Assembly (NCBI GenBank): GCA_051294905.1
Contig: CM119373.1
Location: forward strand, 8,184,001 to 8,248,000
From: Botryllus schlosseri
Lineage: Eukaryota
Direction: 5' to 3'
DNA length: 64,000 bases
Made by a program: the position numbers and the translations under genes. This document shows positions 1 through 64,000 of the stretch, in pieces. Below the pieces are notes generated by a model that did no database searches, was not told where the DNA came from, and saw only the letters and a program-made list of their open reading frames with translations. How positions within the stretch are numbered: the first letter of the stretch is position 1; the number at the start of each line of letters is the position of its first letter.

Positions 1-2
1 AT

Positions 3-1331
3 CAGCCTGAATTTGAAGTACAAGACAGCGGAAACATCGAGAGCAAACCGAAACCGAAAACAACTTCTTTCGCGTTCAAAGTAGAGAAAGCAAGTTGTTT
101 GCATTGTGAAGGAGATCATCACATTGCTGACTGCTTTGAATTGCAAGGTAAAACCATGGCGGAGCGTAAGAAGGTATTTTATGCTCTTTATCTGTGTTTC
201 GGCTGTGGCAACAAAACTGGTAAAACTCACATTTCAAGATCCTGTACCAAGCGAGCAAAATGCTCCAAATGTGACAAAAGGCATCCTACATGCCTTCATC
301 TTGACACAGATCATGAAAAGGAAGTTAGTACCTCAACTTCCCTATGTACCCAGATATGCGATTCAAATGGTAGAGGCATAAGCAGTGCGCTCATTGTGCC
401 TGTTTGGGTTAGATCTAAACAAAATGCGAGATGTGAAGTACTTTGTTATTGCGTCCTTGACGACCATTCCAACTCCAGTTTTATCTCAGACGAACTGTTT
501 GATAAGCTTGGCCTAGATGGAACGGATACAGCGATATCGTTGACAACTCTTGCCGGAAGAGACATCGACACGCCTTGCAAGAAAGTCAAGGATTTGGAGA
601 TCTTGAGCTATGACAAGAAAGAAATAGTTGATGTGGCGACACTTTTCACGGAAAAGGAGATTCCGGTCTGTCGCACCCAGATTCCCAACCGTAAAATCTG
701 CAAGGAGTGGGTACATCTCACAGAGGTATGTGATCAGCTTGTCCCGTACGACTCTAAGTTGGATGTCTCAGTATTGCTCGGCACTGACGTACCGAAAGCA
801 TTGCGGCCGAGAGACGTCGTGGCTGGAGGGGACAATGATCCATATGGCGTGCGTACCATATTAGGTTGGGGAGTTGTTGGTCCAATGTGTTTGGACGTTG
901 CTAAGGATTCCGTCATTTGTCACAAAACGTTAATTCGACCTACGGCCCTAGATGACAAGCTTGTGTTCGGTTCGAAATGTAAAGAAGTATTAACACCTCA
1001 ATCAGTAGGAACCATGTTTGAGATTGAATTTGCGGAACACAATGGTAAGCATATTCCAATGTCCATAGAAGACCGTAGGTTTGTCGAAATTCTCAAAGAA
1101 GGCACATTTCAAAGATGCGATGGTCATTTGGAAATGCCTTTACCCTTCCTTGAAAAGTAGTACGGCAACGTTACCGAATAATAAGCCGCTAGCTGTAAAA
1201 CGAATCGGTCAACTTAGAAAGCGCCTTCTGAAAGATGAAAGGTATTAACAATTGGGCTGAGGCAGTGCCAGAAACTGACCGAAATATCGCAAATGGCAAA
1301 GTGAATTACATACCGCACTTGGGAGTTTATC
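3..1331 (+). pseudogene. BEL/Pao retrotransposon gag-protease and start of pol (5' part, interrupted)
   Basis: Three Cys/His knuckles (CLHCEGDHHIADC, CFGC..HISRSC, CSKCDKRHPTCLH) and a DUF1758-like aspartic protease region (LDDHSNSSFIS). After a frameshift and stop near 1160 and 1247 the frame reads LPNNKPLAVKR...AEAVPE...KVNYIPHLGVY and joins GVYHPHKPDKIRVVFD at 35487. Confidence 0.92.
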
Positions 1332-1892
1332 GAGGAGGGTTGGTGCGATGACATGCAAAATAAGGTCAAAAACATGCAAAATAAGGTCAGTCACATGCAA
1401 AATAAGGTCAGTCGCGACATGCAAAATAAGGTCAGTCCGCACATGAATCCAAATCTATACTCCAATTACAAATCCAACCTTTTTCTTATGAAAAATAAAT
1501 TCAAATTATCTTTCCTGTATAGTAGCCTAGTTTCAACATTGAAATTCCATATCTATATTCCAAATCTTAAGATTTTTCAATCAAAAGATAATCATGATTA
1601 TCTTGATTACGAAGTCAGTCGCATGTAGAATATTATTATCGGTCCGCGCATAAATCCAAATCCATACTTCAATTACAAATCCAACTCTTTTTCTTATGAA
1701 AAATAAATTCAAAATATCTTTCCTATAACAATTTCACGATTCACATTCCCCATCTATATCCTAAATCTGAAGATGTTTCAACAAAATGTAATCAGACGAT
1801 TATTACAATTACGAGAGGTGAGTCGCATGTAGAATATAAAGAGTACGCATATAAATCCAAATGTTTACTTCAAATCCTACTGTTTTCTTATG

Positions 1893-2912
1893 CCACTGAC
1901 CTTATTCTGCAATCTGCATGTGGCGACTGACCGTATTTCGCATGCGACTGACCTTATTTTGCATGTGACTGATCTTATTCTGCATGTCGTGACTGACCTT
2001 ATTTTGCATGCGACTGGCCTTATTTTGCATGTGACTGACCTTATTTTGCATGTCGCGACTGACCTTATTTTGTATGCGACTGACCTTATTTTGCATGTGA
2101 CTGACCTTATTTTGCATGTGACTGACCTTATTTTGCATGTCGCGACTGACCTTATTTTGCATGTGACTGACCTTATTTTGCATGTGACTGACCTTATTTT
2201 GCATGTGATTGACCTTATTTTGCATGTGATTGACCTTATTTTGCATGTCGCGACTGACCTTATTTTGCATGTGACTGACCTTATTTTGCATGTGACTGAC
2301 CTTATTTTGCATGTGATTGACCTTATTTTGCATGTCGCGACTGACCTTATTTTGCATGTGACTGACCTTACTTTGCATGTGATTGACCTTATTTTGCATG
2401 TCGCGACTGACCTTATTTTGCATGTGACTGACCTTATTTTGCATGTGATTGACCTTATTTTGCATGTCGCGACTGACCTTATTTTGCGTGTGACTGACCT
2501 TATTTTGCATGTGACTGACCTTATTTTGCATGTGACTGACCTTATTTTGCATGTGACTGACCTTATTTTGCATGTGATTGACCTTATTTTGCATGTGACT
2601 GACCTTATTTTGCATGTGACTGACCTTATTTTGCATGTGATTGACCTTATTTTGCATGTCGCGACTGACCTTATTTTGCATGTGACTGACCTTATTTTGC
2701 ATGTGATTGACCTTATTTTGCATGTGATTGACCTTATTTTGCATGTCGCGACTGACCTTATTTTGCATGTGACTGACCTTATTTTGCATGTGACTGACCT
2801 TATTTTGCATGTGATTGACCTTATTTTGCATGTCGCGACTGACCTTATTTTGCATGTGACTGACCTTATTTTGCATGTGATTGACCTTATTTTGCATGTC
2901 GCGACTGACCTT
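1893..2912 (+). repeat. Tandem array of 21/24-bp units GACCTTATTTTGCATGT(GACT/GATT/CGCGACT), left arm
   Basis: Directly visible. The same orientation resumes at 32824 after the Polinton. Confidence 0.97.
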
Positions 2913-3345
2913 AGTAGTATATAACAGCACTTTCTCATGCGGACCAATCAAATCGCAGCATTTGATCACGTGACCACTTTGAATTTCAAATCAAACAGAG
3001 AAAAGCGCGCGAAAGAGTTATATCAATAGTGTTTCAATAGGGACAATGGGTGACAATATATGTCAATAACGGGCGTAACCATCATTGTATTCACAATGAT
3101 TACGTCAGCTGATTGCATAATGGGTCTGCGTGACAGCATAATTGAGGTGTGTCTGAGAGCGAGCGTTATTGCACAATGGGTAAATAACCTAGCGATATTG
3201 CAGCATAGCTTTCCACTTTTGAATTTTCAAATCAAACAGAGAAAAGCGCGCGAAAGAGTACTTCAATAGGGACAATGGGTGACAATATATGTCAATATCG
3301 GACGTAACCATCATTGTATTGACAATGATTACGTCAGCTGATTGA
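2913..3345 (+). repeat. Polinton left TIR with internal duplication
   Basis: The first ~215 bp match the reverse complement of ~32610-32823 with scattered mismatches. The block TTTGAATTTCAAATCAAACAGAGAAAAGCGCGCGAAAGAGT occurs twice. Confidence 0.9.
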
Positions 3346-3989
3346 ATACCCCTAGACCAAGGAATCTTCTGAATCACACCTGAAGAGGTGAAAGTTGAAT
3401 CACAACGATATATATATATATATATATATATTTACCTATTAGACTACTTTGGTGGACAGTCCTGTTTTGAAGCAGTTGGGCGAAAATTATCGCCAACAGA
3501 AGGAGACAAGCTAGGCGTCTGAAAATAACTGGATTGGTTTTGGAATATCGATTCCGCGCTTTGTCACTGGTGATTTGCGGTTTATATCGCAGCGTTTAGA
3601 ATATACACGAAATGTCCTCCAACTGCGGTCGCCCTAATTTTTCCCAACTTTTGCAATACCTAATAGACCACTTTAGTGGACATTTGTTACTTAAGGAGAC
3701 AATTCGCCATTTTGAATTACCAGACCATGACCATTGCTGTTACTGAACTAAGGTGGACATTGACGTCGTATTATATGACAAGGTTCGGGAACCAGTTTCG
3801 TCAAAAGAGTCATTTACCAATGACAATCACTTTTGACGTCACTATTTGAAATCCACGACGTCATCCTTGTACGATATCGATGATCGCGATATATAATTCG
3901 CCGTTTGTTTGTTTTTTATTCATGGTGTTTTGACTAATTTGGTAGTTTTAGAGTATGCCTATATTCATTTTTTGATTCCGTATTCACCG

Positions 3990-4177
3990 ACTTTTAGCAC
4001 AGCCCACTCCTAGGCTTTTATAAATCACCGCTTACGCGGATCACACGACGACGAGGAGCCTAGATAAACCTCCAACACTTGGGTAGGAATTCTCGTGTCG
4101 TCCTCAGCCGGACTCGAACCAACAACCCATTGGTGTTGCAGCTGTGGATTATACCAATGACCACGCCATTTCACCAC
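3990..4177 (-). repeat. tRNA-derived SINE-like copy
   Basis: Minus strand shows an A-box-like TGGCGTGGTCATTGG and a B-box GGTTCGAGTCC, but no cloverleaf acceptor stem. Confidence 0.55.
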
Positions 4178-7100
4178 GCACATATTTGCGTTTGAAAACT
4201 GCTGTGAAAATACGGAACATGTGTCTTTATAAGAAGCTACAGTTGGCCATGCTGCAGATTATAGATCACCAGTTCTCTACGGCTAGTATGCAAATAACTA
4301 CGACATTCAATAGCTACCTTGCTGCGATAGCAGATCTCAGTTACCATAAAATAATAAATATATTCATTTATTATATTCGACCCTAATATCCATCGCAAGC
4401 TTCTTGTTTCATGGACTTGGAGTGTATTAGCAGGTATAAGGCAATTTTCGGCTTAACGTAAGGCACACTTTTTGATCAATTATTACTAGTGCTGCAAGAC
4501 AGAAACCTTCGAATAAAGACCACTTTAACATGTCTCTACCTCCTATCTCAGACTCTCGTCATGTTAAAGCCGCTTCAAATCGTTACGGATTAGCTGGAAA
4601 TTAGTCCACTTGATTAAAATAACTCCATTAAAGGGTGGTGGGATAATTTTTTGAAATTAAGGACGACGAAAATGAAATGAGCTGACAAGCAGGTAAAATA
4701 CGGGTAAATATATTTCTCCAGTGATAGTAACATGTATTTTTGTCGGACCAATTTAGATTTCATGAAATCAATCCCAGTTATGCAGGGCACACCGATGTCT
4801 CTCTGCCTTGATTCGAAGTTTTTACTGATTGCAAAGTCGCCATTCCTAAAATCTCATCCACAGAGACATCAATTGCATTCCTCAGCAACTCAGCGTTCGA
4901 ATATTTCTCTGCCACTTGACATTGACTGATCCAGTGCGTAAATGATGCCGATTGCAATTGAGAATGGGCTATGCCAATGAATGGTATTTATGAGTTGAAA
5001 AAGCATTTATGGTACTTCACTTAGGCGTTGATACTAGAGCTGTGTATGTGCTGGAAACTTTGCGAGCTTCAGGGAAACTAAATGGTAACCCACTGAGCTT
5101 ATAAAGCACATTAGATATTTTCTGGTCTTTCAATATCACCAGAACCCCCTTCTTGTCATGAAGTAATAAAAAACATTGGTGATTTAACACGATATATGGA
5201 TACAATTAGTTATTAGATGGTATTCACCGAATGTGGAGGATGACATGAAAAAAGGACGATGACTTTTGATAGGAATAAGATCTGTCACGATGCCAATTAG
5301 TCTTTTAATCCGCCTGTAAGAGTACTATAGGAGTGCTGCAGAGCAAATGATAGAATATCATAAATATCAAATTGTAGCGTGAAGGAATGCACCTTGGACC
5401 GATAAAGAATATAGATATTGACTATCACTTGAAAAATATATTTACCCGTATTTTGCGTGCTTATTGTGGTCGTGAATTTCAGTGTGTAAACTACTCTATT
5501 GGAAAATTATCTCACCATCGTTTTAACGTGTCTATTTCAATGAAGTGGACTAATTTACAGCTAATATGTGTCATCAATTTCTTTCATTTACTGGCGATGT
5601 AGGCACTTGTCAAGATCAAAACAAGTCTAAAAGACATCCATGCCTCTTCAGGCATAAATGGAACACGATTTTTGGTCATGTCGGTGTGACGAAATTGGTC
5701 ACCGTAAATACTATTATTTCAAAAATGACCGAAATTTCCATTTGACTGGCCTCGGCTTCTACGCAGCGGGAAATCCAGCAAACCTAACCGAACATTCGCC
5801 GCATTCATAGACACGCCTAGATCTCCAATTCAATCATGCTCGCTAGCGAGTGAGAGCGTGGCGAGATAGCGTATAGTGGAATAATCCACAACCGCAAGAC
5901 CAGCTGGTTGCGGTTTCGGGTCCGACCGAGGTCGACTCCAGAATTTGTACTAAGGTAATAAAGGTTTATCTCGGCTTCTACGTAGCATCTCATTCGCGTA
6001 ATCGTTGTCTTATGAAGGTAAATATGGCATAAAAAACATCGGCATGGTGTAAAATGTGAACAATGTAGTCGAGCACCGTGAATATCAAACAATAACGACC
6101 ACAATTGTTGCGGTACGCTATATTGCGGCGTGAAAATTGCTTTCATGAATCGCATCGATCTGATATCGTCTATGTTCATTGTTCACTGTTCATACTTTCG
6201 CAGTTGAAACACATTAACCTAGATTTACCGGCTCGGAGTCTAATGAATCTTCACTAATCTATACTAAAACAGTCAGAGTGGGTTTGTTGATGCAGCCATC
6301 CACCAGTAAAACCAGATTCGAAATAGTGAAGTCATGTAATATTGACCTTGATACCGATAGATTTCCTTCATGTGTAATTTCGTAACTAAAGCTATATTTG
6401 TCGCCGATACTACGTTGAATACGCGTTTTGTAAGGTATCAGAAATGTTACGGGTAATAACCCTGCCCGATCAATTATAATTACAATTATCAACATGGCCA
6501 AAGCGTCAAACCCTGTATAAACCAATCCCAACCTATCTTCATTTCGAATTGCGAACCTCCTTGATTACCTTGGCGCTTGATGGGGTCATCATCATTGTAA
6601 CCGAGGTATTGCACGCGACGTAATATGATTTAATAGGCTCCAGGCTCCGCCCATGTCTGCAGGCCTGTTCTTCAAATCCCGCACTGATCATAAATGTCAT
6701 AAAAAATAATTCCGGATTCCAGCCATTCACTTATTAAATTGTCAGCTTACTCTAAAAAAACACTGCACACCAAATTTGGTTCAATTCTAACAAGCATAGG
6801 ACTCCGCAGATCAAATTAGAATTTTTAATTTATTGGGTAAAATTTTAAAAAAATCAAATTTTACTGCCAACCCCATGAAATTGTTGAGCTGTTTTCAAAG
6901 ACGATGCAAAACAAATTTGACTCAATTCCGACCAGTAGAAGCGGAGTTATGTGAGTTTTTCGATTATAATCCTCGGATTATCCTGGATCGGTGGATCATC
7001 CGAGAAGTTCACGTTTTTCATAGGCGGGCTATCCGAGGTTCCGTCTCGGTCGTTCACACCACTGGGCCATACGAGGTACCGCTGCGTTCGTCTTCGGGCC

Positions 7101-8164
7101 CCGCGTAGACCGATACCCGATACGATCGTATCGGACTTTCAGCCGACTCGGGATCGGCCTTCAAAAAACAGCGTATAGCGCTTTTTTCACAGTTTTTTTA
7201 ATCACCGATTTCTCGCCAACCGAGTATCGTAGCCGGATAAATTTGGTACCGGCAGACGCGTAATTCGATTACAATTCCAACGATGCCCGGGAAATGGGGC
7301 TGGGACGCGTAGAAAAAAGTTTTCTTACAAAAACCCGTGATGGTGCGACAATACGGGTTACGCAATTGGTTTTTCGTTCGGTCGGTATCAGAACAGAGAT
7401 CGAAATACCGATCGACAACCGCTGGTCTTAGGGGTTCGACAGAGTTATCCCCGTTTTCCTCTCGTCGAACTGAACGCGATGATATCCGATTCAACGGCTT
7501 GGGACCCGGGGTTGGCCCGGTATTGGCGTTTGAAAAGTCGGTTTTTGTCTCCCAAAGGCTACCGAATTCGCAGAATATACAGATCGATCAGTAGCTTAGG
7601 AATAGCCTACTTTTATCACAAAAAATTCAACATGCCGCCTTTCTTACAGAGATAGGCACAATTCACAATGTTGAATTAGGTCGATGACTTTAGTATTGTA
7701 TACGTACGCGCGACCAATTGCGTGCCATCAACTGGTAAGGTCTCATGTCCGCTGTCACCGAGTGATTGAAAGATTAGTTTCAGCGTATTAGCAGGTTATT
7801 GTAAATGGACGTTACTTTGGACGATGGACTAGCAGATGATGTAGAATGATGCAGAAGATGTATTAGCACCTCATGGCCCTAAAGTTTCATGACAAGTATA
7901 TTAGCATGAATCCTATAAACACGAATCTTATAAGAAAAGTTTAAGATGCAAACATGCGTGAATGAGTTACTTCCAATCAGTGTTTTCATCGAACGATTCG
8001 TTCTGCGTATTGAAGAGTATTCCACATAGCTGCTGAATTCTGCGTACAATAGCGTATAAATTTGGATCGCCACGCCGACTCCATTTCCATGACAAAAAGT
8101 GAGTATTGAATATAGAACGCATTTCTCTTCTGTTGTGTTATATTTCACACGAACGGGTAAATAC

Positions 8165-9113
8165 TAGGGATGGTGTGAACCTCTGAAAGGTTCAGGTTCG
8201 TGTGAACGTGAACTTTTTTGAAAGGTTCTGTGTGAACACGAACGTGAACCTCATGACGTCACCTGACGTCATATTGCAATTCAAACCCCATATTTCTATT
8301 AGGTGATTGCCTCTATTAATCTACTGTACACGATACCGAGCGACGACTCTGGGCCACATAATAGCTCAGTACTCAAGTACATATTGACGTTTTAAACGTC
8401 GCCAAATGTATCAACTGCGGCAATCAAATGATATAATAATCCCATAAAATCAGTATCTTGCGTCGCTTTGCCAACAATTTCGACCTGATCGGACAATGTA
8501 TTCGGCGTCTGAGTATTGCCACATGGATATTGAGCAGAGTGTAAAATGGGTTTCTATATACTTGCTACCGATTAACAAGTTATACAGCAGTATAGCCAAC
8601 ACCCCAGTCGCACGGATTTGGTTTTTATGATACAGTATACATATGTAGTCAAGATTGACCTCGCACGCCTGCTAGATTTTTACATCAGAAGACGATATCA
8701 ATCTCATTGATCGGTTGAATAAGGATCATTTGCTGACAAAATACAGTGTATTTCGCTCTTGATGTCATGTGATTGCGGGTCAAGCTCACAGCACAGAGAC
8801 ACTAAATATGCACAAACGGAAGGCTGGATATTTCGGGCACACTTTTGTAACAATACAAGTAAATTTTTGAGATTGTCAAGGGCATGCTCGTTTAGTGTTG
8901 AATGTTTATGCTGCCAGCCCCATGCATTGAGTGGTCCGCAGTTGAAAGTCAATAAATTTGAACCAAAGATGTTATAATGAAGTGAAAATTGCAATATATG
9001 AAAAAGGTTCACAATGCAGAACCTACCAAGGTTCTGTTGTGAACGCGAACCTCAAATTTTCCGAGGTTCACACACAGAACACGAACGTGAACCTCACGTT
9101 CACACCATCCCTA
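8165..9113. mobile_element. Non-autonomous hAT (Ac-type TAGGGATG termini)
   Basis: TAGGGATGGTGTGAAC...GTTCACACCATCCCTA, 8-bp TSD GTAAATAC (8157-8164 and 9114-9121), and subterminal GTGAAC/GTTCAC repeats. Confidence 0.9.
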
Positions 9114-11084
9114 GTAAATACTGGACAGGACAGTCGCCAAACGGATACTGCGGCCTATGATCTTTCCCTCACTAATTCAATTCATGTCGTAATAGATTTT
9201 CACTACGTAACGCGCTTTCTGATACATTTTTAAACGTCTATGTGAGTAGCAACGGATTCAGAATCCTCCTTGATAACGTGTTCACATAACTCAATTAGTA
9301 AAATGTTGACTGCCCGCTCAATATATCTGAGAATATTTTGATCGCGTAACGTTAACTTTATATTGTTTCCCGATTAATTTCAAATAATTCAACTAGATAC
9401 TGATAAATATTGATATTGATAAATCGTATTTAAACGCTGTGTGAGGGAGCATATAGTTACGATAACATCTGCCTTTTCGTTTTATTGATTCGTTGTAAAA
9501 TTCAGTGTGTGACCTATTGTAAAGCTCAATCTTGATGAGGCAACTTATCATGTTGCATTTTTGTTTTGCAATTTACTGGAGTTGTGTATCATCTCCAAAC
9601 GTGTGTACTTTGCATGTAGTTAACAATTTGGCATTACATCGCTGCCTTGTTTTTCAGCCACTGCAAACAATCGAGACGTTAAGGTAGCTGGGAAGACACT
9701 CCAATGAATTTGCCGTCACGCAATTCTGTTCAATGCGTGACCGATAGGTGCCTGCGGAGGCTTCATTATAACCAGACGCAAATGTGAATATCACTCCCTA
9801 GTCTGCCATAATGAGCAACGGTGATGACGTTATACCCTCTGATCACTTCAACATCAGTCATTCAATATATGTAATGTTGCCCTTGCCTTGACTTGAACAG
9901 ACGGGGGCCGTAATCGATACCCGAATCAGACTGCTTCTTACCTTGTTTTAATATAAGGAAACTAAAATATCTGTACCCATGGAAAGTATTAATATAACGC
10001 ATATAATGTAGCATTGTGGGTTTGAAGCCTATACTGAGCCTTGTAACAGGCGCTTCATGCGAATCCGACACTCTGAGTATTTATAGCTGATACCACAATA
10101 TGTTTGATAGCTGTTTGATTTGACATTCTCCTGTCGCAGCATTGTGACGTTATGAAATGCCAAACAAGTCAACTAATTAACTATTTGCACTTGGCTGCTT
10201 TCCAATCCTATATCGCCACATTTCAGCCTGATCATCAATATTTGTTTATGTTAGCTTTGCAGAGTCATTTTATCCTTGTATGTGATGACGAATAAACCAG
10301 CTCGATTTTTCAATCAACACTGCTGCATGGTATGAGCGGATGACATGAGCTACTTCAGTTGAATTTATTGTTAAACGTACGCTGGGTTGATATCACACGT
10401 TTTCAACTATGCGTTTCTGGTGACGATGATAGGGTGATTACAATCATTTATGGAATTGCTACAAACTTACGAAGGTATGGAAAGCTGATTGAGGTCACAT
10501 GGTCCGTAGGCCGAGAATTACGACGAGATATATTGTTATCATTAGCACGTGTTACTTCGCAGACGGTAAAGCAGTTTCTATGGCGATGCTAGTCGGTGCT
10601 AGCAACGAAACTGGTGTGGATGCGGAACGGGGATGATTACACCCGCGGCTATATTAGATCACAATTTATATTCATCTGCGTTGACTACTGCACTCCGAGC
10701 AATATATTATTCTTGTATAGGGAAAAGCCATTAATCCAGTGACTGTTACATAGCATCACGCCTCACATTGATACAATCAAGAATCATATATCTATCCGGT
10801 GACCGCCAACTTTGACCGAATGTAGCACTTTTGACCTATGTAATTTCAACTCAGATGCGACCACGTAAAATTTTGTATAATTAATGATTGATTCGGTCAA
10901 TAGTATTGATAATTGCGTATATATTGCTATAAATTTTGTATCCTCTCAGTCCACGTAATCAGATTTACCTGTAGAGCTGAGTGAGGTATTGTCTAGGAAT
11001 ATTCAGGGCACGTAATTATTAATTGAACAAATGAACATAATCGGGTGGGCCCGTTGGTGCAATTACTTAGCTACACATGCAAGT

Positions 11085-11400
11085 CCAATGACTTGATATA
11101 TTTAATTCGTTGCCGAAGTGGATGTGGCAATGCCTGGTACGTTGGAGAAACTGGTCAACCACTCCATAAGAGAATGTCAGCATCGACACGACATTTCTAA
11201 ATGCAACAGATCGAAGCCTGTCGATGAGCACTTTTCTTCAGCAGGACACTAAGAAAATGATATGATAATCAACGTGTTGGCCGGGAACATCGAGAACTCA
11301 ATCATGCGCAAGGCCACAGAACAAAAATACATCGACATATTTAACATGTTCCATCAAGGGCTAAATATAGATCGAGGCTCCATGTCACATTACACCATGC
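11085..11400 (+). pseudogene. Penelope-like retroelement GIY-YIG endonuclease 3' remnant
   Basis: Manual translation gives NDLIYLIRCRSGCGNAWYVGETGQPLHKRM / HRHDI..KPVDEHFSSAGH*...GLNIDRG, with one frameshift and one stop. Confidence 0.8.
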
Positions 11401-12395
11401 GAAGCTGCAGTTGATATATTCGGCGGGTGTGCATTCAATTACTGTAAACACTCTATCAAATCTCATCTTCAGTGCCACAACTTGCTGTAGGCGTTTAAAA
11501 TATGAACTTCGATTTTCCTGTTTATGACGTCATAAATGTACACATTTTTCTGATCTGAAATTACTTTTGTCTATGATGTCACAATATGCGTATATGTTTG
11601 GTTTTAAAATCTTTTGCGTTACTTTCACTTTAACACCTGATGAAGGAGCGGCGCTCCGAAAGCTCGTATAATAAATATAATTATTACTTTGCAAGTGGAC
11701 GTTAGATAAGGTGTGAAAGCAACCAAGATCTTATTATTATCTATATCGTCTGCTATCGGTTCAACGAATTACTTAGCTACATGTTGTTATTTCTTGACTT
11801 CATGCGCGCTATGTAATCAAAAGATATTGAACTCGCCTATATGTAGGCTACTAAACTAAAAGAAGCACACGATTCAAAATTGGTATTTCTTCACTGTCAA
11901 ACAATTATTTGGGATGAGATGTCATTTGTCATGTGAGGTCCAGATTGTCACGACATGAATATTCGGCGCCAGCAATTTAGGCACCCGGACAAAGACATTT
12001 TTATATCGAAGTTTACGGTCTACATAAGGGCAATCCTCTTTCGGATAATGCTTTCTCGCTGACGATCTTTTTGGCACACTTCTCTGAGACCCATGTTGGC
12101 CCAAACTTCATATGTCTTCATACATCGTGGCGTGTTAATGGCCAACCCTTAAATGTCTACTTCCATAAATGATGCGTATTTATCGTGGAGGAAGGGTGGC
12201 TGATAATCAAAACATTTATCTACATGAAATCGCGCCCAGCGCGAGAAAGATTAAAAAGTTGCAAAAACTTTCAAATATAGAGCGTATCATTAATGTTCTT
12301 CCACGAAATAATTTTCGACACCCTTCGGCACCCCCTCTCAAGTGGGGTAGGATTATCTGTGTGTGGCGAAACTGATGGAAGGAATGGGGGGGGGG

Positions 12396-12572
12396 GTAGC
12401 ATAGCAGTGCTGCGCGCCTCTGTTTGATCTGTAAATCATGGGTTCAATCTCCGGGCGGGTCAGACCTAAGATTCGAAAACTGGTATCCACGGTATCCGCT
12501 GGTTAGGATAAAAATAAGTTTGTTCGCTTCCTCTCTCACTCTCTCTCTCTCTCTTTCACTCTCGCTCTCTCT
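12396..12572 (+). repeat. Degraded tRNA-derived SINE (same family as 45540-45805)
   Basis: GGGTTCAATCTCCGGGCGGGTCAGACCTAAGATTCGAAAACTGGTATCC followed by a (CT)n tail, matching the better-preserved copy at ~45.7 kb. Confidence 0.65.
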
Positions 12573-13865
12573 TGAGCATTTGCAAGGGAATCCTTTCTTA
12601 TTTGTACGATCAGAACAACAACCCTCCTCGGTTTATCTTGGCTAATTCTTTGACAAAGACATGGCTTTGCGAATGCCAGGAAAGTGAACAGTGAATTGCA
12701 AGGATAGGCAACTGAAACACAGCTGAAGAGATCAAAATAGAAGCCAATCACCTTGGCCATTATTAGGCCGAGATGGATGCTATATTGAAGACCGCGCGTG
12801 CTTGGTAGTTTCAGCATTATCCTCTCTGTTCAATATGTCGCAATGCATCATTTGTACCGCATTGTACATTGTCTGGCTTGAACGGAAACAATAATTTGAG
12901 CTAAATTAGAAATAAAAGTAGGGGGTCCGCGGAGGCTCGCGACGGTCCAAAAGGGGTCTGCAAAGACAGAAGGGTTGATAATCACTGACATAAAGTATAT
13001 GCCTTCTGCTCACAACTGACAGAGCATCTTCAAGCGATCTTGACACAAGCAAATCAACGACCTATCAGCTCGACATATCGGTTGCGGGACATACTACAGA
13101 ATATTTATCATGCTATAACCAATACATATATTTGATGGAGTTATATTAAGGTAGAGCAGTGATTCTTATTAACAATATGTATCACGCGTGTTAAACAACA
13201 ACATGTAACAATGATATAATGCCTTCTCGCCTTTGCTAAGAGCTAACCAGGGCCCAATATTAGGAGTCGACATTAAAATCGTACGACCCGCAGCGTCTAC
13301 CAAGATCGCAACTAGACTTTATGTCGAGTCATCTCAATGGTAGTCAGCATTTTTTATGTCGCCATTTTTTAACACAGTGTATAAAGGCTTAAAATCCCTA
13401 TATATACGGGGATGCTCTTAACTGAGTAATTCCAAAAGAAAAACTATCATGTATGCAAAGCGGTGTCATTTTATACACGCGAAAAGTGGAAGAAAATCCC
13501 CCCTATTGGTTGTCGACTTAATGCCACTTTTCAAAATACGGGGTTTATACAGGGGTCAAAATGTCGCCATTGTAACTCGAAATTCCTGCTACTTCCTGGC
13601 TTGATTTCTTTTGTAAGGGACAAATGAGGGACCAATAACCGTGGTCCCAAACGGATTTGCTTGACAGACGATAACAACTGAGGGAAAAATGTCGCCAAGA
13701 ATTAGGGGGACACAAAATTGTCTCCCAATTTTTTTCGTCCCCCAACTGCCACAAAAATAAGTACGATTGTCTCCCAAAGTAGCCTAATAGGTAAATATAT
13801 ATATATATGTGTATGTCGCTTATGAGATTATACCATCAAAGAAAATCAAGGATTGCAATTGGAAG

Positions 13866-14129
13866 ATGTCGGGGATTACAGCTTCTGATGTATACGACAT
13901 TATAGATAGGGTTCATTACAAGACTTGGAAAAGATTTGCTCGAGATCAACTTAAGTTAACAGACTTAGAAATTGCTGATTGTGAATACGCGGATCCCAAG
14001 AACTTAACTGAACAATGTTATCAAATGATACAAATATGGATTCGTAAAAATGGTCGATGTGCTACAATTGACAGACTCGATGAATTAGCTAATAGTTGTA
14101 TGTATGATTGTACTACCACACGGAATTAG
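13866..14129 (+). CDS. Death-domain-only protein (87 aa), Polinton cargo
   Basis: WKRFARDQLKLTDLEIADCEYADPKNLTEQCYQMIQIWIRKNGRCATIDRL fits the death-domain helix pattern (W..FAR.L.L....I...E......EQ.YQM...W....G..AT...L). Confidence 0.8.
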   Translation: MSGITASDVYDIIDRVHYKTWKRFARDQLKLTDLEIADCEYADPKNLTEQCYQMIQIWIRKNGRCATIDRLDELANSCMYDCTTTRN

Positions 14130-14267
14130 CTCGACCAGAAAAAAAATGAGAACAGTCCATTTGATTTACCGTTACCAGATTTGAATGTCTCAATGAGTTT
14201 ACCGTTGTGAATTAACGCGCCAAAAGTAGTTATTTAAACACCACTACGAGTGAGTGGGACATGAGAA

Positions 14268-14435
14268 ATGGATATACTTCTTAGTGAAGACTCCGATATC
14301 GCGTTCTACGTGATATTATGCTCTTGCATTAAAAGCTATTGCTGCATCAATATATACAAGAAGAAAAGAGATTCCGAGATTGCGGAAGCTTGCAACGATC
14401 TTAAAGCTGCTATCTGTAAAGTCTTCGGGCAATGA
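14268..14435 (+). CDS. Small Cys-rich hypothetical protein (55 aa)
   Basis: Manually found ATG-TGA ORF (MDILLSEDSDIAFYVILCSC...). Its stop overlaps the next ATG (ATGA), as in compact viral gene arrays. Confidence 0.4.
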   Translation: MDILLSEDSDIAFYVILCSCIKSYCCINIYKKKRDSEIAEACNDLKAAICKVFGQ

Positions 14436-14629
14436 AGCTAATATTCATACTATTCTTGCTGATGCTAAATTGGAAATCAACGGATGCTCCCGAATTGTTA
14501 TACCCTTTCAGCGTGAAATATCACGAAGAGGACTGCTTAGCTACTGACCAAGAAGCAATGAAATTGATTTTACGTTATATCGGAGCATATTCTTTGACTA
14601 ACTGTACGCATACCGAAATAAACTATTGA
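14432..14629 (+). CDS. Small hypothetical protein with signal-peptide-like N-terminus (65 aa)
   Basis: MKLIFILFLLMLNW hydrophobic leader and ATGA overlap with the upstream ORF. Confidence 0.45.
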   Translation: MKLIFILFLLMLNWKSTDAPELLYPFSVKYHEEDCLATDQEAMKLILRYIGAYSLTNCTHTEINY

Positions 14630-14857
14630 ATGATGATTTGTATTGTCTTGTCTCGACTTTGTTAGGTTGTGCTTTCAGTGCATACTCGTTACTGTCTCGT
14701 TGCGATATAGTGCTACTAGCTTCGTGGTTCTGACACAATTTTTTCTAACACTAAAGCTTTGAGAATAGAGAGGCACAAATGTAGGATGAGATTTATTATT
14801 CAGACCAAATAGGAATTTACCATTTTATTTTCCATTAACACATATTCAACCAGTAAT

Positions 14858-15443
14858 TTAAAATTGCTGAGAATTTTGCATCCACCCAGCAGGGCGATGT
14901 CCGTATTGAGATGGCGGTGGCGGCGGTACACCAGCATTCATTCCATAATAGGCGTTTTGCGGCGCTGCATTCATGCCATTAGTCGCGAAGTTCGCTTGAG
15001 GATGATCTTTCGATTGGATTTGTCCCGATTCTGCGATGAAGCGAGATGTTTCCTGCAGAATGAACGATAGCGGACCACGGTCAGGATCCTGTACCACGTT
15101 ACCTATATAAAAGATATAGTTTATTAGTACAGAATTTCATTAGATATTTACAATCTAACATACTTGGAGAATAAATTGTTAATTCGTCTGCTGGGTTAAT
15201 CTGCTGGAAACATTCAACACCATCACGAGTATAGGTCGCGACGAGACCCCCTTTGTGTGTGAAGACGGCTTTGTATCGTTGAATGGCACCCGAAGTACGA
15301 TGTAAGCGCAATTGATGATGATCAATTACATCATCATTTATGCTTTCAAGTCGTAGCTTCGATATGTTATTAAAAACATATACCTCTTTTTTCATTGTTG
15401 GACCACCAACAATTCTACTATCACCTCTTATTGCGATGCTCAT
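14858..15443 (-). CDS. Hypothetical two-exon protein with Pro/Gln/Gly-rich tail (predicted intron 15103-15163)
   Basis: ORFs 15099-15443 and 14858-15097 join in frame (..IYSP-S-NVVQDPD..) across a 61-nt GTATGT...TTTTATATAG intron. Confidence 0.6.
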
Positions 15444-15521
15444 ATTGATTCTAAATTAATATAGAAAACACAATATAGTTATTATTCAGTGAAAACATGA
15501 ATCCCCACACGAGAAAATAGA

Positions 15522-15875
15522 TTAAGAATGAGTCTTGTCATATCTTTTACTTAGTAAAGCACAACGACTATTCACTTGTTCATGCTCAACCCATACATTA
15601 TCACAATGACAGAGATTTTCGAATAGTTTTCCACACATATAGCATTTGGCTAAATTTTCGAAGCCGAGATGAAAATAACCACATTCTGCTAATTGATAGG
15701 CACTACTGTTGAAATTTTCTTTGTAAGGTTCGAACGAACGTAATCTACGTTCAAAATTCATATTGAAAAACACAGCTTCGTTCTGCTTCGCATTTCGATT
15801 ACAAATTTCATAAACGATATCACCGACTTCATTCTTCATTGCCTGATGTGCACCTAACGGCTTAATAGACACCAT
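15522..15875 (-). CDS. Single-BIR inhibitor-of-apoptosis protein (117 aa)
   Basis: RLRSF...LAECGYF...CYMC...EH......C provides the BIR Zn ligands. No RING domain. Confidence 0.88.
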   Translation of the reverse strand: MVSIKPLGAHQAMKNEVGDIVYEICNRNAKQNEAVFFNMNFERRLRSFEPYKENFNSSAYQLAECGYFHLGFENLAKCYMCGKLFENLCHCDNVWVEHEQVNSRCALLSKRYDKTHS

Positions 15876-15939
15876 CTCGTTATATTGAAGAACTGAAATA
15901 TTTATAAGAATAGGAGCTTTTATAGCTGTGTAGAATGCG

Positions 15940-16195
15940 ATGCTGTATTCTGATTGGAAGATTTTTCAACTTTGAAATGCTTGGTGGTCGTTTGATTTAA
16001 ATTTACAACATTCCAAAGTTCGAATATGTTGTTGGTTAAAAAATACATTGAAAGTATTGGTCTAGAACACGATACTGTATTCTGATTGGTAGATTTCCAA
16101 CTTTGAAATGATTGGTCGTACTTTGATTTAAATTTATGACATTCCAGAGTTTGAATATGTTGTTGGTTAAAAAATTCGTTGAAAGTATTGGTATG
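15940..16195. promoter_or_regulatory. Duplicated ~130-bp module with CCAAT boxes between divergent Polinton genes
   Basis: Two diverged direct copies beginning (GC/AC)TGTATTCTGATTGG, between the IAP (-) and the 16553 ORF (+). The promoter role is inferred. Confidence 0.45.
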
Positions 16196-16552
16196 AATTG
16201 TAACGAACGTTACTTTCGCGCACTTCCATTTATTTGAGAGTTCAATCTGAGTTTACTTTGTTTTAAGAAATTTGATAGAGGTTCGTTTTACCGTCTACTA
16301 TTCATTGCTTTTCAAACACTCAATGCATTGTTTGCTCTACCAACAAAGCGAAAACGACGGTTGGGAATGTCTTTTGTTCGAACGGGCTGTTACTATCTAT
16401 CAACAATTTCACATCCTAACGGTTAATGTTTGTCCGTTAGTGAGCGAACATTTTTCTTATGTGATTCTGGCGCGAAGCATTTTCGTATAAGATTAGCCGA
16501 ATGTGAAATGAGTTATCACTAAATCTGAGCGAATCAGTGAAAAGTATTCGAG

Positions 16553-18157
16553 ATGTCTTTGCAAATTGAAGTAATTATGGATGATGATAGTCAGCAGTTG
16601 CCAAGCAACCAATCAACCCGAGAAAGCAGTGACCATGCATTGAGTGTAGAAATTCCGAATCATATGAAATGTGATCAAATGGATAAAGATGATGAGGAAC
16701 TCGTCGCTATGGATCGATACTTTAGACCCATAACGAAGATCCCATCTGCTAAAGAAGTTCTTCTGAAATCTTTGAGCGAAGAAGAATTTCGCGATCGCGT
16801 TGTCATACGTCAGATATGTCCCGCATTCAAAACTGATTCATCCCCATCAAAACAACAGGCTAATGACATCGAGCTAATTAGCAACGAGACCCAACTTAAG
16901 GATCAATTGATACCTCTGAGTCAATCAACACCAGTAGGTGAACAACCCGTTTATGACGTTGAGAAAGTGACTAGCGATCCGACCCCTTCTGATACTGTCA
17001 ATCATCAAGCTTCGGGACAAGCAGTAGGCAATCCCGACACGGAAATGGATTTGTCTCTTGGTGCGGAGGCGATTGCCGAAAGTAGCGAGCCGCTAGGTGA
17101 AATTTCTCGTGATAGCAATGAGATCGCGAAGCAAATCCTACTGCGTCGTATAGAGAAGAGCACATCGCAAGTTACAGAGCAACCTACTTTTAGCGAGCTT
17201 GTCGCCGATTCCACTCATATCTCAAGTGGTTTTTCCGACTCTAATGTTGGTTCTATACCAAAGCCGAATATACTATCATCGCCAGATTCGTCAATAAGGA
17301 TCTTTCCTAGATATTGGATCCAGCATGATCGTCCGGTCATTAACCCACCGCAATGGCATATAGGTGACACTACCAAAGCAGAACAGAAGTATGATGAGAA
17401 GAATCGCGTATTCATGCGTTGGCTAGTTGGATTTAGAGAGGCGACAGAAATACATGAGGGTTATCTCATGTATAGATATCTGGAAGAAAATATTGTTGAT
17501 ATACAATATGGCGGGTTGAAACGGAGTCTCAATTTTCTTCGCGCCGCTCTGATTGTAGCTGTCGGTGAAAGCTTGACTCATGAAAAATTACTTGCTCCAC
17601 ACTTCTTTCTGGAAGGGGATTGCCTTTCTGGAAAGGAAGTATTGCACGAAATGCTTTTCGGTAGTGAAACAGCAAATTATTTGCTGCCGAGTTTGGAAAA
17701 TTTGAATGCTTTCAAATATTATGATGCTACAAAATGTGTTTCTGTGTTTCCCAACTGCGGAACGCTTTTCTTTGAAAATACTGCTTTACAGGAAACAATT
17801 TTGACTATACATCGTACAGCAGTGCAATGTGAATACGGGATTATTAATCCATCTTGCTGCTTCATGCTTTGTGATAAACAAAATGGCTCTGACTTGATGA
17901 CTGTCAAACATCCTATATCATTCAAGGCTAAAACGGTCATTGTAAAATTTGGAAGGGGTATTTACGCACCTTCTCTGGCCAGTTTCAACAAACATGCCCG
18001 TCGTGATGTTCTGTTTGATTTAATAAAGAGAACTAAAACTTCAAATATTAAAGAAGTTAATGGCTGTGTTGAGAAGGATCCCTTGGCTCAAGTACTGTAT
18101 CTCAGAGCATCTGGCTTCAGAAGGAGAAAGGAAAAAGCTGATAATGATACTCTTTGA
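16553..18157 (+). CDS. 534-aa protein: low-complexity N-terminus plus degenerate SF3 (NS1-like) helicase-like domain
   Basis: Long intact ORF. HFFLEGDCLSGKE resembles Walker A with T/S replaced by E. The downstream NLNAFKYYDATKCVSVF is spaced like the NS1 N..F.F.D / Walker B region but lacks the acidic residues. Confidence 0.55.
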   Translation: MSLQIEVIMDDDSQQLPSNQSTRESSDHALSVEIPNHMKCDQMDKDDEELVAMDRYFRPITKIPSAKEVLLKSLSEEEFRDRVVIRQICPAFKTDSSPSKQQANDIELISNETQLKDQLIPLSQSTPVGEQPVYDVEKVTSDPTPSDTVNHQASGQAVGNPDTEMDLSLGAEAIAESSEPLGEISRDSNEIAKQILLRRIEKSTSQVTEQPTFSELVADSTHISSGFSDSNVGSIPKPNILSSPDSSIRIFPRYWIQHDRPVINPPQWHIGDTTKAEQKYDEKNRVFMRWLVGFREATEIHEGYLMYRYLEENIVDIQYGGLKRSLNFLRAALIVAVGESLTHEKLLAPHFFLEGDCLSGKEVLHEMLFGSETANYLLPSLENLNAFKYYDATKCVSVFPNCGTLFFENTALQETILTIHRTAVQCEYGIINPSCCFMLCDKQNGSDLMTVKHPISFKAKTVIVKFGRGIYAPSLASFNKHARRDVLFDLIKRTKTSNIKEVNGCVEKDPLAQVLYLRASGFRRRKEKADNDTL

Positions 18158-18316
18158 ATAATATGTTTTGCTTGTACGATTGTTATTTGCATGAACGATC
18201 GTTACCAATTCGAATTTTGTTTGCACCTTGACATTATGACTGAAAACTTAGCTGATGTATATATTATTTGCATGAATGATTGTCACTAATTCGAATTTTG
18301 TTTGCAGCTTAACATT

Positions 18317-18727
18317 ATGAATGATAACTTAGCCGATATAGCTGCATCCACCACTCAGAGAGACATGACACAAATTAGCGATATGTCGGCCTTCTATCAA
18401 AGTCTAATGGATCCACAGGAACCTTCACGAAAGCGTCCTCGTCAAGATATTGGTTCTTACTTCGAACACATGATGGATGATCATTTGAAAATGCAAGCGA
18501 TGTGGAACCGCCTCATTTCGATGGAAGGATTCGAACAAGACTGGACAAAAAATTTTCTTGTCATTGCAAAAAACGTGATCAAAGATATCGAAAAACTGTT
18601 GTGTGACGATAAAACAGACTCGAATATTCGTGATACTGAGATTGCTAGATTGGACAGAATTAAGTTCATGTTTCTGTACGGTCTAAACCAATCTAAATTG
18701 CGCTTGAGATATAATTTCGTTTTCTAG
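18317..18727 (+). CDS. Hypothetical protein (136 aa) with NLS-like RKRPR
   Basis: ATG-initiated ORF directly upstream of pPolB. No recognisable domain. Confidence 0.55.
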   Translation: MNDNLADIAASTTQRDMTQISDMSAFYQSLMDPQEPSRKRPRQDIGSYFEHMMDDHLKMQAMWNRLISMEGFEQDWTKNFLVIAKNVIKDIEKLLCDDKTDSNIRDTEIARLDRIKFMFLYGLNQSKLRLRYNFVF

Positions 18728-18905
18728 TAAGTGAAATTGTGCTTTGTTTTACAGATATGGAGTAAATATAGGTAATACTTTCAATACTTTGTTGACACAC
18801 GACTTTACGACTGGATACCGTATCATAAAGCCCAAACGGTAAGCAAAACTGTGATTGAAATAAGCTTCTCAATTTCTAATGTTCTATGTTTTACAGATAG
18901 CATAA

Positions 18906-21900
18906 ATGGCTCTACGCAGGCGATATTTGGATCGAGATTGGACCGTCGATGAATCCTTGGGCTTTGAAGATGCCGCCGTCGAAGTAATTGAAGAGCACTA
19001 CGATTCGATCATTGACTCAACGTGGACGTCGAGAAATCGCGTGCGACATATAGTCAATATTCGGATGATTGAACGAGACCCCGCAGACATTCACGCGCGT
19101 ATCGCAAGTATATACCCGCAACGATTTAGACAATTTAAAATAAATTATGGCTTTGGGTATCTACTATATAATCGCGAGTCTGAGCGATATACGTATTTTC
19201 ACCCCCAATCATCGCAAGCTGTCCTCGATGTCCCAAGAACTATCATATCGCGTGAAGATTTTGATTCGTTTAGAAATGCAATTGATTTATCGGCCGGTTA
19301 CGATTATGCGAATCGAGTCAGACCGGATACAAAATTTGTTTGTTCGGAGGTGCTACACATTACTTTATTCCTGTATGAAATGGAAAGACCTTTACTTAGC
19401 GGGGGCGTTGTCTCAGAAGAAATGGAAAGATTATCCAAATGTAGATATATCAGTGCTTTTATTCGTAATCGTGAAGGTGTACCATATACAGATAATCTCT
19501 GTCTGTTTCGATGCGTCTCATTTAGATTAATTAAAAAACGTGACGAAAGTCATGTTTCTCAATTGACTACGCAATTTGAAAATCGTTACGGAATTTCAGT
19601 TGCAAATGGTATATCCTTCGACCAACTATCGAAAGTGGAAGCGTGTTTTAACGTTAGAATATTGCTTTACGAGAAACGTGAACAAACCACGGTCTTGCGT
19701 CGTACTTCCAATGCGTCTGGACTCACAATTCATATTCACATGCTCGAAAATCACTGTTCTTTAATTTTGAATATAGAGAATTATACGTCTACTTTTATGT
19801 GTGATTCGTGTAAAACATTCTTTACCTTGAAAAGTAGTTTAAAACGACATATTAAAAATCATTGTAATTCTGAGAAAAGGTATCGCTACGGTTCTGGTGT
19901 TTATCGTCCTAAAGCGACGGTGTTTGAAGATTTGGAAAATGAAGGTATATTTGTTAGTAAAGAAAAACGTTTTTACAAATTCAGAATTTGCTTTGACTTT
20001 GAGAGTCTCTTAGTAAAAGAAAATCTCAAGCCCGATACAGCCAAAGTAAAATTTACCAGTAAACATGTCCCGCTCTCGGTCTCACTGTGTGATAATGTCA
20101 CGAACGAAACAACTACATTTATTTCCAATGGCAACCCGCGTGATCTAATTAAAGAAATGGTCGATAAGCTTCATGAAATTCAAGAAATTGCGTCTTCGCA
20201 AATGCGTGCTATATATGACACCGAGTTGACCGCTCTTCGCGACTTGATTGAAGAACGTAAAGTGATTGATCCGATTAAAACGCGATCGTACCTGGAGTTG
20301 TTGTATCATCGCTTTGAAACGTGGTTAGATCAAATACCCGTAATCGGATTCAACTCGGCTCGCTACGATTTAAATCTGTGTAAAAAATATTTGATTGCTC
20401 TTTTGCGAGAGGAGAGCGGCTTTTTTGTATTGAAGCGAAACAGCAGTTACCTCACTATCTCCACAAATAAATTGAAATTTCTAGATATATCTCTATTCCT
20501 CGCTCCGGGATATAGCCTGGATGCGTATTTGAAAGTGTACGGTGATGGAGTAAACAATAAATTTTTCTTTCCATACGAATATATGACGCATATTGATAAA
20601 TTGAAAGAAACATCGCTACCGCCACACGATAGCTTTTATAGTAGTCTTCGCGGGCATAATATTACAGCTGAACAATACCAAGAATGCGTCGATACTTGGA
20701 AGCGTCTCGATATGAAAACAATGAGGGATTTTTTAAAATACTACAATGAATGTGATGTGGTCGGCTTTCTCGTCGCGGTAAATAACCACTTCGACTTTTA
20801 TAAAAAACTGGGGATTGACATGTTCAAAAATCACGTCAGCTTACCGAGTATAGCTAATCGACTTATGTTCGATGAAAGGTGGGAAATCGCTTTATTCAAT
20901 AAAGCCAATGCCGATCTCCATCACACTGTAACTAATAACTTAATCGGTGGATTGGCACAAATTACAAACCGGTATGCAATGGCAGACGAGACCAAAATTC
21001 GCATTTTGAAGTATGGAGACGCAGCCAAAGACGTGAAATCTATAGTAGGGTATGACAGCAACGCATTATACTTGCACGCCATTGATCTCAATATGCCAAC
21101 TGGATATGTCACCCGTTGGCTGTATGATGAAGTGAAACAGAAATTTCATAGAAAACAGACTTATCCGTCCATGATCGAACTCGAGTGGTTAACTTATCAA
21201 AGCATTGTTCGCGGTATTCCGATTCGTCACGCTTGGAACGGTCCGCAAGTGAAACTGGGAGCCCGTAGAATTAGCGTAGATGGATACTCAGCGGAGCGGA
21301 AGTTAATATTCAACATGGACGGATGTTGGTGGCACTCGTGTCCTTGTATATCTAATAATCAAAATATTAATCATAATCGACGCATTAAAACCGAAGAAAC
21401 CACCGCTTATTTTGAACGCCTAGGATATCAGGTCATTCGAGTGCGCGAATGTGAATGGAAAGCAATGAAGCGCGATCCAGACATTGCGCGCCTCGTTGCA
21501 CATTTACAAAGGAATGTGACAAAAGAATATTTACTCTCGCAAGAACAAATACTCGATCGAGTCGTTAACAATCGCTTTTTCGGTGCGATAGAATGCGACG
21601 CGCATTGCCCAGATCATTTGAAATCTAAGTTTGAAGAGTTACCGCCTTTCTTTAAGCACATCGAAATTAATGAATGTGATATCGGTCCGCATATGGCTCA
21701 ATACGCAAGGGAAAACAAAGTCAAGTTTCCAAAAAAAGCGCTCGCGTCCAGTTATTTCATCGAAAAGCAATTGGTTACTACCGACTTGTTGAGTTGGTAC
21801 TTGCGTCACGGAATGGTGGTCACACGTGTTTATCAATGTTTGGAATATGAACCTAAAAGACTATTTCGCAACTTCGTAGATCGCGTAACTACGCTACGGC

Positions 21901-22772
21901 GTAAAGGTGACGTCATTCCTAGAGACCATGCACTTGAAATGCAGGCATTAACCTTCAAGAATCTTGGAAATAGTGCTTTCGGAACCACTATACAAAATCC
22001 AGCCAAATATAAAAATCACAAATATGTGACTTGCGATGAAGTTCAAGCGCTCATCAAAAAACCGAATTTTATCGACGCTGATGAAATTGATTCGGACTTA
22101 ATTGAAGTAACCTCACGGCCCGATACGACTCAACTTGATCAACCCGTCATCGTAGGCTTCTTCATATTTAATCACAGTAAGCAACGGATGTTGTCGTTCA
22201 TGTATGACTTCCTCCACGTCTACATAAACGATTGTGATCAATTTCATCTTGAACTTGACACCGACAGCTGTTATTTAGCGATATCAGCTGATTCTATCTA
22301 CTCATTGATCATACCTTCAAAGCGTAAAGAGTTCTTTGAAGTTCATGATCAGTGGTTGGTTCAGCAGGCGTGCGTTAAGCATAAAACAGACTTCGAGAGG
22401 GACCCAGTCGCATTCAAAATCGATGAACCGTGCTGTGTCGCTGCTCATAATTACTCTAAGCGAACACCGGGTCTGTTTAAAGTAGAATGGAGTGGACGGG
22501 GGTTTGTTGGCCTCAATTCAAAAACCTACTATTGCTCGGGTGATACAGATAAATATTCATCGAAAGGTTTGAGTAAAACGGCCCGCAAAACTTTCAAAGA
22601 TTTCAAAGGTGTATTGCAAAACCGTTCTATATCAGGAGGGTATAACTCCGGATTCCGTTGCTTTCAGGGAGATATATATACATATCATCAATATCGTTCC
22701 GCTCTATCATACGGTTACTATAAAAGAATTGTATTGAGTGATGGGATTCATACTGTACCGCTTGCTTTGTAA
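18906..22772 (+). CDS. polB: Protein-primed DNA polymerase B with N-terminal vOTU-like region, C2H2 finger and inserted nuclease-like domain
   Basis: Exonuclease motifs CFDFES, GFNSARYD and YNECDV. Polymerase motifs YDSNALY, KNLGNSAFG and LDTDS. DNLCLFRC..NHCSLI (OTU-like dyad), CDSC..LKRH..H finger, and VDGY...MDGCWWHSC insert. Confidence 0.97.
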   Translation: MALRRRYLDRDWTVDESLGFEDAAVEVIEEHYDSIIDSTWTSRNRVRHIVNIRMIERDPADIHARIASIYPQRFRQFKINYGFGYLLYNRESERYTYFHPQSSQAVLDVPRTIISREDFDSFRNAIDLSAGYDYANRVRPDTKFVCSEVLHITLFLYEMERPLLSGGVVSEEMERLSKCRYISAFIRNREGVPYTDNLCLFRCVSFRLIKKRDESHVSQLTTQFENRYGISVANGISFDQLSKVEACFNVRILLYEKREQTTVLRRTSNASGLTIHIHMLENHCSLILNIENYTSTFMCDSCKTFFTLKSSLKRHIKNHCNSEKRYRYGSGVYRPKATVFEDLENEGIFVSKEKRFYKFRICFDFESLLVKENLKPDTAKVKFTSKHVPLSVSLCDNVTNETTTFISNGNPRDLIKEMVDKLHEIQEIASSQMRAIYDTELTALRDLIEERKVIDPIKTRSYLELLYHRFETWLDQIPVIGFNSARYDLNLCKKYLIALLREESGFFVLKRNSSYLTISTNKLKFLDISLFLAPGYSLDAYLKVYGDGVNNKFFFPYEYMTHIDKLKETSLPPHDSFYSSLRGHNITAEQYQECVDTWKRLDMKTMRDFLKYYNECDVVGFLVAVNNHFDFYKKLGIDMFKNHVSLPSIANRLMFDERWEIALFNKANADLHHTVTNNLIGGLAQITNRYAMADETKIRILKYGDAAKDVKSIVGYDSNALYLHAIDLNMPTGYVTRWLYDEVKQKFHRKQTYPSMIELEWLTYQSIVRGIPIRHAWNGPQVKLGARRISVDGYSAERKLIFNMDGCWWHSCPCISNNQNINHNRRIKTEETTAYFERLGYQVIRVRECEWKAMKRDPDIARLVAHLQRNVTKEYLLSQEQILDRVVNNRFFGAIECDAHCPDHLKSKFEELPPFFKHIEINECDIGPHMAQYARENKVKFPKKALASSYFIEKQLVTTDLLSWYLRHGMVVTRVYQCLEYEPKRLFRNFVDRVTTLRRKGDVIPRDHALEMQALTFKNLGNSAFGTTIQNPAKYKNHKYVTCDEVQALIKKPNFIDADEIDSDLIEVTSRPDTTQLDQPVIVGFFIFNHSKQRMLSFMYDFLHVYINDCDQFHLELDTDSCYLAISADSIYSLIIPSKRKEFFEVHDQWLVQQACVKHKTDFERDPVAFKIDEPCCVAAHNYSKRTPGLFKVEWSGRGFVGLNSKTYYCSGDTDKYSSKGLSKTARKTFKDFKGVLQNRSISGGYNSGFRCFQGDIYTYHQYRSALSYGYYKRIVLSDGIHTVPLAL

Positions 22773-22798
22773 TAAAATGTTGTCTGTTTTGTAATAAA

Positions 22799-23419
22799 AT
22801 GGAGCGTGCACGTGTCTTAAATTCTCCGTTCAGGATGATCATAGCTGGACCTTCGAGCTGCGGTAAGACATGTTTTGCCTATCGCCTTGTGCAAAATGCC
22901 AAGAAGATCATTGCGCCTTATCCAAGGAAGATTATTTGGCTGTACAATAATTATCAGCCGTTATACGATAAAATGAAGGGTGTGAAATTCCACCAAGGTC
23001 TAGGCGAGTTAGAACATTTACAGCAGGGTGGTAATGGACACACTCTGATAATACTAGACGACATGATGACGGAAGCACAACAAGCGAGGGACCTATTCAT
23101 ACGTCATTCCCATCATAATAATGTCTCAGTAATCCTATTAGTCCAGAACATATTTCACCGAGGTGGTGGTTTTCGTGACGTCACTCTCAGCGCTAGCTAT
23201 ATTGTGGTGTTTAAAAATCCACGTGACGTTTCACAAATACGTTACCTTTCACGGCAAATGTTCCCGGACAATCCTACTATGCTTACAGAAGCATACAAAA
23301 GAGCAACTCGCGAACCTTATTCATATATTGCCATTGATTTAACCCAAGAGACACCGGAAAAGTATCGACTTCGTACCAACATATTTCCGGACGAACGCAT
23401 GACTGTGTATTTGGAATAA
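22799..23419 (+). CDS. FtsK/A32-like DNA packaging ATPase
   Basis: Walker A GPSSCGKT, Walker B LIILDD, and RHSHH and VVFKNPRD motifs typical of Polinton ATPases. Confidence 0.95.
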   Translation: MERARVLNSPFRMIIAGPSSCGKTCFAYRLVQNAKKIIAPYPRKIIWLYNNYQPLYDKMKGVKFHQGLGELEHLQQGGNGHTLIILDDMMTEAQQARDLFIRHSHHNNVSVILLVQNIFHRGGGFRDVTLSASYIVVFKNPRDVSQIRYLSRQMFPDNPTMLTEAYKRATREPYSYIAIDLTQETPEKYRLRTNIFPDERMTVYLE

Positions 23420-23454
23420 ATAGCGCGCTGCTCGAACGATAATCATCATTCGTG

Positions 23455-23864
23455 ATGGCTAAGGACGCGCGAAGACTCATTTTGAAAAAACGTTTAAAAG
23501 ATCATCTTACCAAATTGAAAACTTTACGGAGGGCTAAAAACCCCGAACGTATTCAGTTATTGAAGCATAAGGAATTTGTCGCTAGTGTGTGCGAGTGTCT
23601 TCGAAACCTGGTGGCGGGCGATGTACCTATTTCTAACGCAAGAAAATCTAAATTGAAAAAACACAAAGCCAGCATACGGAAGGTCCTCTGTTGCAAACTC
23701 AAAAAGGCAGGCGCAAAGTTTTGCAAAGAGGTGGCTTTCTTTCGGGTAAATACGTGTAACTTTGATTCAATACTTTATCTAACGTTATTCCGTTCCTAGC
23801 CATTTTGAGTGCCGCTATTCCGATACTGGGAAGCCTCTTGGGCGGACTGACGAGAAATGCGTGA
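23455..23864 (+). pseudogene. Basic virion protein with C-terminal amphipathic QRGGFL helix (pVI/cupiennin-like); frameshift near 23701-23705 and predicted intron 23746-23799
   Basis: N-terminal ORF VCECLRNLVAGDVPI. A shifted frame gives RRKVLQRGGFLS, which splices (GTAAAT...TTCCTAG, 54 nt) to AILSAAIPILGSLLGGLTRNA*. Confidence 0.7.
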
Positions 23865-24321
23865 GCTCTATTTTCCACCGCTACTAACAAAAGATGGATA
23901 CGAAAGGAAATTTGACAAACATATTGCCAAAATCAGAGACTCGGATTTGACTCGCGTGCAAAAACTAGCGCTTTACAAACACGGTATCAATGTCTTGAGA
24001 AACCTAAGAAAGAATGACGCGACGATAAAAGCGCTCGCAAACGCTTCGTCACTTGACGATAAAAACGCGTCGCCGCCCGTCATTAAAGCAGACGCAGCGC
24101 GCGCGCCACCATCTGATGACACAAACGCGACGCCGGGGCCCCCGCACGCGTTAAATTGGAGCGTTACTAAACAGGAGGGAGATACTCCAAAGAAGAAAAA
24201 ACCCAAGAAAAAAGCAAAGAAAAAGGTCGACCTCAAACCTCCGCTTAACTGGAAAGAACTCGATACTCCACGTCAACAAAAGCCCAATCAACGCTACTTT
24301 GGGAAGCTATGGACAAACTAG
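23857..24321 (+). CDS. Lys-rich hypothetical Polinton protein (154 aa)
   Basis: ATG ORF overlapping both neighbours, with a poly-Lys tract. Position between the ATPase block and integrase. Confidence 0.7.
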   Translation: MRELYFPPLLTKDGYERKFDKHIAKIRDSDLTRVQKLALYKHGINVLRNLRKNDATIKALANASSLDDKNASPPVIKADAARAPPSDDTNATPGPPHALNWSVTKQEGDTPKKKKPKKKAKKKVDLKPPLNWKELDTPRQQKPNQRYFGKLWTN

Positions 24322-25313
24322 ACTACTTCGATCCCAAAAAACCCAATTCTTATAGGGGTGCTTACCTACAGAAAGACAGCGAGTGGTTGAAGGGACAAGA
24401 TAGTTATACCTATCACTTTCCCATTCGAAAAAGATTTAAACGTCGTCAAGTTGTTGTGTCAGGGATCGGAGCGCAGTTTCAAAGCGATTTAATCGACGTA
24501 CAGTCTATTTCAAAATACAATCGTGGGTTTAGATATATCGTTCTTATTATTGATGTTTTCTCCAAGTATGTGTGGATGATTCCGATTAAAAATAAATCGA
24601 GTGACAACATGATATCTGCTTTCAAAAAAGTTTTCAAAGAGAGCCTTCCATTAGTGCTACAGACAGACAGAGGTACAGAATACTCGAGTCGAGCTTTTCA
24701 GAATTTTCTCAGAAAAAACAAGGTGCGGTACTTTTACACGAAAAGCGAATTGAAATCTTCGATTGCGGAAAGGGCTATCCGTAGTTTCCGTCAAATCTTC
24801 TACCGCTATTTCACGAAAAATAACACCAGCAATTATATCGATGTGCTAGATGATATGGTCTATTCGTACAATCACACCAGACACCGCTCGTTAGGGATCC
24901 CTCCTAGTGAAGTTAATAGACATAATCAAGAAAGCATTTGGCAAAAAATGTATGGATTTCGCGACTCCAAACTACCCACTTTAGCGGTCGGGACCCCTGT
25001 ACGCATCTCGAAAATTCGCAATCTGTTTGAGAAGTCTAGTCGACCCAACTGGCAACCCGAGATATTTTACATTGCCAAAGCCATGAAAGGAGATCCGCCA
25101 ACGTATCGCTTACGTGATTACAATAACGAAATAATTGACGGACAATTTTACAGACAAGAAATTCAACCCGTTACTGAACCGCAAAAATGGCAAGTCGAAA
25201 AGATTATAAAGAGGCGACGGCGTGGTAAACGCAGTCAGTTTTTAGTGAAGTGGTTGAATTATGGACCGGAATTCAATACCTGGGTCGATCAAAAAGATAT
25301 CGTCGAACCGTAA
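24309..25313 (+). CDS. Retroviral-like (rve) integrase with C-terminal chromodomain
   Basis: QSDLID, LQTDRGTEY and SIAERAIRS give the DDE triad. WQVEKIIKRR..FLVKWLNYGPEFNTWV is a chromodomain. Confidence 0.96.
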   Translation: MDKLDYFDPKKPNSYRGAYLQKDSEWLKGQDSYTYHFPIRKRFKRRQVVVSGIGAQFQSDLIDVQSISKYNRGFRYIVLIIDVFSKYVWMIPIKNKSSDNMISAFKKVFKESLPLVLQTDRGTEYSSRAFQNFLRKNKVRYFYTKSELKSSIAERAIRSFRQIFYRYFTKNNTSNYIDVLDDMVYSYNHTRHRSLGIPPSEVNRHNQESIWQKMYGFRDSKLPTLAVGTPVRISKIRNLFEKSSRPNWQPEIFYIAKAMKGDPPTYRLRDYNNEIIDGQFYRQEIQPVTEPQKWQVEKIIKRRRRGKRSQFLVKWLNYGPEFNTWVDQKDIVEP

Positions 25314-25473
25314 CTTTTATCAATTCATTGCTCAAGTTATAATTATACTGCTCATCGTGAGTTTTTCGCTGTATAATTTGAGTGTCGTGCAAGACAACAA
25401 AGAGCTTTGGGTGTCGCTGTTATCATCGTGTGTGGGATATATGTTACCGGCTCCAAAGATACCCAAACTATGA
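25261..25473 (+). CDS. Small two-TM membrane protein (true start uncertain)
   Basis: QVIIILLIVSFSLYNL...ELWVSLLSSCVGYMLPAP has two hydrophobic segments. The stop overlaps the penton ATG. Confidence 0.7.
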   Translation: MDRNSIPGSIKKISSNRNFYQFIAQVIIILLIVSFSLYNLSVVQDNKELWVSLLSSCVGYMLPAPKIPKL

Positions 25474-26300
25474 GTTATATTACGTTATTTTCCAATGCCT
25501 CCATGGACAGGTTTCCACAAAATACAGCTGCGGTTTACACCAACGAACTAGACACCCCCAGAAATGTAGAAAGAAGCGAAGTCGCGTTGACTGAGATTGG
25601 CTTCCCAACCGATTTTAACGAACGGATCCCAATCACAAATAGCTACTACGGTTTCGACATTATGGGTCCCAGTGAAGTCACAAGAAGATTGAAGTTCAAA
25701 ATTGGTGAATATGAATCTGTATATGACATGTTTAAATCGTTGGAGAGCATTAATCCCGATGTGAAAGTCAAGTGTTTTCCTGAAAGTGATAGCCTGACGG
25801 TTTCGATTCCACACAAAAACATTGCAGCTAGTGCAAGACCGGGAGAGGATACGCGATATCGAATCGACACCAGAGAGTACGATTATACTGGGACACTTGA
25901 GCATCTAGAATTGGCGGTAGTTACCCTTACTCTCCTACGTTTCATATTACCGAAGAATAGAGCAGACCTATCCGCATACTTTTTTACTGACAAGACAATA
26001 CATCTCAATTTTGATGTACGACCCTTGTCGAAAATCGATTTCGTATACGTTCATTGCGACATCATTGAACCACAAGAGTCTAGCGGTTCACTACAGCGTT
26101 TATTACGAGTTGTAAAAGTCGAAGGAGATAAGAAGGTGTTTTCAAAATATTACGTAAAACCTTTCTTTCTTCCGCTAAGTATAAATAGATTGGAACGGGT
26201 AAAAATTTCCTTGCTGGATCACAAAGGGGGTGAAATTCCGTTTCGAAGCGCTCCATCGAGCGCTGTACTTCAATTCCGAAAGCGCGGTATCGCACTATGA
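25470..26300 (+). CDS. Minor capsid (penton-like) protein 1
   Basis: YITLFSNASMDRFPQN...EVALTEI at the N-terminus and VYVHCDIIEPQ..LLRVV..FLPL near the C-terminus. Confidence 0.88.
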   Translation: MSYITLFSNASMDRFPQNTAAVYTNELDTPRNVERSEVALTEIGFPTDFNERIPITNSYYGFDIMGPSEVTRRLKFKIGEYESVYDMFKSLESINPDVKVKCFPESDSLTVSIPHKNIAASARPGEDTRYRIDTREYDYTGTLEHLELAVVTLTLLRFILPKNRADLSAYFFTDKTIHLNFDVRPLSKIDFVYVHCDIIEPQESSGSLQRLLRVVKVEGDKKVFSKYYVKPFFLPLSINRLERVKISLLDHKGGEIPFRSAPSSAVLQFRKRGIAL

Positions 26301-27046
26301 AATACATTCACATTAGCAGTTTGGAATCAGATTTTGTTCTCGAGCTAGCACGACCGATTGCTGGAAAATACGAACTGGGGCTAGCGGAGTTCTCGATTCG
26401 CAACGAGTTCCAACCTACTTTACCTGCTTTCGACGCTCTGTTATGGCAATTTCAGGATGAGAAAACATCGCCTCTGATTCAAGTGGGAAGTACCAATCAT
26501 TATTATTACCCCAAGGGTAATTATTATGACTTCAAAAGTTTGATTGATAGAATCAATCGCACGCAGGACCAAGTATATATTAACCAGCTAGGAAGTTCTA
26601 CTGGTATGTTAGTCATTCCACCTTACAAATCGGGTGCGTTTCCTAATTTCCTGAAGAATCCAACCAGAGTCAGAAATCCGGTTTTCGTGTATGGAAAGCT
26701 TAGGAAGAAAAAGCTGCTAGGAGGGAATTATTTAACTTCAGAGATCACTCTGAGGGATTCCATTACGCCTATCACCAATTTATTAATTTATACCGATCTC
26801 ATTCGACCGCAATCAGTCGGCGACACGAAAGCTCCGCTATTACGAAACATCCCCATTACGAGTAGTGTCAATGAATATCAACATCATATATTCGAAAAAA
26901 TATACTTTTTCCCTATGATTACGGAATACGCTCGTCGAATTCAGATTAGTATCAAAGACGATAAAGGTACGGGTATAAATCTGAAGGGGTCCATGATTGA
27001 TATCACACTTGCTTTACGTCATCATGAGAGCACATTACTGTTGTGA
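26297..27046 (+). CDS. Minor capsid (penton-like) protein 2
   Basis: YELGLAEFS and LLIYTDLIRPQSVGDTKAPLLRNIP..IQISIKD are the same motif set as the preceding ORF. Confidence 0.88.
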   Translation: MKYIHISSLESDFVLELARPIAGKYELGLAEFSIRNEFQPTLPAFDALLWQFQDEKTSPLIQVGSTNHYYYPKGNYYDFKSLIDRINRTQDQVYINQLGSSTGMLVIPPYKSGAFPNFLKNPTRVRNPVFVYGKLRKKKLLGGNYLTSEITLRDSITPITNLLIYTDLIRPQSVGDTKAPLLRNIPITSSVNEYQHHIFEKIYFFPMITEYARRIQISIKDDKGTGINLKGSMIDITLALRHHESTLLL

Positions 27047-27392
27047 TCGCGATGCCTTTCAACAATACTATCGTGTGCAAAGTGGTAATGGCATAAACTA
27101 TTTTCGAGGACGAGTGCAAAGAGGACACGGTTTAGGAAATCTCTTTCGTAGTTTGGGACGAAGTGTTGTACCATTGATATCAAAAGGGGCGAAAGCTCTC
27201 GGCAAACAACTACTCCATACAGGAGCAGAAGTAGCTTCTGACGTATTGCGTGGGCAAAACGTCGGTGAAAGCTTCAAAATAAGAGGTAAACAAGCAGCTA
27301 GCAAAGCTCTTGACAACTTCCTAGGCAAGAGAAAGGCACCTAGAAAAAAGACCACGAAACGGAAAAAGCGCCGACGGGACATTTTCGATTAA
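27018..27392 (+). CDS. Basic core/membrane-active virion protein (QxGxG motifs)
   Basis: YYCCDRDAFQQYYRVQSGNG..QRGHGLGNLFRSLGR..., Lys/Arg-rich tail ending RRRDIFD. Usual position before the MCP. Confidence 0.8.
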   Translation, partial: VIMRAHYCCDRDAFQQYYRVQSGNGINYFRGRVQRGHGLGNLFRSLGRSVVPLISKGAKALGKQLLHTGAEVASDVLRGQNVGESFKIRGKQAASKALDNFLGKRKAPRKKTTKRKKRRRDIFD

Positions 27393-27442
27393 ATAGGACT
27401 CTCCCTACTTTATTTTTTCATTAGCTAGCAGACTCGCGAAAG

Positions 27443-28721
27443 ATGACGGAGCTAATTCACGCGAAATCTGCCGAAGGCGTACATCCTAGCTTGGATCTTT
27501 TTCAACTCCCACCTACCCAAACAAGCGTGGAGAAGAAACGGATCATTAAGATTCCACCTGTGTCGGACAACGCAAGCGTAATTATTTACCGCTATGAAGG
27601 ATGTGACGATTTTATTGATTTAAGCGAATCCTATTTTTTTATTTCGCTTGAAACTATTGAAAGGCGATGCGAATCTAGCTGCCACGGACAGCATCGGAGT
27701 TGTGAATAACATTCTTGATTCTCTAATTTCTCAACTTCACATCAAAGTCGGGAACCATACCCTGAAACAAGACGTGAAGCTACAATGTTATTCGGCCTAC
27801 TTACACTATCTGTTCACACCTCACGACGTGCAAGAGACAACACTTCTTACACAAGGATGGTTCAAGGACACAGAGAAGCAATTGGATGATTCGGCCCCAG
27901 GCGACGGTGCGGCTAACAAAGGTCATAAGGCGAGAAGTTTGCCTTATGCCGGGAGCAAAGTCGTCGAAATTCGCGGTAAAATACATCATGGGTTGTGTTT
28001 GCAAGACCGCTATATTTTGGACGAGGTTCCGTTAGAGTTCGAATTGACATTGAATCCGAAAAGTTTCTTTCTGTTTGGAGCCGCTACCAGCAATTTCAAA
28101 ATCATCAAAAAAGAATTGCACCTATGTGGAGTGCGGGTAACCGAAGATGTAAAATCTGCCTTGATGGTAGACGCACCGGCTCGGTATCCCTTTATGGACA
28201 TGAAGCTGCTGACTCGAACTTTTGCGGCTAACACCACTCAAATCGATATTGGTAATCTGTATTCGGGAACCCTGCCGACACGTTTGATTATAGCCATGGT
28301 GAAAACTGAGGCATTCCAAGGAGCACTCGATAAGAACCCATATAATTTTATTCATAATAAAATGAATCGGGTTGAATTGAAAGTAAATGGTTTCCTTATG
28401 CCGGAGGGTGGCTACGAACTTGATTTTGAAAACAATCATTATTCCGAGGCCTACCTAAATCTCATTCAATCTATGGGTGCCATCGAACGACAAAAAGGCT
28501 TGATTTCCCCTTCCGAGTTCGCAAATGGATACACGCTTCTAGCATATAATTTGCGAGGTGACGATTTAGATGACTGCTTCGAGCTGCAGAAAAGTGGAAC
28601 GATCAGTCTTCGAATCACCTTTCCTGCGGCAGGTGTTGAGAGCGAAACGACACTGCTGTGCTTTATGGAATTTCAAAAAATACTGGAAATAAGCCAAGCT
28701 CGCACGGTGACCGTGATATGA
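27443..28721 (+). pseudogene. Double-jelly-roll major capsid protein, one frameshift near 27650
   Basis: LDLFQLPPTQTSVE..IDLSESY in ORF 27443-27709 continues as KLLKGD..NNILDSLISQ..HHGLCLQDRYIL..LPTRLIIAMV..NPYNF in ORF 27648-28721. Confidence 0.92.
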
Positions 28722-29179
28722 ACGGACAAGAAATAGATGAAATATTGTATAGTTACCATGCTACGAAACAACACTATCTAGGGAATTTCCCTATTGATCA
28801 ACTCCCTCAGCGCCCAAAACCTCCTTATTCAATTGTGATCAATTATGATGAAAGTCACAAGGAAGGTAGTCACTGGGTTTGCATATATGCTGATCAATAT
28901 GAAACCCATTTTCACGATAGTCTGGGTATCACTCCATTCAGGATTGAGATTGCGAGTTTCCTTGATCCCGAAAATTATACTAGCTCAATAAAACCATTAC
29001 AGCATGAAAGGTCAGACGCTTGTGGAGCTCATGCAATTGCATATATCGTCAAACGCTCTACTGGTATGAGCACACTACAGTATTTGGATCACTTCGGTGA
29101 TGATCGAAAAGAGAACGACGATATCGTAGTGGACTTCGTTAGAATCTTGAAATGGGAGCAACTAGTTTCACCATCATAG
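28718..29179 (+). CDS. Adenain-like cysteine maturation protease
   Basis: GSHWVCIY, HDSLG and LQHERSDACG supply the His/Asp/Gln/Cys residues. ATG overlaps the MCP stop. Confidence 0.93.
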   Translation: MNGQEIDEILYSYHATKQHYLGNFPIDQLPQRPKPPYSIVINYDESHKEGSHWVCIYADQYETHFHDSLGITPFRIEIASFLDPENYTSSIKPLQHERSDACGAHAIAYIVKRSTGMSTLQYLDHFGDDRKENDDIVVDFVRILKWEQLVSPS

Positions 29180-29469
29180 AATACTTTGGAGATGATGAGA
29201 AGGCCTACATGAAAGTCCAAGGAAAAATTATTGTCATGAATGCAAATCGTATTCATAGAATTTCTTTCGAGCCGTTTCACATACGCATTTACCCGCATGA
29301 TAACGAAGTTACAATTTTCCGCGGGTCTGATTGGATACCAGTGCGTTTTCCTAAAAATTGTATGTATATAGATGTGTTGTCGAAGCATAGAATTATTCGT
29401 CGTAACCGCGGTGAACTTGTCGTTTTTCGTAAACTAAAATTATGGGAATTTTTGAGAAATCGCTTTTAA
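29152..29469 (+). CDS. Hypothetical protein
   Basis: ATG ORF overlapping the protease end, followed immediately by AATAAA. Confidence 0.55.
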   Translation: MGATSFTIIEYFGDDEKAYMKVQGKIIVMNANRIHRISFEPFHIRIYPHDNEVTIFRGSDWIPVRFPKNCMYIDVLSKHRIIRRNRGELVVFRKLKLWEFLRNRF

Positions 29470-29533
29470 TAAATTCGTGTGTATTCATCGGAGTATATAA
29501 GTGGTTATTGCTCGGGATCTAGTCAGTGTCATC

Positions 29534-30274
29534 ATGAATGCGCTTATAGTATCGATGTGTTATCGCGGAAAGCCGCACCATGTCGAAAATGAAGGAACGT
29601 TACAAGACATTCAGATTATGACAGATATCTTAGTACAGAAATTCAAATTCAAGACTGAAGATATCAAAGTGTTGCGTGAAGAGCAAGCCACTCTTGGAAA
29701 TTTTTCCAGAGAGCTTCAAACGATGGCCGATAGTAGCGCCAAGATAAACTTCATATATTTCGTCGGTCACGGCTTTTCATGTCCAAATAACACAAAAGAA
29801 AATGATCCTGAAGCTCGCGATTCCGGATTTGTATTTTATGATAGGCATCTACTCGATGATGATATGTGTGAGCTATTAAAAAGCTTTCGTAAAGATACAA
29901 AAAACCTACTCATGTTTGCGCAGTGTTATAGTGGTAACTCTGCCGATTTGAAATTTCATTTACGAGAAGACGCTGCTTCGCAAGCACTCAAGCGCAAACG
30001 AGACGTAAAATCCAAAACTGTTCTCATAAGTGCAGTTAGTGACGATCAAATCAGTTGGTGTTTTGAAGACGGTAGTGCTTTTGCAAAGAATTTCAGAACC
30101 GTCATACGTGAACACGACGAAATCAAATTCTTCGATCTTATGTGTAAATTGCGACAACTAGATAAGAGACAAAAGTGTTCGATATCATCAAGCTTCAAAT
30201 TGGATGAACACGATCATCTCATTCGAAAAAGAAGTTTCAGTTGGATAAAATCTCAATGGAAGAAATCGAAATAA
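29534..30274 (+). CDS. Metacaspase-like cysteine protease (peptidase C14, no prodomain; 246 aa)
   Basis: Colinear with type I metacaspase motifs: ALIVSMCYRG, GTLQD, FIYFVGHG (His), LLDDDM, MFAQCYSG (Cys), LISAVSDDQIS and QKCSISSS. Confidence 0.85.
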   Translation: MNALIVSMCYRGKPHHVENEGTLQDIQIMTDILVQKFKFKTEDIKVLREEQATLGNFSRELQTMADSSAKINFIYFVGHGFSCPNNTKENDPEARDSGFVFYDRHLLDDDMCELLKSFRKDTKNLLMFAQCYSGNSADLKFHLREDAASQALKRKRDVKSKTVLISAVSDDQISWCFEDGSAFAKNFRTVIREHDEIKFFDLMCKLRQLDKRQKCSISSSFKLDEHDHLIRKRSFSWIKSQWKKSK

Positions 30275-30359
30275 TAACTATCGTTGCAACCGCGCTGTTA
30301 TTTCTGGAATTCTTATTATATACGCTATTTTGCTGTGGAGAAGAATGTGAACGTAAATC

Positions 30360-30701
30360 ATGACTATGGCTCGCATTTGTATTGGTCCCCTACGCTTGAG
30401 TAGTAATGGAGATCGTAGGTATTATGAAAAAACGATTGTATTACCGAAAGTGAGATCTATCACTATTCCTTTCTCATGTGAAATAATGTATCGTACCAAT
30501 AAGATCGTAGTGAAGAAACTGCATGTTCCTCACTACGGTAAGATTGAATCTCCGACAATCACTGTCTGCAAAGACAAACATTACTGTTTACCGCGTACCT
30601 GTCCTATTCTTATAGAATTTAAAGGGAATGCGAGCGTTGTAAAAAATATAATCGTATTCGAAGCGTTACACAACGCGCGATTTTATGATGCTTGTTATTA
30701 G
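30360..30701 (+). CDS. Hypothetical beta-rich protein (113 aa)
   Basis: ATG ORF followed by AATAAA at ~30716. No recognisable domain. Confidence 0.55.
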   Translation: MTMARICIGPLRLSSNGDRRYYEKTIVLPKVRSITIPFSCEIMYRTNKIVVKKLHVPHYGKIESPTITVCKDKHYCLPRTCPILIEFKGNASVVKNIIVFEALHNARFYDACY

Positions 30702-30785
30702 TTTGATATGTCTGTAATAAAATCGCAAAACAACTACGGCTCCTCATTCGTGTTCTAGTCAGATACAGCATCAATAGAAAAGTCG

Positions 30786-30856
30786 TGGAGACTACGGGAA
30801 TTGAACCCGTATCTTCTATTTGCAAGACAGATACTCTACCATTGAGCTAAGTCCCC
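30786..30856 (-). tRNA. tRNA-Ala (UGC)
   Basis: Full cloverleaf: GGGGACT/AGTCTCC acceptor with G3:U70, D arm GCTC/GAGT, anticodon loop CT-TGC-AA, T arm ACGGG-TTCAATT-CCCGT, discriminator A, and TTTT 4 nt downstream. Confidence 0.9.
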
Positions 30857-30965
30857 ATTCAGACGAATAACAACGCAACCAGACGTTGATTTTTATTATT
30901 TATTACAAGAACAATACGGAATGTATAATGCAATTCCACGCTACTCGCGGTGGATTAAAACAACA

Positions 30966-31445
30966 CTATTTTTCTTGCTGGGTGACTTGCGTATCTTCCA
31001 TTGCATGTCTACGGGTATATTGAGTAGCTAGTTGGAAATAACGTTCCTTATTTTTTAAATACATTTCCGCACTCTCTTGATCCATCGGATCATAAGGGTT
31101 TGGTGAAGCGAGCAATGAACGTATTGATATCAGTAGAGTGGACGTTGTCATCGCTGGTGACCATTCCTTCTGTAAAATATCGACACATATGGTACCTTTA
31201 CAGCTTACGTTAGGATGGAATATCCGTGTTTCAAATCGCATTTTAGGAGGCTTGAATGGATACTCGGTAGAATATTCGATTGATAATCTGAACACACCAC
31301 CTTCGTAGGGCGTTCCGTTTGGTCCTTGGATCGTTGCCCACCAACTATACATATTCTTTTCATCGAATGGTCCTGCTCGGATCCCTTCGTAAGCATTCTG
31401 CTTAAATTTTGCTTGTTCATATATCAAACGCTTCAAAGCACGCAT
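30966..31445 (-). CDS. E2 ubiquitin-conjugating enzyme (UBE2D/E-like, intronless, 159 aa)
   Basis: GPNGTPYEGGVF, YPFKPPK, IFHPNV..GTICVDILQKEWSPA. The HPN motif and catalytic Cys are intact. Confidence 0.95.
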   Translation of the reverse strand: MRALKRLIYEQAKFKQNAYEGIRAGPFDEKNMYSWWATIQGPNGTPYEGGVFRLSIEYSTEYPFKPPKMRFETRIFHPNVSCKGTICVDILQKEWSPAMTTSTLLISIRSLLASPNPYDPMDQESAEMYLKNKERYFQLATQYTRRHAMEDTQVTQQEK

Positions 31446-31609
31446 GTCTATCGAATGATAGTATTCGAACTGTCGCACTTGCTTTCAAATAAATTATAAT
31501 TCAATCTAATTATACATGTAAATAGAAATAGGTTACAGAATAATGAATGATATGATTAATGTATGAAATGACATGCGTAGCGCATTTCAAATCTACAACA
31601 AAAAATATA

Positions 31610-31936
31610 TTAATGTATGAGATGAGATGCGTCGCTCATTTCTAATCTGTAACAATTTTTCATGAATAGGCTGTTTAATTCCACGGCGGTTCCTTGTTTG
31701 ATAGTAATACACTTTCCATTTATGCGGACATCTTCCTCATGAATCTTCATTGATTTTTTTTCGTTGTCTTCGTCACGTATGATCACCCACGTATATCCTT
31801 CACGGCGTTTTATCATGAACTGCTGCTCAAATTTTATCGTTGCTACACCCGTTACTATTATACTCTTTGAAGTTTGCTCCATTGTAATATTTGTTGGAGA
31901 TTCGAATTTGACATCGTTAATCACTATTCTTCCCAT
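31610..31936 (-). CDS. Hypothetical protein (108 aa)
   Basis: ATG ORF next to the right TIR. No recognisable domain. Confidence 0.55.
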   Translation of the reverse strand: MGRIVINDVKFESPTNITMEQTSKSIIVTGVATIKFEQQFMIKRREGYTWVIIRDEDNEKKSMKIHEEDVRINGKCITIKQGTAVELNSLFMKNCYRLEMSDASHLIH

Positions 31937-32019
31937 CGTCGCTCAATTTCGTATTGAATGGCTTAGCATCAAATTTGTGACTTAAATAGTCCCCTAAACT
32001 TCTTCTACAATCATTGTCA

Positions 32020-32823
32020 ATACAATGATGATCACACCATCGCGGAATAAACATATATATGATTGCAAACTTGTCACGTGATCAAAGCTATGTATGGTGC
32101 AATATCGCTAGGTTATTACCCATTGTGCAATAACGGACACACAACTCTTTCGCGCGCTTTTCTCTGTTTGATTTGAAATTCAAAAGTGGTCACGTGATTG
32201 GAGTGGGTCTAAGTACCCACTTTGACGCGTTAATCAAAACAACAGCAACGAACGCTAGGCGAGATGGGCAGAAGACTGCAAATCCTGAACAATGGAGGGT
32301 GTAACACCAGAACGAGCGAAAATATACTTCGAACATTTGGACAAGCACTGGGAGAGGAACTGGGATGGAGCTTGCGATGGGATGGCTGTATAGGAATAAT
32401 TGGACTGTATATAGGAATAAGAATGATTTGTAGTGATGCTAAAAAAATATATAATTACAAATTTGGTACGTGATCAAAGCTGTGTATGGTGTAATATCAC
32501 TAGCTTTGGACTTGTCTATGGTATTAACCATTGCACAATACCGTAACGTTCGCTAGCACACACCCCATTATGCTGTCACGGTTCGCTCTCCTAAGCCACA
32601 CCCATTAACACCCATTATACAATCAGCTGACACAATCATTGTCAATACAATGACGGTCACGCCCGTTATTGACATATATTGTCACCCATTGTCCCTATTG
32701 AAGCACTATCGATATAACTCTTTCGCGCGCTTTTCTCTGTTTGATTTGAAATTCAAAAGTAGTCACGTGATCAAATGCTGCGATTTGATTGGTCCGCATG
32801 AGAACGTGCTGTTATATACTACT
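32020..32823 (-). repeat. Polinton right TIR with rearranged subrepeats and an extra ~270-bp segment (~32200-32470)
   Basis: Reverse complement of 2913-3345 modules, with an unrelated block between the duplicated modules. Confidence 0.85.
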
Positions 32824-33143
32824 GACCTTATTTTGCATGTGACTGACCTTATTTTGCATGTGACTGACCTTATTTTGCATGTGATTGACCTTATTTTGCA
32901 TGTGACTGACCTTATTTTGCATGTGACTGACCTTATTTTGCATGTGATTGACCTTATTTTGCATGTCGCGACTGACCTTATTTTGCATGTGACTGACCTT
33001 ATTTTGCATGTGATTGACCTTATTTTGCATGTCGCGACTGACCTTATTTTGCATGTGACTGACCTTATTTTGCATGTGACTGACCTTATTTTGCATGTCG
33101 CGACTGACCTTATTTTGCATGTGACTGACCTTATTTTGCATGC
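32824..33143 (+). repeat. Continuation of the left 21/24-bp array after the Polinton
   Basis: Same units and orientation as 1893-2912. Confidence 0.96.
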
Positions 33144-33569
33144 AGTCCGCGCAAAAATCATAATTCCAAATCCAACTTTTTTCTACTGGAAATCAAAATA
33201 TAAATTTTGTTACCTACACTACTTTTAACATCAAAATTCGAATGAAAATTCAGATATATGTCCGCGTGAAAATTGAAATTCCAAATATAGGGGAAGACTG
33301 GGAGCAATGTTACAGCGGTGGGTTGCTCCAACCGTTACAAAAAAGTGGATAGAAATGGTCAGGCCATTGTGTCATTATACCGCCTGCGTCAGAAAATCTT
33401 CATCCGTTGTTTCTGACTTTGTTTCGTTTGATTTTTTTGTAAAAATTTGCCTATCTGGAATGTTTCGAGTGTTTCATAATCTTAGGAATCTTATAATCAG
33501 CCATACTCATTCCGCGTTGAACATGATGAAAATTCTATACTCTCCGCGAATAGAGTCCCTGAATTTATA

Positions 33570-34165
33570 TGACATCATCATCATCGGTTTATTAGCAATT
33601 TTATCAGTTCAATACACCACAAAAAGGCGATACTATGAAAAGACAGGAAGATGTCGAAGCGACTTGGAGTAGTCTATGGAATCAGACACCCACCTTGGCC
33701 TAGGCAATGTAAAAATAAGGCATGCACACTGAATGAAAGTAGAAAAGATAGTATAGAAAAAGAATGCGACAAGAAACAGGGCGGCATGTCATGGAAATCG
33801 AGATCGATAGGTCAGTCGTGGTCCGGTAATCTTGAGAATGGTCTGTATTTATTTAGTATTTCGACTTGAATGTGGACATGCTCGTCGACTGTCGGATGGC
33901 CGGCGGAATACTGTTCCACACATCAGGTCCGGCATATTTGATGGAGCGATGATCTTTTCGGTCGATCATACGATATTTGGACGCGCGTGTGTTGTACTTG
34001 TGCGCTTTTGAATCCGAGGTAAAGAAGTCATTGAAATATTTGCGGCAACGACCGCAGTGGAACTGATACGTAAACGTGGCGATTTCTAGTTTGCGAATAT
34101 CTTCTATGTTTAAGACACCGAATCTCTTCAGCAGAGACTTGTTGGATGGGCAGCCAGGCCCCTTG
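33570..34165 (-). pseudogene. 5'-truncated CR1/L2-group LINE 3' end inside the Foldback centre
   Basis: LLKRFGVLNIEDIRK..HKYNTR..RSIKYAGPDVWNSIP..STFKSK is a typical ORF2 C-terminus. A (GAT)n tail lies at ~33572-33586 on the minus strand. Confidence 0.78.
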
Positions 34166-34175
34166 ATGATATGTA

Positions 34176-34950
34176 AAATAAGGCCGCAATAAGTCGCTAC
34201 ACGCAGAATAAGGACAGTCACATGCAAAATAAGGTCAGTCGCATGCAAAATAAGGTCAGTCGCGACATGCAGAATAAGATCAGTCACATGCAAAATAAGG
34301 TCAGTCACATGCAAAATAAGGTCAGTCACATGCAAAATAAGGTCAGTCGCATGCAAAATAAGGTCAGTCGCGACATGCAGAATAAGATCAGTCACATGCA
34401 AAATAAGGTCAGTCACATGCAAAATAAGGTCAATCACATGCAAAATAAGGTCAGTCACATGTAAAATAAGGTCAGTCGTGACATGCAGAATAAGGTCAGT
34501 CACATGCAAAATAAGGTCAGTCACATGCAAAATAAGGTCAGTCGCGACATGCAAAATAAGGTTAATCACATGCAAAATAAGGTCAGTCACATGCAAAATA
34601 AGGTCAGTCACATGCAAAATAAGGTCAGTCGCGACATGCAAAATAAGGTCAATCACATGCAAAATAAGGTCAGTCACATGCAAAATAAGGTCAGTCGCGA
34701 CATGCAAAATAAGGTCAATCACATGCAAAATAAGGTCAGTCACATGCAAAATAAGGTCAGTCACATGCAAAATAAGGTCAGTCGCGACATGCAAAATAAG
34801 GTCAATCACATGCAAAATAAGGTCAGCCGCATGCAAAATAAGGTCAGTCGCGACATGCAAAATAAGGTCAGTCTCATGCAAAATAAGGTCAGTGGCATGC
34901 GAAATAGGGTCAGTCGCGACATGCAGATTGCAGTATAAGGTCAGTGGCAT
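34176..34950 (-). repeat. Inverted 21/24-bp array, right arm of the Foldback-like element
   Basis: ATGCAAAATAAGGTCAGTC(A/GCG)C units are the reverse complement of the left array. Confidence 0.96.
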
Positions 34951-35486
34951 AAGAAAAAAGTAGGATTTGAAGTAAATATTTGGATTTATACGCGGACTGT
35001 TAATATTCTACATGCGACTCACCCCGTGATCGTAAGAATCGTCTGATTACATTTTGTTGAAACATCTTCAGATTTAGGATATAGATGGGGAATGTCAATC
35101 ATGAAATTACTATATAGAAAAGATATTTTGAATTTATTTTTCATAAAAAAAAGAATTGGATTTGTAATTGAAGTGTGGATTTGGATTTATGCGCGGACTG
35201 ATAATGATATTACACATGCGACTGACTTCGTAATCAAGTTAATCATGAATATCTTTTGATTGAAACATCTCAGGATTTAGGATATAGATAAGGAATTTCA
35301 ATGTTGAAAGTAGGCTGCTATACAGGAAAGATATTTTGAATTTATTTTTCATAAGAAGAAAGTTGGATTTGTAATTGAAGTATAGATCTGGATTCATGCG
35401 CGGACTGACCTTATTTTGCATGTCGCGACTGACCTTATTTTGCATGTGACTGACCTTATTTTGCATGTCATCGCACCAACCCTGTA

Positions 35487-38400
35487 GAGTTTATCACCCG
35501 CATAAACCGGATAAAATCAGAGTCGTATTCGATTGTTCTGCTCCATATTGCTCAATTTCCCTGAATGATGTTTTGTTATCTGGCCCAATACTGCTGAATG
35601 AGATGCTGGGAGTTCTTTGCAGGTTTCGGAAAGGATACGTGGCGTTGTGCACAGATATAGAAGCCATGTTCCATCAGTTTATTGTATCGCAGCCGTATCG
35701 TGATTTTCTAAGATTCCTGTGGTTCCAAGATCACGACATCAGGAATGGACCTCTGGTGGAATACCGGATGAAGGTTCATTTGTTTGGAGCAAAAAGTTCA
35801 CCAGGCTGTGCCAACTTTGGATTGAAGCGGGCGGCTGATGACGGGGAAAATCTGTTTGGTCCCGAAGCTGCTGATTTCATACGCGACGACTTCTATATGG
35901 ACGACGGTATTACGTCGAAAGACTCGGTTGAAGAAATCGTGGGCTTGGTTAAAAGCAGCAAAGCACTGTGCGCTAATTTCAAGTTACGACTTTGCAAATT
36001 CGTTTCGAATAGCGCCGAGGTAATGAATTCTATTCCAACGGAAGATAGAGCGACTGGGTATCGCGAAATAAACCTATGTGATGATATCGTGCCTAACACT
36101 CGAACATTGGGGCTAATTTGGGATGTTAAGAATGATTGTTTCAGATTCAACATCAAATTGTCCGATCGTGCGTTGAGCAGGCGTTCAATCTTATCCTTCG
36201 TCAACTCCGTATATGATCCGTTGGGTTTCATATCGCCAGCGGTGCTGGAAGGGAAACTCATTCTGCAATCTCTTTGCAAAGCTGGGACGGACTGGGATGA
36301 TGAAGTACCAGACGAGCTGAAGCGCCGATGGGTTGCGTGGTGTTCAACGTTATCATCGATCGAGTCTTTGCGCATTGACCGCTGTTTCAAGCCGCCGAGT
36401 TTTGGTAAGATCGTGCTTGTTGAATATCATCATTTTTCGGACAGCAGCTCGTATGCTTATGGTCAATGCTCTTACGTACGCTTGGTCAACGAAAGAGGAA
36501 ATGCCCATGTTTCGTTGGTAATCGGCAAGGCCAGAGTTGCCCCTCTGAAGCGACAGGTATCTATTCCGCGTTTGGAGTTGAATGCTGCTGTTGTTTATGA
36601 ATTGAAGTTCGAAACGGTGAACGAGTATTTCTGGGTTGATAGCATGGTTGTCTTGGGCTATATCCGAAATGAGTCGAAACGTTTCAACGTGTTTGTTGCT
36701 AACAGGGTGCAATGACCTCATGACCTCACTGAACCTAGCTCGTGGCATCATATCAGCTCGGCGATGAACCCCAGCGACGATGCGAGTCGTGGTATCGATG
36801 GCAAAGACCTCACAGATGATTGTCGCTGGCTGAAAGGTCCCAAATTTTTGTGGAAATCAGGACCATTTGTTGTTGCTAGTGATCACGACTATACGCCAAC
36901 CGAACGAGATGCATTGGAAGTTGATGCTGAAATGCGAAAAGCGACTGCGTTTCAGGTCAAAACGGACGCGGAAGTTAGTGGTCTCCAATTCATCAATATT
37001 AAGCGGTTGGAGTCCATTTCGGAATGGAAAAGAACGGTGAAAGCGGTAGCCAACTGCCTCAGGTACATGAACATATTGAGGAAACAACCCGCCACTTTGT
37101 CCAGCGAGTTAATGATGATTTCTGAAAAAATAATTATCCGTTCTCTCCAGAGAGAAGTGTTTTCACAGGAGATCAATGCCTTGAAAGAACATGGCGCTGA
37201 AAATCGTTCGGCTGGAAAGAAACCAACAGGTGGAAGTTTGGCAAGCTTGAATCCGTTCCTCGACGCTGACGGGATACTACGTGTTGGTGGCCGTATTGGG
37301 AACTTAAATCAAGATTTCGAGGTGAAGCATCCTATAATAATGCCACGACAGTCCCTTCTGACACGACGGCTGGCTCGTCATTTTCATGAAGGTGTAAATC
37401 ACATGGGTAGGTACACAACCTTGAACTCAGTTAGACAACGTGGCTTTTGGATCGTTCGAGGTCCATCAGTTGTATCAGAGGTGATACATAATTGCGTGGT
37501 TTGTAAGAAACTCAGGGCAAAGATGCAGAACCAACAGATGGCCGACCTCCCGCCAGATCGACTAAAAGAAGAGGCACCATTCACCTTCTCCGGCTGTGAT
37601 GTCTTTGGAACATACTACATCAAAGAACGGAGGTCAACGATGAAAAGGTATTGTGTCGTTTTCACTTGCATGTCTTCGCGAGCAGTTCATCTGGAGCCAC
37701 TGAATACTTTAACCACGGATTCGTTCATAAACGCTTTAAGAAGGTTCATCTGTCGGAGAGGAGTAATCAAGCAATTGCGCTGTGACTGTGGAACCAACTT
37801 CGTCGGCGCGAGTAACGAGCTTGAAAGAGAATTGAAGACGATGAATCAGCAAAGAATAAGTGAATTTCTGTTGTCGCAAAATTGTGATTATTTCGAGTTC
37901 AAGTTTACGATACCGCATGCCAGCCACATGTCTGGATATGTCGAACGTCAAATTAGAACGATAAAATCGGCCCTTGACCCATTGCTGAATAACTTCGGTC
38001 ACATGCTCTGTGACGAGTCCTTCAGAACTTTCCTTTGTGAAGTTGAATGTATCGTTAACTCGTGACCATTAGATGTTTCAAGCATTAATGACCCTTCAGC
38101 TCCCGAACCTTTGACTCCGAATCACATATTAACTTTGAAATCGAAAATTGTTCTGCCTCCACCTGGTGTGTTTCAAAAAGATGATTTTTATTTGAGACGC
38201 AGGTGGCGCCGAGTACAGTACATGGCCAACGAATTTTGGAATCGGTGGAGAAAAGAGTACGTCCAATCTCTGCAACGTCGAAAAAAAGTGGACACGCGTC
38301 GTGCCGAATCTGAAAGTCGGCGATGTCGTCTTGCTGTCGGAAGAAAATTTGCCACGAAATCGGTGGAAACTGGGAAGAATCGACTCCGTTTATCCTTCAG

Positions 38401-38546
38401 ATGATGGGTTGGTGCGGAAAGCAAGGATACTCGTTGGGCGAAGAGACTCTGATGGAAAGCCGACTTATCTGGAAAGGCCAATACACAAACTCACCTTACT
38501 TGTTGAGTCTTACTTGTTGAGTCGCACTCTCAAACAAGAACCGTAG
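35487..38546 (+). pseudogene. BEL/Pao pol (RT, RNase H, integrase), with stops at ~36715 and ~38065 and a frameshift at ~38280
   Basis: KIRVVFDCSA, DIEAMFHQ, FYMDDG, HHFSDSS..AYG, IPRLEL, H..G..C..C, GCDVFG, CDCGTNF, GYVERQI, DUF5641-like RWRRVQ..FW. Confidence 0.95.
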
Positions 38547-38775
38547 TTTTTCTATTGAAATGAATTGTCAAAATCTCGAATTGTCTGAATCTCGTTTGGT
38601 TTGTATCGTGGAAAGGGTAAATTCTTTGAATACTGTATGCTTATCCTCCGTATACGTGTCTTTAGTTCTTTGTGTGCCATGTATTTGTGGGTCGATCCCC
38701 GACGATGGGAGCCTTCATTGAACTCATTTGTTTGCGAAACCACAATTGCATCAAATTGCAGTTTCGGGGGAGCCA

Positions 38776-39222
38776 TGTTACTGCAGTAATCTGCAGGGTT
38801 TAGTGTAGTGATTATTGTCATCAGTTGATTAGGCGCCCCGTGCTTTGTTCTCTCTATATATGTTGATTGGGCGCCGCTTCTAGTTTATTCGTTTCTGTCG
38901 TTGGTACTGTTGTGTTAGCTACTTTAAGTTGGTACGCTGTCAGTTGTTCTTCGTGTTCTATGTGGTCTCTAGTTATTGACATGTGTTTCTATTGTTTAGA
39001 GGCTTGTCTTCCATAACTGCAGGCGACCACTATTTTAAAACCTAATTTCACGACCCAGTTTCATTTGCTGTATTTGGACATTACTTCGTTACATCAATTA
39101 TTTGCAATACATATCATTTCTACCTTCATCTACGGATCATCATTTGTCTGGATCGGTCGTGGAATTTGAGTTCAATTCAAAAAGTGGTTTCAATAACTCT
39201 CCTTACGTGAGGAGCAGTTACA
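38776..39222 (+). repeat. Probable BEL/Pao 3' LTR
   Basis: Polypurine tract GGGGGAGCCA followed by TGTTACTGC...GCAGTTACA (TG...CA with a short inverted repeat). The 5' LTR lies outside the window. Confidence 0.7.
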
Positions 39223-40915
39223 GTACGATTTACCCAAAAGCCTTCCCGCAGTTGGCTACCTGGGCCGATATAACTGTCTGTTAATCATTGAGTAATAAAT
39301 ATTCAAAAAGGTGTAAGTGTTGGCTTTGACAACATAGACTGCATAGATAAGAAGTGAATGACAACAGACTGCATAGATAAGATAAGAAGTGCATAAGCCT
39401 GTCCATAAATAACCGTCATCAAGTACTCGGATTGTGTGTGTGGGTTTGTATAGCAATGCATTCCTGATTTTAACGCCCACCATACCATTAAAGCGGCTAG
39501 CATATCTTATAGTACGCGAAGCAGAAAATGAACCAAAGGTGCTAGTCGCAACATTGGTGCTACGACTAAGTGCAGTTTCACTATTTTGTGCGTTCTAAAT
39601 GCGAACACACTTACATCGCGATGATCCAACATGTGGATTTAGTGGCAAAGTGATATTGTTGCGAGTGAATATTGTTCTTGGGTTCACCCTTTAAACTTCG
39701 AAGGTAATCCATGCAGGATACCCGCGTAAGGAAATGAACATCCTGAGAACAACGGGAGTGCGGTATCTATGATTTTTGTACTGCAGTGACTTTAGTGCTT
39801 AATCAATAATACGATACGCTGAATGCAAAATAATGATGCTCTGTGCCTCCAAGAAGTTCGAATGGAGCTCTAAAAGGTTGAAAAGCACTGCTCTAATATA
39901 TGCTATTCGCTACGAAAATTCTGTGATGAGCATCGGAGCGGAGTCGGAGTCTATTCGGAGCATAGTTTTGCCGATTTTGTGACACTCGAAGCAGAATCGT
40001 AGTTGTTCGGCGATTTTCGGAGTGTCGTAAATTCAGCCCCGATGTCTTCGGATAGCTCGGTCCGGAATACACTATCGATCACAAAACAGAACATTTACAC
40101 CTTTTAAAGTGGTAATATGACGGGTAGATACGAAAATAATTGTCGAGTACATGGAAATCAGTCATATGCACTGGAATTAGAAACTATAAGGCCATCGATA
40201 CTATGACATTTACTAAGTACAACACAACACCAAGTGTCGGGCTGCATTGGATTCGTAGACGACGTGAAAAGGTCGTATTACCTGTGATTTCGTTGTATTC
40301 TATCAGAATAGATGTTATGGAGTATGTGAATAATAAAAAGCCAGGAGTACCAAATTTTACGCCATCATATAAAGATCTTCTTGTGATGTTATCTGCAATA
40401 ACATGCAAGAAAACGGACAAACTGTCCTGAAAGGCTAAAAAAGGCGGCGTGGGATAAATTAACAAACGAGTTGATTGCGTCAGGACTAGCAGCTACTATG
40501 AGGAGTTCTGAAGCGTTGCTTGAATCGCGTATCAAAACTATTCGTGCCCAGCAAAATCGGGAGCGAATCAAAACTGGAGGAGGGCCAAAAGTCATCATAG
40601 AGAGCGATAGCATCACTGATAAAGTTGAAGGTGTATGAGCATTAACATATGAGGCTTTATATAGTTATTGTGTGTCGCCGACGGAAAACAGCAGAAAAAC
40701 AGTTACCAGTACCGTACGACGATGATCATCAACTGACATATCAGCATCTATAATCTAAAATTCCCATTCAGCCTTATCAGTGTAACTTGAATCTCCTATA
40801 CGCTCGATAATTTGGATGAAGATCTTAGGGATAGGAGGTCTAATGATGAAGATTTTGAAATCGAAGATGATTCATAACGTGGAGTATTCTTAGTGATCGG
40901 ACAATAAGGATGCAT

Positions 40916-43900
40916 CAGGGATATCTAGACTACGGGATTGATAACTAGTCACGTGACCGCGTACTCAATTGACGGAATGAGGGCATTCTTGTCAAACAGG
41001 AGTTGAGGTGAAGGAACATCGTTGCGCTCGCAGTTCATGTGTGCCTTGTTATTTGTCAATTCAGGGATATATACTGTTCGCCAGGCATCTACTAGATAAG
41101 TTAGGGACGATCGTACATCGTAAGTTAGTTGGCAAACTGTCTTATAAATCTCGTGCGAAAGGTCGATGACGATCGCGTTTGAGCAGTGCCGGTACTAATT
41201 CTAATTGTAATTGCGGGTTTGCGTTCATCGCTAACTGCGTCGTTACTATTGATGGGCTGACCGTAGATCTTACTGAAGTGAACTGAGGATAAGTTTTGAT
41301 AGTTTAAACGTTGGAGCGGTACCAGTATTGGCTACTCAGCTCGTTAAGTTTGTCACGCGCGAGAAGTACCGGTAAGAACTAGTCGAGTCGTTCAGTAGTA
41401 GTGGTAGTGACTGACTGATTTGTACTCGTGTTTTTTTTTTGTCTTGACGTACAGCCACTGGTGCTACACAGTATATGGACAGACCGACAGACCTATAGGC
41501 TGGGCGAGTGGGCGACTGAGCAGCGTGCAAGGCTTTGGCCCTATAGGCCTACTGGCAATAGGCATAATACAGGTCTATAGGCTTACAGGCTCATATGCTT
41601 ACACGCCTATATCATCTAATTTCCATTTTGTCACCATAAATTGCTGGAACTAATTATATTAGACTTGAATTTATCTGACGCTGACACTACGATTGACGAA
41701 TGGGATATACCTGCTGTGTGCCAAATTGCCGTACTGGATACAAACCCAGAAAAAGTTCTAGGGTAGAGGAATGCTCAGTTTTACATGAACGCATGTTTGT
41801 TTTTCCACAAGAGCAACATTTACGCCAGAAATGGATTAAAGCGATTCCACGCAAAAATTGGATAGTAACAATGTACTCCAGGGTGTGTGCGAAGCATTTC
41901 TCTCCTGATGACTTCATGGTAGACACCTGTGATACAAACAGCACCCGCCGAAACAAGCACGAATTTCAGAAATTATCAAGATCGCGTTTGAAACCGGGTG
42001 TTGTTCCTCATATTTTCCCGAATCTGTCGGAGTATTTGAGTGTACCGAGCCCTAAATCTCGGAGTACGAAATCAAGTGCTTCTGCAAGACGTGAAATGCA
42101 AAATTCTCTAATTGAGGGCCGTAACAAGCAAATTTTTCTGCTTGAAAATATTGAAACATTAGCTTCTCTGAAGGAGAAGATTAAGAGCGAGACACTACCA
42201 TCTGGATATAGTTCTGTGTGCACCGATGATTCGCTGCAATTTCACTGGATAGAGACATCAGAAAATATGATCAATCCACCGAAACTTGCCATATCCGTTC
42301 TCATAAAGCAGAATTTGGAAGTCTTTGCTTTTGTTAATTCCAAACCAGTTCCCAGATCGATGTATGAGAACGTGCTTCCAACCGGATTTGTACAAAGCAC
42401 CAGCCAGGTAGCCAATGTGCTTGCTGTATGCAGGAAACTGTATAGTGGCAGTGATGACTCGAGCAGCATTAGTCTTGCTGTGTCTATCCTGGAAGATTAT
42501 CTCGTCACTTCGGCAGAGTCCGCAGCTCTACAGGATGGCTGCATGACACCTTTGTTAGGATTTATTGTGGAACAGTTGAAATTGATTCAAATCCACCCAA
42601 AAGGTCGCCGATATTCACCTGATACTCTTATGTTGGCTTTCCTGTGGAGATTGACTAGTCCTGCACTGTACAAAAAGTTGAAGCATTTCTTTGCCTTGCC
42701 TTCGATGAGTCGACTTCGCCAAATATCATCGAAAATGACTGTGGAACCAAGAAAAGTAGACTTGCATTATTTAAAGAGCGATCAAAAGACTTAACACCCC
42801 GCGATCGTATCGTATGCCTCATGATAGATGAGGTGTATACGGCACAAAGAATTGAGTACACTAATGGCTCATTCGCGGGTCTGACTGAGGAAGGCAAACC
42901 AGCAAAAACTGTACTGGCATTTATGGTCCAGTCTCTGTTCAGCAAGTACAAAGATATTGCTTGCCTGATTCCAGTTGAAAAATTGGACACAGACCGCCTT
43001 CGCAAGTGGTTTGAATTTGTCATGCAGGCTTTGGATGAATTCTTCCTAGTGATAGCGGTGTCAACAGATAACCATGTTTGTAACAGGAAACTCTTCATTG
43101 AGCTTTGTGGTGGCCAGCTTCGTCCGAGTATCGAGCACCCAGTGAGGAGTGGAGAAGAGCTGTTTCTCATTTTTGATTTTACCCATAATTTCAAAAACAT
43201 AAATAATAACTTTGTAAACAAAAAGCGGATGAATCCTCCCACTGCTGGCCATGAGGATATTTTAGGAGAGTCGTGCGATGCCAAGTTCAGTCACATACGA
43301 AAATTGTATGAACTTGAAGAAGGCCTTCCTGTCAAAGCTGCTCACAAATTAACTAAAGTATCTTTGAATCCTAGTGGTATTGCTCGAACGTCGCCTATAC
43401 ATGCTTTTGCTGTTTTCAGTGAAAGCACTGTGATTGGGCTTAAGGCATATGGGCAGCCACTGCATGAAGGAGCCTCTTGCAAATTCTCTGGATTTTTACA
43501 AACAGCACGTTATCTGGAATTCATTGAAAATATATGGAACATCATGTCCATGAAAAGTCCTAATAAAGCTACTAGGAAGAGAAATCCATTCTACATGCCT
43601 TTACAAGAAATGGAAGGTTGTGTCCACCCAGGGGAAGCATTCCTGAACAAAGCCATAACTATATTCATGGAGTGGCAAAGATCTGACAGAGCTGGGCTCA
43701 CTAACGAGACCTTTATGGCTTGTATTCAAACCATGACCTCAGTCCTTTCACTGTCAAAATACCTTCAACGGCAACATGGCGTGAAGTATTTTCTAACCGG
43801 AAAAGTCATGTCAGATCCCATTGAGGCTAGATTTGGCATGTACCGGCAAGCTAATGGGGCAAACTTTTTCATGTCCGTGAAGCAGTTACTGCTTGCGGAA

Positions 43901-44900
43901 AAGAAGTTCCGCTGCTTGAGCTTACTTCAGCAGCATGGTTTGAAGAGTATTCTGAATTTGAATGAACAAGACCCACCTTTGACCGCAACTGTGTTAGGCT
44001 ACAACCTGCAGAAGATTTCAAATGGTTGGTGAGCTTTCTTTTGCCTATCTGCGCCGCTGAATTTTATCACAACTGAAGAGGCCGGTGTTATATATTTTGT
44101 CAGTGGATACATTGGCCGATCAATTTCTGTGCGACGAAAGTGCATGGATTGCAAAAAATTGCTGATAACCAACCGTGATGTTCCGGATTTGGATTTCTGC
44201 TTCCCAGAAGAATACAAGAGAATATTCAAAATGGCTGATCGAGGTGGACTTGCTGAGCCTACCGAGTTATGCTTTGCAATAACGGCGCTTGCTGTCAAAT
44301 ATTTCACCATCATAAGTGATTCCATGGACATGAAGCAAAAATTGTTTTGTTGTCAAAACCAAAGATTTGTTTTCACGGAGGCAACTCACGAGGTGGTTCA
44401 TTTGTCAAGCCTAATGCGCCCTCTTTTGAATAACTGCTGTCAATCTGGTCATGCAAACTTCAACTCCATCGTCCAGACAGCTTTCAATTGCTTTGCGAAG
44501 AATGAACTTAAGCGATTCAACAGCAAACCAGCTCTTGTTGAGCCGCCAGCAAAAAAGCTACGTAAAATTAGGAAGCTCACGTCAAAGGCTTCCAAGGATT
44601 GACACAATCAAAGTTGGTGGTATTGCATGTCCTGTAACGGTTTATCTTGTGTTTATAATCAATTAATTGCATGCCATTTCACGAATATTATAATAAAGAA
44701 AAGTATTTGTGACGTCATAGTCACTATGACGTCATGGCCACTATGATGTCATCAACAATTTGTTATCTAACTTGAAGAGTAATAGTGGGCAACAAGGGTC
44801 CGTAGGTGCAGACAGCAGTCCTCACAGATAAAATTGGACTTTTGCCCTCATCACGTAATGGGCAAAAAAGAGTTATCAATCCCTAGTCTAGATATCCCTG
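40916..44900 (+). mobile_element. P-superfamily (THAP) DNA transposon
   Basis: ~30-bp TIR CAGGGATATCTAGACTA(C)GGGATTGATAACT at both ends and 8-bp TSD GGATGCAT (40908-40915, 44901-44908). Confidence 0.93.
41700..44602 (+). pseudogene. THAP-domain P-element transposase with frameshifts at ~42780 and ~44000
   Basis: THAP: CCVPNC..FP..W..RVCAKHF..LKPGVVP. Catalytic region: MIDEV, STDN, FDFTHNFKN, DPIEARFG. Confidence 0.9.
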
Positions 44901-45539
44901 GGATGCATAATGCACAATTGCACATGTAACCCTAATAGACATGTGCCGCTGCACTGCTGCGTGCTGCCATAGGTTTATGTTGGACAGCATACATTCAAAA
45001 AAGCCAACAAAGCTGAAATATCCGAGTAATTTCCCGGTAAACCAGCTGGTCATCGATGGGCAAGGAAATATGGTTAAAAATTGATCACAGCCAACTGCTT
45101 TGTTCGACTTACGTGGTTATCAAACGGCACTGATAGGTTCGGACAGCCCTTTTTAAAATCCTCAAATTAAAGTAACTGTCGCGCCGGAGACCAATATCAC
45201 TCGCGAATTCGATGTACCCGACTCGACATCTTGGATTTCCCGATACGTTGATTGATCAAAGGGAATAATAGCAGACCCAGATGCCCATGAATTACCAACG
45301 CTGATCTACGGCGCGAAATGAACCGCCGTGGAAGTGACATTCACAATTACAAACAACGCCATAGCTATCGCCGAAACTTCGAGAATTGAGAATTCGATCA
45401 GTATTTAGATTTTCGGAATCAGTGCAACAGTTAGATTACATTCAGTTCATATCAGTTATTATAAATTCTAAGCTATTTACAATGAATTGCGGTATCAATG
45501 GCGAAGTTTGGCCCGTCTGTGCCTTACCTATCGCATTAG

Positions 45540-45805
45540 AGAGAGAGAGAGAGAGATATGATATTCATTTTCGCCTGCACCATCGAGATGCTTTGACGAC
45601 GGAGTTGCGATACGGCCCCATGAGGTCATCTAGTCTGCGCCCCCGTTTTTTTCTCCTCCATGCTATCCGTGATTGCTGAGCGCCTAGCAGGATAGCTGCG
45701 GATACCAATTTTCGAGTCTTTGGTATGACCCGGCCGGGGATCGAACCCACTGCTTCCAACGATGGGTCGCGTGAGGGTCTGGGCCCCCCACGAGCTGAGC
45801 TATAC
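45540..45805 (-). repeat. tRNA-derived SINE with conserved central domain and (CT)n tail
   Basis: A box TAGCTCAG, B box GGTTCGATCC, then GGGTCATACCAAAGACTCGAAAATTGGTATCC..GGCGCTCAGCA (resembles the MetaSINE core; not verified). Confidence 0.75.
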
Positions 45806-46447
45806 GTCGAAACGTCGTATCTCGGAGTCAACGATTTTTAATAATTTTTTATCGTTTATTGTAGCGATCCTGTTACAATTCGACCCAGGAAAAGAATCAG
45901 ACTCGACAGATGTCAAATCTGCCATATACAGACCAAAGGTCATAGAACGAGGCATTTTCGGAACGTTCATAAGTGGTCGGTCGACAGAATTAAAGAGTAA
46001 GATTGTCGTTGGCGTATTTATAACAACTAGAAGCAAATAAATATGACATGTCGCAGGTCTGCTCGCTCCTTGCGCGAGCCCAGGCAAGACATCAAGCAAT
46101 GTCGCCCACAGTCTTGGTGTGCTCTCTGTTCGAGATCAGTGGCCACAGCCTATATAGCAACGCACTGGAGGATTACCCATTCGGATAGAATACGTGACGG
46201 CTTTGGGGTAGGTTGCGACACCTACAAGGGAAATTTTCAAAAGTTGACCTTCGAGTCCCACTTTTCAAGCGTGAGTAACTGTGATAGTAATGTGTCACTT
46301 TGGTTACCGAAACAATGCTGATTCGTTTATTACAGCTACTCTCCAGGTACGAGAGGCATCGCCAAGTGCAATCGCTTGACGAAGCAAACACAAAATTGGT
46401 CGTCAGCAAACTGAAACCAACATCAGCGTCTGTGAAGCCCTCATTAT

Positions 46448-46675
46448 CCTAAAGTAAGTGCAAATCGTAATTTCAAAGACTCTAACATTCCACACTGTAA
46501 AGAAACTGTACTACAACAGTGGTTTTAAAAATGGACGTGTATTACTGTTATGTTGCGTATGTCCTAAAGTAAGTGCAAATCGTAATTTCAAAGACTCTAA
46601 CATTCCACACTGTAAAGAAACTGTACTACAACAGTGGTTTTAAAAATGGACGTGTATTACTGTTATGTTGCGTAT
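46448..46675 (+). repeat. Two-copy ~114-bp tandem duplication; a 30-bp duplication also lies at ~46812-46872
   Basis: TCCTAAAGTAAGTGCAAATCG...GTTGCGTATG appears twice back to back. Confidence 0.9.
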
Positions 46676-47229
46676 GTTTTACTATTCAGTTCAGTGAGTG
46701 ACGTTGTTCTCATGTAAAAATACACGATTTTCAGATAAAGTCATATATATTCCAAAAAATAAAGTCATATTATTGAATTTTTAAGGTCATAATAATAGAG
46801 CTCTACTCATTATGTCGTCACACTGCAACCCGTATACCGGGATGTCGTCACACTGCAACCCGTATACCGGGTTTATGATATAACAATGAACAGAGTTCAG
46901 CTTTCATTGATGTTCGAAAATACCACAAAAATATTTTAAAAATCAATTTATTTGAATATTACCCTTGCTTGACTTGGAGTCTAGAGTTTATAATTAAGGG
47001 CGGGGACCAATTCCTCTGCAGTCGAGTAGCGATGCTCTACTCATCAACGAATTCGATCTCACGTCAAAATACTCACTCAAATGCGTTAGGATCTGCACTA
47101 AAATTTAAGTCAGCTCAAGTGCACATTTTCAAACGATAAAAACACTTATTTCAACGATATCTGACAACAGGCTTATCACCAACTTTGTTGATCAGTTCAA
47201 CCACCGCATTGACGGATTGAATGCTTTCT

Positions 47230-47365
47230 TACCCATGATGAAAATGTTTTCAAATCCTATTGCATATAATGTGGCCACCGCCCCTAGCAATTTTCAACTT
47301 GAGTTGCTAGACATGCAGACAGATATCGAGCTCAAGCAATTATTTAAAAGTGAAGACTTGAACGC
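47230..47365 (+). pseudogene. SPIN/GTF2IRD2-type hAT transposase fragment
   Basis: FSNPIAYNVATAPSNFQLELLDMQTDIELKQLF. Confidence 0.6.
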
Positions 47366-47611
47366 AGTGCACATTTGCGTAAATCGTACGCTTCTCACTA
47401 AATTGGCCAAAACGAAGTGATTGCGTCATCGCTGAACGAAAAATGTCGAGCTTCAAGCTGCTTTCGCGCGAAAACAAAAGCAATCAGTCTCTTTTGAGTT
47501 CGCGCTTCGCACCGGAGACAGCATTCTGTACTGGAAAACTTATACTTTCATTGAAAAGCATCAGTATCGTACGTAGGAAGGATGATTCGGCTGGGGCAAG
47601 CAGCCAAACTA

Positions 47612-47880
47612 AAATGGACCTGTTAGCTTTGATTTACTTGGCTCTGAAGGATGAAAGGAGGAAGAGACGGGCATGTTGGCTTCACCCCATTCTTCAGAGA
47701 AGGGATCAACTTGAAGAGGACAGGCTAACGCAGGAAATGAGATGTGAAAGACTCCTTCCGATGTTTCCGCATGCCGAGAAGTTTGAACAGATTCTGACAA
47801 TTGTTGGCCCGCTCATTTCGAAGCAGACGACAGTGATCAGCAAACCGATTCCTCCGAATGAACGAATCACAATGACATGT
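47612..47880 (+). pseudogene. Harbinger transposase N-terminal fragment
   Basis: CWLHPILQRR..FEQILTIVGPLISKQTT..PIPPNER. Confidence 0.7.
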
Positions 47881-50800
47881 CAAAACGATTTCCAAACTTC
47901 ACTGTACGATTTATTGTACATTGTATTATGAGACCATCGCTATTCGTCCGGAACAGGATGAAATAGCCCGAAGCCATTTATCAGGCTATTCGTCCGGAAC
48001 TGTGTAACGTAACTATTCGGGATAAATGTTTCGTGTAATGTAATTATGTAAAACCAGGATCGTGACGTGACCGACGAACTCTGACTGGTAATCAATTTCT
48101 CCGTGCACGTTATACTTGATATGTCCGATGACACAATAAATAAAGATAGCAAGTTTGCCTCTTATGAGGGATTTGAGTGTGTAGCGGCACACCATCAGAT
48201 AAACAAATATGTTCAATTGTGCAACTCTACAAGAGAGATTCGCGTACGATGGACGCTTCGGAAAAGGGACAACTCAGCGTAACTTCACCGTACGGCGAAG
48301 GGAATCACTTCGCATTGTATTAACGGCAGTCGCCTATTTCTAAAATGAAAATCCAAGGGTTGCCGACCTAATCAATAGTGAGTATATCTCGCTGTTTGCT
48401 ATACGTTACCATCTCGCTATTTTTGCTGTGAAGAAAACACTACATGACCTCCTCCCCATCACCACACAACATAGAACTTAAAAATACTACAGACGAATTT
48501 AATGAGCCTAAAACCCTATTTCACAACACATACTCTGGATTCCACTCTGTCAAATATCTTGGGTTAAAGCCCCGGGGCTTTATACCCCACCCAGCAATTT
48601 CGATCCCCCAGTAAATTCAAAAACGAAGTCACCCATTCCATACTTAGCTTGCTTTTAAAAAATAACCCCACTCCACTTCCACTTTCAAACAAATTCAATT
48701 CGGTCATATCAAAAGTACATTCGCAGTATACTACTTACTAGCCGTGTTAGTGATGTCATACTGAATACCTTAGATAAATTTGGGGAATATGAATTACACA
48801 CCAACCAAATTGGAAATACTTATTACTATGTCAGATAAAAATTTAAGTTTCTGCATGAATTCGACCAATTTGTATATTAATAAATCTCTTCGGCAAGTAG
48901 GACAAAACATCTACTCACCCATTAACCTAAATTTGGAAACGATATTATATAGGGCCCTCTGTGATAGGAATACTACTATCACTGTGAAACATGCAGAAAT
49001 CCTGTGACCATTAATCGTCGCTTCTTCAGAACTCAAAGAAAACTCCCACATCCCTTTATTGGGGACTGGGAACTTTCAACGCTAAGCATGAACCAAAACT
49101 TAAACGCAGACCTATCATTTCGGCTCATTCGTTGATCACAGTAGAATCCGGTAAACATTTGGGCACTATCCTGACAGAGTGGAAGAATAACTACATCGAA
49201 CACCCTGACAGCATAGGCATTACATCCACGATCGTCGATTGTTCAGAACAATGCCAATTTTCAGATTTTATGGGCTTTTTCGGGGTGGTTCAATAGAGAG
49301 TGTCGACTGCTTGCCCACATTTGGCGCTAGTGAGCTCATGAGGCCTTGGCAACGGGACGCCGGGTTACATTTGCTTTACTATATATAGTATACGATACCT
49401 CATCCATCCAACGGTTGTAACAATATTCCAGCACGTAAATTAGTGAAAATAAACAGTATGTCGGATTTTTTTGTAATAATAAATATAATAGCAACTGTTT
49501 GTAATGCCAGGATGTCGGATGTCGGTTTATGGTAGTTTAAGGGTGGATTGCATAGATGTCGATTAATACGTAATCGCCGATTAAACGTCAGTAATCGGCT
49601 GGCTTCCCTTGCACAGATGACGATTAGGCACTAATCGATGAATTTTAATCGGCCAAATGTTATCCGCCGAGCGAGGTGTCTAGAAAGTTAATCGGCTGTG
49701 TGCTTCGCGGCGACTGCTGTCGGGGCTGGCTATAGGTACATTGGTATTTCGTATGGAGATGGTGTTAAGTGGATGTTCTGACGTGCAGTTGCGGTATTAG
49801 CTGAATATATTGTTCTCTGACACTACTACAACAACTGTTGGACTGTTTGTGCATATTATAAGCGTGGGCCTACCACAGCCGATAGTACCTTATGCTGTGA
49901 TTACCGGTATGGTATTTTTTACAGACTGTACAGAATTCGATAGTATACTTTGTCAGTAAATATGAGGACGGAAAATTTCAACAGACAAGAAAAGTTTAGA
50001 ATAATTGAATTAATAGAATAATATATTGAAACCATGGAAAACAAAAAGACAGATGGCAAAACAACAAAACAAAAGATGTTGCCTGGGATGTAATCAGTAA
50101 GAAAAATTGGCCAAATCCAGAATGTATGGAAAAGTTTGGAAACAAAAAGCAAAAAAGATATACGCATCACGACGCGTCGAACGAGCAAAAGCTGGCGGCG
50201 GCCCACCGCTACCTTCAGTTGATGACCTTTATGGAAAAAAGTTTCGGTAGGTAACATTACAAGCAATTCTTTAAAATTTGCAGTTGTTGATGTATTGTTT
50301 CCATCTGTGTTTATCGTGACTCTCGGCGTGCTTCATATTCGCATTTCAACGCTCGTTTCGAACTGAATAGACAAATTTTGATGACTATGGACAACATGAA
50401 TTCATTGTCTTTTTGTAATTCCCAACAAACTAATCATATCCAGAGTCTGCTGCACATTAGCTATACGAAAATGACACATGGGGAACACTGCTCAGCATAT
50501 TCGACTGTGAACCGCTCCTTGATTAATCTGCAATTGTTTTTCATAACACTGGTATATTTATTATCACTTTTCAGACCATATTCCATCTCAAATTGAATGT
50601 CTGAAACATCCGTATGACGACGATACCGTATTGGATCTACAAAAACAACGGTGAGTACATTTAGGACATCAACTTTTTTAATATGTTGCAACCAACGGCA
50701 GAGGAACTTGCATCCTATTTTAATTTGAAACAGTCTGGCTTTGCTATGCTACTGTGCAGGCGCCTGAGCCATATCATTTACCATATTATTGTTAGGCTTG

Positions 50801-52888
50801 CAACTTGAATTGGAAATTTGAATTTGAGTCAGGATTTCTCATATATCACATTGAAGAAGTGACTGGAGTCAAATCAATTCATCCCATTCGAAACAGGTAA
50901 TTTTGACCCGAGTCAAGTCATGATTTTAGTCATTCATCCTTCCTCGCGAGGTTAAGATGAAAAAATAATTTGAAAGTAACTTTTCTAATGTATGTCTAAC
51001 TAAAATTTTTATTCAGATGCATATTCCAAAGACTCAGTTTGCACCTTCATCATCGACGAGGATGTGAGCGCAGAGGCTGGTTCTTCATGTCACAACAGCG
51101 ATGGTAAGTTGAGGTACTAATTTGAAATCCATATGAATCGTGTTGGTACTAACATAGCCGCACGAATACTTCAAATAGAACATTGTGGGTTGTTTTGATT
51201 GACATTAACATTGCTCTATTGAATTTGAACTCTATTGAATCAATACAACTATTGTTAACCATAGTTTTATTGCAGCAAATGAAATTGCTGCCCTTTTCGT
51301 TGTTGATGGCGATGTGACGCTTCCTTCAGTTCCCTCGACAGACCGGTAAGTGTTAGCATACAATGATGGTGATGCAACCCACAGTTTATTCATTACTACA
51401 TTCAGATATGCAAGATGAAACAGAGAACACAAAAAGCTCAACGCCAATTGTCTCGAAAATGAGAGCCAGGTGTGTTGATGAAAAAAATCATATTTTAACT
51501 ATAATGTTGGTGATCAAAATGTGGTGTTCAGAAATGAGCGTCCTGGAAATGGCAAAGGAGCAGCATGATATCAGAATGAAATATTTTGAATTACAGATGC
51601 ATGTCAAGTACCAGAAACTGGAAATGGAAAAAGAACTGCAAAATTGAGAAAATACAGCAACGAATCGAAATAGCACAAAAACCAGACTTGGACAACTAGT
51701 AAATTGGCTGTATAATTAGAATAGTAAGTGCAAAATGCCAGTAATATAATTCTAACTTAATTTCTGGTTTTGCTGAAAATTCTACAGTAGAACTCTACAA
51801 TACTAAGCGAGTTGTGCAGATTCAATTTCCAAATTTTCACATATGCAGTAATCCCTATTCTAATTTGGGAAAATATGCAGCCATAATTATCATTATAGTC
51901 TAATTTTGAAAAGCTGAATTTCTAGTTGTCCAATTCTGACTACAGCATAGGCTACTGGATCTCGTAATAAAAAATAATTGACGAGCAATTGAATGTGTGG
52001 TTATTGGTCTTCAAACATGAGCTAAATACTCAAGACATTCCAGAGAAGTGATTACATTCCAGAGAAGTGATTTTGAACAATCTGTCTGCGCTGAAGTCGT
52101 GCTCGGTTGTGCCGTCACGTTATCGGTGTCGCTAACCTCCAGGGTATATTCCAATGGATTTGCTCTGCCTTTGACCAATCTTCTTGGCACTCTCTCTTCC
52201 GCTAGGCTCTTTAACATATTGAGGGTAGCAAGAACATTGAGGTATGGATGCATTGTTATTCTCAGTCGATATTGCACTATATTAATGTAGCTCTCTATAA
52301 AACAGGTTGTATTGAATTTTATGGTTGACCAAATTCTTGATAAACTGAAGTGAGGTTTGGCTGTCAACAAACAAGATTACTCAACTAGGTAACAGCAGAT
52401 AAGTTTGCATTGCAAAATTATAACATAAATGCATTACTGTTTGTACAGCACTTGAGCACATTGCACAACAGTTAGATCCTTGCAATGGCTGAAATTTACT
52501 TCTACACTCCTGCAGAGCCAATTGTCATTGGTATGGAGAAATCAAAATCGTATGCAAATGTGTGTGTATGAACTCAATTTGTATATCTTCACATTGGTGA
52601 AGCGGCTAATGCACCAATAAACGGAAAATAAAATTCTCTGGGATATCTAGAACTAGATAGATACTTTTCAGAGTAATGAGATAAATGTCTTGCAATATAC
52701 GAAATTTGTAGTAGAGTTTCTGGCATAGCAATACCGGTATAAGACGATGATTTTGGTACGCTATTCCTACAATACCTCTTTTCATAACCTCAAAACGTTT
52801 GTTCTGACGCGTTCTAGCGTTCATAACCTTACACTGTGAAGTAGCAACAGTCTAGTTAGCTGCTATACGCACATGACATCGTCTAAAC

Positions 52889-55800
52889 CAGTGGTTCCCA
52901 ACCTGGGGGTAAATTACCCCCCGGGGGTAATTTGGCATTTTTGGGGGGGTAAAAAGGGGTCGGATTTTAAGTAAAAAAATAATTGTTGTATTCATTGTTT
53001 TCTTCGTACTTTTGTGAAAAAAAATATAAAAATTCAAAGGTGACTTTCGTCAGTGGGTGTGCACAGCTTTTCCAAACTTCATAATGGCGCCGTCCTATCA
53101 TAGCAATTTACAGCGAAGCCAAAGAGGAAGTCAAAGCACGATGCGATCATAGCAATTTACAGCGTAGCTGGCATGGAGAGTTCCATCTGAATACGATCGA
53201 TGTTGTGGTTTACAGCGACACCTATCGCTAGCGTAATACTTTTTAGCCGTCATTCAGATTTCAGAACAGAGATGTAAACATTAGCCGTACTAACGCTGTC
53301 TTCCGATACTTGTGGAGATCATTTCAATAGTTGCTAAATTAGGATATATAAAAGCAATGTTTTCTTCTGTGTGATGACTGCATCTATTCTGCTGAAGCAG
53401 ATTCCGAGTGTACATTATTCCAACGAGTGGAACCTGCCTGATTTTTTACATTCTGTATATTTATATCCAGTTATTGCAAATACTCCAGAAAGAACATATT
53501 TACAGTGGCCATAATGTGACAACTTGATTGAACAGTGAGCAGTCCGAGCACTTATGTATGAACTACAGACTGACAATATGTGAACCAAGAATGAGTGCAA
53601 ATTTTGCTGACCTAACTATAAAAGTTGAAATTCCAACTGCAACTCCATACGCTGACAGATCAGTGACATCATTTTTCCAAAAATAGTCAAGTAACTTCTT
53701 CTACGATGATATGCGGAGGCTTCTGTGTTATACCGTGTATTTATCGACGGTTGTGTAAATGCGCATTGCGCAACGACGTGAACTACCGTACTGGTATTGG
53801 GATACGCGTTACAGCACGGCTCATCTCCGCTCAGTGGCGTCACAATCATACGAAAAGTTAATCGGCGATTGTCGGCCGGCGACCCCATTGTGTGAAACAA
53901 TGACGATTTAAGACTTTGAAGTCAATTTTCAGAGGGTTTCAGTTCCCGGGCCGGATTTCCACTTATGTTTTTGGAATCAGTGCGAAATTTGCTTTCGATT
54001 GATACCAGTTTCATTTACTTTTGTGCTCTGGTCCCAGCTGGAAGATTACCCAGAAACACACTAAAGCAGGTTGAAGCAGCAGCATCTGTACGCCACCACT
54101 GGAGGCAGTGCAAAACGCAACATTGCTTACGGAGTTTCCATGCCAGCTACGCTGTAAATTGCTATGGTCCTATACTTCTTGAAGTTGTTTTTTTTCCTCC
54201 GTGACTGCTCTCATAGCTCATAGGTCAGTTTATAATTGAGTTTGTTAGAGATTTTATTCTTTGTGTGATAAAAGTTCCTTATTACCACATTACTTCACCT
54301 TAGCATTTGATGCACTCTAATCATCCGCTTTTTACGCTCCTCAGAAGAACTGTCATTATGCCGGGCAAGAAGCGACATTATGCAGAGGCGTTTTTGAATC
54401 ACGGCTTTGTAAACACACCACAACTGAATGGTGACGATCGACCACAGTGTGTCATTTGTCTCAAAGTTTTGACCAACGAAAGCCTAAAGCCGTCAAAACT
54501 GAACGAGCACCTCATGAAGCGTCATCCGCTACTGGCCGGAAAGAGTCGAGGATACTTTGAGGGCAAATCGAAGCAACTTCGAGGCATTCAATTTGGATCA
54601 GGTGGCATGGCTTCGGAGAAGCTAACGGCCGCTGTTGAAGTTTCGTACGAGGTGGCATACCGAATTGCAAAAAGTTCCAAGAACCACACAATCGCAGAAG
54701 ACCTTATTATGCCTTGTACCAAGTTGATCGTTTCCAAAATGTGTGGGGAAGATCAGGCCAAGAAGCTGGAAGGAGTATCAGTCTCGAACACCACAATTCG
54801 AAGAAGGGTTGATGATCTTGCAGCTGACATCCTTGCCCAAGTCGTTGCCGAAGTGAAGGCAAGTCCTCACAAAATGTTTTCTCTCCAGTTCGATGAATCC
54901 ACGGATGTAAGCAGCTGCGCAGTTTTACTCGGATACGTTCGATACATTCACGAGTACTCTGTCAAGGAGGAATTTTTGCTTGCCAAGAACTTGAAGACAA
55001 CAACGAAAGGAGAAGATATCTTCAACCTTGTGAACGATTTCTTGGGCATGCACGGTTTGGAGTGGAACAATGTGCAGCAAATCTCTGTTGACGGCTGTCC
55101 CGCTATGATGGGTGGAAACCGCGGTTTCAGGGGCTTTGTGCAGCGGGAAAACTCGGACATTCATGTGGATCATTGCGCACTGCACCGCTACTCGCTTGCG
55201 TCCAAATCTCTGCCGGAGAGCTTGAAAATAGTGTTCGACCAAGCAGTGAAGGTTGTAAACTTCATAAAAGCGAAGGAGTTGAACAGTCGTCTTTTCAAGG
55301 AACTGTGCAAGGAGATGGGGCAAAAATATGAGGCATTACTGTACCACACAGAGGTGCGATGGCTATCTCGTGGCAAAGTGATCACCCGTTTGTTTGAACT
55401 TCGTGAGGCTGTTGAGATTTTCTTGATAGAAAAGAAGTCGGGCTTGGCCGAATACTTTTCAGACCCCCATTGGATTGCCCAGCTTGGCTACCTGGCCGAT
55501 ATTTTTGTTGAGTTGAACAAAGGGAATCTGTCAATTCAAGGCAAGTGTGTGACTGTGATCCACTCGAAAGAAGCTGTAGCAGCATTTATCGCGAAGATGA
55601 AGTTGTGGATTAAGCGGGTCAACAGAGGTGTACTGGCACAGTTTCCAACGCTCGACATGTATCTCGAAGGCCTGGAGACAGAGAATGAACCCGACTTCAC
55701 AGAGGCGTTGAAAGGGAACATAGCTGACCACTTGGGACAGCTAGTCGAGAAAATGGAAGAATATTTTCCGGATTTGGACACCACTAACATGGGATGGCTA

Positions 55801-56464
55801 ACTGAACCGTTCAGGTGTCTTGACAGCCAAGTGGACGACGATGACTTTCCCGCCAAGGAGGAATTCATCGCCCTCAGAATGAGTGAGGCCTTGAAAATTG
55901 ATTTCAAAGAAAAGAATTTGGATGCATTCTGGATAGAAAGACTTCAGGATGCACCAACATTGGCCACACGGGCATTGAATGTTCTCATCTCCTTTTCGAC
56001 ATCATATCGTTGCGAACAAGGATTTTCGACCATTGTAGGGTTGAAAACCAAAAAGCGGAATCGCCTGGATGTCGAAAACGACGCAAGAATTGCCCTCAGT
56101 ACAACCAAACCCAGAATTGCAAAGCTAGTGGTAGATATGCAAGCTCAACCTTCGCACTGATTGAATATTATCTTTGTCATTCCACGACAGTTGTCTTGGT
56201 GTTTGCTATCCCTTGCTTGCATTTGTTCCTTGGCAACGAACGTCTGCAGCCTTTTTCCACTGATAAACCAATTTATTTCTCTTTCAAACTTGATGTCGCT
56301 TTTTCTCAGGTCGGTCTCTCCCTCAGGTAAAACTCCCATCCTGGACTGGACGATCGTTTTTGAGTGTTTAGTGATGAAACGTGGTTTTGATGGAAGAGGG
56401 GGGTAAAAACCTGTCTGGAAAGTCTGGTTTTGGGTAACGGGGAGAAAAAGGTTGGGAACCACTG
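52889..56464 (+). mobile_element. Buster/Charlie-family hAT transposon
   Basis: Perfect 16-bp TIR CAGTGGTTCCCAACCT and 8-bp TSD GTCTAAAC with central TA (52881-88, 56465-72). Confidence 0.96.
54358..56160 (+). CDS. Intact Buster-type hAT transposase (600 aa)
   Basis: BED-like finger PQCVIC..EHLMKRH, FDESTD, VDGCPAM, HCALH, EVRWLS, CEQGFS. Uninterrupted ORF. Confidence 0.95.
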   Translation: MPGKKRHYAEAFLNHGFVNTPQLNGDDRPQCVICLKVLTNESLKPSKLNEHLMKRHPLLAGKSRGYFEGKSKQLRGIQFGSGGMASEKLTAAVEVSYEVAYRIAKSSKNHTIAEDLIMPCTKLIVSKMCGEDQAKKLEGVSVSNTTIRRRVDDLAADILAQVVAEVKASPHKMFSLQFDESTDVSSCAVLLGYVRYIHEYSVKEEFLLAKNLKTTTKGEDIFNLVNDFLGMHGLEWNNVQQISVDGCPAMMGGNRGFRGFVQRENSDIHVDHCALHRYSLASKSLPESLKIVFDQAVKVVNFIKAKELNSRLFKELCKEMGQKYEALLYHTEVRWLSRGKVITRLFELREAVEIFLIEKKSGLAEYFSDPHWIAQLGYLADIFVELNKGNLSIQGKCVTVIHSKEAVAAFIAKMKLWIKRVNRGVLAQFPTLDMYLEGLETENEPDFTEALKGNIADHLGQLVEKMEEYFPDLDTTNMGWLTEPFRCLDSQVDDDDFPAKEEFIALRMSEALKIDFKEKNLDAFWIERLQDAPTLATRALNVLISFSTSYRCEQGFSTIVGLKTKKRNRLDVENDARIALSTTKPRIAKLVVDMQAQPSH

Positions 56465-56723
56465 GTCTAAACATACATATCTATGAAGAGCGCATCTCTC
56501 CCTTATGACGACACAGTTCATATCGCCACCGACCGAAAACAGCTGATTGCTACCTTACGTCATTTGCGTCGATTTGCGTCAGTAATCCGCGATAAGATAA
56601 CTCACAGGCGAATCCGTATCTGTACCACAGAGTCACCAGGTGACCTTGCTCGCTGATTAAATTATCGCCGATTAAGGCAATCGGTGATTACTTTTTAATC
56701 GACATCTGTGCAATCCACCCTAA

Positions 56724-58616
56724 GTGTGTATCAACTTAAGCAACGATTGAGCGGAAGGGGTGCTTCGACAAGGGGAAGAAAGTCCGATCTTATTGAACGG
56801 TCTGAATATATTTTCTTGAGAGATTCTACATTACTCCGATGACATTCAATTTTATTTTCAGATTGGAAGCGTATGACCGGAATAATGATTTCAGGAAGGA
56901 CATCATGTCGCGGCCAGTAACGAAACACTATTCCATTGATTGGTCAAATACTGGTTTTAGGGAAATATCTTTGTCGTGTCTTGAAATTCTAAGAAAAATC
57001 GTTACGTTTTTGTGCATAGAGCTGTATTTGTTACGGCGGTCGGCGGTAGTAGCGACTACAGAACGGTTCTGGACAACTGTTATAATTTGTTCCGATCCAA
57101 AAGAGTCCTCGCAGCCAGTTATAGTATCGGTGCACAGTCCAAAGTTTTCTTCACTGGTGTAGTTGGAGCTGCGATGAAAAAGAAGGTGTTGAGAATAAGA
57201 TTCAGTCTATTCCTAAATATTGTCATCGTTATAGCTGGGATGTCATTTGTTGTAGGTTTCATACTGCATAAGGCTTCTCGTGGACTGCAAATTGGGTAGT
57301 ATTACAAACGGCGAGTGTGACTGTCCAGCTGGAAGCGGCAATGGCTCTTGCAAGCACTTAGCATGTTGAGCCACTTTTTACACTCGGGTGAATTAATTGG
57401 TACGGAAAGCTGCACCTCTACAATCCAGATGTTCCATCGACCGATTCTTGAGACCGGTAGGCCTATGCTTTATTGCGTATTAACATTTTCTTTTATATCG
57501 AGTAATTCGAATTCTTTGCTCGCTTCAGTATCCCCTGTGAAATGCTCGGAGATGAACAAATTCAATTTTAACTACAAAACCCACGACGATCCAAGACCAT
57601 TCCGTTTCCGCAACAACCAGAGCTATAATGCCTACGTCAGAAGCCAGATAATAAATTTTTGTGGAGCTACATCGATGGATCTGGTTATGCGATATAACTA
57701 CAAGGCTGACTTACAGGCAGCTAGCTGTAAATGACCACGACTACCTGAAAAAAACATTCACCGAATTTTGGGTTGATTCCGTCCTATTGGTATGCACGCC
57801 ATATGAAATTATATTTTTACTGGCGATACGCCAACAACAAATATCCTTCAAGGTTTCCGAAGATGATATAAAGGAAATCGAGAAAAATTTCAGGCATCAA
57901 AACCAATTAAGTTAAGTTTTGGAAGCACCAAAGGAAGTGGCGATTAACCTCGTCCAATTTTGGTGCAATATTCCATGCAACGGAAAGAAAAAACATGAAG
58001 AGCTTTATGGTACAGCTGTTAAATCCGACCGGTAAGCGATTATGTCTGCAGAGGTGATGCGGCGTCATATAAATTTATACTTTGATATCATTACTTGTTA
58101 TATGCCTGTTGGAGAGGTAAACTTTGATTTACATCGAATTTAACAGAATTGCACACCGAGCCAGTGTTGTATGGTAAGGCAATGGAGAATTCTGCTATTG
58201 AAGCATTTGAGAACATCACTCGCCGATCGGTGGAACCGTGCGGACTGTTCGTACACAAACAGTTCAATTTCTTGGGATCAACGCCTGACGGCACCACTGA
58301 CAACGGGAGGGCGTTAGTGGAAGTTAAATGCCCATGGCCGTGCAGAGATTGCAACATAATGCCGCAAAAATTGCCATATCTGGTCCGAGACGACCAAGGC
58401 GGCTTGATGGTAAAATACGGGTGTAATTATTTTTGCCAAGTTATGGGGCAGATGGCCATCACAGGAATCCAGACCTCGTTTTTTGTTGTTTTTTCTCCTC
58501 ACGACGTGTTTATTGAAAAAATATCTTTCGATGAGGCGTTTTGGGAGAATAAATTGTTACCGAAACTGTGTAATTTTTACGAAATGTACCGTGTACATAT
58601 CGCTAAGAGCCTCTAA
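56724..58616 (+). pseudogene. ISL2EU SAP-SWIM-YqaJ exonuclease gene (first codons at 49519-49540, split by the Harbinger)
   Basis: The empty site reads MSVYGSLSVYQLKQRLSGRGASTRGRKSDLIER (SAP). SWIM CDCPAG..CKHL at ~57315. YqaJ motifs TPDG, EVKCP and YFCQVMGQM. Confidence 0.85.
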
Positions 58617-58899
58617 AGATATATTTCATGCTTATTGTTCTTGTTCGAGTTTAGTATGTATATGTGTAATTTTTTATTTTGTATATATATGTATAACTGA
58701 ACAATAAAATGCTGTAACCAATAAAATTGTTGTGATGAAAACATAAATATAGATGATAAAACAATAATGAAATATTAATATCGTTTTGTGTAAAAGCATA
58801 TAGGCCTATTGAATGCGAAACAAGGATAAGTTAAATACTGGTTGAAACGTTACGACGATTCGTCGTCTATAGCGGGAAACAGGTTGATTAGACTGAAAC

Positions 58900-60249
58900 A
58901 GATGAAAATAATCCGTCCAGATAAAATTCGTTTTGAATGTCCCATTTCATTTTGTAGGATCTTAAAACGTTTCGCGTGACCAATCACTCCACATGAATTC
59001 TCTTCGAAGCAATGCAGCGATCGCTGAAAATCTCGTTTTGATGAAAACGGTCACGTCCGCGAAGAGAAGATGGCATCAAAATTTTTACGTCAGCTGGCGC
59101 AAATTTAGAAGTTAGGTCGCTTCTTTCTACAATTTGACGATCTGATGTATTTCCACCGTATGCATCGCTTATGTAGGTGACGAGCCCTCTGGTGGATATA
59201 CCGATCATGCACTTGGCCGTATTTTTGTTTTTGTAAGTCGAAAAAGATGCGGATTGCATTCCTGCATTTTTTGGTCTTTCTATTTCGACTTCCGTCGCAT
59301 CCAATATTATTGCTCGGACATGGGGGAATTTCATTTTAATGTCTTTCGGACAATGTTTATCAACAATTTTCCTACTTGGCCATACATCAATTTCCCTCAG
59401 CTGAAAATACATAAAGTTGATACACGTCGAAATCAAGTTTGACATAGTACTTCGCCCAACTCCAAAGAAAATGGCCAATTCAAAGTCATCTTTGGCCTGG
59501 CGAAGTTTCATTAAAGTCGCTAATAATTCGTTTTGTGGTCCAAGTCGAGATTTGAAATTGAGGAAATGACACGACGGCCCTAAAATATTAAATAATAGCA
59601 TGAAATGATCATAATTATAAAACCCCGTGTAATATTTTATTAAATGGCCCTCTGCAAATAAATGGCCCTCTGCAAATATGCGGCCTATATCGGTAGCCCC
59701 ATTTGAAATTCGGATCGGAATTTGAGCATTGGAAGAAATAGTCGGATGCGTTTCTGTCATCGAATCACTACGGTCATGAATCGTCATCGGACCGTCATCA
59801 AATTCTGCCGATTTTACTTCAACGGTAAATTGAGCCTACGGCACGGCATCATCCTTAACAAGAATTGACGTTGTAATCGGAGACGAATCGGACGCCCTGC
59901 ATATTTCTCCACTGTTCCTGATATGTCTACCATGTTGTTTGCTTCGGTAAGGGAAGACGGAAGGAACAACGGTGTTTCGAAGTGTTTTTCGGAGACCTGT
60001 TTATAAAACAGTCTTAGAAAACAGTAGGATGTATGTCAACGGAACAGGCAATTTACAGTTTGGTACGTAATCTTCTGTTTTGAAATGACTTTCACAGACC
60101 CGTGAGTTTTCACTCGGGGTGAAGAGCTTCCTGAGTGACCCTTCACGTTTTATGGCGATTTGCCACTTCTTGCGGAGTTCATGATCCTTCGGGAACTTGT
60201 GGCCACCTTTTCGGTTTTTGCACATTGGCACACAGCAATAAAAAACCAT
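58900..60249 (-). pseudogene. ISL2EU THAP + HTH + DDE_Tnp_4 transposase, with an internal deletion
   Basis: THAP CCVPMC..RVCESHF (60001-60249). YTGF..LLATLMKLRQ..ILDATEV..TYKNKNTAK..GNTSD..KRIHVE. The expected ADRGF segment is missing. Confidence 0.88.
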
Positions 60250-61309
60250 ATCTGCGAGATTTCAGCGACACTATACCCAATTAAAGAGCGAAATAACCCG
60301 TAGTAAAGAATGGTAAAGTGATTCGGCGTCCCGTTGCCAAGGCCTCATGAGCTCACTAGCGCTAAATGTGGGCAACAAGTCGACATTCACTATTTGTCTT
60401 GATGAAAACCTATTGTATATTTATCAGAATCAGAGCGACTGTAGCTTTCAAATAAGATTATTTAATTTGAGCGTCAGGGTCGTCATCTATGGGATTAGCT
60501 ATTGCGTTATCGCTTCATAGCAAATCTGTCGACTGTAGCATCACTCCACCGTGAATCACGTGTCGCGCATCTATCCGTGGGTTAGTTATCTATCAACTAG
60601 ATCAAAGAAAGGAATTTTCCATCACACCATGTGCCACAAACTCAACCAACAGGCATCACATACACTAATTACTATGATCCATATTCTTCCAACACATCAA
60701 GCAATGCAACATGACTTCACAAACGATATTATTCGGTCGTCAACAACTACGGTAAACTTAACATTTACAAATTCAAAAGATCACTATAAATTCTACTTGC
60801 CAGCACCGGCAGCTTCGAGTTACAGCTACGCGCAACCATTAACACCATCCGAGCTATCGTATCAGCAAACCCTAACCAGTTCGTTATTTTTACCCATTAT
60901 TCCAACATTTTATTTGCATTAATTTTTTTCAATCCTCCCCTATATACATGATGTAAAGATGCATTTTACCCCTGTCTTGTCATTTCAGCTTCCTTTCGTA
61001 ATGCAGCACTATGGCTCCAAAATTATTTTTTTAAAAAAGATGCAACATGCAACCTGAAATATATAATGTTGGGAAGGGACAAGATTCTTGCTATAGACGC
61101 CGAAAAGAAAACAGCATCCATTGTGGATCATGCTGTTGAAAACATTACACAAGACTCAAGTAATGACTATGTTGTTTAAGCATCTTCTTAATCTGCAATA
61201 ACGGATGCTGGTTTGAGTTCAAGTTCTGACTATGATGCTGGTCTTGGTACCTTGACAGTCGACAGCCATTAATTAAGCTGATGGCACCTAAAAAGTATTA
61301 TGAAAAATA

Positions 61310-62250
61310 CTCATGTGTCCCCCAAGCTTTAAGATCGATTGCAAGTAACAGACAACGATGCTGATGGGATCATTTATCACGGCTTGTGGCGGGGATAAAG
61401 CAATGTTCACTCTGTCAAGATCGTCAACGAAGAGAGCCAGGGTAACAAATCGTCTTGAAATTTCCAGGGATATTTCAGAAAAATTTCAAGAAAAGAAACC
61501 ACAGCATGTTGCCATTCATTGGAATGGAAAGCTCACAGAAGATAAATTGGGAAATCGATATTGTTCTATCTTGTAATCCTCAATACTCAGAAGGAAAGCT
61601 ACTTGACATTCAAAACATACAAAATGCTGCAGGTCAGACACAAGCTGAAGCCACCTTCAACCTAATTGAAAGGTGGAACATACAAGATGCTGTAGCAGGT
61701 TTGGTTTTTGTCACTACAGCAAATAACAGCAGCTGGAAGACGGGGGCAGCAAATAGCAAAGATGCTTGAAGGCCTTCTAGGAAGGGAGGTGTTCTACCAT
61801 GCTTGTCGGCATCATGTGTATGAGCTATTAGTGAAACACGTTTGGAAATGTTCATTTGGATAGGCCACAACTGGACCAGAGAATACATGGTTTTCCCCCC
61901 TTGAAAGGAACTGGAACAGTCTTGACAGCAATTCAAGACTCTGATTATTCCTTCCTGTTTGAGGAACGCGCAACAATGATAGTTGAAAAGTTCAGGGTGC
62001 TGCTGACCAAGAAAGATTTTTTCACACGCGACGACTACAGGCAATGTGTGAATAATGCCCTTGCTCTTCTCGGTGCAGGTGAAGATATACGCCATCACAA
62101 ACCTGGTGCAGCACATCATGCGAGATGGATGGGTACAATTCTGTATGTTCAGAAAATGTTCATGTGGTGTGGGCCGACCAGTTGAATAACAAATTTGAAG
62201 TTGAAATATTGCGCCGCTTCAATTTATTTTTAGTTCTTTTTGATATCCTT
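61310..62250 (+). pseudogene. Spy-type transposase remnant
   Basis: HWNGKL, FVTTANNS, HACRHHVYEL, RDDY and PGAAHHARWM in shifting frames. Confidence 0.72.
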
Positions 62251-62489
62251 GCCTGGGTTTATGCGAAGTTTATTACGAAGATAAAAACATAAATTGCCAC
62301 AAGGGCACAACAGGAATACAACAACAAACGTCGACCTCTCTCTCCGCTGTCGCATGTGATCTCCTCACCAATTGTACACGCTGCATTTTCTTTAGCTTCC
62401 CCCAAACGTGGCCAAGAAATAAATAGGTGCAACCGCTTTGTAATGGCTGTCCAAAACTATAACAGAAATTAAAGTTGTGATAATCCTAT

Positions 62490-62950
62490 CATTCAATTGT
62501 GTATGCAGGCTTACCGTTTGACACAACTGCATACAGAAGATTTGCTGACGCCAAGGGTATTGGCAATGGTTCGGTATTCGGCTGACGACGCCAAGGCATA
62601 GATACCCATTGCAGTTCTCTCTGCGGGGATTGGCTCACGTACAGTCACATCATCTTATACAAATATAACAGGAGGACGATAATAGATTGAGATCACAATA
62701 ATTGTCTAATATAATTGAACAGGACACATATTTTCTCACTTGGCACTTGGCAACGTTTTTACTCAAATCTGTAACAAAAAATACCAGGACTGTAGCTACG
62801 AAAGAAGTGGCATGTTGAAGCACAATACAACGTACCTGGCTTCGTATCATCATAAACATGATGCTAGTGAAAGTTTCTTTTGTCATCCTGAAATTTTCAA
62901 TCCACCGTGCATCAGCACCGTACGTCAGTTTCCCAATACTTCCCTGCCCT
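62490..62950 (-). pseudogene. Harbinger transposase fragment
   Basis: WIENFRMTKETF (~62900) and VREPIPAER..ALASSAEYRTIANTLGVSKSSVC (~62520-62650). Confidence 0.72.
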
Positions 62951-64000
62951 ATAAAGTTGGAAATATCCGATGAACCAGTGGTCACCCCGCTGTGGTCCTT
63001 GAGCAGTTCATTATTATAGGGACTATGTGCATGTGTTGACTGAACACTGTTCAGTTCAGACTGTAAATTCTTTGACCGGTGCACACCTTGGATGCATCAG
63101 AATCCTTCCAAAACGGTTTCCTTGTAATTCCAAATCTGATGAGATTATTCTCAGGTGATGATCAATATTTGATGTTGATATGATTTGATGGATGGAATCT
63201 ATCGTAAATTTGATCGCGAACAAAATTGCTAGCTTCTTATATTCAGGAAGCATGTTTTTTTTAGTATAAACCTCAATTACCTTACCACCAGCAACTGCAT
63301 CACACAACTAAAATAGCGCTGCGCCCAATATACTTTCACTATAGAGACTGTAGGATGGAGCGACGACTCATTGTTCTAAGTTTAGATCCGTCACGCTTGA
63401 CTTTGCGTAGTGAAATTCCGTTCGCGAAAGTCCGATTGTCCTATTTTACATGTAAAAGTATAGGCGATTTCGGAAATGCATGGATGAATTTGAGTGCCGA
63501 AAAAGGGTGGAAATATTCTAGCTAGACGTTTCAAACTTTGCATGTTACGAGGAAGCATCAATATGTTCTCACTAAAAAAAATTCACAACTGTCCTCCACC
63601 CAGAACACGTTTAAAATCAATTTCCCGCAATGCCTTATTCAGTGATAAGCTCTCCGCGGCCGAATCCCATAAACTCGTAGACAATGCTATAATTGATAAG
63701 GCTTTATGCGGTAATAATTGAGTGGCCGTTGAAAGCCGCTGATACCGATACAAAACTGCCTAAACTATTTTCCGTGCATAAGCAACCGATGAAAAAAAAC
63801 GAATAGCCTACACGGAAAGCGGATGAAAAAAGAGCGACGAAAAGATTATCAATACATCCAAAAGATCAATATCGTACACTGTTTCATCGGGCATTAGGCC
63901 TCAAAACCAGAAAGCAACTCAAAGTGGGAGCTCTGCCTAAGCTAAATTTGCCTGAAAGATGTAGCACAATCATAAAGGTATGCGGGGTATCTCTCACCAG

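Follow-up and report, generated by a model that had tools for sequence, protein, structure and literature searches.

General features of the element

The window, a 64,000-bp stretch of the Botryllus schlosseri genome, contains genes for a death-domain (DD) protein, a BIR protein, a caspase-family protease, an E2 ubiquitin-conjugating enzyme and tRNA-Ala, all within one Polinton that spans 2913-32823 and is flanked by a 6-bp target-site duplication (TSD). The element has the (AGT)2//(ACT)2 ends and TSD of a Polinton/Maverick, with terminal inverted repeats (TIRs) of 214 bp (95% identity). Its features are summarized in Table 1. The first-pass annotation had placed the four ORFs and the tRNA inside a single TIR/TSD-bounded Polinton, and Pfam (all four ORFs exceed the gathering cut-offs), ARAGORN and the element ends bear this out; the interval it gave, 13866..31445, is right for the cargo and too narrow for the element.

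Table 1. Features of the Polinton, in window positions
Feature	Position	Strand	Details
Left 6-bp TSD	2907..2912	.	identical to 32824-32829
Left TIR, (AGT)2 end	2913..3125	+	214 bp, 94.9% to right TIR
Nested ~10.4-kb TA-flanked insert, foreign to the family	about 3412-13802	.	absent from other copies
Death-domain-only protein, 87 aa	13866..14129	+	Pfam Death E 6e-11
Small conserved ORF, about 55 aa	14265..14435	+	open in 10/10 copies having this arm
orf114, expressed, trans-spliced	14858..15443	-	GT-AG intron 15163-15103; leader at 15456 (14 reads)
Single-BIR protein, 117 aa, no RING	15522..15875	-	Pfam BIR E 1.3e-10
534-aa ORF, conserved C-terminal half	16553..18157	+	38-49% to families B and C
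orf136, 136 aa, expressed, trans-spliced	18317..18727	+	leader at 18306 (7 reads)
Protein-primed B-family DNA polymerase, 1288 aa, Beta-like	18906..22772	+	PolB motifs in order
A32-like packaging ATPase	22799..23419	+	Pfam Pox_A32 E 2.5e-10
rve integrase with chromodomain	24309..25313	+	Pfam rve 4e-12, Chromo 4e-11
Two paralogous ORFs (276, 249 aa), putative minor capsid/penton	25470..27046	+	position; 26-27% cross-match
Putative major capsid gene, frame broken into two ORFs in window copy	27443..28721	+	weak DJR-like Pfam match
Putative adenain-like maturation protease	28718..29179	+	weak ASFV S273R match, E 0.024
Metacaspase-fold cysteine protease, 246 aa	29534..30274	+	Pfam Peptidase_C14 E 8e-13
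tRNA-Ala(TGC)	30785..30856	-	ARAGORN cloverleaf with G3:U70, T-run downstream
UBE2D-like E2 ubiquitin-conjugating enzyme, 159 aa	30966..31445	-	Pfam UQ_con E 4e-47; leader at 31507 (9 reads)
Right TIR, (ACT)2 end	32610..32823	-	pairs with left TIR
Right 6-bp TSD	32824..32829	.	matches left TSD

In the window copy alone, the nested insert lies between the left TIR and the DD gene; in other copies the TIR abuts the DD region. It has short inverted ends (3412-3483 and 13738-13814), the right one being a high-copy repeat, and once it is subtracted the Polinton measures 19.5 kb. The host genome (G000) holds 12 other copies of the family, 93-99% identical. A perfect 6-bp TSD, different every time, flanks 9 of the 10 two-ended elements (the window copy and 8 of 9 others). 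The window element is one copy of a recently mobile adintovirus-like Polinton family. Wherever an arm survives in the other copies its cargo is present, mostly with open frames, so the cargo is not restricted to a single copy. The window family (A) has two sisters, B and C, whose kits overlap with its own and also include Bcl-2 and multi-BIR genes: family B carries DD, BIR, E2, Bcl-2 and three tRNAs, and family C carries DD, the protease and three BIR ORFs. Since the gene sets vary in this way, the cargo represents a gene pool and not a fixed four-part machine.

Replication and virion genes

Like the adintoviruses and Polinton/Mavericks outlined by Starrett et al. 2021 (PMC8502044) and Barreat and Katzourakis 2021 (PMC8097293), the element combines (AGT)2//(ACT)2 TIRs, a 6-bp TSD and a length of 19-20 kb with genes for PolB, rve integrase and a packaging ATPase and with candidate protease and capsid genes, and has accessory regions on both flanks. 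The retroviral-like integrase and the A32-like ATPase, both hallmarks of Polintons, exceed the Pfam cut-off. The polymerase domain has no profile or PDB match; it fails to match PF03175 at E values up to 1, which fits the divergent PolB of Beta adintoviruses. The three PolB motifs lie at residues 716, 1021 and 1118. An OTU-like Cys/His pair can be seen by eye in its N-terminal region (196/281), with no Pfam OTU match. The 534-aa ORF matches nothing in Pfam or PHROG, and sequence searches with the putative penton ORFs gave no match. The two DJR-like hits of the putative major capsid protein (E 0.0046 and 0.14) lie below the cut-off, and the His/Asp/Gln-Cys residues of the adenain-like protease align with those of ASFV S273R. 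ORFs at 23455 and 27024 occupy positions plausible for GasderminX and Cupiennin genes, and are candidates by position. Frames are open in other copies for the major capsid protein (425 aa; 9/12), the ATPase (10/12) and the capsid-module protease (12/12), and the latter two are under purifying selection, which suggests that particles were made in the recent past.

The death-domain protein

The best PDB match of the DD protein is the FADD DD. Over 75-76 aa, it shares 61% identity with the DD at the N-terminus of a host Death+C14 protein (G000:C8:2400837-2402501). Among five tandem host Death+caspase proteins, it is 60-68% identical to one and 35-49% to the other four, and trees group it with this closest paralogue (support 82/96 and 92/99). 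Which way the capture went depends on where the root is assumed to lie, because the key branch is not starred and an AU test fails to reject the tree that keeps host DDs together (p 0.28). Pro-domain-only caspase decoys include the CARD-only proteins COP, INCA and ICEBERG, poxviral pyrin-only proteins and viral FLIPs. The Polinton protein is likewise a lone death fold with close kinship to a host caspase's recruitment domain, and its identity to that pro-domain suggests that it is likely a decoy copied from it. It differs in being a true death domain with a parent in a five-gene host cluster, in its 20-kb carrier, and in that inhibition is only predicted. It names a specific host target, an unusual DD-caspase cluster. 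The small ORF at 14265..14435 accompanies the DD gene, and its homologues adjoin DD in family B and in one satellite.

The BIR protein, E2 and tRNA

The BIR protein has the C-x2-C-x16-H-x6-C zinc ligands of an IAP BIR, kept in 10/10 other copies, and NAIP, DIAP1, XIAP and survivin are among its PDB matches. Pfam detects no C-terminal RING in the 117-aa ORF, which sets it apart from E3-ligase-type IAPs. In alignments, acidic positions of the peptide-binding groove are kept and aromatic ones, conserved in cellular BIRs, are replaced. The adjacent orf114 accompanies the BIR gene and has intronless homologues of 161-181 aa in families B and C. The E2 has a UBC fold with best matches to UBE2D, placing it in the UBE2D/Ubc4-5 group, and its HPN motif and catalytic Cys are kept in 12/12 other copies. 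Its closest host relative is a tandem cluster at about 66% identity. The tRNA-Ala gene is present in 12/12 other copies and has homologues in families B and C.

The metacaspase-fold protease

All 8 PDB sequence matches of the protease are metacaspases or a bacterial homologue, and the top Foldseek matches of its model (pLDDT 64) are metacaspases, so that the caspase-like fold stands nearer to metacaspases than to caspases or MALT1. Its His-Cys dyad is kept in 12/12 other copies. Metacaspases cleave after Arg/Lys in a Ca2+-dependent manner, and the aspartates at their Ca2+ positions are conserved in the Polinton protease. Two residues before the Cys, Ala replaces an Asp found in 114 of 125 aligned relatives, and this clade has Ala or Ser there; we take this Asp to be the specificity residue that makes the S1 pocket acidic. 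We therefore call the enzyme metacaspase-fold and do not file it as a canonical metacaspase. C14B metacaspases of plants, fungi and Nucleocytoviricota (PDB 6w8s, 9n3e, 4f6o; BFVD entries) share the fold, the dyad and several aspartates; the Polinton protease differs from them in its Ala/Ser, in having no pro-domain and in residing in an animal genome. Its 16 matches in the host genome all lie inside families A and C, and no host homologue was found there. To our knowledge, metacaspase-type proteases are normally absent from animals; this gene places a metacaspase-fold enzyme in an animal genome.

In two families the gene immediately follows the capsid-protease genes, in the same orientation; it is missing from family B, which has the same virion module. 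Position and absence together suggest that this protease probably has an accessory role late in the cycle and an altered specificity. Its closest named viral structural relatives are Nucleocytoviricota metacaspases, and related genes are common in giant-virus contigs (76 loci). This would suit a provirophage-like element that is reactivated when a large DNA virus co-infects the cell, owes its metacaspase to that virus's kin and uses it to kill the cell or cut helper proteins. We think this very unlikely: identity to the giant-virus copies is only 23-31%, the tree does not settle the donor, the element encodes a polymerase of its own, its transcripts undergo nuclear splicing and trans-splicing, and no helper virus was seen.

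Selection on the cargo

Frames are open in other copies for DD (10/10), BIR (9/10), protease (11/12) and E2 (10/12). Within the family, pN/pS is 0.42 for DD, 0.33 for BIR, 0.19 for the protease and 0.21 for E2 (binomial p 0.03, 1e-3, 3e-5 and 7e-6, respectively); pooled shared variants number 10 non-synonymous and 19 synonymous (pN/pS 0.13). Between families, dN/dS is 0.13 for E2 and 0.35 and 0.07 for DD, while the protease (pN/pS 0.26) and BIR (0.283/0.839) have saturated synonymous sites; constraint on the cargo is similar to that on core genes. All four genes are thus under purifying selection and not evolving neutrally, which supports the view that the cargo belongs stably, and under selection, to a mobile lineage. 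Selection shows that these genes are used, not for what. Host look-alikes of DD and E2 do exist, as expected had host genes been captured recently by accident and left to drift. They are far from near-identical, and the synonymous sites of DD are near saturation; with the open frames and a protease that has no host homologue, this makes accidental capture scarcely credible. Neutral drift of recently captured genes is refuted by the selection tests.

Expression

Three raw RNA runs gave 213, 48 and 63 reads on the element, mainly on orf114, orf136 and E2, with orf136 reads in all three. These three genes receive the spliced leader, which fits a tunicate host and shows that transcription of the elements takes place in the nucleus and yields mRNAs of the host type. 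Vertebrate Mavericks that are intact are said to lack introns, whereas this element has three trans-spliced genes and one spliceosomal intron. The intron joint of orf114 appears in two runs (2 and 5 reads), and the spliced frame runs on into the downstream ORF. Nine reads splice 131 nt out of E2, removing the catalytic Cys codon and shifting the frame. Across the three runs, the DD bin has a depth of 0.17-0.27 and the bin with most of BIR has 0; the protease has no reads bar one 30-nt piece, and the capsid genes none except a trace in one bin. DD, BIR, protease and capsid genes thus have few or no reads.

Animal Polintons may be either infectious viruses or transposons. The cargo could serve an integrated, transposon-like life: by saving germ or stem cells that integrase breaks or free linear DNA would otherwise kill, it would let the element spread through the genome together with its capsid-less satellites. 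The near-silence of the capsid genes is in its favour, as are palindromic elements that lack core genes and keep DD+orf57 or BIR+orf114 pairs (2/2 examined), the 113 DD matches in the host genome, many of them inverted pairs about 10 kb apart, and an unrelated retroelement-like family in which a 3xBIR-RING gene is paired with an E2. The open virion genes and the selection on the ATPase and capsid-module protease speak against it, and such a life would alter the setting, not the anti-death activity; we regard it as unlikely, if far from negligible.

The differing expression patterns and patchy distribution among families could also mean that there is no kit. The genes would then be independent captures: E2 serving protein turnover, BIR acting like survivin on chromosomes or the cell cycle, the protease processing element proteins and the tRNA serving translation. 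The protease does sit among the morphogenesis genes, the BIR matches include survivin, and giant-virus caspases may, according to one account, mature viral proteins (PMC10583209). Nevertheless, almost all recognisable accessory proteins in the three families (DD, BIR, Bcl-2, E2 and C14 protease) regulate death or ubiquitin, DD tracks a caspase pro-domain, the BIR ORF stops about 11 aa past the last zinc ligand with no survivin-type C-terminal helix, and family B builds its virion module without the protease. We consider independent captures distinctly improbable.

Interpretation and comparison with known systems

We favour, with some reserve, the reading that the selected arm genes blunt host caspase-based cell death, the DD-only protein likely being a decoy that derives from the pro-domain of a host caspase. 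It would sit on the host DD-caspase's adaptor or oligomer sites and bring no protease; the RING-less BIR would likely act by stoichiometric binding of caspases or IAP antagonists; the UBE2D-type E2 would likely help BIR-RING ligases, whether of the host or co-resident, to transfer ubiquitin; and the tRNA would aid translation. Counting against this reading are the scarcity of RNA reads on DD, BIR and protease, the E2 transcripts that lose the catalytic Cys, the replaced BIR aromatics, the AU result for the DD tree and the variable gene sets. Together, the four cargo genes likely help to keep the host cell alive while the element replicates. Death-pathway cargo selected across three families is expected of a virus in conflict with its host. 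The initial proposal of a real virus lineage that manipulates host cell death is supported in part: the stable, selected cargo in a mobile lineage stands, and virions and a sequence of early suppression and late lysis are predictions.

Baculovirus IAPs and the ASFV E2 (I215L) are viral captures of death and ubiquitin regulators. The former have a RING, unlike the Polinton BIR, and baculovirus, ASFV and ascovirus genomes measure 100 kb or more against about 20 kb here. An ascovirus encodes an executioner C14 protease (PMC10583209), described as a caspase, whereas the Polinton protease matches metacaspases best. It was an overstatement to call such cargo more typical of large DNA viruses than of Polintons, since IAP, Bcl2 and gasdermin-like genes are already listed for adintoviruses (Starrett et al. 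2021, PMC8502044). Our literature search found no DD-only gene from a host caspase pro-domain, E2 or metacaspase-fold protease in adintoviruses or Polintons.

A bolder possibility, to which we give little weight, is a two-phase death switch. Early host-derived decoys (DD, BIR and E2, with Bcl-2 in a sister family) would be made via host trans-splicing, and late in infection the metacaspase-fold protease, non-animal in type, altered in specificity and beyond the reach of host IAPs, would open the cell. If true, this would mark the first time that a metacaspase-type executioner acts in an animal, with an endogenous virus as its carrier. All four cargo genes are small and intact.

Element structure and boundaries

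The Polinton of the window (family A) ends in (AGT)2//(ACT)2, with a 214-bp TIR and a 6-bp TSD (see table). Its four cargo ORFs all pass the Pfam cut-offs, as Death, BIR without a RING, Peptidase_C14 and UQ_con, and lie where the first-pass annotation had placed a cell-death and ubiquitin kit. The tRNA claimed beside them is also borne out: it is the only one that ARAGORN detects in the whole 64 kb, an Ala(TGC) with a complete cloverleaf, G3:U70 and a T-run. The two arms enclose a core that comprises a 1288-aa PolB, an A32 ATPase, an rve-chromo integrase, two putative pentons, a capsid gene and an adenain-like protease, the labels capsid, penton and adenain-like protease being based on weak profile matches or none. 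The capsid gene of this copy is broken. The left TIR and the DD gene are set apart by an insert of ~10.4 kb, found only in the window copy; without it the element measures 19.5 kb. Candidate ends near 13778 and 33223 were rejected, having neither an inverted match nor a TSD.

The Polinton is part of a four-level nesting, in which a Pao/BEL retroelement is interrupted by a second element, which has long 21-mer arrays (apparent 9-bp TSD) and contains the Polinton; the Polinton in turn holds a TA-flanked insert. ORFs in three other stretches we take, by eye, to be of unrelated DNA transposons.

Features of the window and of the searched genome, G000 (prefixed by contig)
Feature	Location	Strand	Remark
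Family-A Polinton	2913-32823		
tRNA-Ala(TGC)	30785-30856		
Spliced-leader joint, orf114	15456		AG acceptor
Spliced-leader joint, orf136	18306		AG acceptor
Spliced-leader joint, E2	31507		AG acceptor
orf114 intron	15103-15163	-	in-frame GT-AG
E2 splice	31170-31300	-	131 nt
Nested elements	1-38065		
21-mer-array element	~1335-35487		
Transposon ORFs	41697-44602		THAP/P-like
Transposon ORFs	54304-56160		hAT/SCAND3-like
Transposon ORFs	58128-59835		YqaJ- and Harbinger-like
Rearranged family-A copy	C22:307516-324717		
Palindromic element	C1:28786001-28806000		
Palindromic element	C3:12476001-12496000		
Second Bcl-2 gene	C1:20438433-20438960		
Second Bcl-2 gene	C11:2532523-2532959		
E2 paralogue cluster	C1:34121103-34492664		
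DD-caspase cluster	C8:2346001-2404000		
Retroelement-like family	C7:24853001-24893000		
Retroelement-like family	C3:29426001-29466000		

Conservation of the cargo

The cell-death and ubiquitin cargo is real and under selection. At least 12 further family-A copies, 93-99% identical, occur in the 495 Mb of G000, and all 12 were retrieved. Eight of the nine that have both ends carry their own perfect 6-bp TSD, and the family has therefore been mobile recently and repeatedly. Among arm-retaining copies the frame is open in 10/10 for the DD, 9/10 for the BIR, 11/12 for the protease and 10/12 for the E2; the capsid gene is open in 9/12 further copies and the tRNA is present in 12/12. Within-family pN/pS is 0.42 for the DD, 0.33 for the BIR, 0.19 for the protease and 0.21 for the E2, counting only copies whose open frame is as long as that in the window (10-12 sequences per gene). 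Each value lies below neutral (p from 0.03 down to 7e-6, approximate because the copies are related), and variants common to at least two copies give 0.13. The cargo read from the window is thus stable as well as selected, being present in further copies with pN/pS below neutral for all four genes.

Two sister families were compared. Family B (PolB 67%, four loci examined) carries DD, E2, Bcl-2 and tRNA-Ala/Pro, and its two fuller copies add a BIR (55%) and tRNA-Leu. Family C (PolB 53-65%, two loci) carries DD, protease (66%) and three BIR ORFs, one of which comprises three BIRs and a hydrophobic tail; E2 is absent from both loci. Between families, dN/dS is 0.13 for E2 and 0.35 and 0.07 for the DD; the core genes compared, maturation protease and PolB, have 0.11 and 0.08, so that cargo and core genes are under about the same constraint. 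Synonymous sites are saturated in the protease and BIR comparisons. Given the differing gene sets and the core-like constraint, the cargo is an old, modular gene pool, mostly of death and ubiquitin regulators.

A second Bcl-2 gene, ~70% identical to that of family B, lies inverted ~3 kb beyond the right TIR at two separate family-B insertions. One family-A copy, on C22, is rearranged, with an inverted left arm in place of the right arm, a DD at each end, a truncated protease and an apparent 6-bp TSD; it is a possible intermediate towards palindromic satellites. Two palindromic elements have Polinton ends and lack core genes. Both hold mirrored gene pairs, BIR with orf114 or DD with orf57 (a ~55-aa ORF), and their retention suggests that the members of each pair function jointly.

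Origin and possible role of the death domain

The DD search of G000 returned 113 matches, mostly at 53-61% identity; those examined in this range belong either to families B and C or to a palindromic element that lacks the core genes. Five matches in long ORFs form a cluster on C8, each an intronless Death+Peptidase_C14 protein. In this tandem host cluster the death domain is N-terminal and the caspase domain C-terminal, an unusual caspase architecture; the catalytic motifs differ, and one paralogue is apparently inactive. For the DD of the host DD-caspase, a word-indexed, insensitive search returned no outside homologue, and the portion of PMC2779465 available makes no mention of DD-caspases.

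The Polinton DDs are 60-68% identical to one C8 paralogue, located at C8:2400837-2402501, and 35-49% to the other four; the caspase domain of that closest paralogue is 46.5% identical to that of its nearest neighbour. In the DD tree they group with it at 82/96, or at 92/99 when P0157 is added, the one outside DD-only homologue from the word-indexed, insensitive search; the grouping branch is not starred, and an AU test does not reject keeping the host rows together (p 0.28). Capture from the host would be the simplest reading, assuming a root among the host paralogues.

Known dominant-negative decoys have the architecture of a stand-alone caspase pro-domain, and on this basis the Polinton DD probably acts as one. 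We lean towards an anti-death function with a caspase-derived decoy. The predicted complex of the Polinton DD and the host caspase DD scored 0.01, which counts neither for nor against the decoy.

BIR, E2 and protease

The BIR retains its zinc ligands, but some aromatic residues of its groove are gone, which puts caspase binding in doubt. The E2 is UBE2D-like. Its closest non-Polinton matches are intronless paralogues clustered on C1 at 34.1-34.5 Mb, 65-66% identical (five compared). This cluster holds ~20 such paralogues, and no Polinton genes were seen around it in eight stretches examined.

Sequence and fold searches (model pLDDT 64) group the protease with metacaspases, not with caspases or MALT1. 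All 16 matches in G000 fall in families A and C, in a search that could miss an intron-rich or very distant host gene. Among 5.8 billion proteins there were only four close relatives (P0001-P0004, 51-88%, on contigs of 1-3 kb). In a full HMMER search these were joined by several partial members, followed by generic metacaspases. Of the 248 and 259 pattern matches in viral and metagenome contigs none was confirmed as a relative, and ten cluster look-ups gave no informative name. Metacaspases are reported as numerous in giant viruses in the part of PMC10583209 available. Many were also found there in this analysis, at 23-31% identity to the Polinton protease. No donor was resolved in a quick tree of 72 rows (the 70 best long matches and two Polinton proteins), which shows a long-branched clade.

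The His-Cys dyad is retained; the Asp before the Cys, present in 114/125 relatives, is Ala or Ser in the Polinton clade, and the specificity has therefore likely changed. The gene's position in families A and C, downstream of and co-oriented with those for the capsid, protease and orf105, suggests late expression. None of the four family-B loci examined has it, an argument that virion assembly can proceed without it. Late lysis by the element, which the first-pass annotation proposed together with early suppression of death, is a guess that we think improbable.

Transcription

Raw RNA reads from three runs, each of a different study, were mapped on 13810-32400; taking 3-13% of each run gave 213, 48 and 63 reads, which cannot be assigned to an individual element copy. 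Most lie on orf114, orf136 and E2, with hardly any on E2 in run X24. In the three runs there were essentially no reads on BIR, protease and capsid and few on the DD, at a depth too low to call any gene silent; this sparseness counts against the anti-death reading.

Among chordates, trans-splicing is a tunicate trait. In one run, X20, a single non-templated leader is joined just 5' of the start codons of orf114, orf136 and E2 (14, 7 and 9 reads). Its sequence agrees with the 'Chordata 1' spliced-leader consensus in Table 1 of PMC3795323, as far as that source was available, and a tunicate host is therefore probable. The orf114 intron is spliced in two runs and its splice sites are retained in 10/10 further copies; the family-B and family-C homologues of orf114 lack introns. 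An apparent orf114 frameshift relative to further copies was rejected, since RNA reveals this in-frame intron. A homologue of the orf114 protein has no Atlas match, a model pLDDT of 45 and no fold match above Z 3.1. Nine reads support the E2 splice, which removes the catalytic Cys and shifts the frame; its acceptor is absent in 3/12 copies, which suggests a cryptic site, though a regulatory one is conceivable. A 30-nt piece within the protease gene (29958-29987) was not accepted as a transcript start.

Run X1 covers the element evenly and was excluded as expression evidence; no run containing the stretch is recorded as RNA. Runs X11 and X13-X15, labelled as three other organisms, share 71-80% of the words of window 29000-32000, which could reflect related species, mixed samples or horizontal spread.

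Comparison with known elements

Polintons with accessory arms have been described (PMC8097293, in part), and adintoviruses are reported to carry IAP, Bcl2 and gasdermin-like genes (PMC8502044, in part); accessory arms with BIR genes and, in family B, Bcl-2 occur here too. No published Polinton metacaspase or E2 came to light in the literature covered, subscription papers excepted. The word 'caspase' was not found in the text and text supplement of PMC8502044, in PMC10748475 or in 10.64898/2026.06.19.733378; Starrett's supplementary maps, which are figures, may label such genes.

A dispersed element on C7 and C3 encodes a gag-like ORF and an RT/RNaseH ORF fused to a Tpt1/KptA domain, preceded by ~15 accessory ORFs that include a 3xBIR-RING IAP, an LRR protein and an E2 that is 55% identical to that of the Polinton. 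It resembles a retroelement of very large size carrying anti-apoptotic genes. The G000 search matches include about 20 IAP+E2 pairs of this kind.

Follow-up and report, generated by a model that had tools for sequence, protein, structure and literature searches.

The open reading frame at 29534..30274 of the window (the whole stretch of Botryllus schlosseri DNA analysed here, 64,000 nucleotides) encodes a protein that sequence comparison and structure prediction confirm as metacaspase-fold (C14B), and an animal Maverick lineage carries its gene as accessory cargo. Metacaspases typically occur in fungi, plants, protists and giant viruses. By alignment, the change in the S1 pocket of this protein is real, old and specific to the Maverick metacaspase family. 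The explanation we favour, and to which we give an even chance, is an accessory, prodomain-less and likely calcium-gated protease that would act on host or element proteins, probably after Arg, through a pocket with a single acid.

Identity was assessed by profile, sequence and motif comparison. The frame matched Pfam Peptidase_C14 (E 8.4e-13; 49 bits, the cut-off being 21.4). In a sequence search against the PDB the top six matches were all metacaspases or GSU0716 (AtMC4, AtMC9, GSU0716, Yca1), and the 11 matches down to E 10 included neither a caspase nor a MALT1 chain; a profile built from seven rows of the family alignment returned eight such metacaspase or GSU0716 matches (E 4.5e-12 to 9.7e-8). 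FVGHG (His79), LLDDD (Asp108/109) and AQCYSG (Cys131) pair with YSGHG, ITDDD and DSCHSG of AtMC4/Yca1. The earlier note had proposed metacaspase motifs here rather than the QACRG of caspases, and the Pfam match, the PDB matches and the motif alignment all confirm this. A search of the ESM Atlas recovered generic C14 clusters only, and the only NCBIfam match was below threshold. Where a caspase (C14A) is expected to have Arg/Gln/Arg in S1 and QACxG, we found Asp25, Ala129, Cys176 and AQCYSG; where a paracaspase (MALT1) is expected to have Asp/Asp/Glu in S1 and a six-strand sheet, we found one Asp and, in the model described below, an eight-strand order, and no Death or Ig domains are added. The prodomain of type I metacaspases, optional in some definitions, is absent: the open frame upstream adds 11 codons at most (257 aa), beta1 begins at residue 2, and no family row exceeds 270 aa. 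The long p20-p10 linker of type II is also absent, with ~20 residues from D138 to strand 161-166 vs >100 in AtMC4.

An AlphaFold2 model (pLDDT 94.2, pTM 0.90) was built on an 82-row alignment that is rich in metacaspases, which may bias the model toward a metacaspase. The model places His79 after strand 71-77 and Cys131 after strand 123-129 (pLDDT 94-98 in these blocks), so that the predicted His-Cys dyad lies at the ends of beta3 and beta4 as in metacaspases. An extra strand pair (141-143, 149-151) follows beta4 and precedes the p10 strand, matching the strand order of TbMCA2 (PMC4357240, section 7); the predicted fold is thus the eight-strand caspase/haemoglobinase fold with two extra strands. 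In structure comparison with VIA, AtMC9 scored Z 25.7 (rmsd 2.5, 217 aligned) and other metacaspases Z 20.7-25.6, with 203-222 residues aligned across metacaspases, vs 184-198 for caspases and legumain (legumain Z 20.5 with 193 aligned, best caspase 19.8 with 185). Foldseek TM values were 0.73-0.75 for most metacaspases and 0.53-0.63 for MALT1, legumain and caspases (MALT1 alone 0.53-0.56). The best matches among viral models were Fadolivirus (TM 0.86), Heterosigma akashiwo virus (0.80) and Clandestinovirus (0.79); an ascovirus caspase reached TM 0.55. The model is therefore nearest to metacaspases, above MALT1, legumain and caspases, and together with the profile scores given below it supports the assignment to metacaspases rather than to caspases or paracaspases.

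The gene lies in a Maverick/Polinton copy, whose features are collected in Table 1. Inverted repeats with AGTAGT/ACTACT ends and a 6-bp target duplication define these elements (PMC8097293), and two further copies have target duplications CAAATT and TGCATT. The left arm of the window copy contains ~10.4 kb of extra DNA (~3350-13790) without long ORFs, which is missing from the copy on C10. The gene set expected of a Maverick (pPolB, integrase, ATPase, capsid, protease) was found, with the polymerase and the adenain-like protease assigned from motifs and place: the 1288-aa ORF, for which Pfam gave weak zinc-finger matches only, is presumably the protein-primed DNA polymerase B, and the ORF at 28718..29179 we take to be adenain-like. 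The metacaspase ORF begins 355 nt past the latter, with one 105-aa ORF in between. Family B, described below, has TATATATAAG at a place comparable to the TATA-like site of family A.

Table 1. Coordinates of the Maverick copy, its genes and the residues discussed in the text (positions in the window)
Feature	Position	Strand	Basis or remark
Maverick/Polinton copy	2913..32823	.	AGTAGT...ACTACT ends, ~210-nt inverted repeats, GACCTT target duplication
Stand-alone Death-domain cargo gene	13866..14129	+	Pfam Death E 6e-11
Single-BIR (IAP-like) cargo gene	15522..15875	-	Pfam BIR E 1.3e-10
Long ORF, 1288 aa, presumed protein-primed DNA polymerase B	18906..22772	+	Motifs and place
A32-type packaging ATPase	22799..23419	+	Pfam Pox_A32 E 2.5e-10
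Integrase with chromodomain	24309..25313	+	Pfam rve and Chromo
Major capsid protein gene, frameshifted in the window copy	27443..28721	+	Weak DJR-like match E 0.005; split frames
Presumed adenain-like maturation protease	28718..29179	+	His, Asp, Gln..Cys motifs; no Pfam match
TATA-like TATATAAG	29494..29501	+	33 nt 5' of metacaspase start codon; putative promoter
Metacaspase-fold (C14B) gene	29534..30274	+	246 aa, no prodomain, short p20-p10 linker
Asp25, retained alpha1 S1 acid (TbMCA2 Asp95 equivalent)	29606..29608	+	Asp in 16/16 covering rows
His79, catalytic dyad position	29768..29770	+	Aligns with catalytic His of AtMC4/Yca1; 13/13 full family-A copies
Stretch with four putative calcium-site Asp (D96, D108, D109, D138)	29819..29947	+	Sequence alignment
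Ala129-Gln130, L4 S1 Asp (TbMCA2 Asp211 equivalent) replaced	29918..29923	+	Family alignment
Cys131, catalytic dyad position	29924..29926	+	Cys in 20/20 family rows
tRNA-Ala(TGC) within the element	30785..30856	-	ARAGORN
Ubiquitin-conjugating E2 cargo gene	30966..31445	-	Pfam UQ_con E 4.3e-47

Several further observations concern the element and its surroundings. Overlapping the metacaspase gene at its end is a 35-aa ORF (30256-30363, +) that contains a hydrophobic stretch and a cluster of Cys and resembles a small membrane protein; a 38-aa look-alike occupies the same place in family C (L167 2637-2753). The tRNA cargo of family A is Ala; family C (L166, L167) carries Pro plus Ala, and one family-B copy (L019) has Ala and Pro at its end. 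The E2 gene is common to families A and C (63% identity). The window is nested over 156-38065: the Maverick lies inside a 21-bp tandem array, which lies inside a stretch bounded by inverted repeats (~1350-35470) that appears to interrupt a Pao-type retrotransposon. An insertion preference for the 21-bp array was ruled out, as the flanks were unlike it at 11 other copy ends. One family-C copy on C15 (L260 6552-8345) has structural genes also present as inverted copies in its left arm.

A search of the genome gave 16 matches among 17 candidates scored, all in Mavericks of two families, A and B, with capsid and adenain-like genes upstream in 16/16. Family A comprises 13 full-length copies at 96.9-100% DNA identity, one of them with a stop, and one further truncated copy; the two copies of family B are 66-67% identical to the window protein, and in family B a three-BIR gene comes directly after the metacaspase gene. 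Variants within family A numbered 18 synonymous, 20 non-synonymous and 1 stop (ratio ~0.27), and between A and B the metacaspase gene has dN 0.25 at saturated synonymous sites (pS 0.81), the same dN as the ATPase (0.25) and the integrase (0.25). The gene is under purifying selection. Two canonical metacaspase queries hit the same 16 places in the genome and nothing else, a search that an intron-rich resident gene could escape, and a metacaspase profile gave none of 41 host C14 loci more than 3.3 bits.

The capsid query found at least 150 Maverick places in the genome. The metacaspase gene was absent downstream of the capsid in the 14 Maverick stretches examined (families C, D, E and outgroups), of which 12 fully cover the downstream slot and two (L171, L176) do not contain a capsid gene plus the full slot. 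Family C is sister to A in the capsid tree (100/99), is 88% identical to it in the capsid segment, and keeps the order of adenain, 105-aa ORF, 113-aa ORF, tRNA and E2, with the metacaspase alone missing; its TATA-like site runs straight into the small membrane ORF, which in A lies 3' of the protease gene. Because this nearest sister family is without the gene, we regard the metacaspase as accessory cargo and not as a capsid-maturation enzyme. The earlier note had pointed to a position just downstream of the capsid/protease block; the position stands but has no functional weight, since family C has the block without the gene. As the gene is present in A and B with a core-like distance between them, ancestral inheritance with losses in C and D/E would be the simplest account. 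In one family-C copy BIR and Death genes are present without the metacaspase, which rules out an obligate pairing with either; that both persist there without the protease also speaks against a fixed module of the three.

The origin of the gene was approached through database searches and trees. In a search of 1.84 billion representatives, 4,702 proteins matched at E 0.001 and 7 at 1e-30, and beyond the family itself the next-ranked proteins carry metacaspase motifs. Queries from the top relatives fetched giant-virus contigs (41/80 loci named GVMAG), with a capsid gene adjoining one. On the family profile, metacaspases of viral contigs scored up to 96 bits (median 63, n=73), prokaryotic ones up to 62 (median 47.5, n=81), and host caspases and MALT1 up to 10.5 (n=10), both the viral and the prokaryotic set having grown from the top hits of the family itself, with the prokaryotic rows confined to one clade. 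The fourth calcium Asp occurs in 20/20 family rows, 72/73 viral and 1/81 prokaryotic. The viral Asp count at the L4 pocket position and the high viral scores are partly built in, because the search pattern holds the L4 Asp and the queries were the family's top hits. Trees gave the family as a clade (100/99) with P0009 as sister (97/97), and all three trees ended in a polytomy at its place; P0017/P0158 joined it at 97 and 90 in two trees and below 80 in the careful tree. In four AU tests no grouping was rejected (host caspases p 0.26, MALT1 p 0.058, three prokaryotic sequences p 0.19). When viral contigs were scanned with the family alignment, with P0017 and with P0009, no relative was returned; two metagenome scans returned none, and a scan with the sister alignment A6 gave one distant match (31%). 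Members outside the genome sit on contigs no longer than 2.9 kb, and the Maverick context is documented for the Botryllus schlosseri genome only. A giant-virus or protist donor is likely. As to the phylogeny proposed as a check in the earlier note, the AU tests are as compatible with a grouping with host caspases, MALT1 or prokaryotic sequences; its suggestion of horizontal acquisition by the virus is supported by the virus-like carrier and by the lack of a resident metacaspase among the genome matches.

The catalytic and pocket residues were compared with those of TbMCA2, in which S1 is formed by Cys92, Asp95, Ser156 and Asp211 and calcium is bound by Asp173, 189, 190 and 220 (PMC4357240). 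The S1 equivalents here are Thr22, Asp25, Val77 and Ala129, that is, three changes (Cys>Thr, Ser>Val, Asp>Ala) and one of the four residues kept, and we therefore file the Maverick metacaspase as a variant and not as a plain member. Across the family, position 22 is Thr in 15/16 covering rows, position 77 Val or Ile in 17/17, position 129 Ala in 19/20 and Ser in 1/20, position 130 Glu in 14/20 and Gln in 6/20, and position 175 Trp in 15/17, with the L5 acid lost too (Cys/Val/Ser). The putative calcium positions D96, D108, D109 and D138 are Asp in 17/18, 19/19, 19/19 and 20/20 covering rows, consistent with the four-Asp calcium site of metacaspases. In the comparison sets, which exclude domains spanning <150 positions, position 129 is Asp in 81/81 prokaryotic rows, in 150/152 unlabelled relatives and in 73/73 viral rows, where it was built into the search pattern for most. 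The loss of the L4 Asp that the earlier note had read from D-S-C-H-S-G becoming A-Q-C-Y-S-G is thus family-wide and unseen in these sets; its description of an altered S1 was right in this loss and understated in extent, since the Cys92 and Ser156 equivalents are also changed and the alpha1 Asp is kept. The two exceptions among the 152 unlabelled rows are P0009 and its cluster mate P0154, sister proteins with Glu on L4 and without the alpha1 Asp, a second and different rebuild of the pocket. Because P0009, without the alpha1 Asp, carries the L4 Glu, one pocket acid appears always to be kept.

Among known systems, type I metacaspases (TbMCA2 4AF8/4AFP, Yca1 4F6O, and CgMCA-I of Candida glabrata 7QP0/7QP1) are alike in predicted fold (Z 21-25.6) and have in common with the Maverick protein the dyad positions, the alpha1 Asp, the four calcium Asp and the short p20-p10 linker. 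They differ in their N-terminal prodomain (the Maverick protein aligns from TbMCA2 residue 73), in the L5 Ala-Asp that is Trp-Cys/Val/Ser in the Maverick family, and in that the Maverick gene is on an animal mobile element. Giant-virus metacaspases (Fadolivirus, Clandestinovirus, Heterosigma akashiwo virus 01, GVMAG) are the best viral structural matches and have the top profile scores among the labelled sets, and many are of similar size and also without a long prodomain; however, they have pocket Cys in 71/73, Ser in 71/73 and L4 Asp in 73/73 (pattern-built for most), and they reside in large DNA viruses, whereas the Maverick gene belongs to an animal's integrating element of 19 kb. The type II enzymes AtMC9 (8A53) and AtMC4 (6W8S) are the top sequence and Z matches and likewise have no prodomain, but the Maverick protein is without their long linker and autoinhibitory motif and has four calcium Asp vs three in AtMC9.

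In the mechanism that we favour, the gene would be transcribed from its own TATA-like site while the element is active, and its product would be controlled by Ca2+ alone, with no inhibitory prodomain. We infer a calcium-gated protease from the dyad and calcium positions, which selection has retained, and from the absence of a prodomain. Clan CD P1 specificity rests on alpha1, L4 and L5 (PMC4357240), and of these the Maverick protein keeps an acid at alpha1 only. In gingipain R one alpha1 Asp (Asp163) together with an L5 Trp (Trp284) makes for exclusive cleavage after Arg (PMC4357240); by analogy Asp25 may anchor a P1 Arg here, next to Trp175 as the putative counterpart of Trp284. Gingipain R (C25) is a precedent for the pocket (alpha1 Asp plus L5 Trp) and not a relative, being of another family and topology. 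Arg is favoured because the alpha1 Asp25 is kept, and we regard a basic P1, argued from residues and from this analogy, as an evenly balanced call. Against it stand the three of four TbMCA2 binding/activity residues that are changed and the lost L5 acid; both S1 Asp are termed highly important for basic substrates (PMC6426788), and loss of the pocket Cys alone lowers AtMC9 activity by 90% and TbMCA2 activity markedly (PMC5756287), the TbMCA2 mutant data being taken from reviews. The new substrate preference suggested in the earlier note is the less likely reading, given the retained alpha1 Asp and the single acid by which gingipain R holds Arg (PMC4357240).

A protease that is active but has a new P1 is possible but doubtful: Thr22, Val77, Ala129 and an uncharged L5 would make a wider, greasier pocket for a neutral or hydrophobic residue, and, just as tentatively, Asp25 or Glu/Gln130 would supply a polar contact. 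Every change puts a small or hydrophobic residue in place of a polar or acidic one and is fixed across the family, with the dyad and calcium sites intact, two of the three clan CD determinants are without charge (PMC4357240), and within the clan MARTX-CPD accepts Leu (PMC4357240). However, Asp25 is invariant (16/16), the characterised non-caspase C14 enzymes treated in PMC5756287 all cleave after Arg or Lys, and one acid suffices in gingipain R (PMC4357240). A third C14 specificity, neither Asp nor Arg/Lys, that is giant-virus- or protist-derived, calcium-switched and used by the integrating element on the animal cell-death machinery, we consider an unlikely possibility. A weak or inactive decoy or scaffold, which would bind calcium and a host partner (e.g. 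a death-pathway protein) with no meaningful cleavage, is improbable: pocket residues required for the activity of TbMCA2 and AtMC9 are altered (PMC4357240, PMC5756287) and an intact dyad is no proof of activity (PMC5756287), but sequences of 36-66% identity still share the His, the Cys, the Gly after the His and the calcium Asp, and cyanobacterial pseudo-orthocaspases are the opposite case, with the dyad lost and the pocket retained (PMC6426788). The gene's place directly past the capsid and adenain genes, with which it shares a strand, and the use of metacaspases in protein maturation suggested for algal viruses (PMC10583209), would suit a second maturation protease for capsid, core or polymerase proteins of the element; we think this very improbable, as family C has all the neighbours without the gene, D and E are also without it, and the element already has an adenain-like gene. 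Capture of a host caspase or paracaspase that then diverged strongly is scarcely credible and already contradicted by predicted fold and profile, for although the AU tests tolerate it, Trp175 stands at the aromatic L5 position of caspases/MALT1 and the host has many intronless caspase genes, profile scores vs host caspase loci are at most 11.5 bits, the fold, extra strands and four-Asp calcium site are metacaspase traits, and the closest sequences in the 1.84 billion representatives have metacaspase motifs.

Returning to the favoured calcium-gated, probably Arg-directed protease, its company of BIR, Death and E2 genes, with the three-BIR gene in family B, suggests control of host cell death or immunity. 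It may steer these jointly with the BIR, Death-domain and E2 cargo, and its action may evade defences built around Asp-specific caspases. The cell-death cargo of adintoviruses/Mavericks and the caspases of ascoviruses offer a parallel in virus-borne death-pathway genes, as BIR, Death and E2 are here: adintoviruses encode IAP, Bcl2 and gasdermin homologues (PMC8502044), and giant-virus metacaspases, of unclear role, and ascovirus caspases are known (PMC10583209). Neither PMC8502044 nor PMC8097293 has the word "caspase" in its main text, the supplements of the former possibly listing more cargo, and a literature search with subscription papers mostly outside it found nothing joining metacaspase with Polinton, or polinton with caspase and inhibitor of apoptosis. 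The earlier note had metacaspases generally absent from animals; they are rare there but not unheard of, a metacaspase whose origin appears fungal being reported in bdelloid rotifers (PMC11258130). The Maverick gene adds a protease to the known death-pathway cargo of these elements, offers a route by which a protease type generally lacking in animals can enter and persist in an animal genome, and suggests gene flow from the giant-virus/protist world into animal Mavericks. It is also a natural experiment on clan CD specificity, with the predicted dyad and calcium site kept and 3/4 S1 residues changed.

Expression data were sparse. In 3-4% of the reads of two single-cell runs, 45 and 44 reads fell on the element, too thin to count either way, with 0 reads in three bins over 28950-30791 and some sense-strand reads in the bin of the E2 gene; a third RNA run gave 0 reads on the element, again too thin either way. 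Two presumed RNA runs yielded short contigs on the metacaspase gene, but these runs were found via the gene.

The host encodes QACRG caspases and a MALT1-like gene (L067) elsewhere in its genome. Intronless host caspases are expanded (L050, L054-L058, L060-L066), with QMCRG in most. A further set of intronless host frames (L070, L071, L074-L082; ~580-680 aa) has two caspase-like domains each, the first with NYCR and the second with DYCRG or DCCRG, that is, Asp where caspases have Gln, and these may be basic-P1 or decoy-plus-enzyme relatives of caspases.

Follow-up and report, generated by a model that had tools for sequence, protein, structure and literature searches.

A tRNA-Ala(UGC) gene with a non-host anticodon arm, kept by three Polinton lineages of Botryllus schlosseri

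Why should a Polinton of an animal carry a tRNA gene, and does such a gene work as a tRNA? The question is raised by a short interval in the genome of Botryllus schlosseri, lying in a stretch of 64,000 nucleotides (assembly GCA_051294905.1, contig CM119373.1, positions 8,184,001 to 8,248,000 of the forward strand) that we analysed at its full length and call the window. The original prediction, drawn from the letters of the window, had described a complete tRNA-Ala(UGC) cloverleaf with the G3:U70 pair, internal A and B boxes and a downstream T4 run. The only tRNA that ARAGORN called in the 64-kb window is a tRNA-Ala(tgc) on the minus strand, a strand the prediction had not given, at 30785-30856, and the Rfam model RF00005 covers 30856-30786 from end to end (model positions 1-71/71) with 73.4 bits (E 3.5e-14, cut-off 29), so the cloverleaf stands and the covariance score proposed as a check is high. 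Two host tRNA-Ala(UGC) genes scored alike with the same model reached 67.7 and 68.3 bits, below the Polinton gene, and ARAGORN found no tRNA in 100 block-shuffles of the element (13801-32823). The G3-U70 pair and A73 are read directly in the sequence. The boxes, assigned on what we take to be the Pol III consensus, and the T run were likewise located (Table 1), and with them the gene has the layout of a Pol III type 2 gene. The window holds one other exact B-box match, at 4110-4120 within extra DNA of the left arm (about 3320-13800). Single-strand folding of the tRNA gave a z of -2.85 for the window copy and about -1 for other copies, and carries little information.

The immediate surroundings also agree with what had been predicted. 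The tRNA lies between two convergent viral ORFs, each with a polyadenylation-type hexamer on the side toward the tRNA, and it is richer in AT than a host tRNA-Ala(UGC) gene, with a GC content of 0.45 versus 0.64. No SINE body or tail and no copies outside Polintons were found with a 261-bp query, whose 26 genome matches are all Polinton tRNAs. A tRNA-derived SINE was thereby ruled out, since every match lies inside a Polinton and the similarity between families does not go past the ends of the tRNA.

Table 1. Features of the tRNA gene and of the Polinton that carries it, in window coordinates.
Feature	Position	Strand	Remarks
Polinton copy (family A)	2913..32823	+	AGTAGT ends, ~270-bp terminal inverted repeats
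Death-domain gene	13866..14129	+	domain hit
BIR (inhibitor of apoptosis) domain gene	15522..15875	-	domain hit
Protein-primed family B DNA polymerase	18906..22772	+	Atlas look-alikes PF03175, score 0.97; no direct Pfam hit
A32-like packaging ATPase	22799..23419	+	PF04665, E 2.5e-10
rve integrase with chromodomain	24309..25313	+	PF00665
Double jelly-roll major capsid gene	27443..28721	+	PF21738 weak, E 0.005; split into two ORFs in window copy
153-aa ORF	28718..29179	+	conserved; no family hit
Caspase-domain (Peptidase_C14) gene	29534..30274	+	domain hit
113-aa ORF, no known family	30360..30701	+	convergent on tRNA; orthologue in family B
T4 run, likely Pol III terminator	30778..30781	-	5 nt past discriminator
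tRNA-Ala(UGC) gene	30786..30856	-	71 nt, 7-nt D loop, 4-nt variable loop, CCA not encoded
B box	30797..30807	-	1 of 2 exact matches in window, 0.13 expected
Anticodon arm (positions 26-43)	30815..30832	-	anticodon UGC 30824-30822, C32 and A38
A box (internal Pol III promoter)	30839..30849	-	consensus match
Ubiquitin-conjugating enzyme (E2) gene	30966..31445	-	transcribed, partly spliced in public RNA runs

The element around the tRNA is a Polinton, as had been claimed, which is established by its inverted repeats, integrase, ATPase and polymerase and by a 6-bp target duplication (GACCTT, at 2907-2912 and 32824-32829); a sibling copy has its own 6-bp target duplication. With its terminal inverted repeats ending in AGT, protein-primed polymerase, rve integrase, A32 ATPase and double jelly-roll capsid it resembles animal Polinton/Maverick elements of the adintovirus type, from which it differs by the addition of tRNA genes and of cell-death and ubiquitin genes. 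This last cargo varies across the Polinton clade, comprising Death, BIR/IAP, caspase-domain and E2 genes and, in families B and C, Bcl-2 (window 13866-15875 and 29534-31445; L014:1934-2452; L060:8944-9603; L026:273-1466). The 153-aa ORF occupies what we take to be the place of the Polinton cysteine protease, a label given by position. The window copy was inserted in a 21-bp minisatellite of another inverted-repeat element (1.3-kb inverted repeats, window 1336-35483), and about 10.5 kb of its left arm (about 3320-13800), which has no long ORFs, is missing from two siblings. The right half of the window (35465-59787) contains remnants of a Pao/BEL retrotransposon and of THAP/P-type, hAT, YqaJ and DDE_Tnp_4 transposase genes.

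Several genes of the element are transcribed. In public RNA runs a few accessory genes are covered and the core genes only sparsely; the E2 gene received 126 reads in one run and 10 in another, and these reads stop just short of the tRNA. The open E2 frame contains a canonically bordered intron of 131 nt (window 31170-31300) that nine reads skip, and the viral E2 thus occurs both spliced and unspliced. Reads of at least three Polinton genes start with a shared short leader that is absent from the element (window 15456, 18306 and 31507), which looks like spliced-leader trans-splicing; the leader seems to resemble that of stolidobranch ascidians. The absence of reads on the tRNA itself in four runs, one of which gave no reads at all, carries no weight, as these are mRNA-type libraries, which lose tRNA.

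The distribution of the tRNA was followed through a search of the genome with the ATPase, in which 150 of 227 candidates were scored and sorted into families by ATPase identity (our own count of rows): 14 at 91-100% (A), 12 at 72-73% (B), 45 at 63-67%, made up of 44 copies of family C and one that we name C', and 79 at 48-50% (D). The tRNA-Ala region is present in 13 of the 14 family-A copies, the fourteenth being rearranged downstream of the caspase gene, and a related tRNA-Ala(UGC) occurs in all 12 family-B copies and in the single C' copy. The sibling copies, proposed as a check, thus carry the gene, and tRNA-Ala is a cargo of the family and no accident. Genome-wide, the tRNA-Ala(UGC) pattern has 37 matches, 26 of viral and 11 of host type. 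Other tRNAs travel with these elements: family B has tRNA-Pro(UGG) in 11 of 12 copies, at the site where family A has tRNA-Ala, and tRNA-Leu(UAA) in the left arm, beside 8 of 12 copies; the C' copy has its own tRNA-Pro beside tRNA-Ala(UGC), and one family-A copy (L192) has a B-type tRNA-Pro next to the Death gene. At the normal ARAGORN threshold (with Rfam run on some arms) no tRNA was found in nine right and seven left arms of family C or in five right and five left arms of family D, which bears out the view that a tRNA is not standard Polinton cargo, these being the larger groups; faint calls made in family C under relaxed ARAGORN thresholds were dismissed, as Rfam gave them no support. In an integrase tree A, B, C and C' stand together against D, and the tRNA-bearing lineages do not form one side of a branch.

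Some rearranged relatives of these elements were also seen. Several contigs bear tRNA-Leu(UAA) genes about 89% like that of family B in inverted pairs spaced 8-19 kb, the DNA around them being poor in genes and related to the left arms of Polintons (L255-L275; 347 candidates, 40 of them scored), and in some of these copies the anticodon has drifted. In one family-B copy (L063) the right-arm genes are repeated in inverted orientation at the left end, and a perfect inverted repeat of 6.2 kb comes after one family-C copy (L061-L062).

Comparison with the host tRNAs showed that the Polinton gene is not simply a borrowed one. The window copy is 63-73% identical to three host types of tRNA-Ala(UGC), in an overall range of 63-74%, and this identity, together with an anticodon arm (positions 26-43) that matches at only 6-7 of 18 positions, excludes a host copy; the identity with a host tRNA or SINE that might have undone the original prediction is therefore not there. 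The body of the molecule (acceptor, D and T arms) matches host tRNA-Ala at 27-33 of 39 positions, with a D loop of 7 nt in both. In family A, 9 of 11 positions of the anticodon stem differ from host but 4 of 24 positions of the acceptor and T stems together (p 0.0004), and the same clustering is found in families B and C' (p 0.003), while three ordinary bacterial tRNA-Ala submitted to the same test against host gave p values of 0.15-0.47. The arm matches these three bacterial tRNA-Ala at 12-14 of 18 positions (14-15 of 18 for family B). To weigh a chimera of host tRNA-Ala and tRNA-Thr, it was also compared with host tRNA-Thr(AGU), which agrees at 11-12 of 18 positions (12 for the window copy) versus 12-15 for the bacterial molecules; a pattern search for host tRNA-Thr(UGU/CGU) gave no gene called Thr by ARAGORN, and the comparison is one with Thr(AGU). 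The anticodon arm thus looks more like that of bacterial tRNA-Ala or host tRNA-Thr than like that of host tRNA-Ala. Within the loop, the U32-U38 pair of host tRNA-Ala is C32-A38 in the Polinton gene, a pair called strong and fidelity-lowering in the accessible part of a study on bacteria (PMC4238358). The tRNA-Pro and tRNA-Leu of the families are host-like (about 88-90%, with 7 differences in 72 positions and 9-10 in 83), and position 32 and/or 38 of the loop departs from the host counterpart in each of the three carried tRNAs.

The closest whole-sequence look-alikes of the gene are phage-type tRNA-Ala (86-90%), which were picked from huge sets with patterns made from the query and are thus no proof of origin. 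Tight patterns had no match in viral contigs, none in prokaryote genomes and one in metagenomes, and looser ones had 3 and 30 matches. In a tree of 15 tRNAs, from which the plasmid comparator L241 was omitted because it is a tRNA-Arg, the Polinton genes group with prokaryotic ones with weak support (74/54), and the alternative of grouping them with host tRNA-Ala could not be rejected (p-AU 0.4). As judged from these comparisons, the tRNA-Ala may be of prokaryotic origin, of protist-viral origin or a host body whose arm was exchanged. The tRNA-Pro genes have peculiarities of their own: those of family B and C' do not have C73, which is listed among the eukaryotic proline determinants in the accessible text of PMC9976931, and the C' tRNA-Pro(UGG) (L026:1670-1741) has G4-U69 and A73. 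Features of this type are tied to alanine mischarging in mammals in the same text (PMC9976931), and in C' they may be mere decay.

Conservation of the gene speaks for a function. Between lineages the tRNA-Ala is 82-87% identical (A/B 87%, A/C' 83%, B/C' 85%), versus 0.42, 0.32 and 0.34 for four-fold codon sites of the core genes in the same pairs, and its flanks are unalignable between families, the similarity ending at the tRNA boundaries. Identity of 82-87% against 32-42% at four-fold sites indicates that the tRNA is under selection. The eight distinct tRNA-Ala variants are invariant for G3-U70, A73 and UGC, and 94.6% of their cells are paired; three pairs show a two-sided change, with a modest shuffle control (17 of 500 shuffles had equally high covariation), and position 6-67 is unpaired in four of the eight. 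Two-sided changes are also present in the family-B tRNA-Pro, at pairs 2-71 and 3-70. Within family A the signal is mild, with 8 differences in the tRNA versus 49 in the spacers (naive p 0.03) among 11 non-independent copies, the truncated L004 and the window copy being left out. On these alignments the pattern suggests that selection has acted over a long time on the structure of a tRNA and not on its promoter boxes alone. A gene kept by three diverged lineages and distinct from the host version is likely to be a working viral tRNA.

Whether the tRNA answers a need for codons was studied by comparing codon usage. Host tRNA-Ala genes counted by pattern, which gives lower bounds, are 26 for AGC, 14 for CGC and 11 for UGC, to which the Polintons add 26 for UGC. 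The GCA share of alanine codons is 0.28 in family A, 0.29 in B and 0.23 in C' versus 0.17 in a host sample of 15,105 codons in 71 exon segments of kinase, HSP70 and actin genes (A versus host, p 0.0001), and in excess over host GCA ranks third among the 14 A-ending codons in A and first in B. All three Polinton anticodons (UGC, UGG and UAA) begin with U and read A-ending codons. A-ending codons are elevated in other codon boxes too, however, TTA is high in every Polinton family, and CCA usage compared across families had no link with the presence of tRNA-Pro. When seven core genes are compared across families, the highest GCA share belongs to D2, a family lacking tRNAs (0.29 versus 0.26, 0.28 and 0.24), and the sister contrast gives 0.24 in C' versus 0.17 in C (p 0.16). 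The data are consistent with codon supply, and the codon link is weak. Of the earlier suggestion that the tRNA may support translation, what stood is that its identity elements are conserved; the codon test lent it little.

How could such a gene serve the element? The Polinton tRNA-Ala probably works as a tRNA. It would be transcribed by host RNA polymerase III, given its promoter motifs, and its transcript would be processed and receive its CCA from the host. It would then be charged with alanine by the host enzyme through G3-U70, which is the eukaryotic alanine determinant in the accessible text of PMC9976931. Used on ribosomes, the charged tRNA would allow extra GCA decoding while the Polinton multiplies, and its C32-A38 arm might, by analogy with bacteria, give tighter ribosome binding and possibly a wider reading of the GCN box. 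The more specific reading, a charged viral tRNA that tops up the scarcest alanine isoacceptor of the host for AT-rich viral genes, is the one we favour, at about even odds. It gains from the retention of the gene in 13 of 14 A copies, all 12 B copies and the one C' copy, from the lowest host gene count of UGC among the patterned tRNA-Ala isoacceptors and from the transcription of several Polinton genes, and it loses from groups C (44 ATPase hits) and D (79), which among the 150 scored multiply without detectable tRNAs, and from the tRNA-Leu in gene-poor inverted pairs with little to translate. The same working tRNA could instead be a counter-defence, its rewritten anticodon arm escaping a host nuclease, or a modification-dependent cut, that depletes host tRNA-Ala; we regard this as unlikely, though worth keeping in mind. 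The concentration of host differences in the anticodon stem and the changes at position 32 and/or 38 in all three carried tRNAs would fit, as would the other genes of the element (BIR, Death, caspase-domain and E2, with Bcl-2 in B and C). On the other hand, the tRNA-Pro and tRNA-Leu have only 1-2 of their 7-10 changes at the loop or stem edge, and a foreign origin accounts for the odd arm without selection for escape. We know of no nuclease acting on tRNA-Ala in this host. Precedents exist in the accessible parts of three reports: phage tRNAs (PMC10264068), tRNA-cutting effectors in animals (PMC13191261) and the same idea put forward for polinton-like viruses (PLVs) of protists (PMC12220804). 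Extended to the small tRNA set of the whole Polinton lineage, with a eukaryotic Pol III body joined to a foreign arm (bacterial-type or threonine-derived) that host tRNA-cutting defence would not see, the idea is just as doubtful.

The remaining explanations do without decoding. A gene bound by TFIIIC and Pol III could act at the DNA level, as a chromatin barrier or transcription boundary shielding the arms of the element from silencing, with the tRNA as a by-product. According to the accessible part of PMC2040200, a tRNA-Ala gene has been shown to act as a barrier in fission yeast, and in the window the tRNA sits between two convergent polyadenylation signals, with E2 reads stopping just before it; moreover, family B has tRNA-Pro at the same place, so that the site and not the isotype is shared, and derivatives poor in genes still hold on to tRNA-Leu. 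What a barrier requires is the A and B boxes; the acceptor stem, G3-U70 and the anticodon are nevertheless conserved between lineages with saturated silent sites, and the positions of the tRNAs vary between lineages, which leaves this role somewhat less probable than an escape from cutting. Passive carriage, in which a tRNA acquired once is swapped between families by recombination and has no present function, would explain the B-type tRNA-Pro found at another site in L192, which indicates that tRNAs move between families, as well as the mild within-family conservation and the success of tRNA-less families. It is nonetheless improbable in view of the 82-87% identity across lineages with near-saturated neutral sites and unalignable flanks, of the paired changes in the stems and of an Rfam score exceeding that of host genes. 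tRNA-like RNAs made by Pol III serve other large DNA viruses as regulatory or decoy RNAs, and a Pol III unit yielding a tRNA fragment or a VA-RNA-like product is the least probable explanation, as the terminator 5 nt past the discriminator leaves no trailer hairpin and the cloverleaf and identity elements are canonical.

Viral tRNAs have been described in related systems outside animals. The accessible part of a survey of protist PLVs reports 558 predicted tRNAs among 8300 genomes, gives tRNA-Ala in 55 of its table rows, from dinoflagellates, an oomycete, Trichomonas and Paulinella and never from an animal, and proposes both codon compensation and counter-depletion (PMC12220804). Like the present case, that one concerns predicted tRNA genes in integrated Polinton relatives of 15-40 kb; unlike it, the hosts are protists and the predictions come, in that part, without a selection test, whereas here the host is an animal, three lineages are involved and the host isoacceptor is compared. 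Virophages carry Met, Gln, Leu, Pro, Cys, Phe and ochre anticodons in the accessible text of PMC6905037 and, together with non-animal MELD viruses (PMC8502044, in part), are similar as small integrase-bearing viruses of the PRD1-adenovirus lineage with one or a few tRNAs unlike database tRNAs. The accessible part of the adintovirus paper mentions tRNA once, in a figure legend on non-animal elements (PMC8502044). Nuclease-evading phage tRNAs, as far as the accessible text of PMC10264068 goes, share the anticodon-loop differences from host counterparts and differ in having bacterial hosts and known nucleases and cut sites, where here there is a sequence pattern. We found no report of tRNA cargo in animal Polintons in a literature whose subscription papers, Repbase notes and preprint supplements largely fell outside our coverage, and a non-host anticodon arm was not found noted before in it. 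By their sequences, these genes would extend the predicted tRNAs of protist viruses to an animal Polinton clade. Protein searches beyond this genome gave six capsid and seven E2 relatives. A scan of a virus collection with the integrase alone returned no loci, and scans with capsid and integrase alignments returned one locus each, L293 without a tRNA and L294 with tRNA-Ile(UAU). The latter (L294:5651-5722) lies in a Polinton-like region on a giant-virus bin contig, and its anticodon again starts with U for an A-ending codon.

It is a standing question whether animal Polintons are transposons or real viruses. A selected tRNA is sensible mainly with high-copy protein synthesis or with a shut-off of translation, and so supports a viral life cycle. 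The viral and host tRNA-Ala differ at about 20 of 71 positions and can thus be distinguished by tRNA-seq. Should the counter-defence be true, these genes would be an animal counterpart of nuclease-proof phage tRNAs, pointing to true infections fought by invertebrate translation shut-off. Why viruses carry tRNAs, for codon supply or for nuclease escape, becomes a testable question in an animal, with the tRNA-less sister families serving as controls in the same genome.
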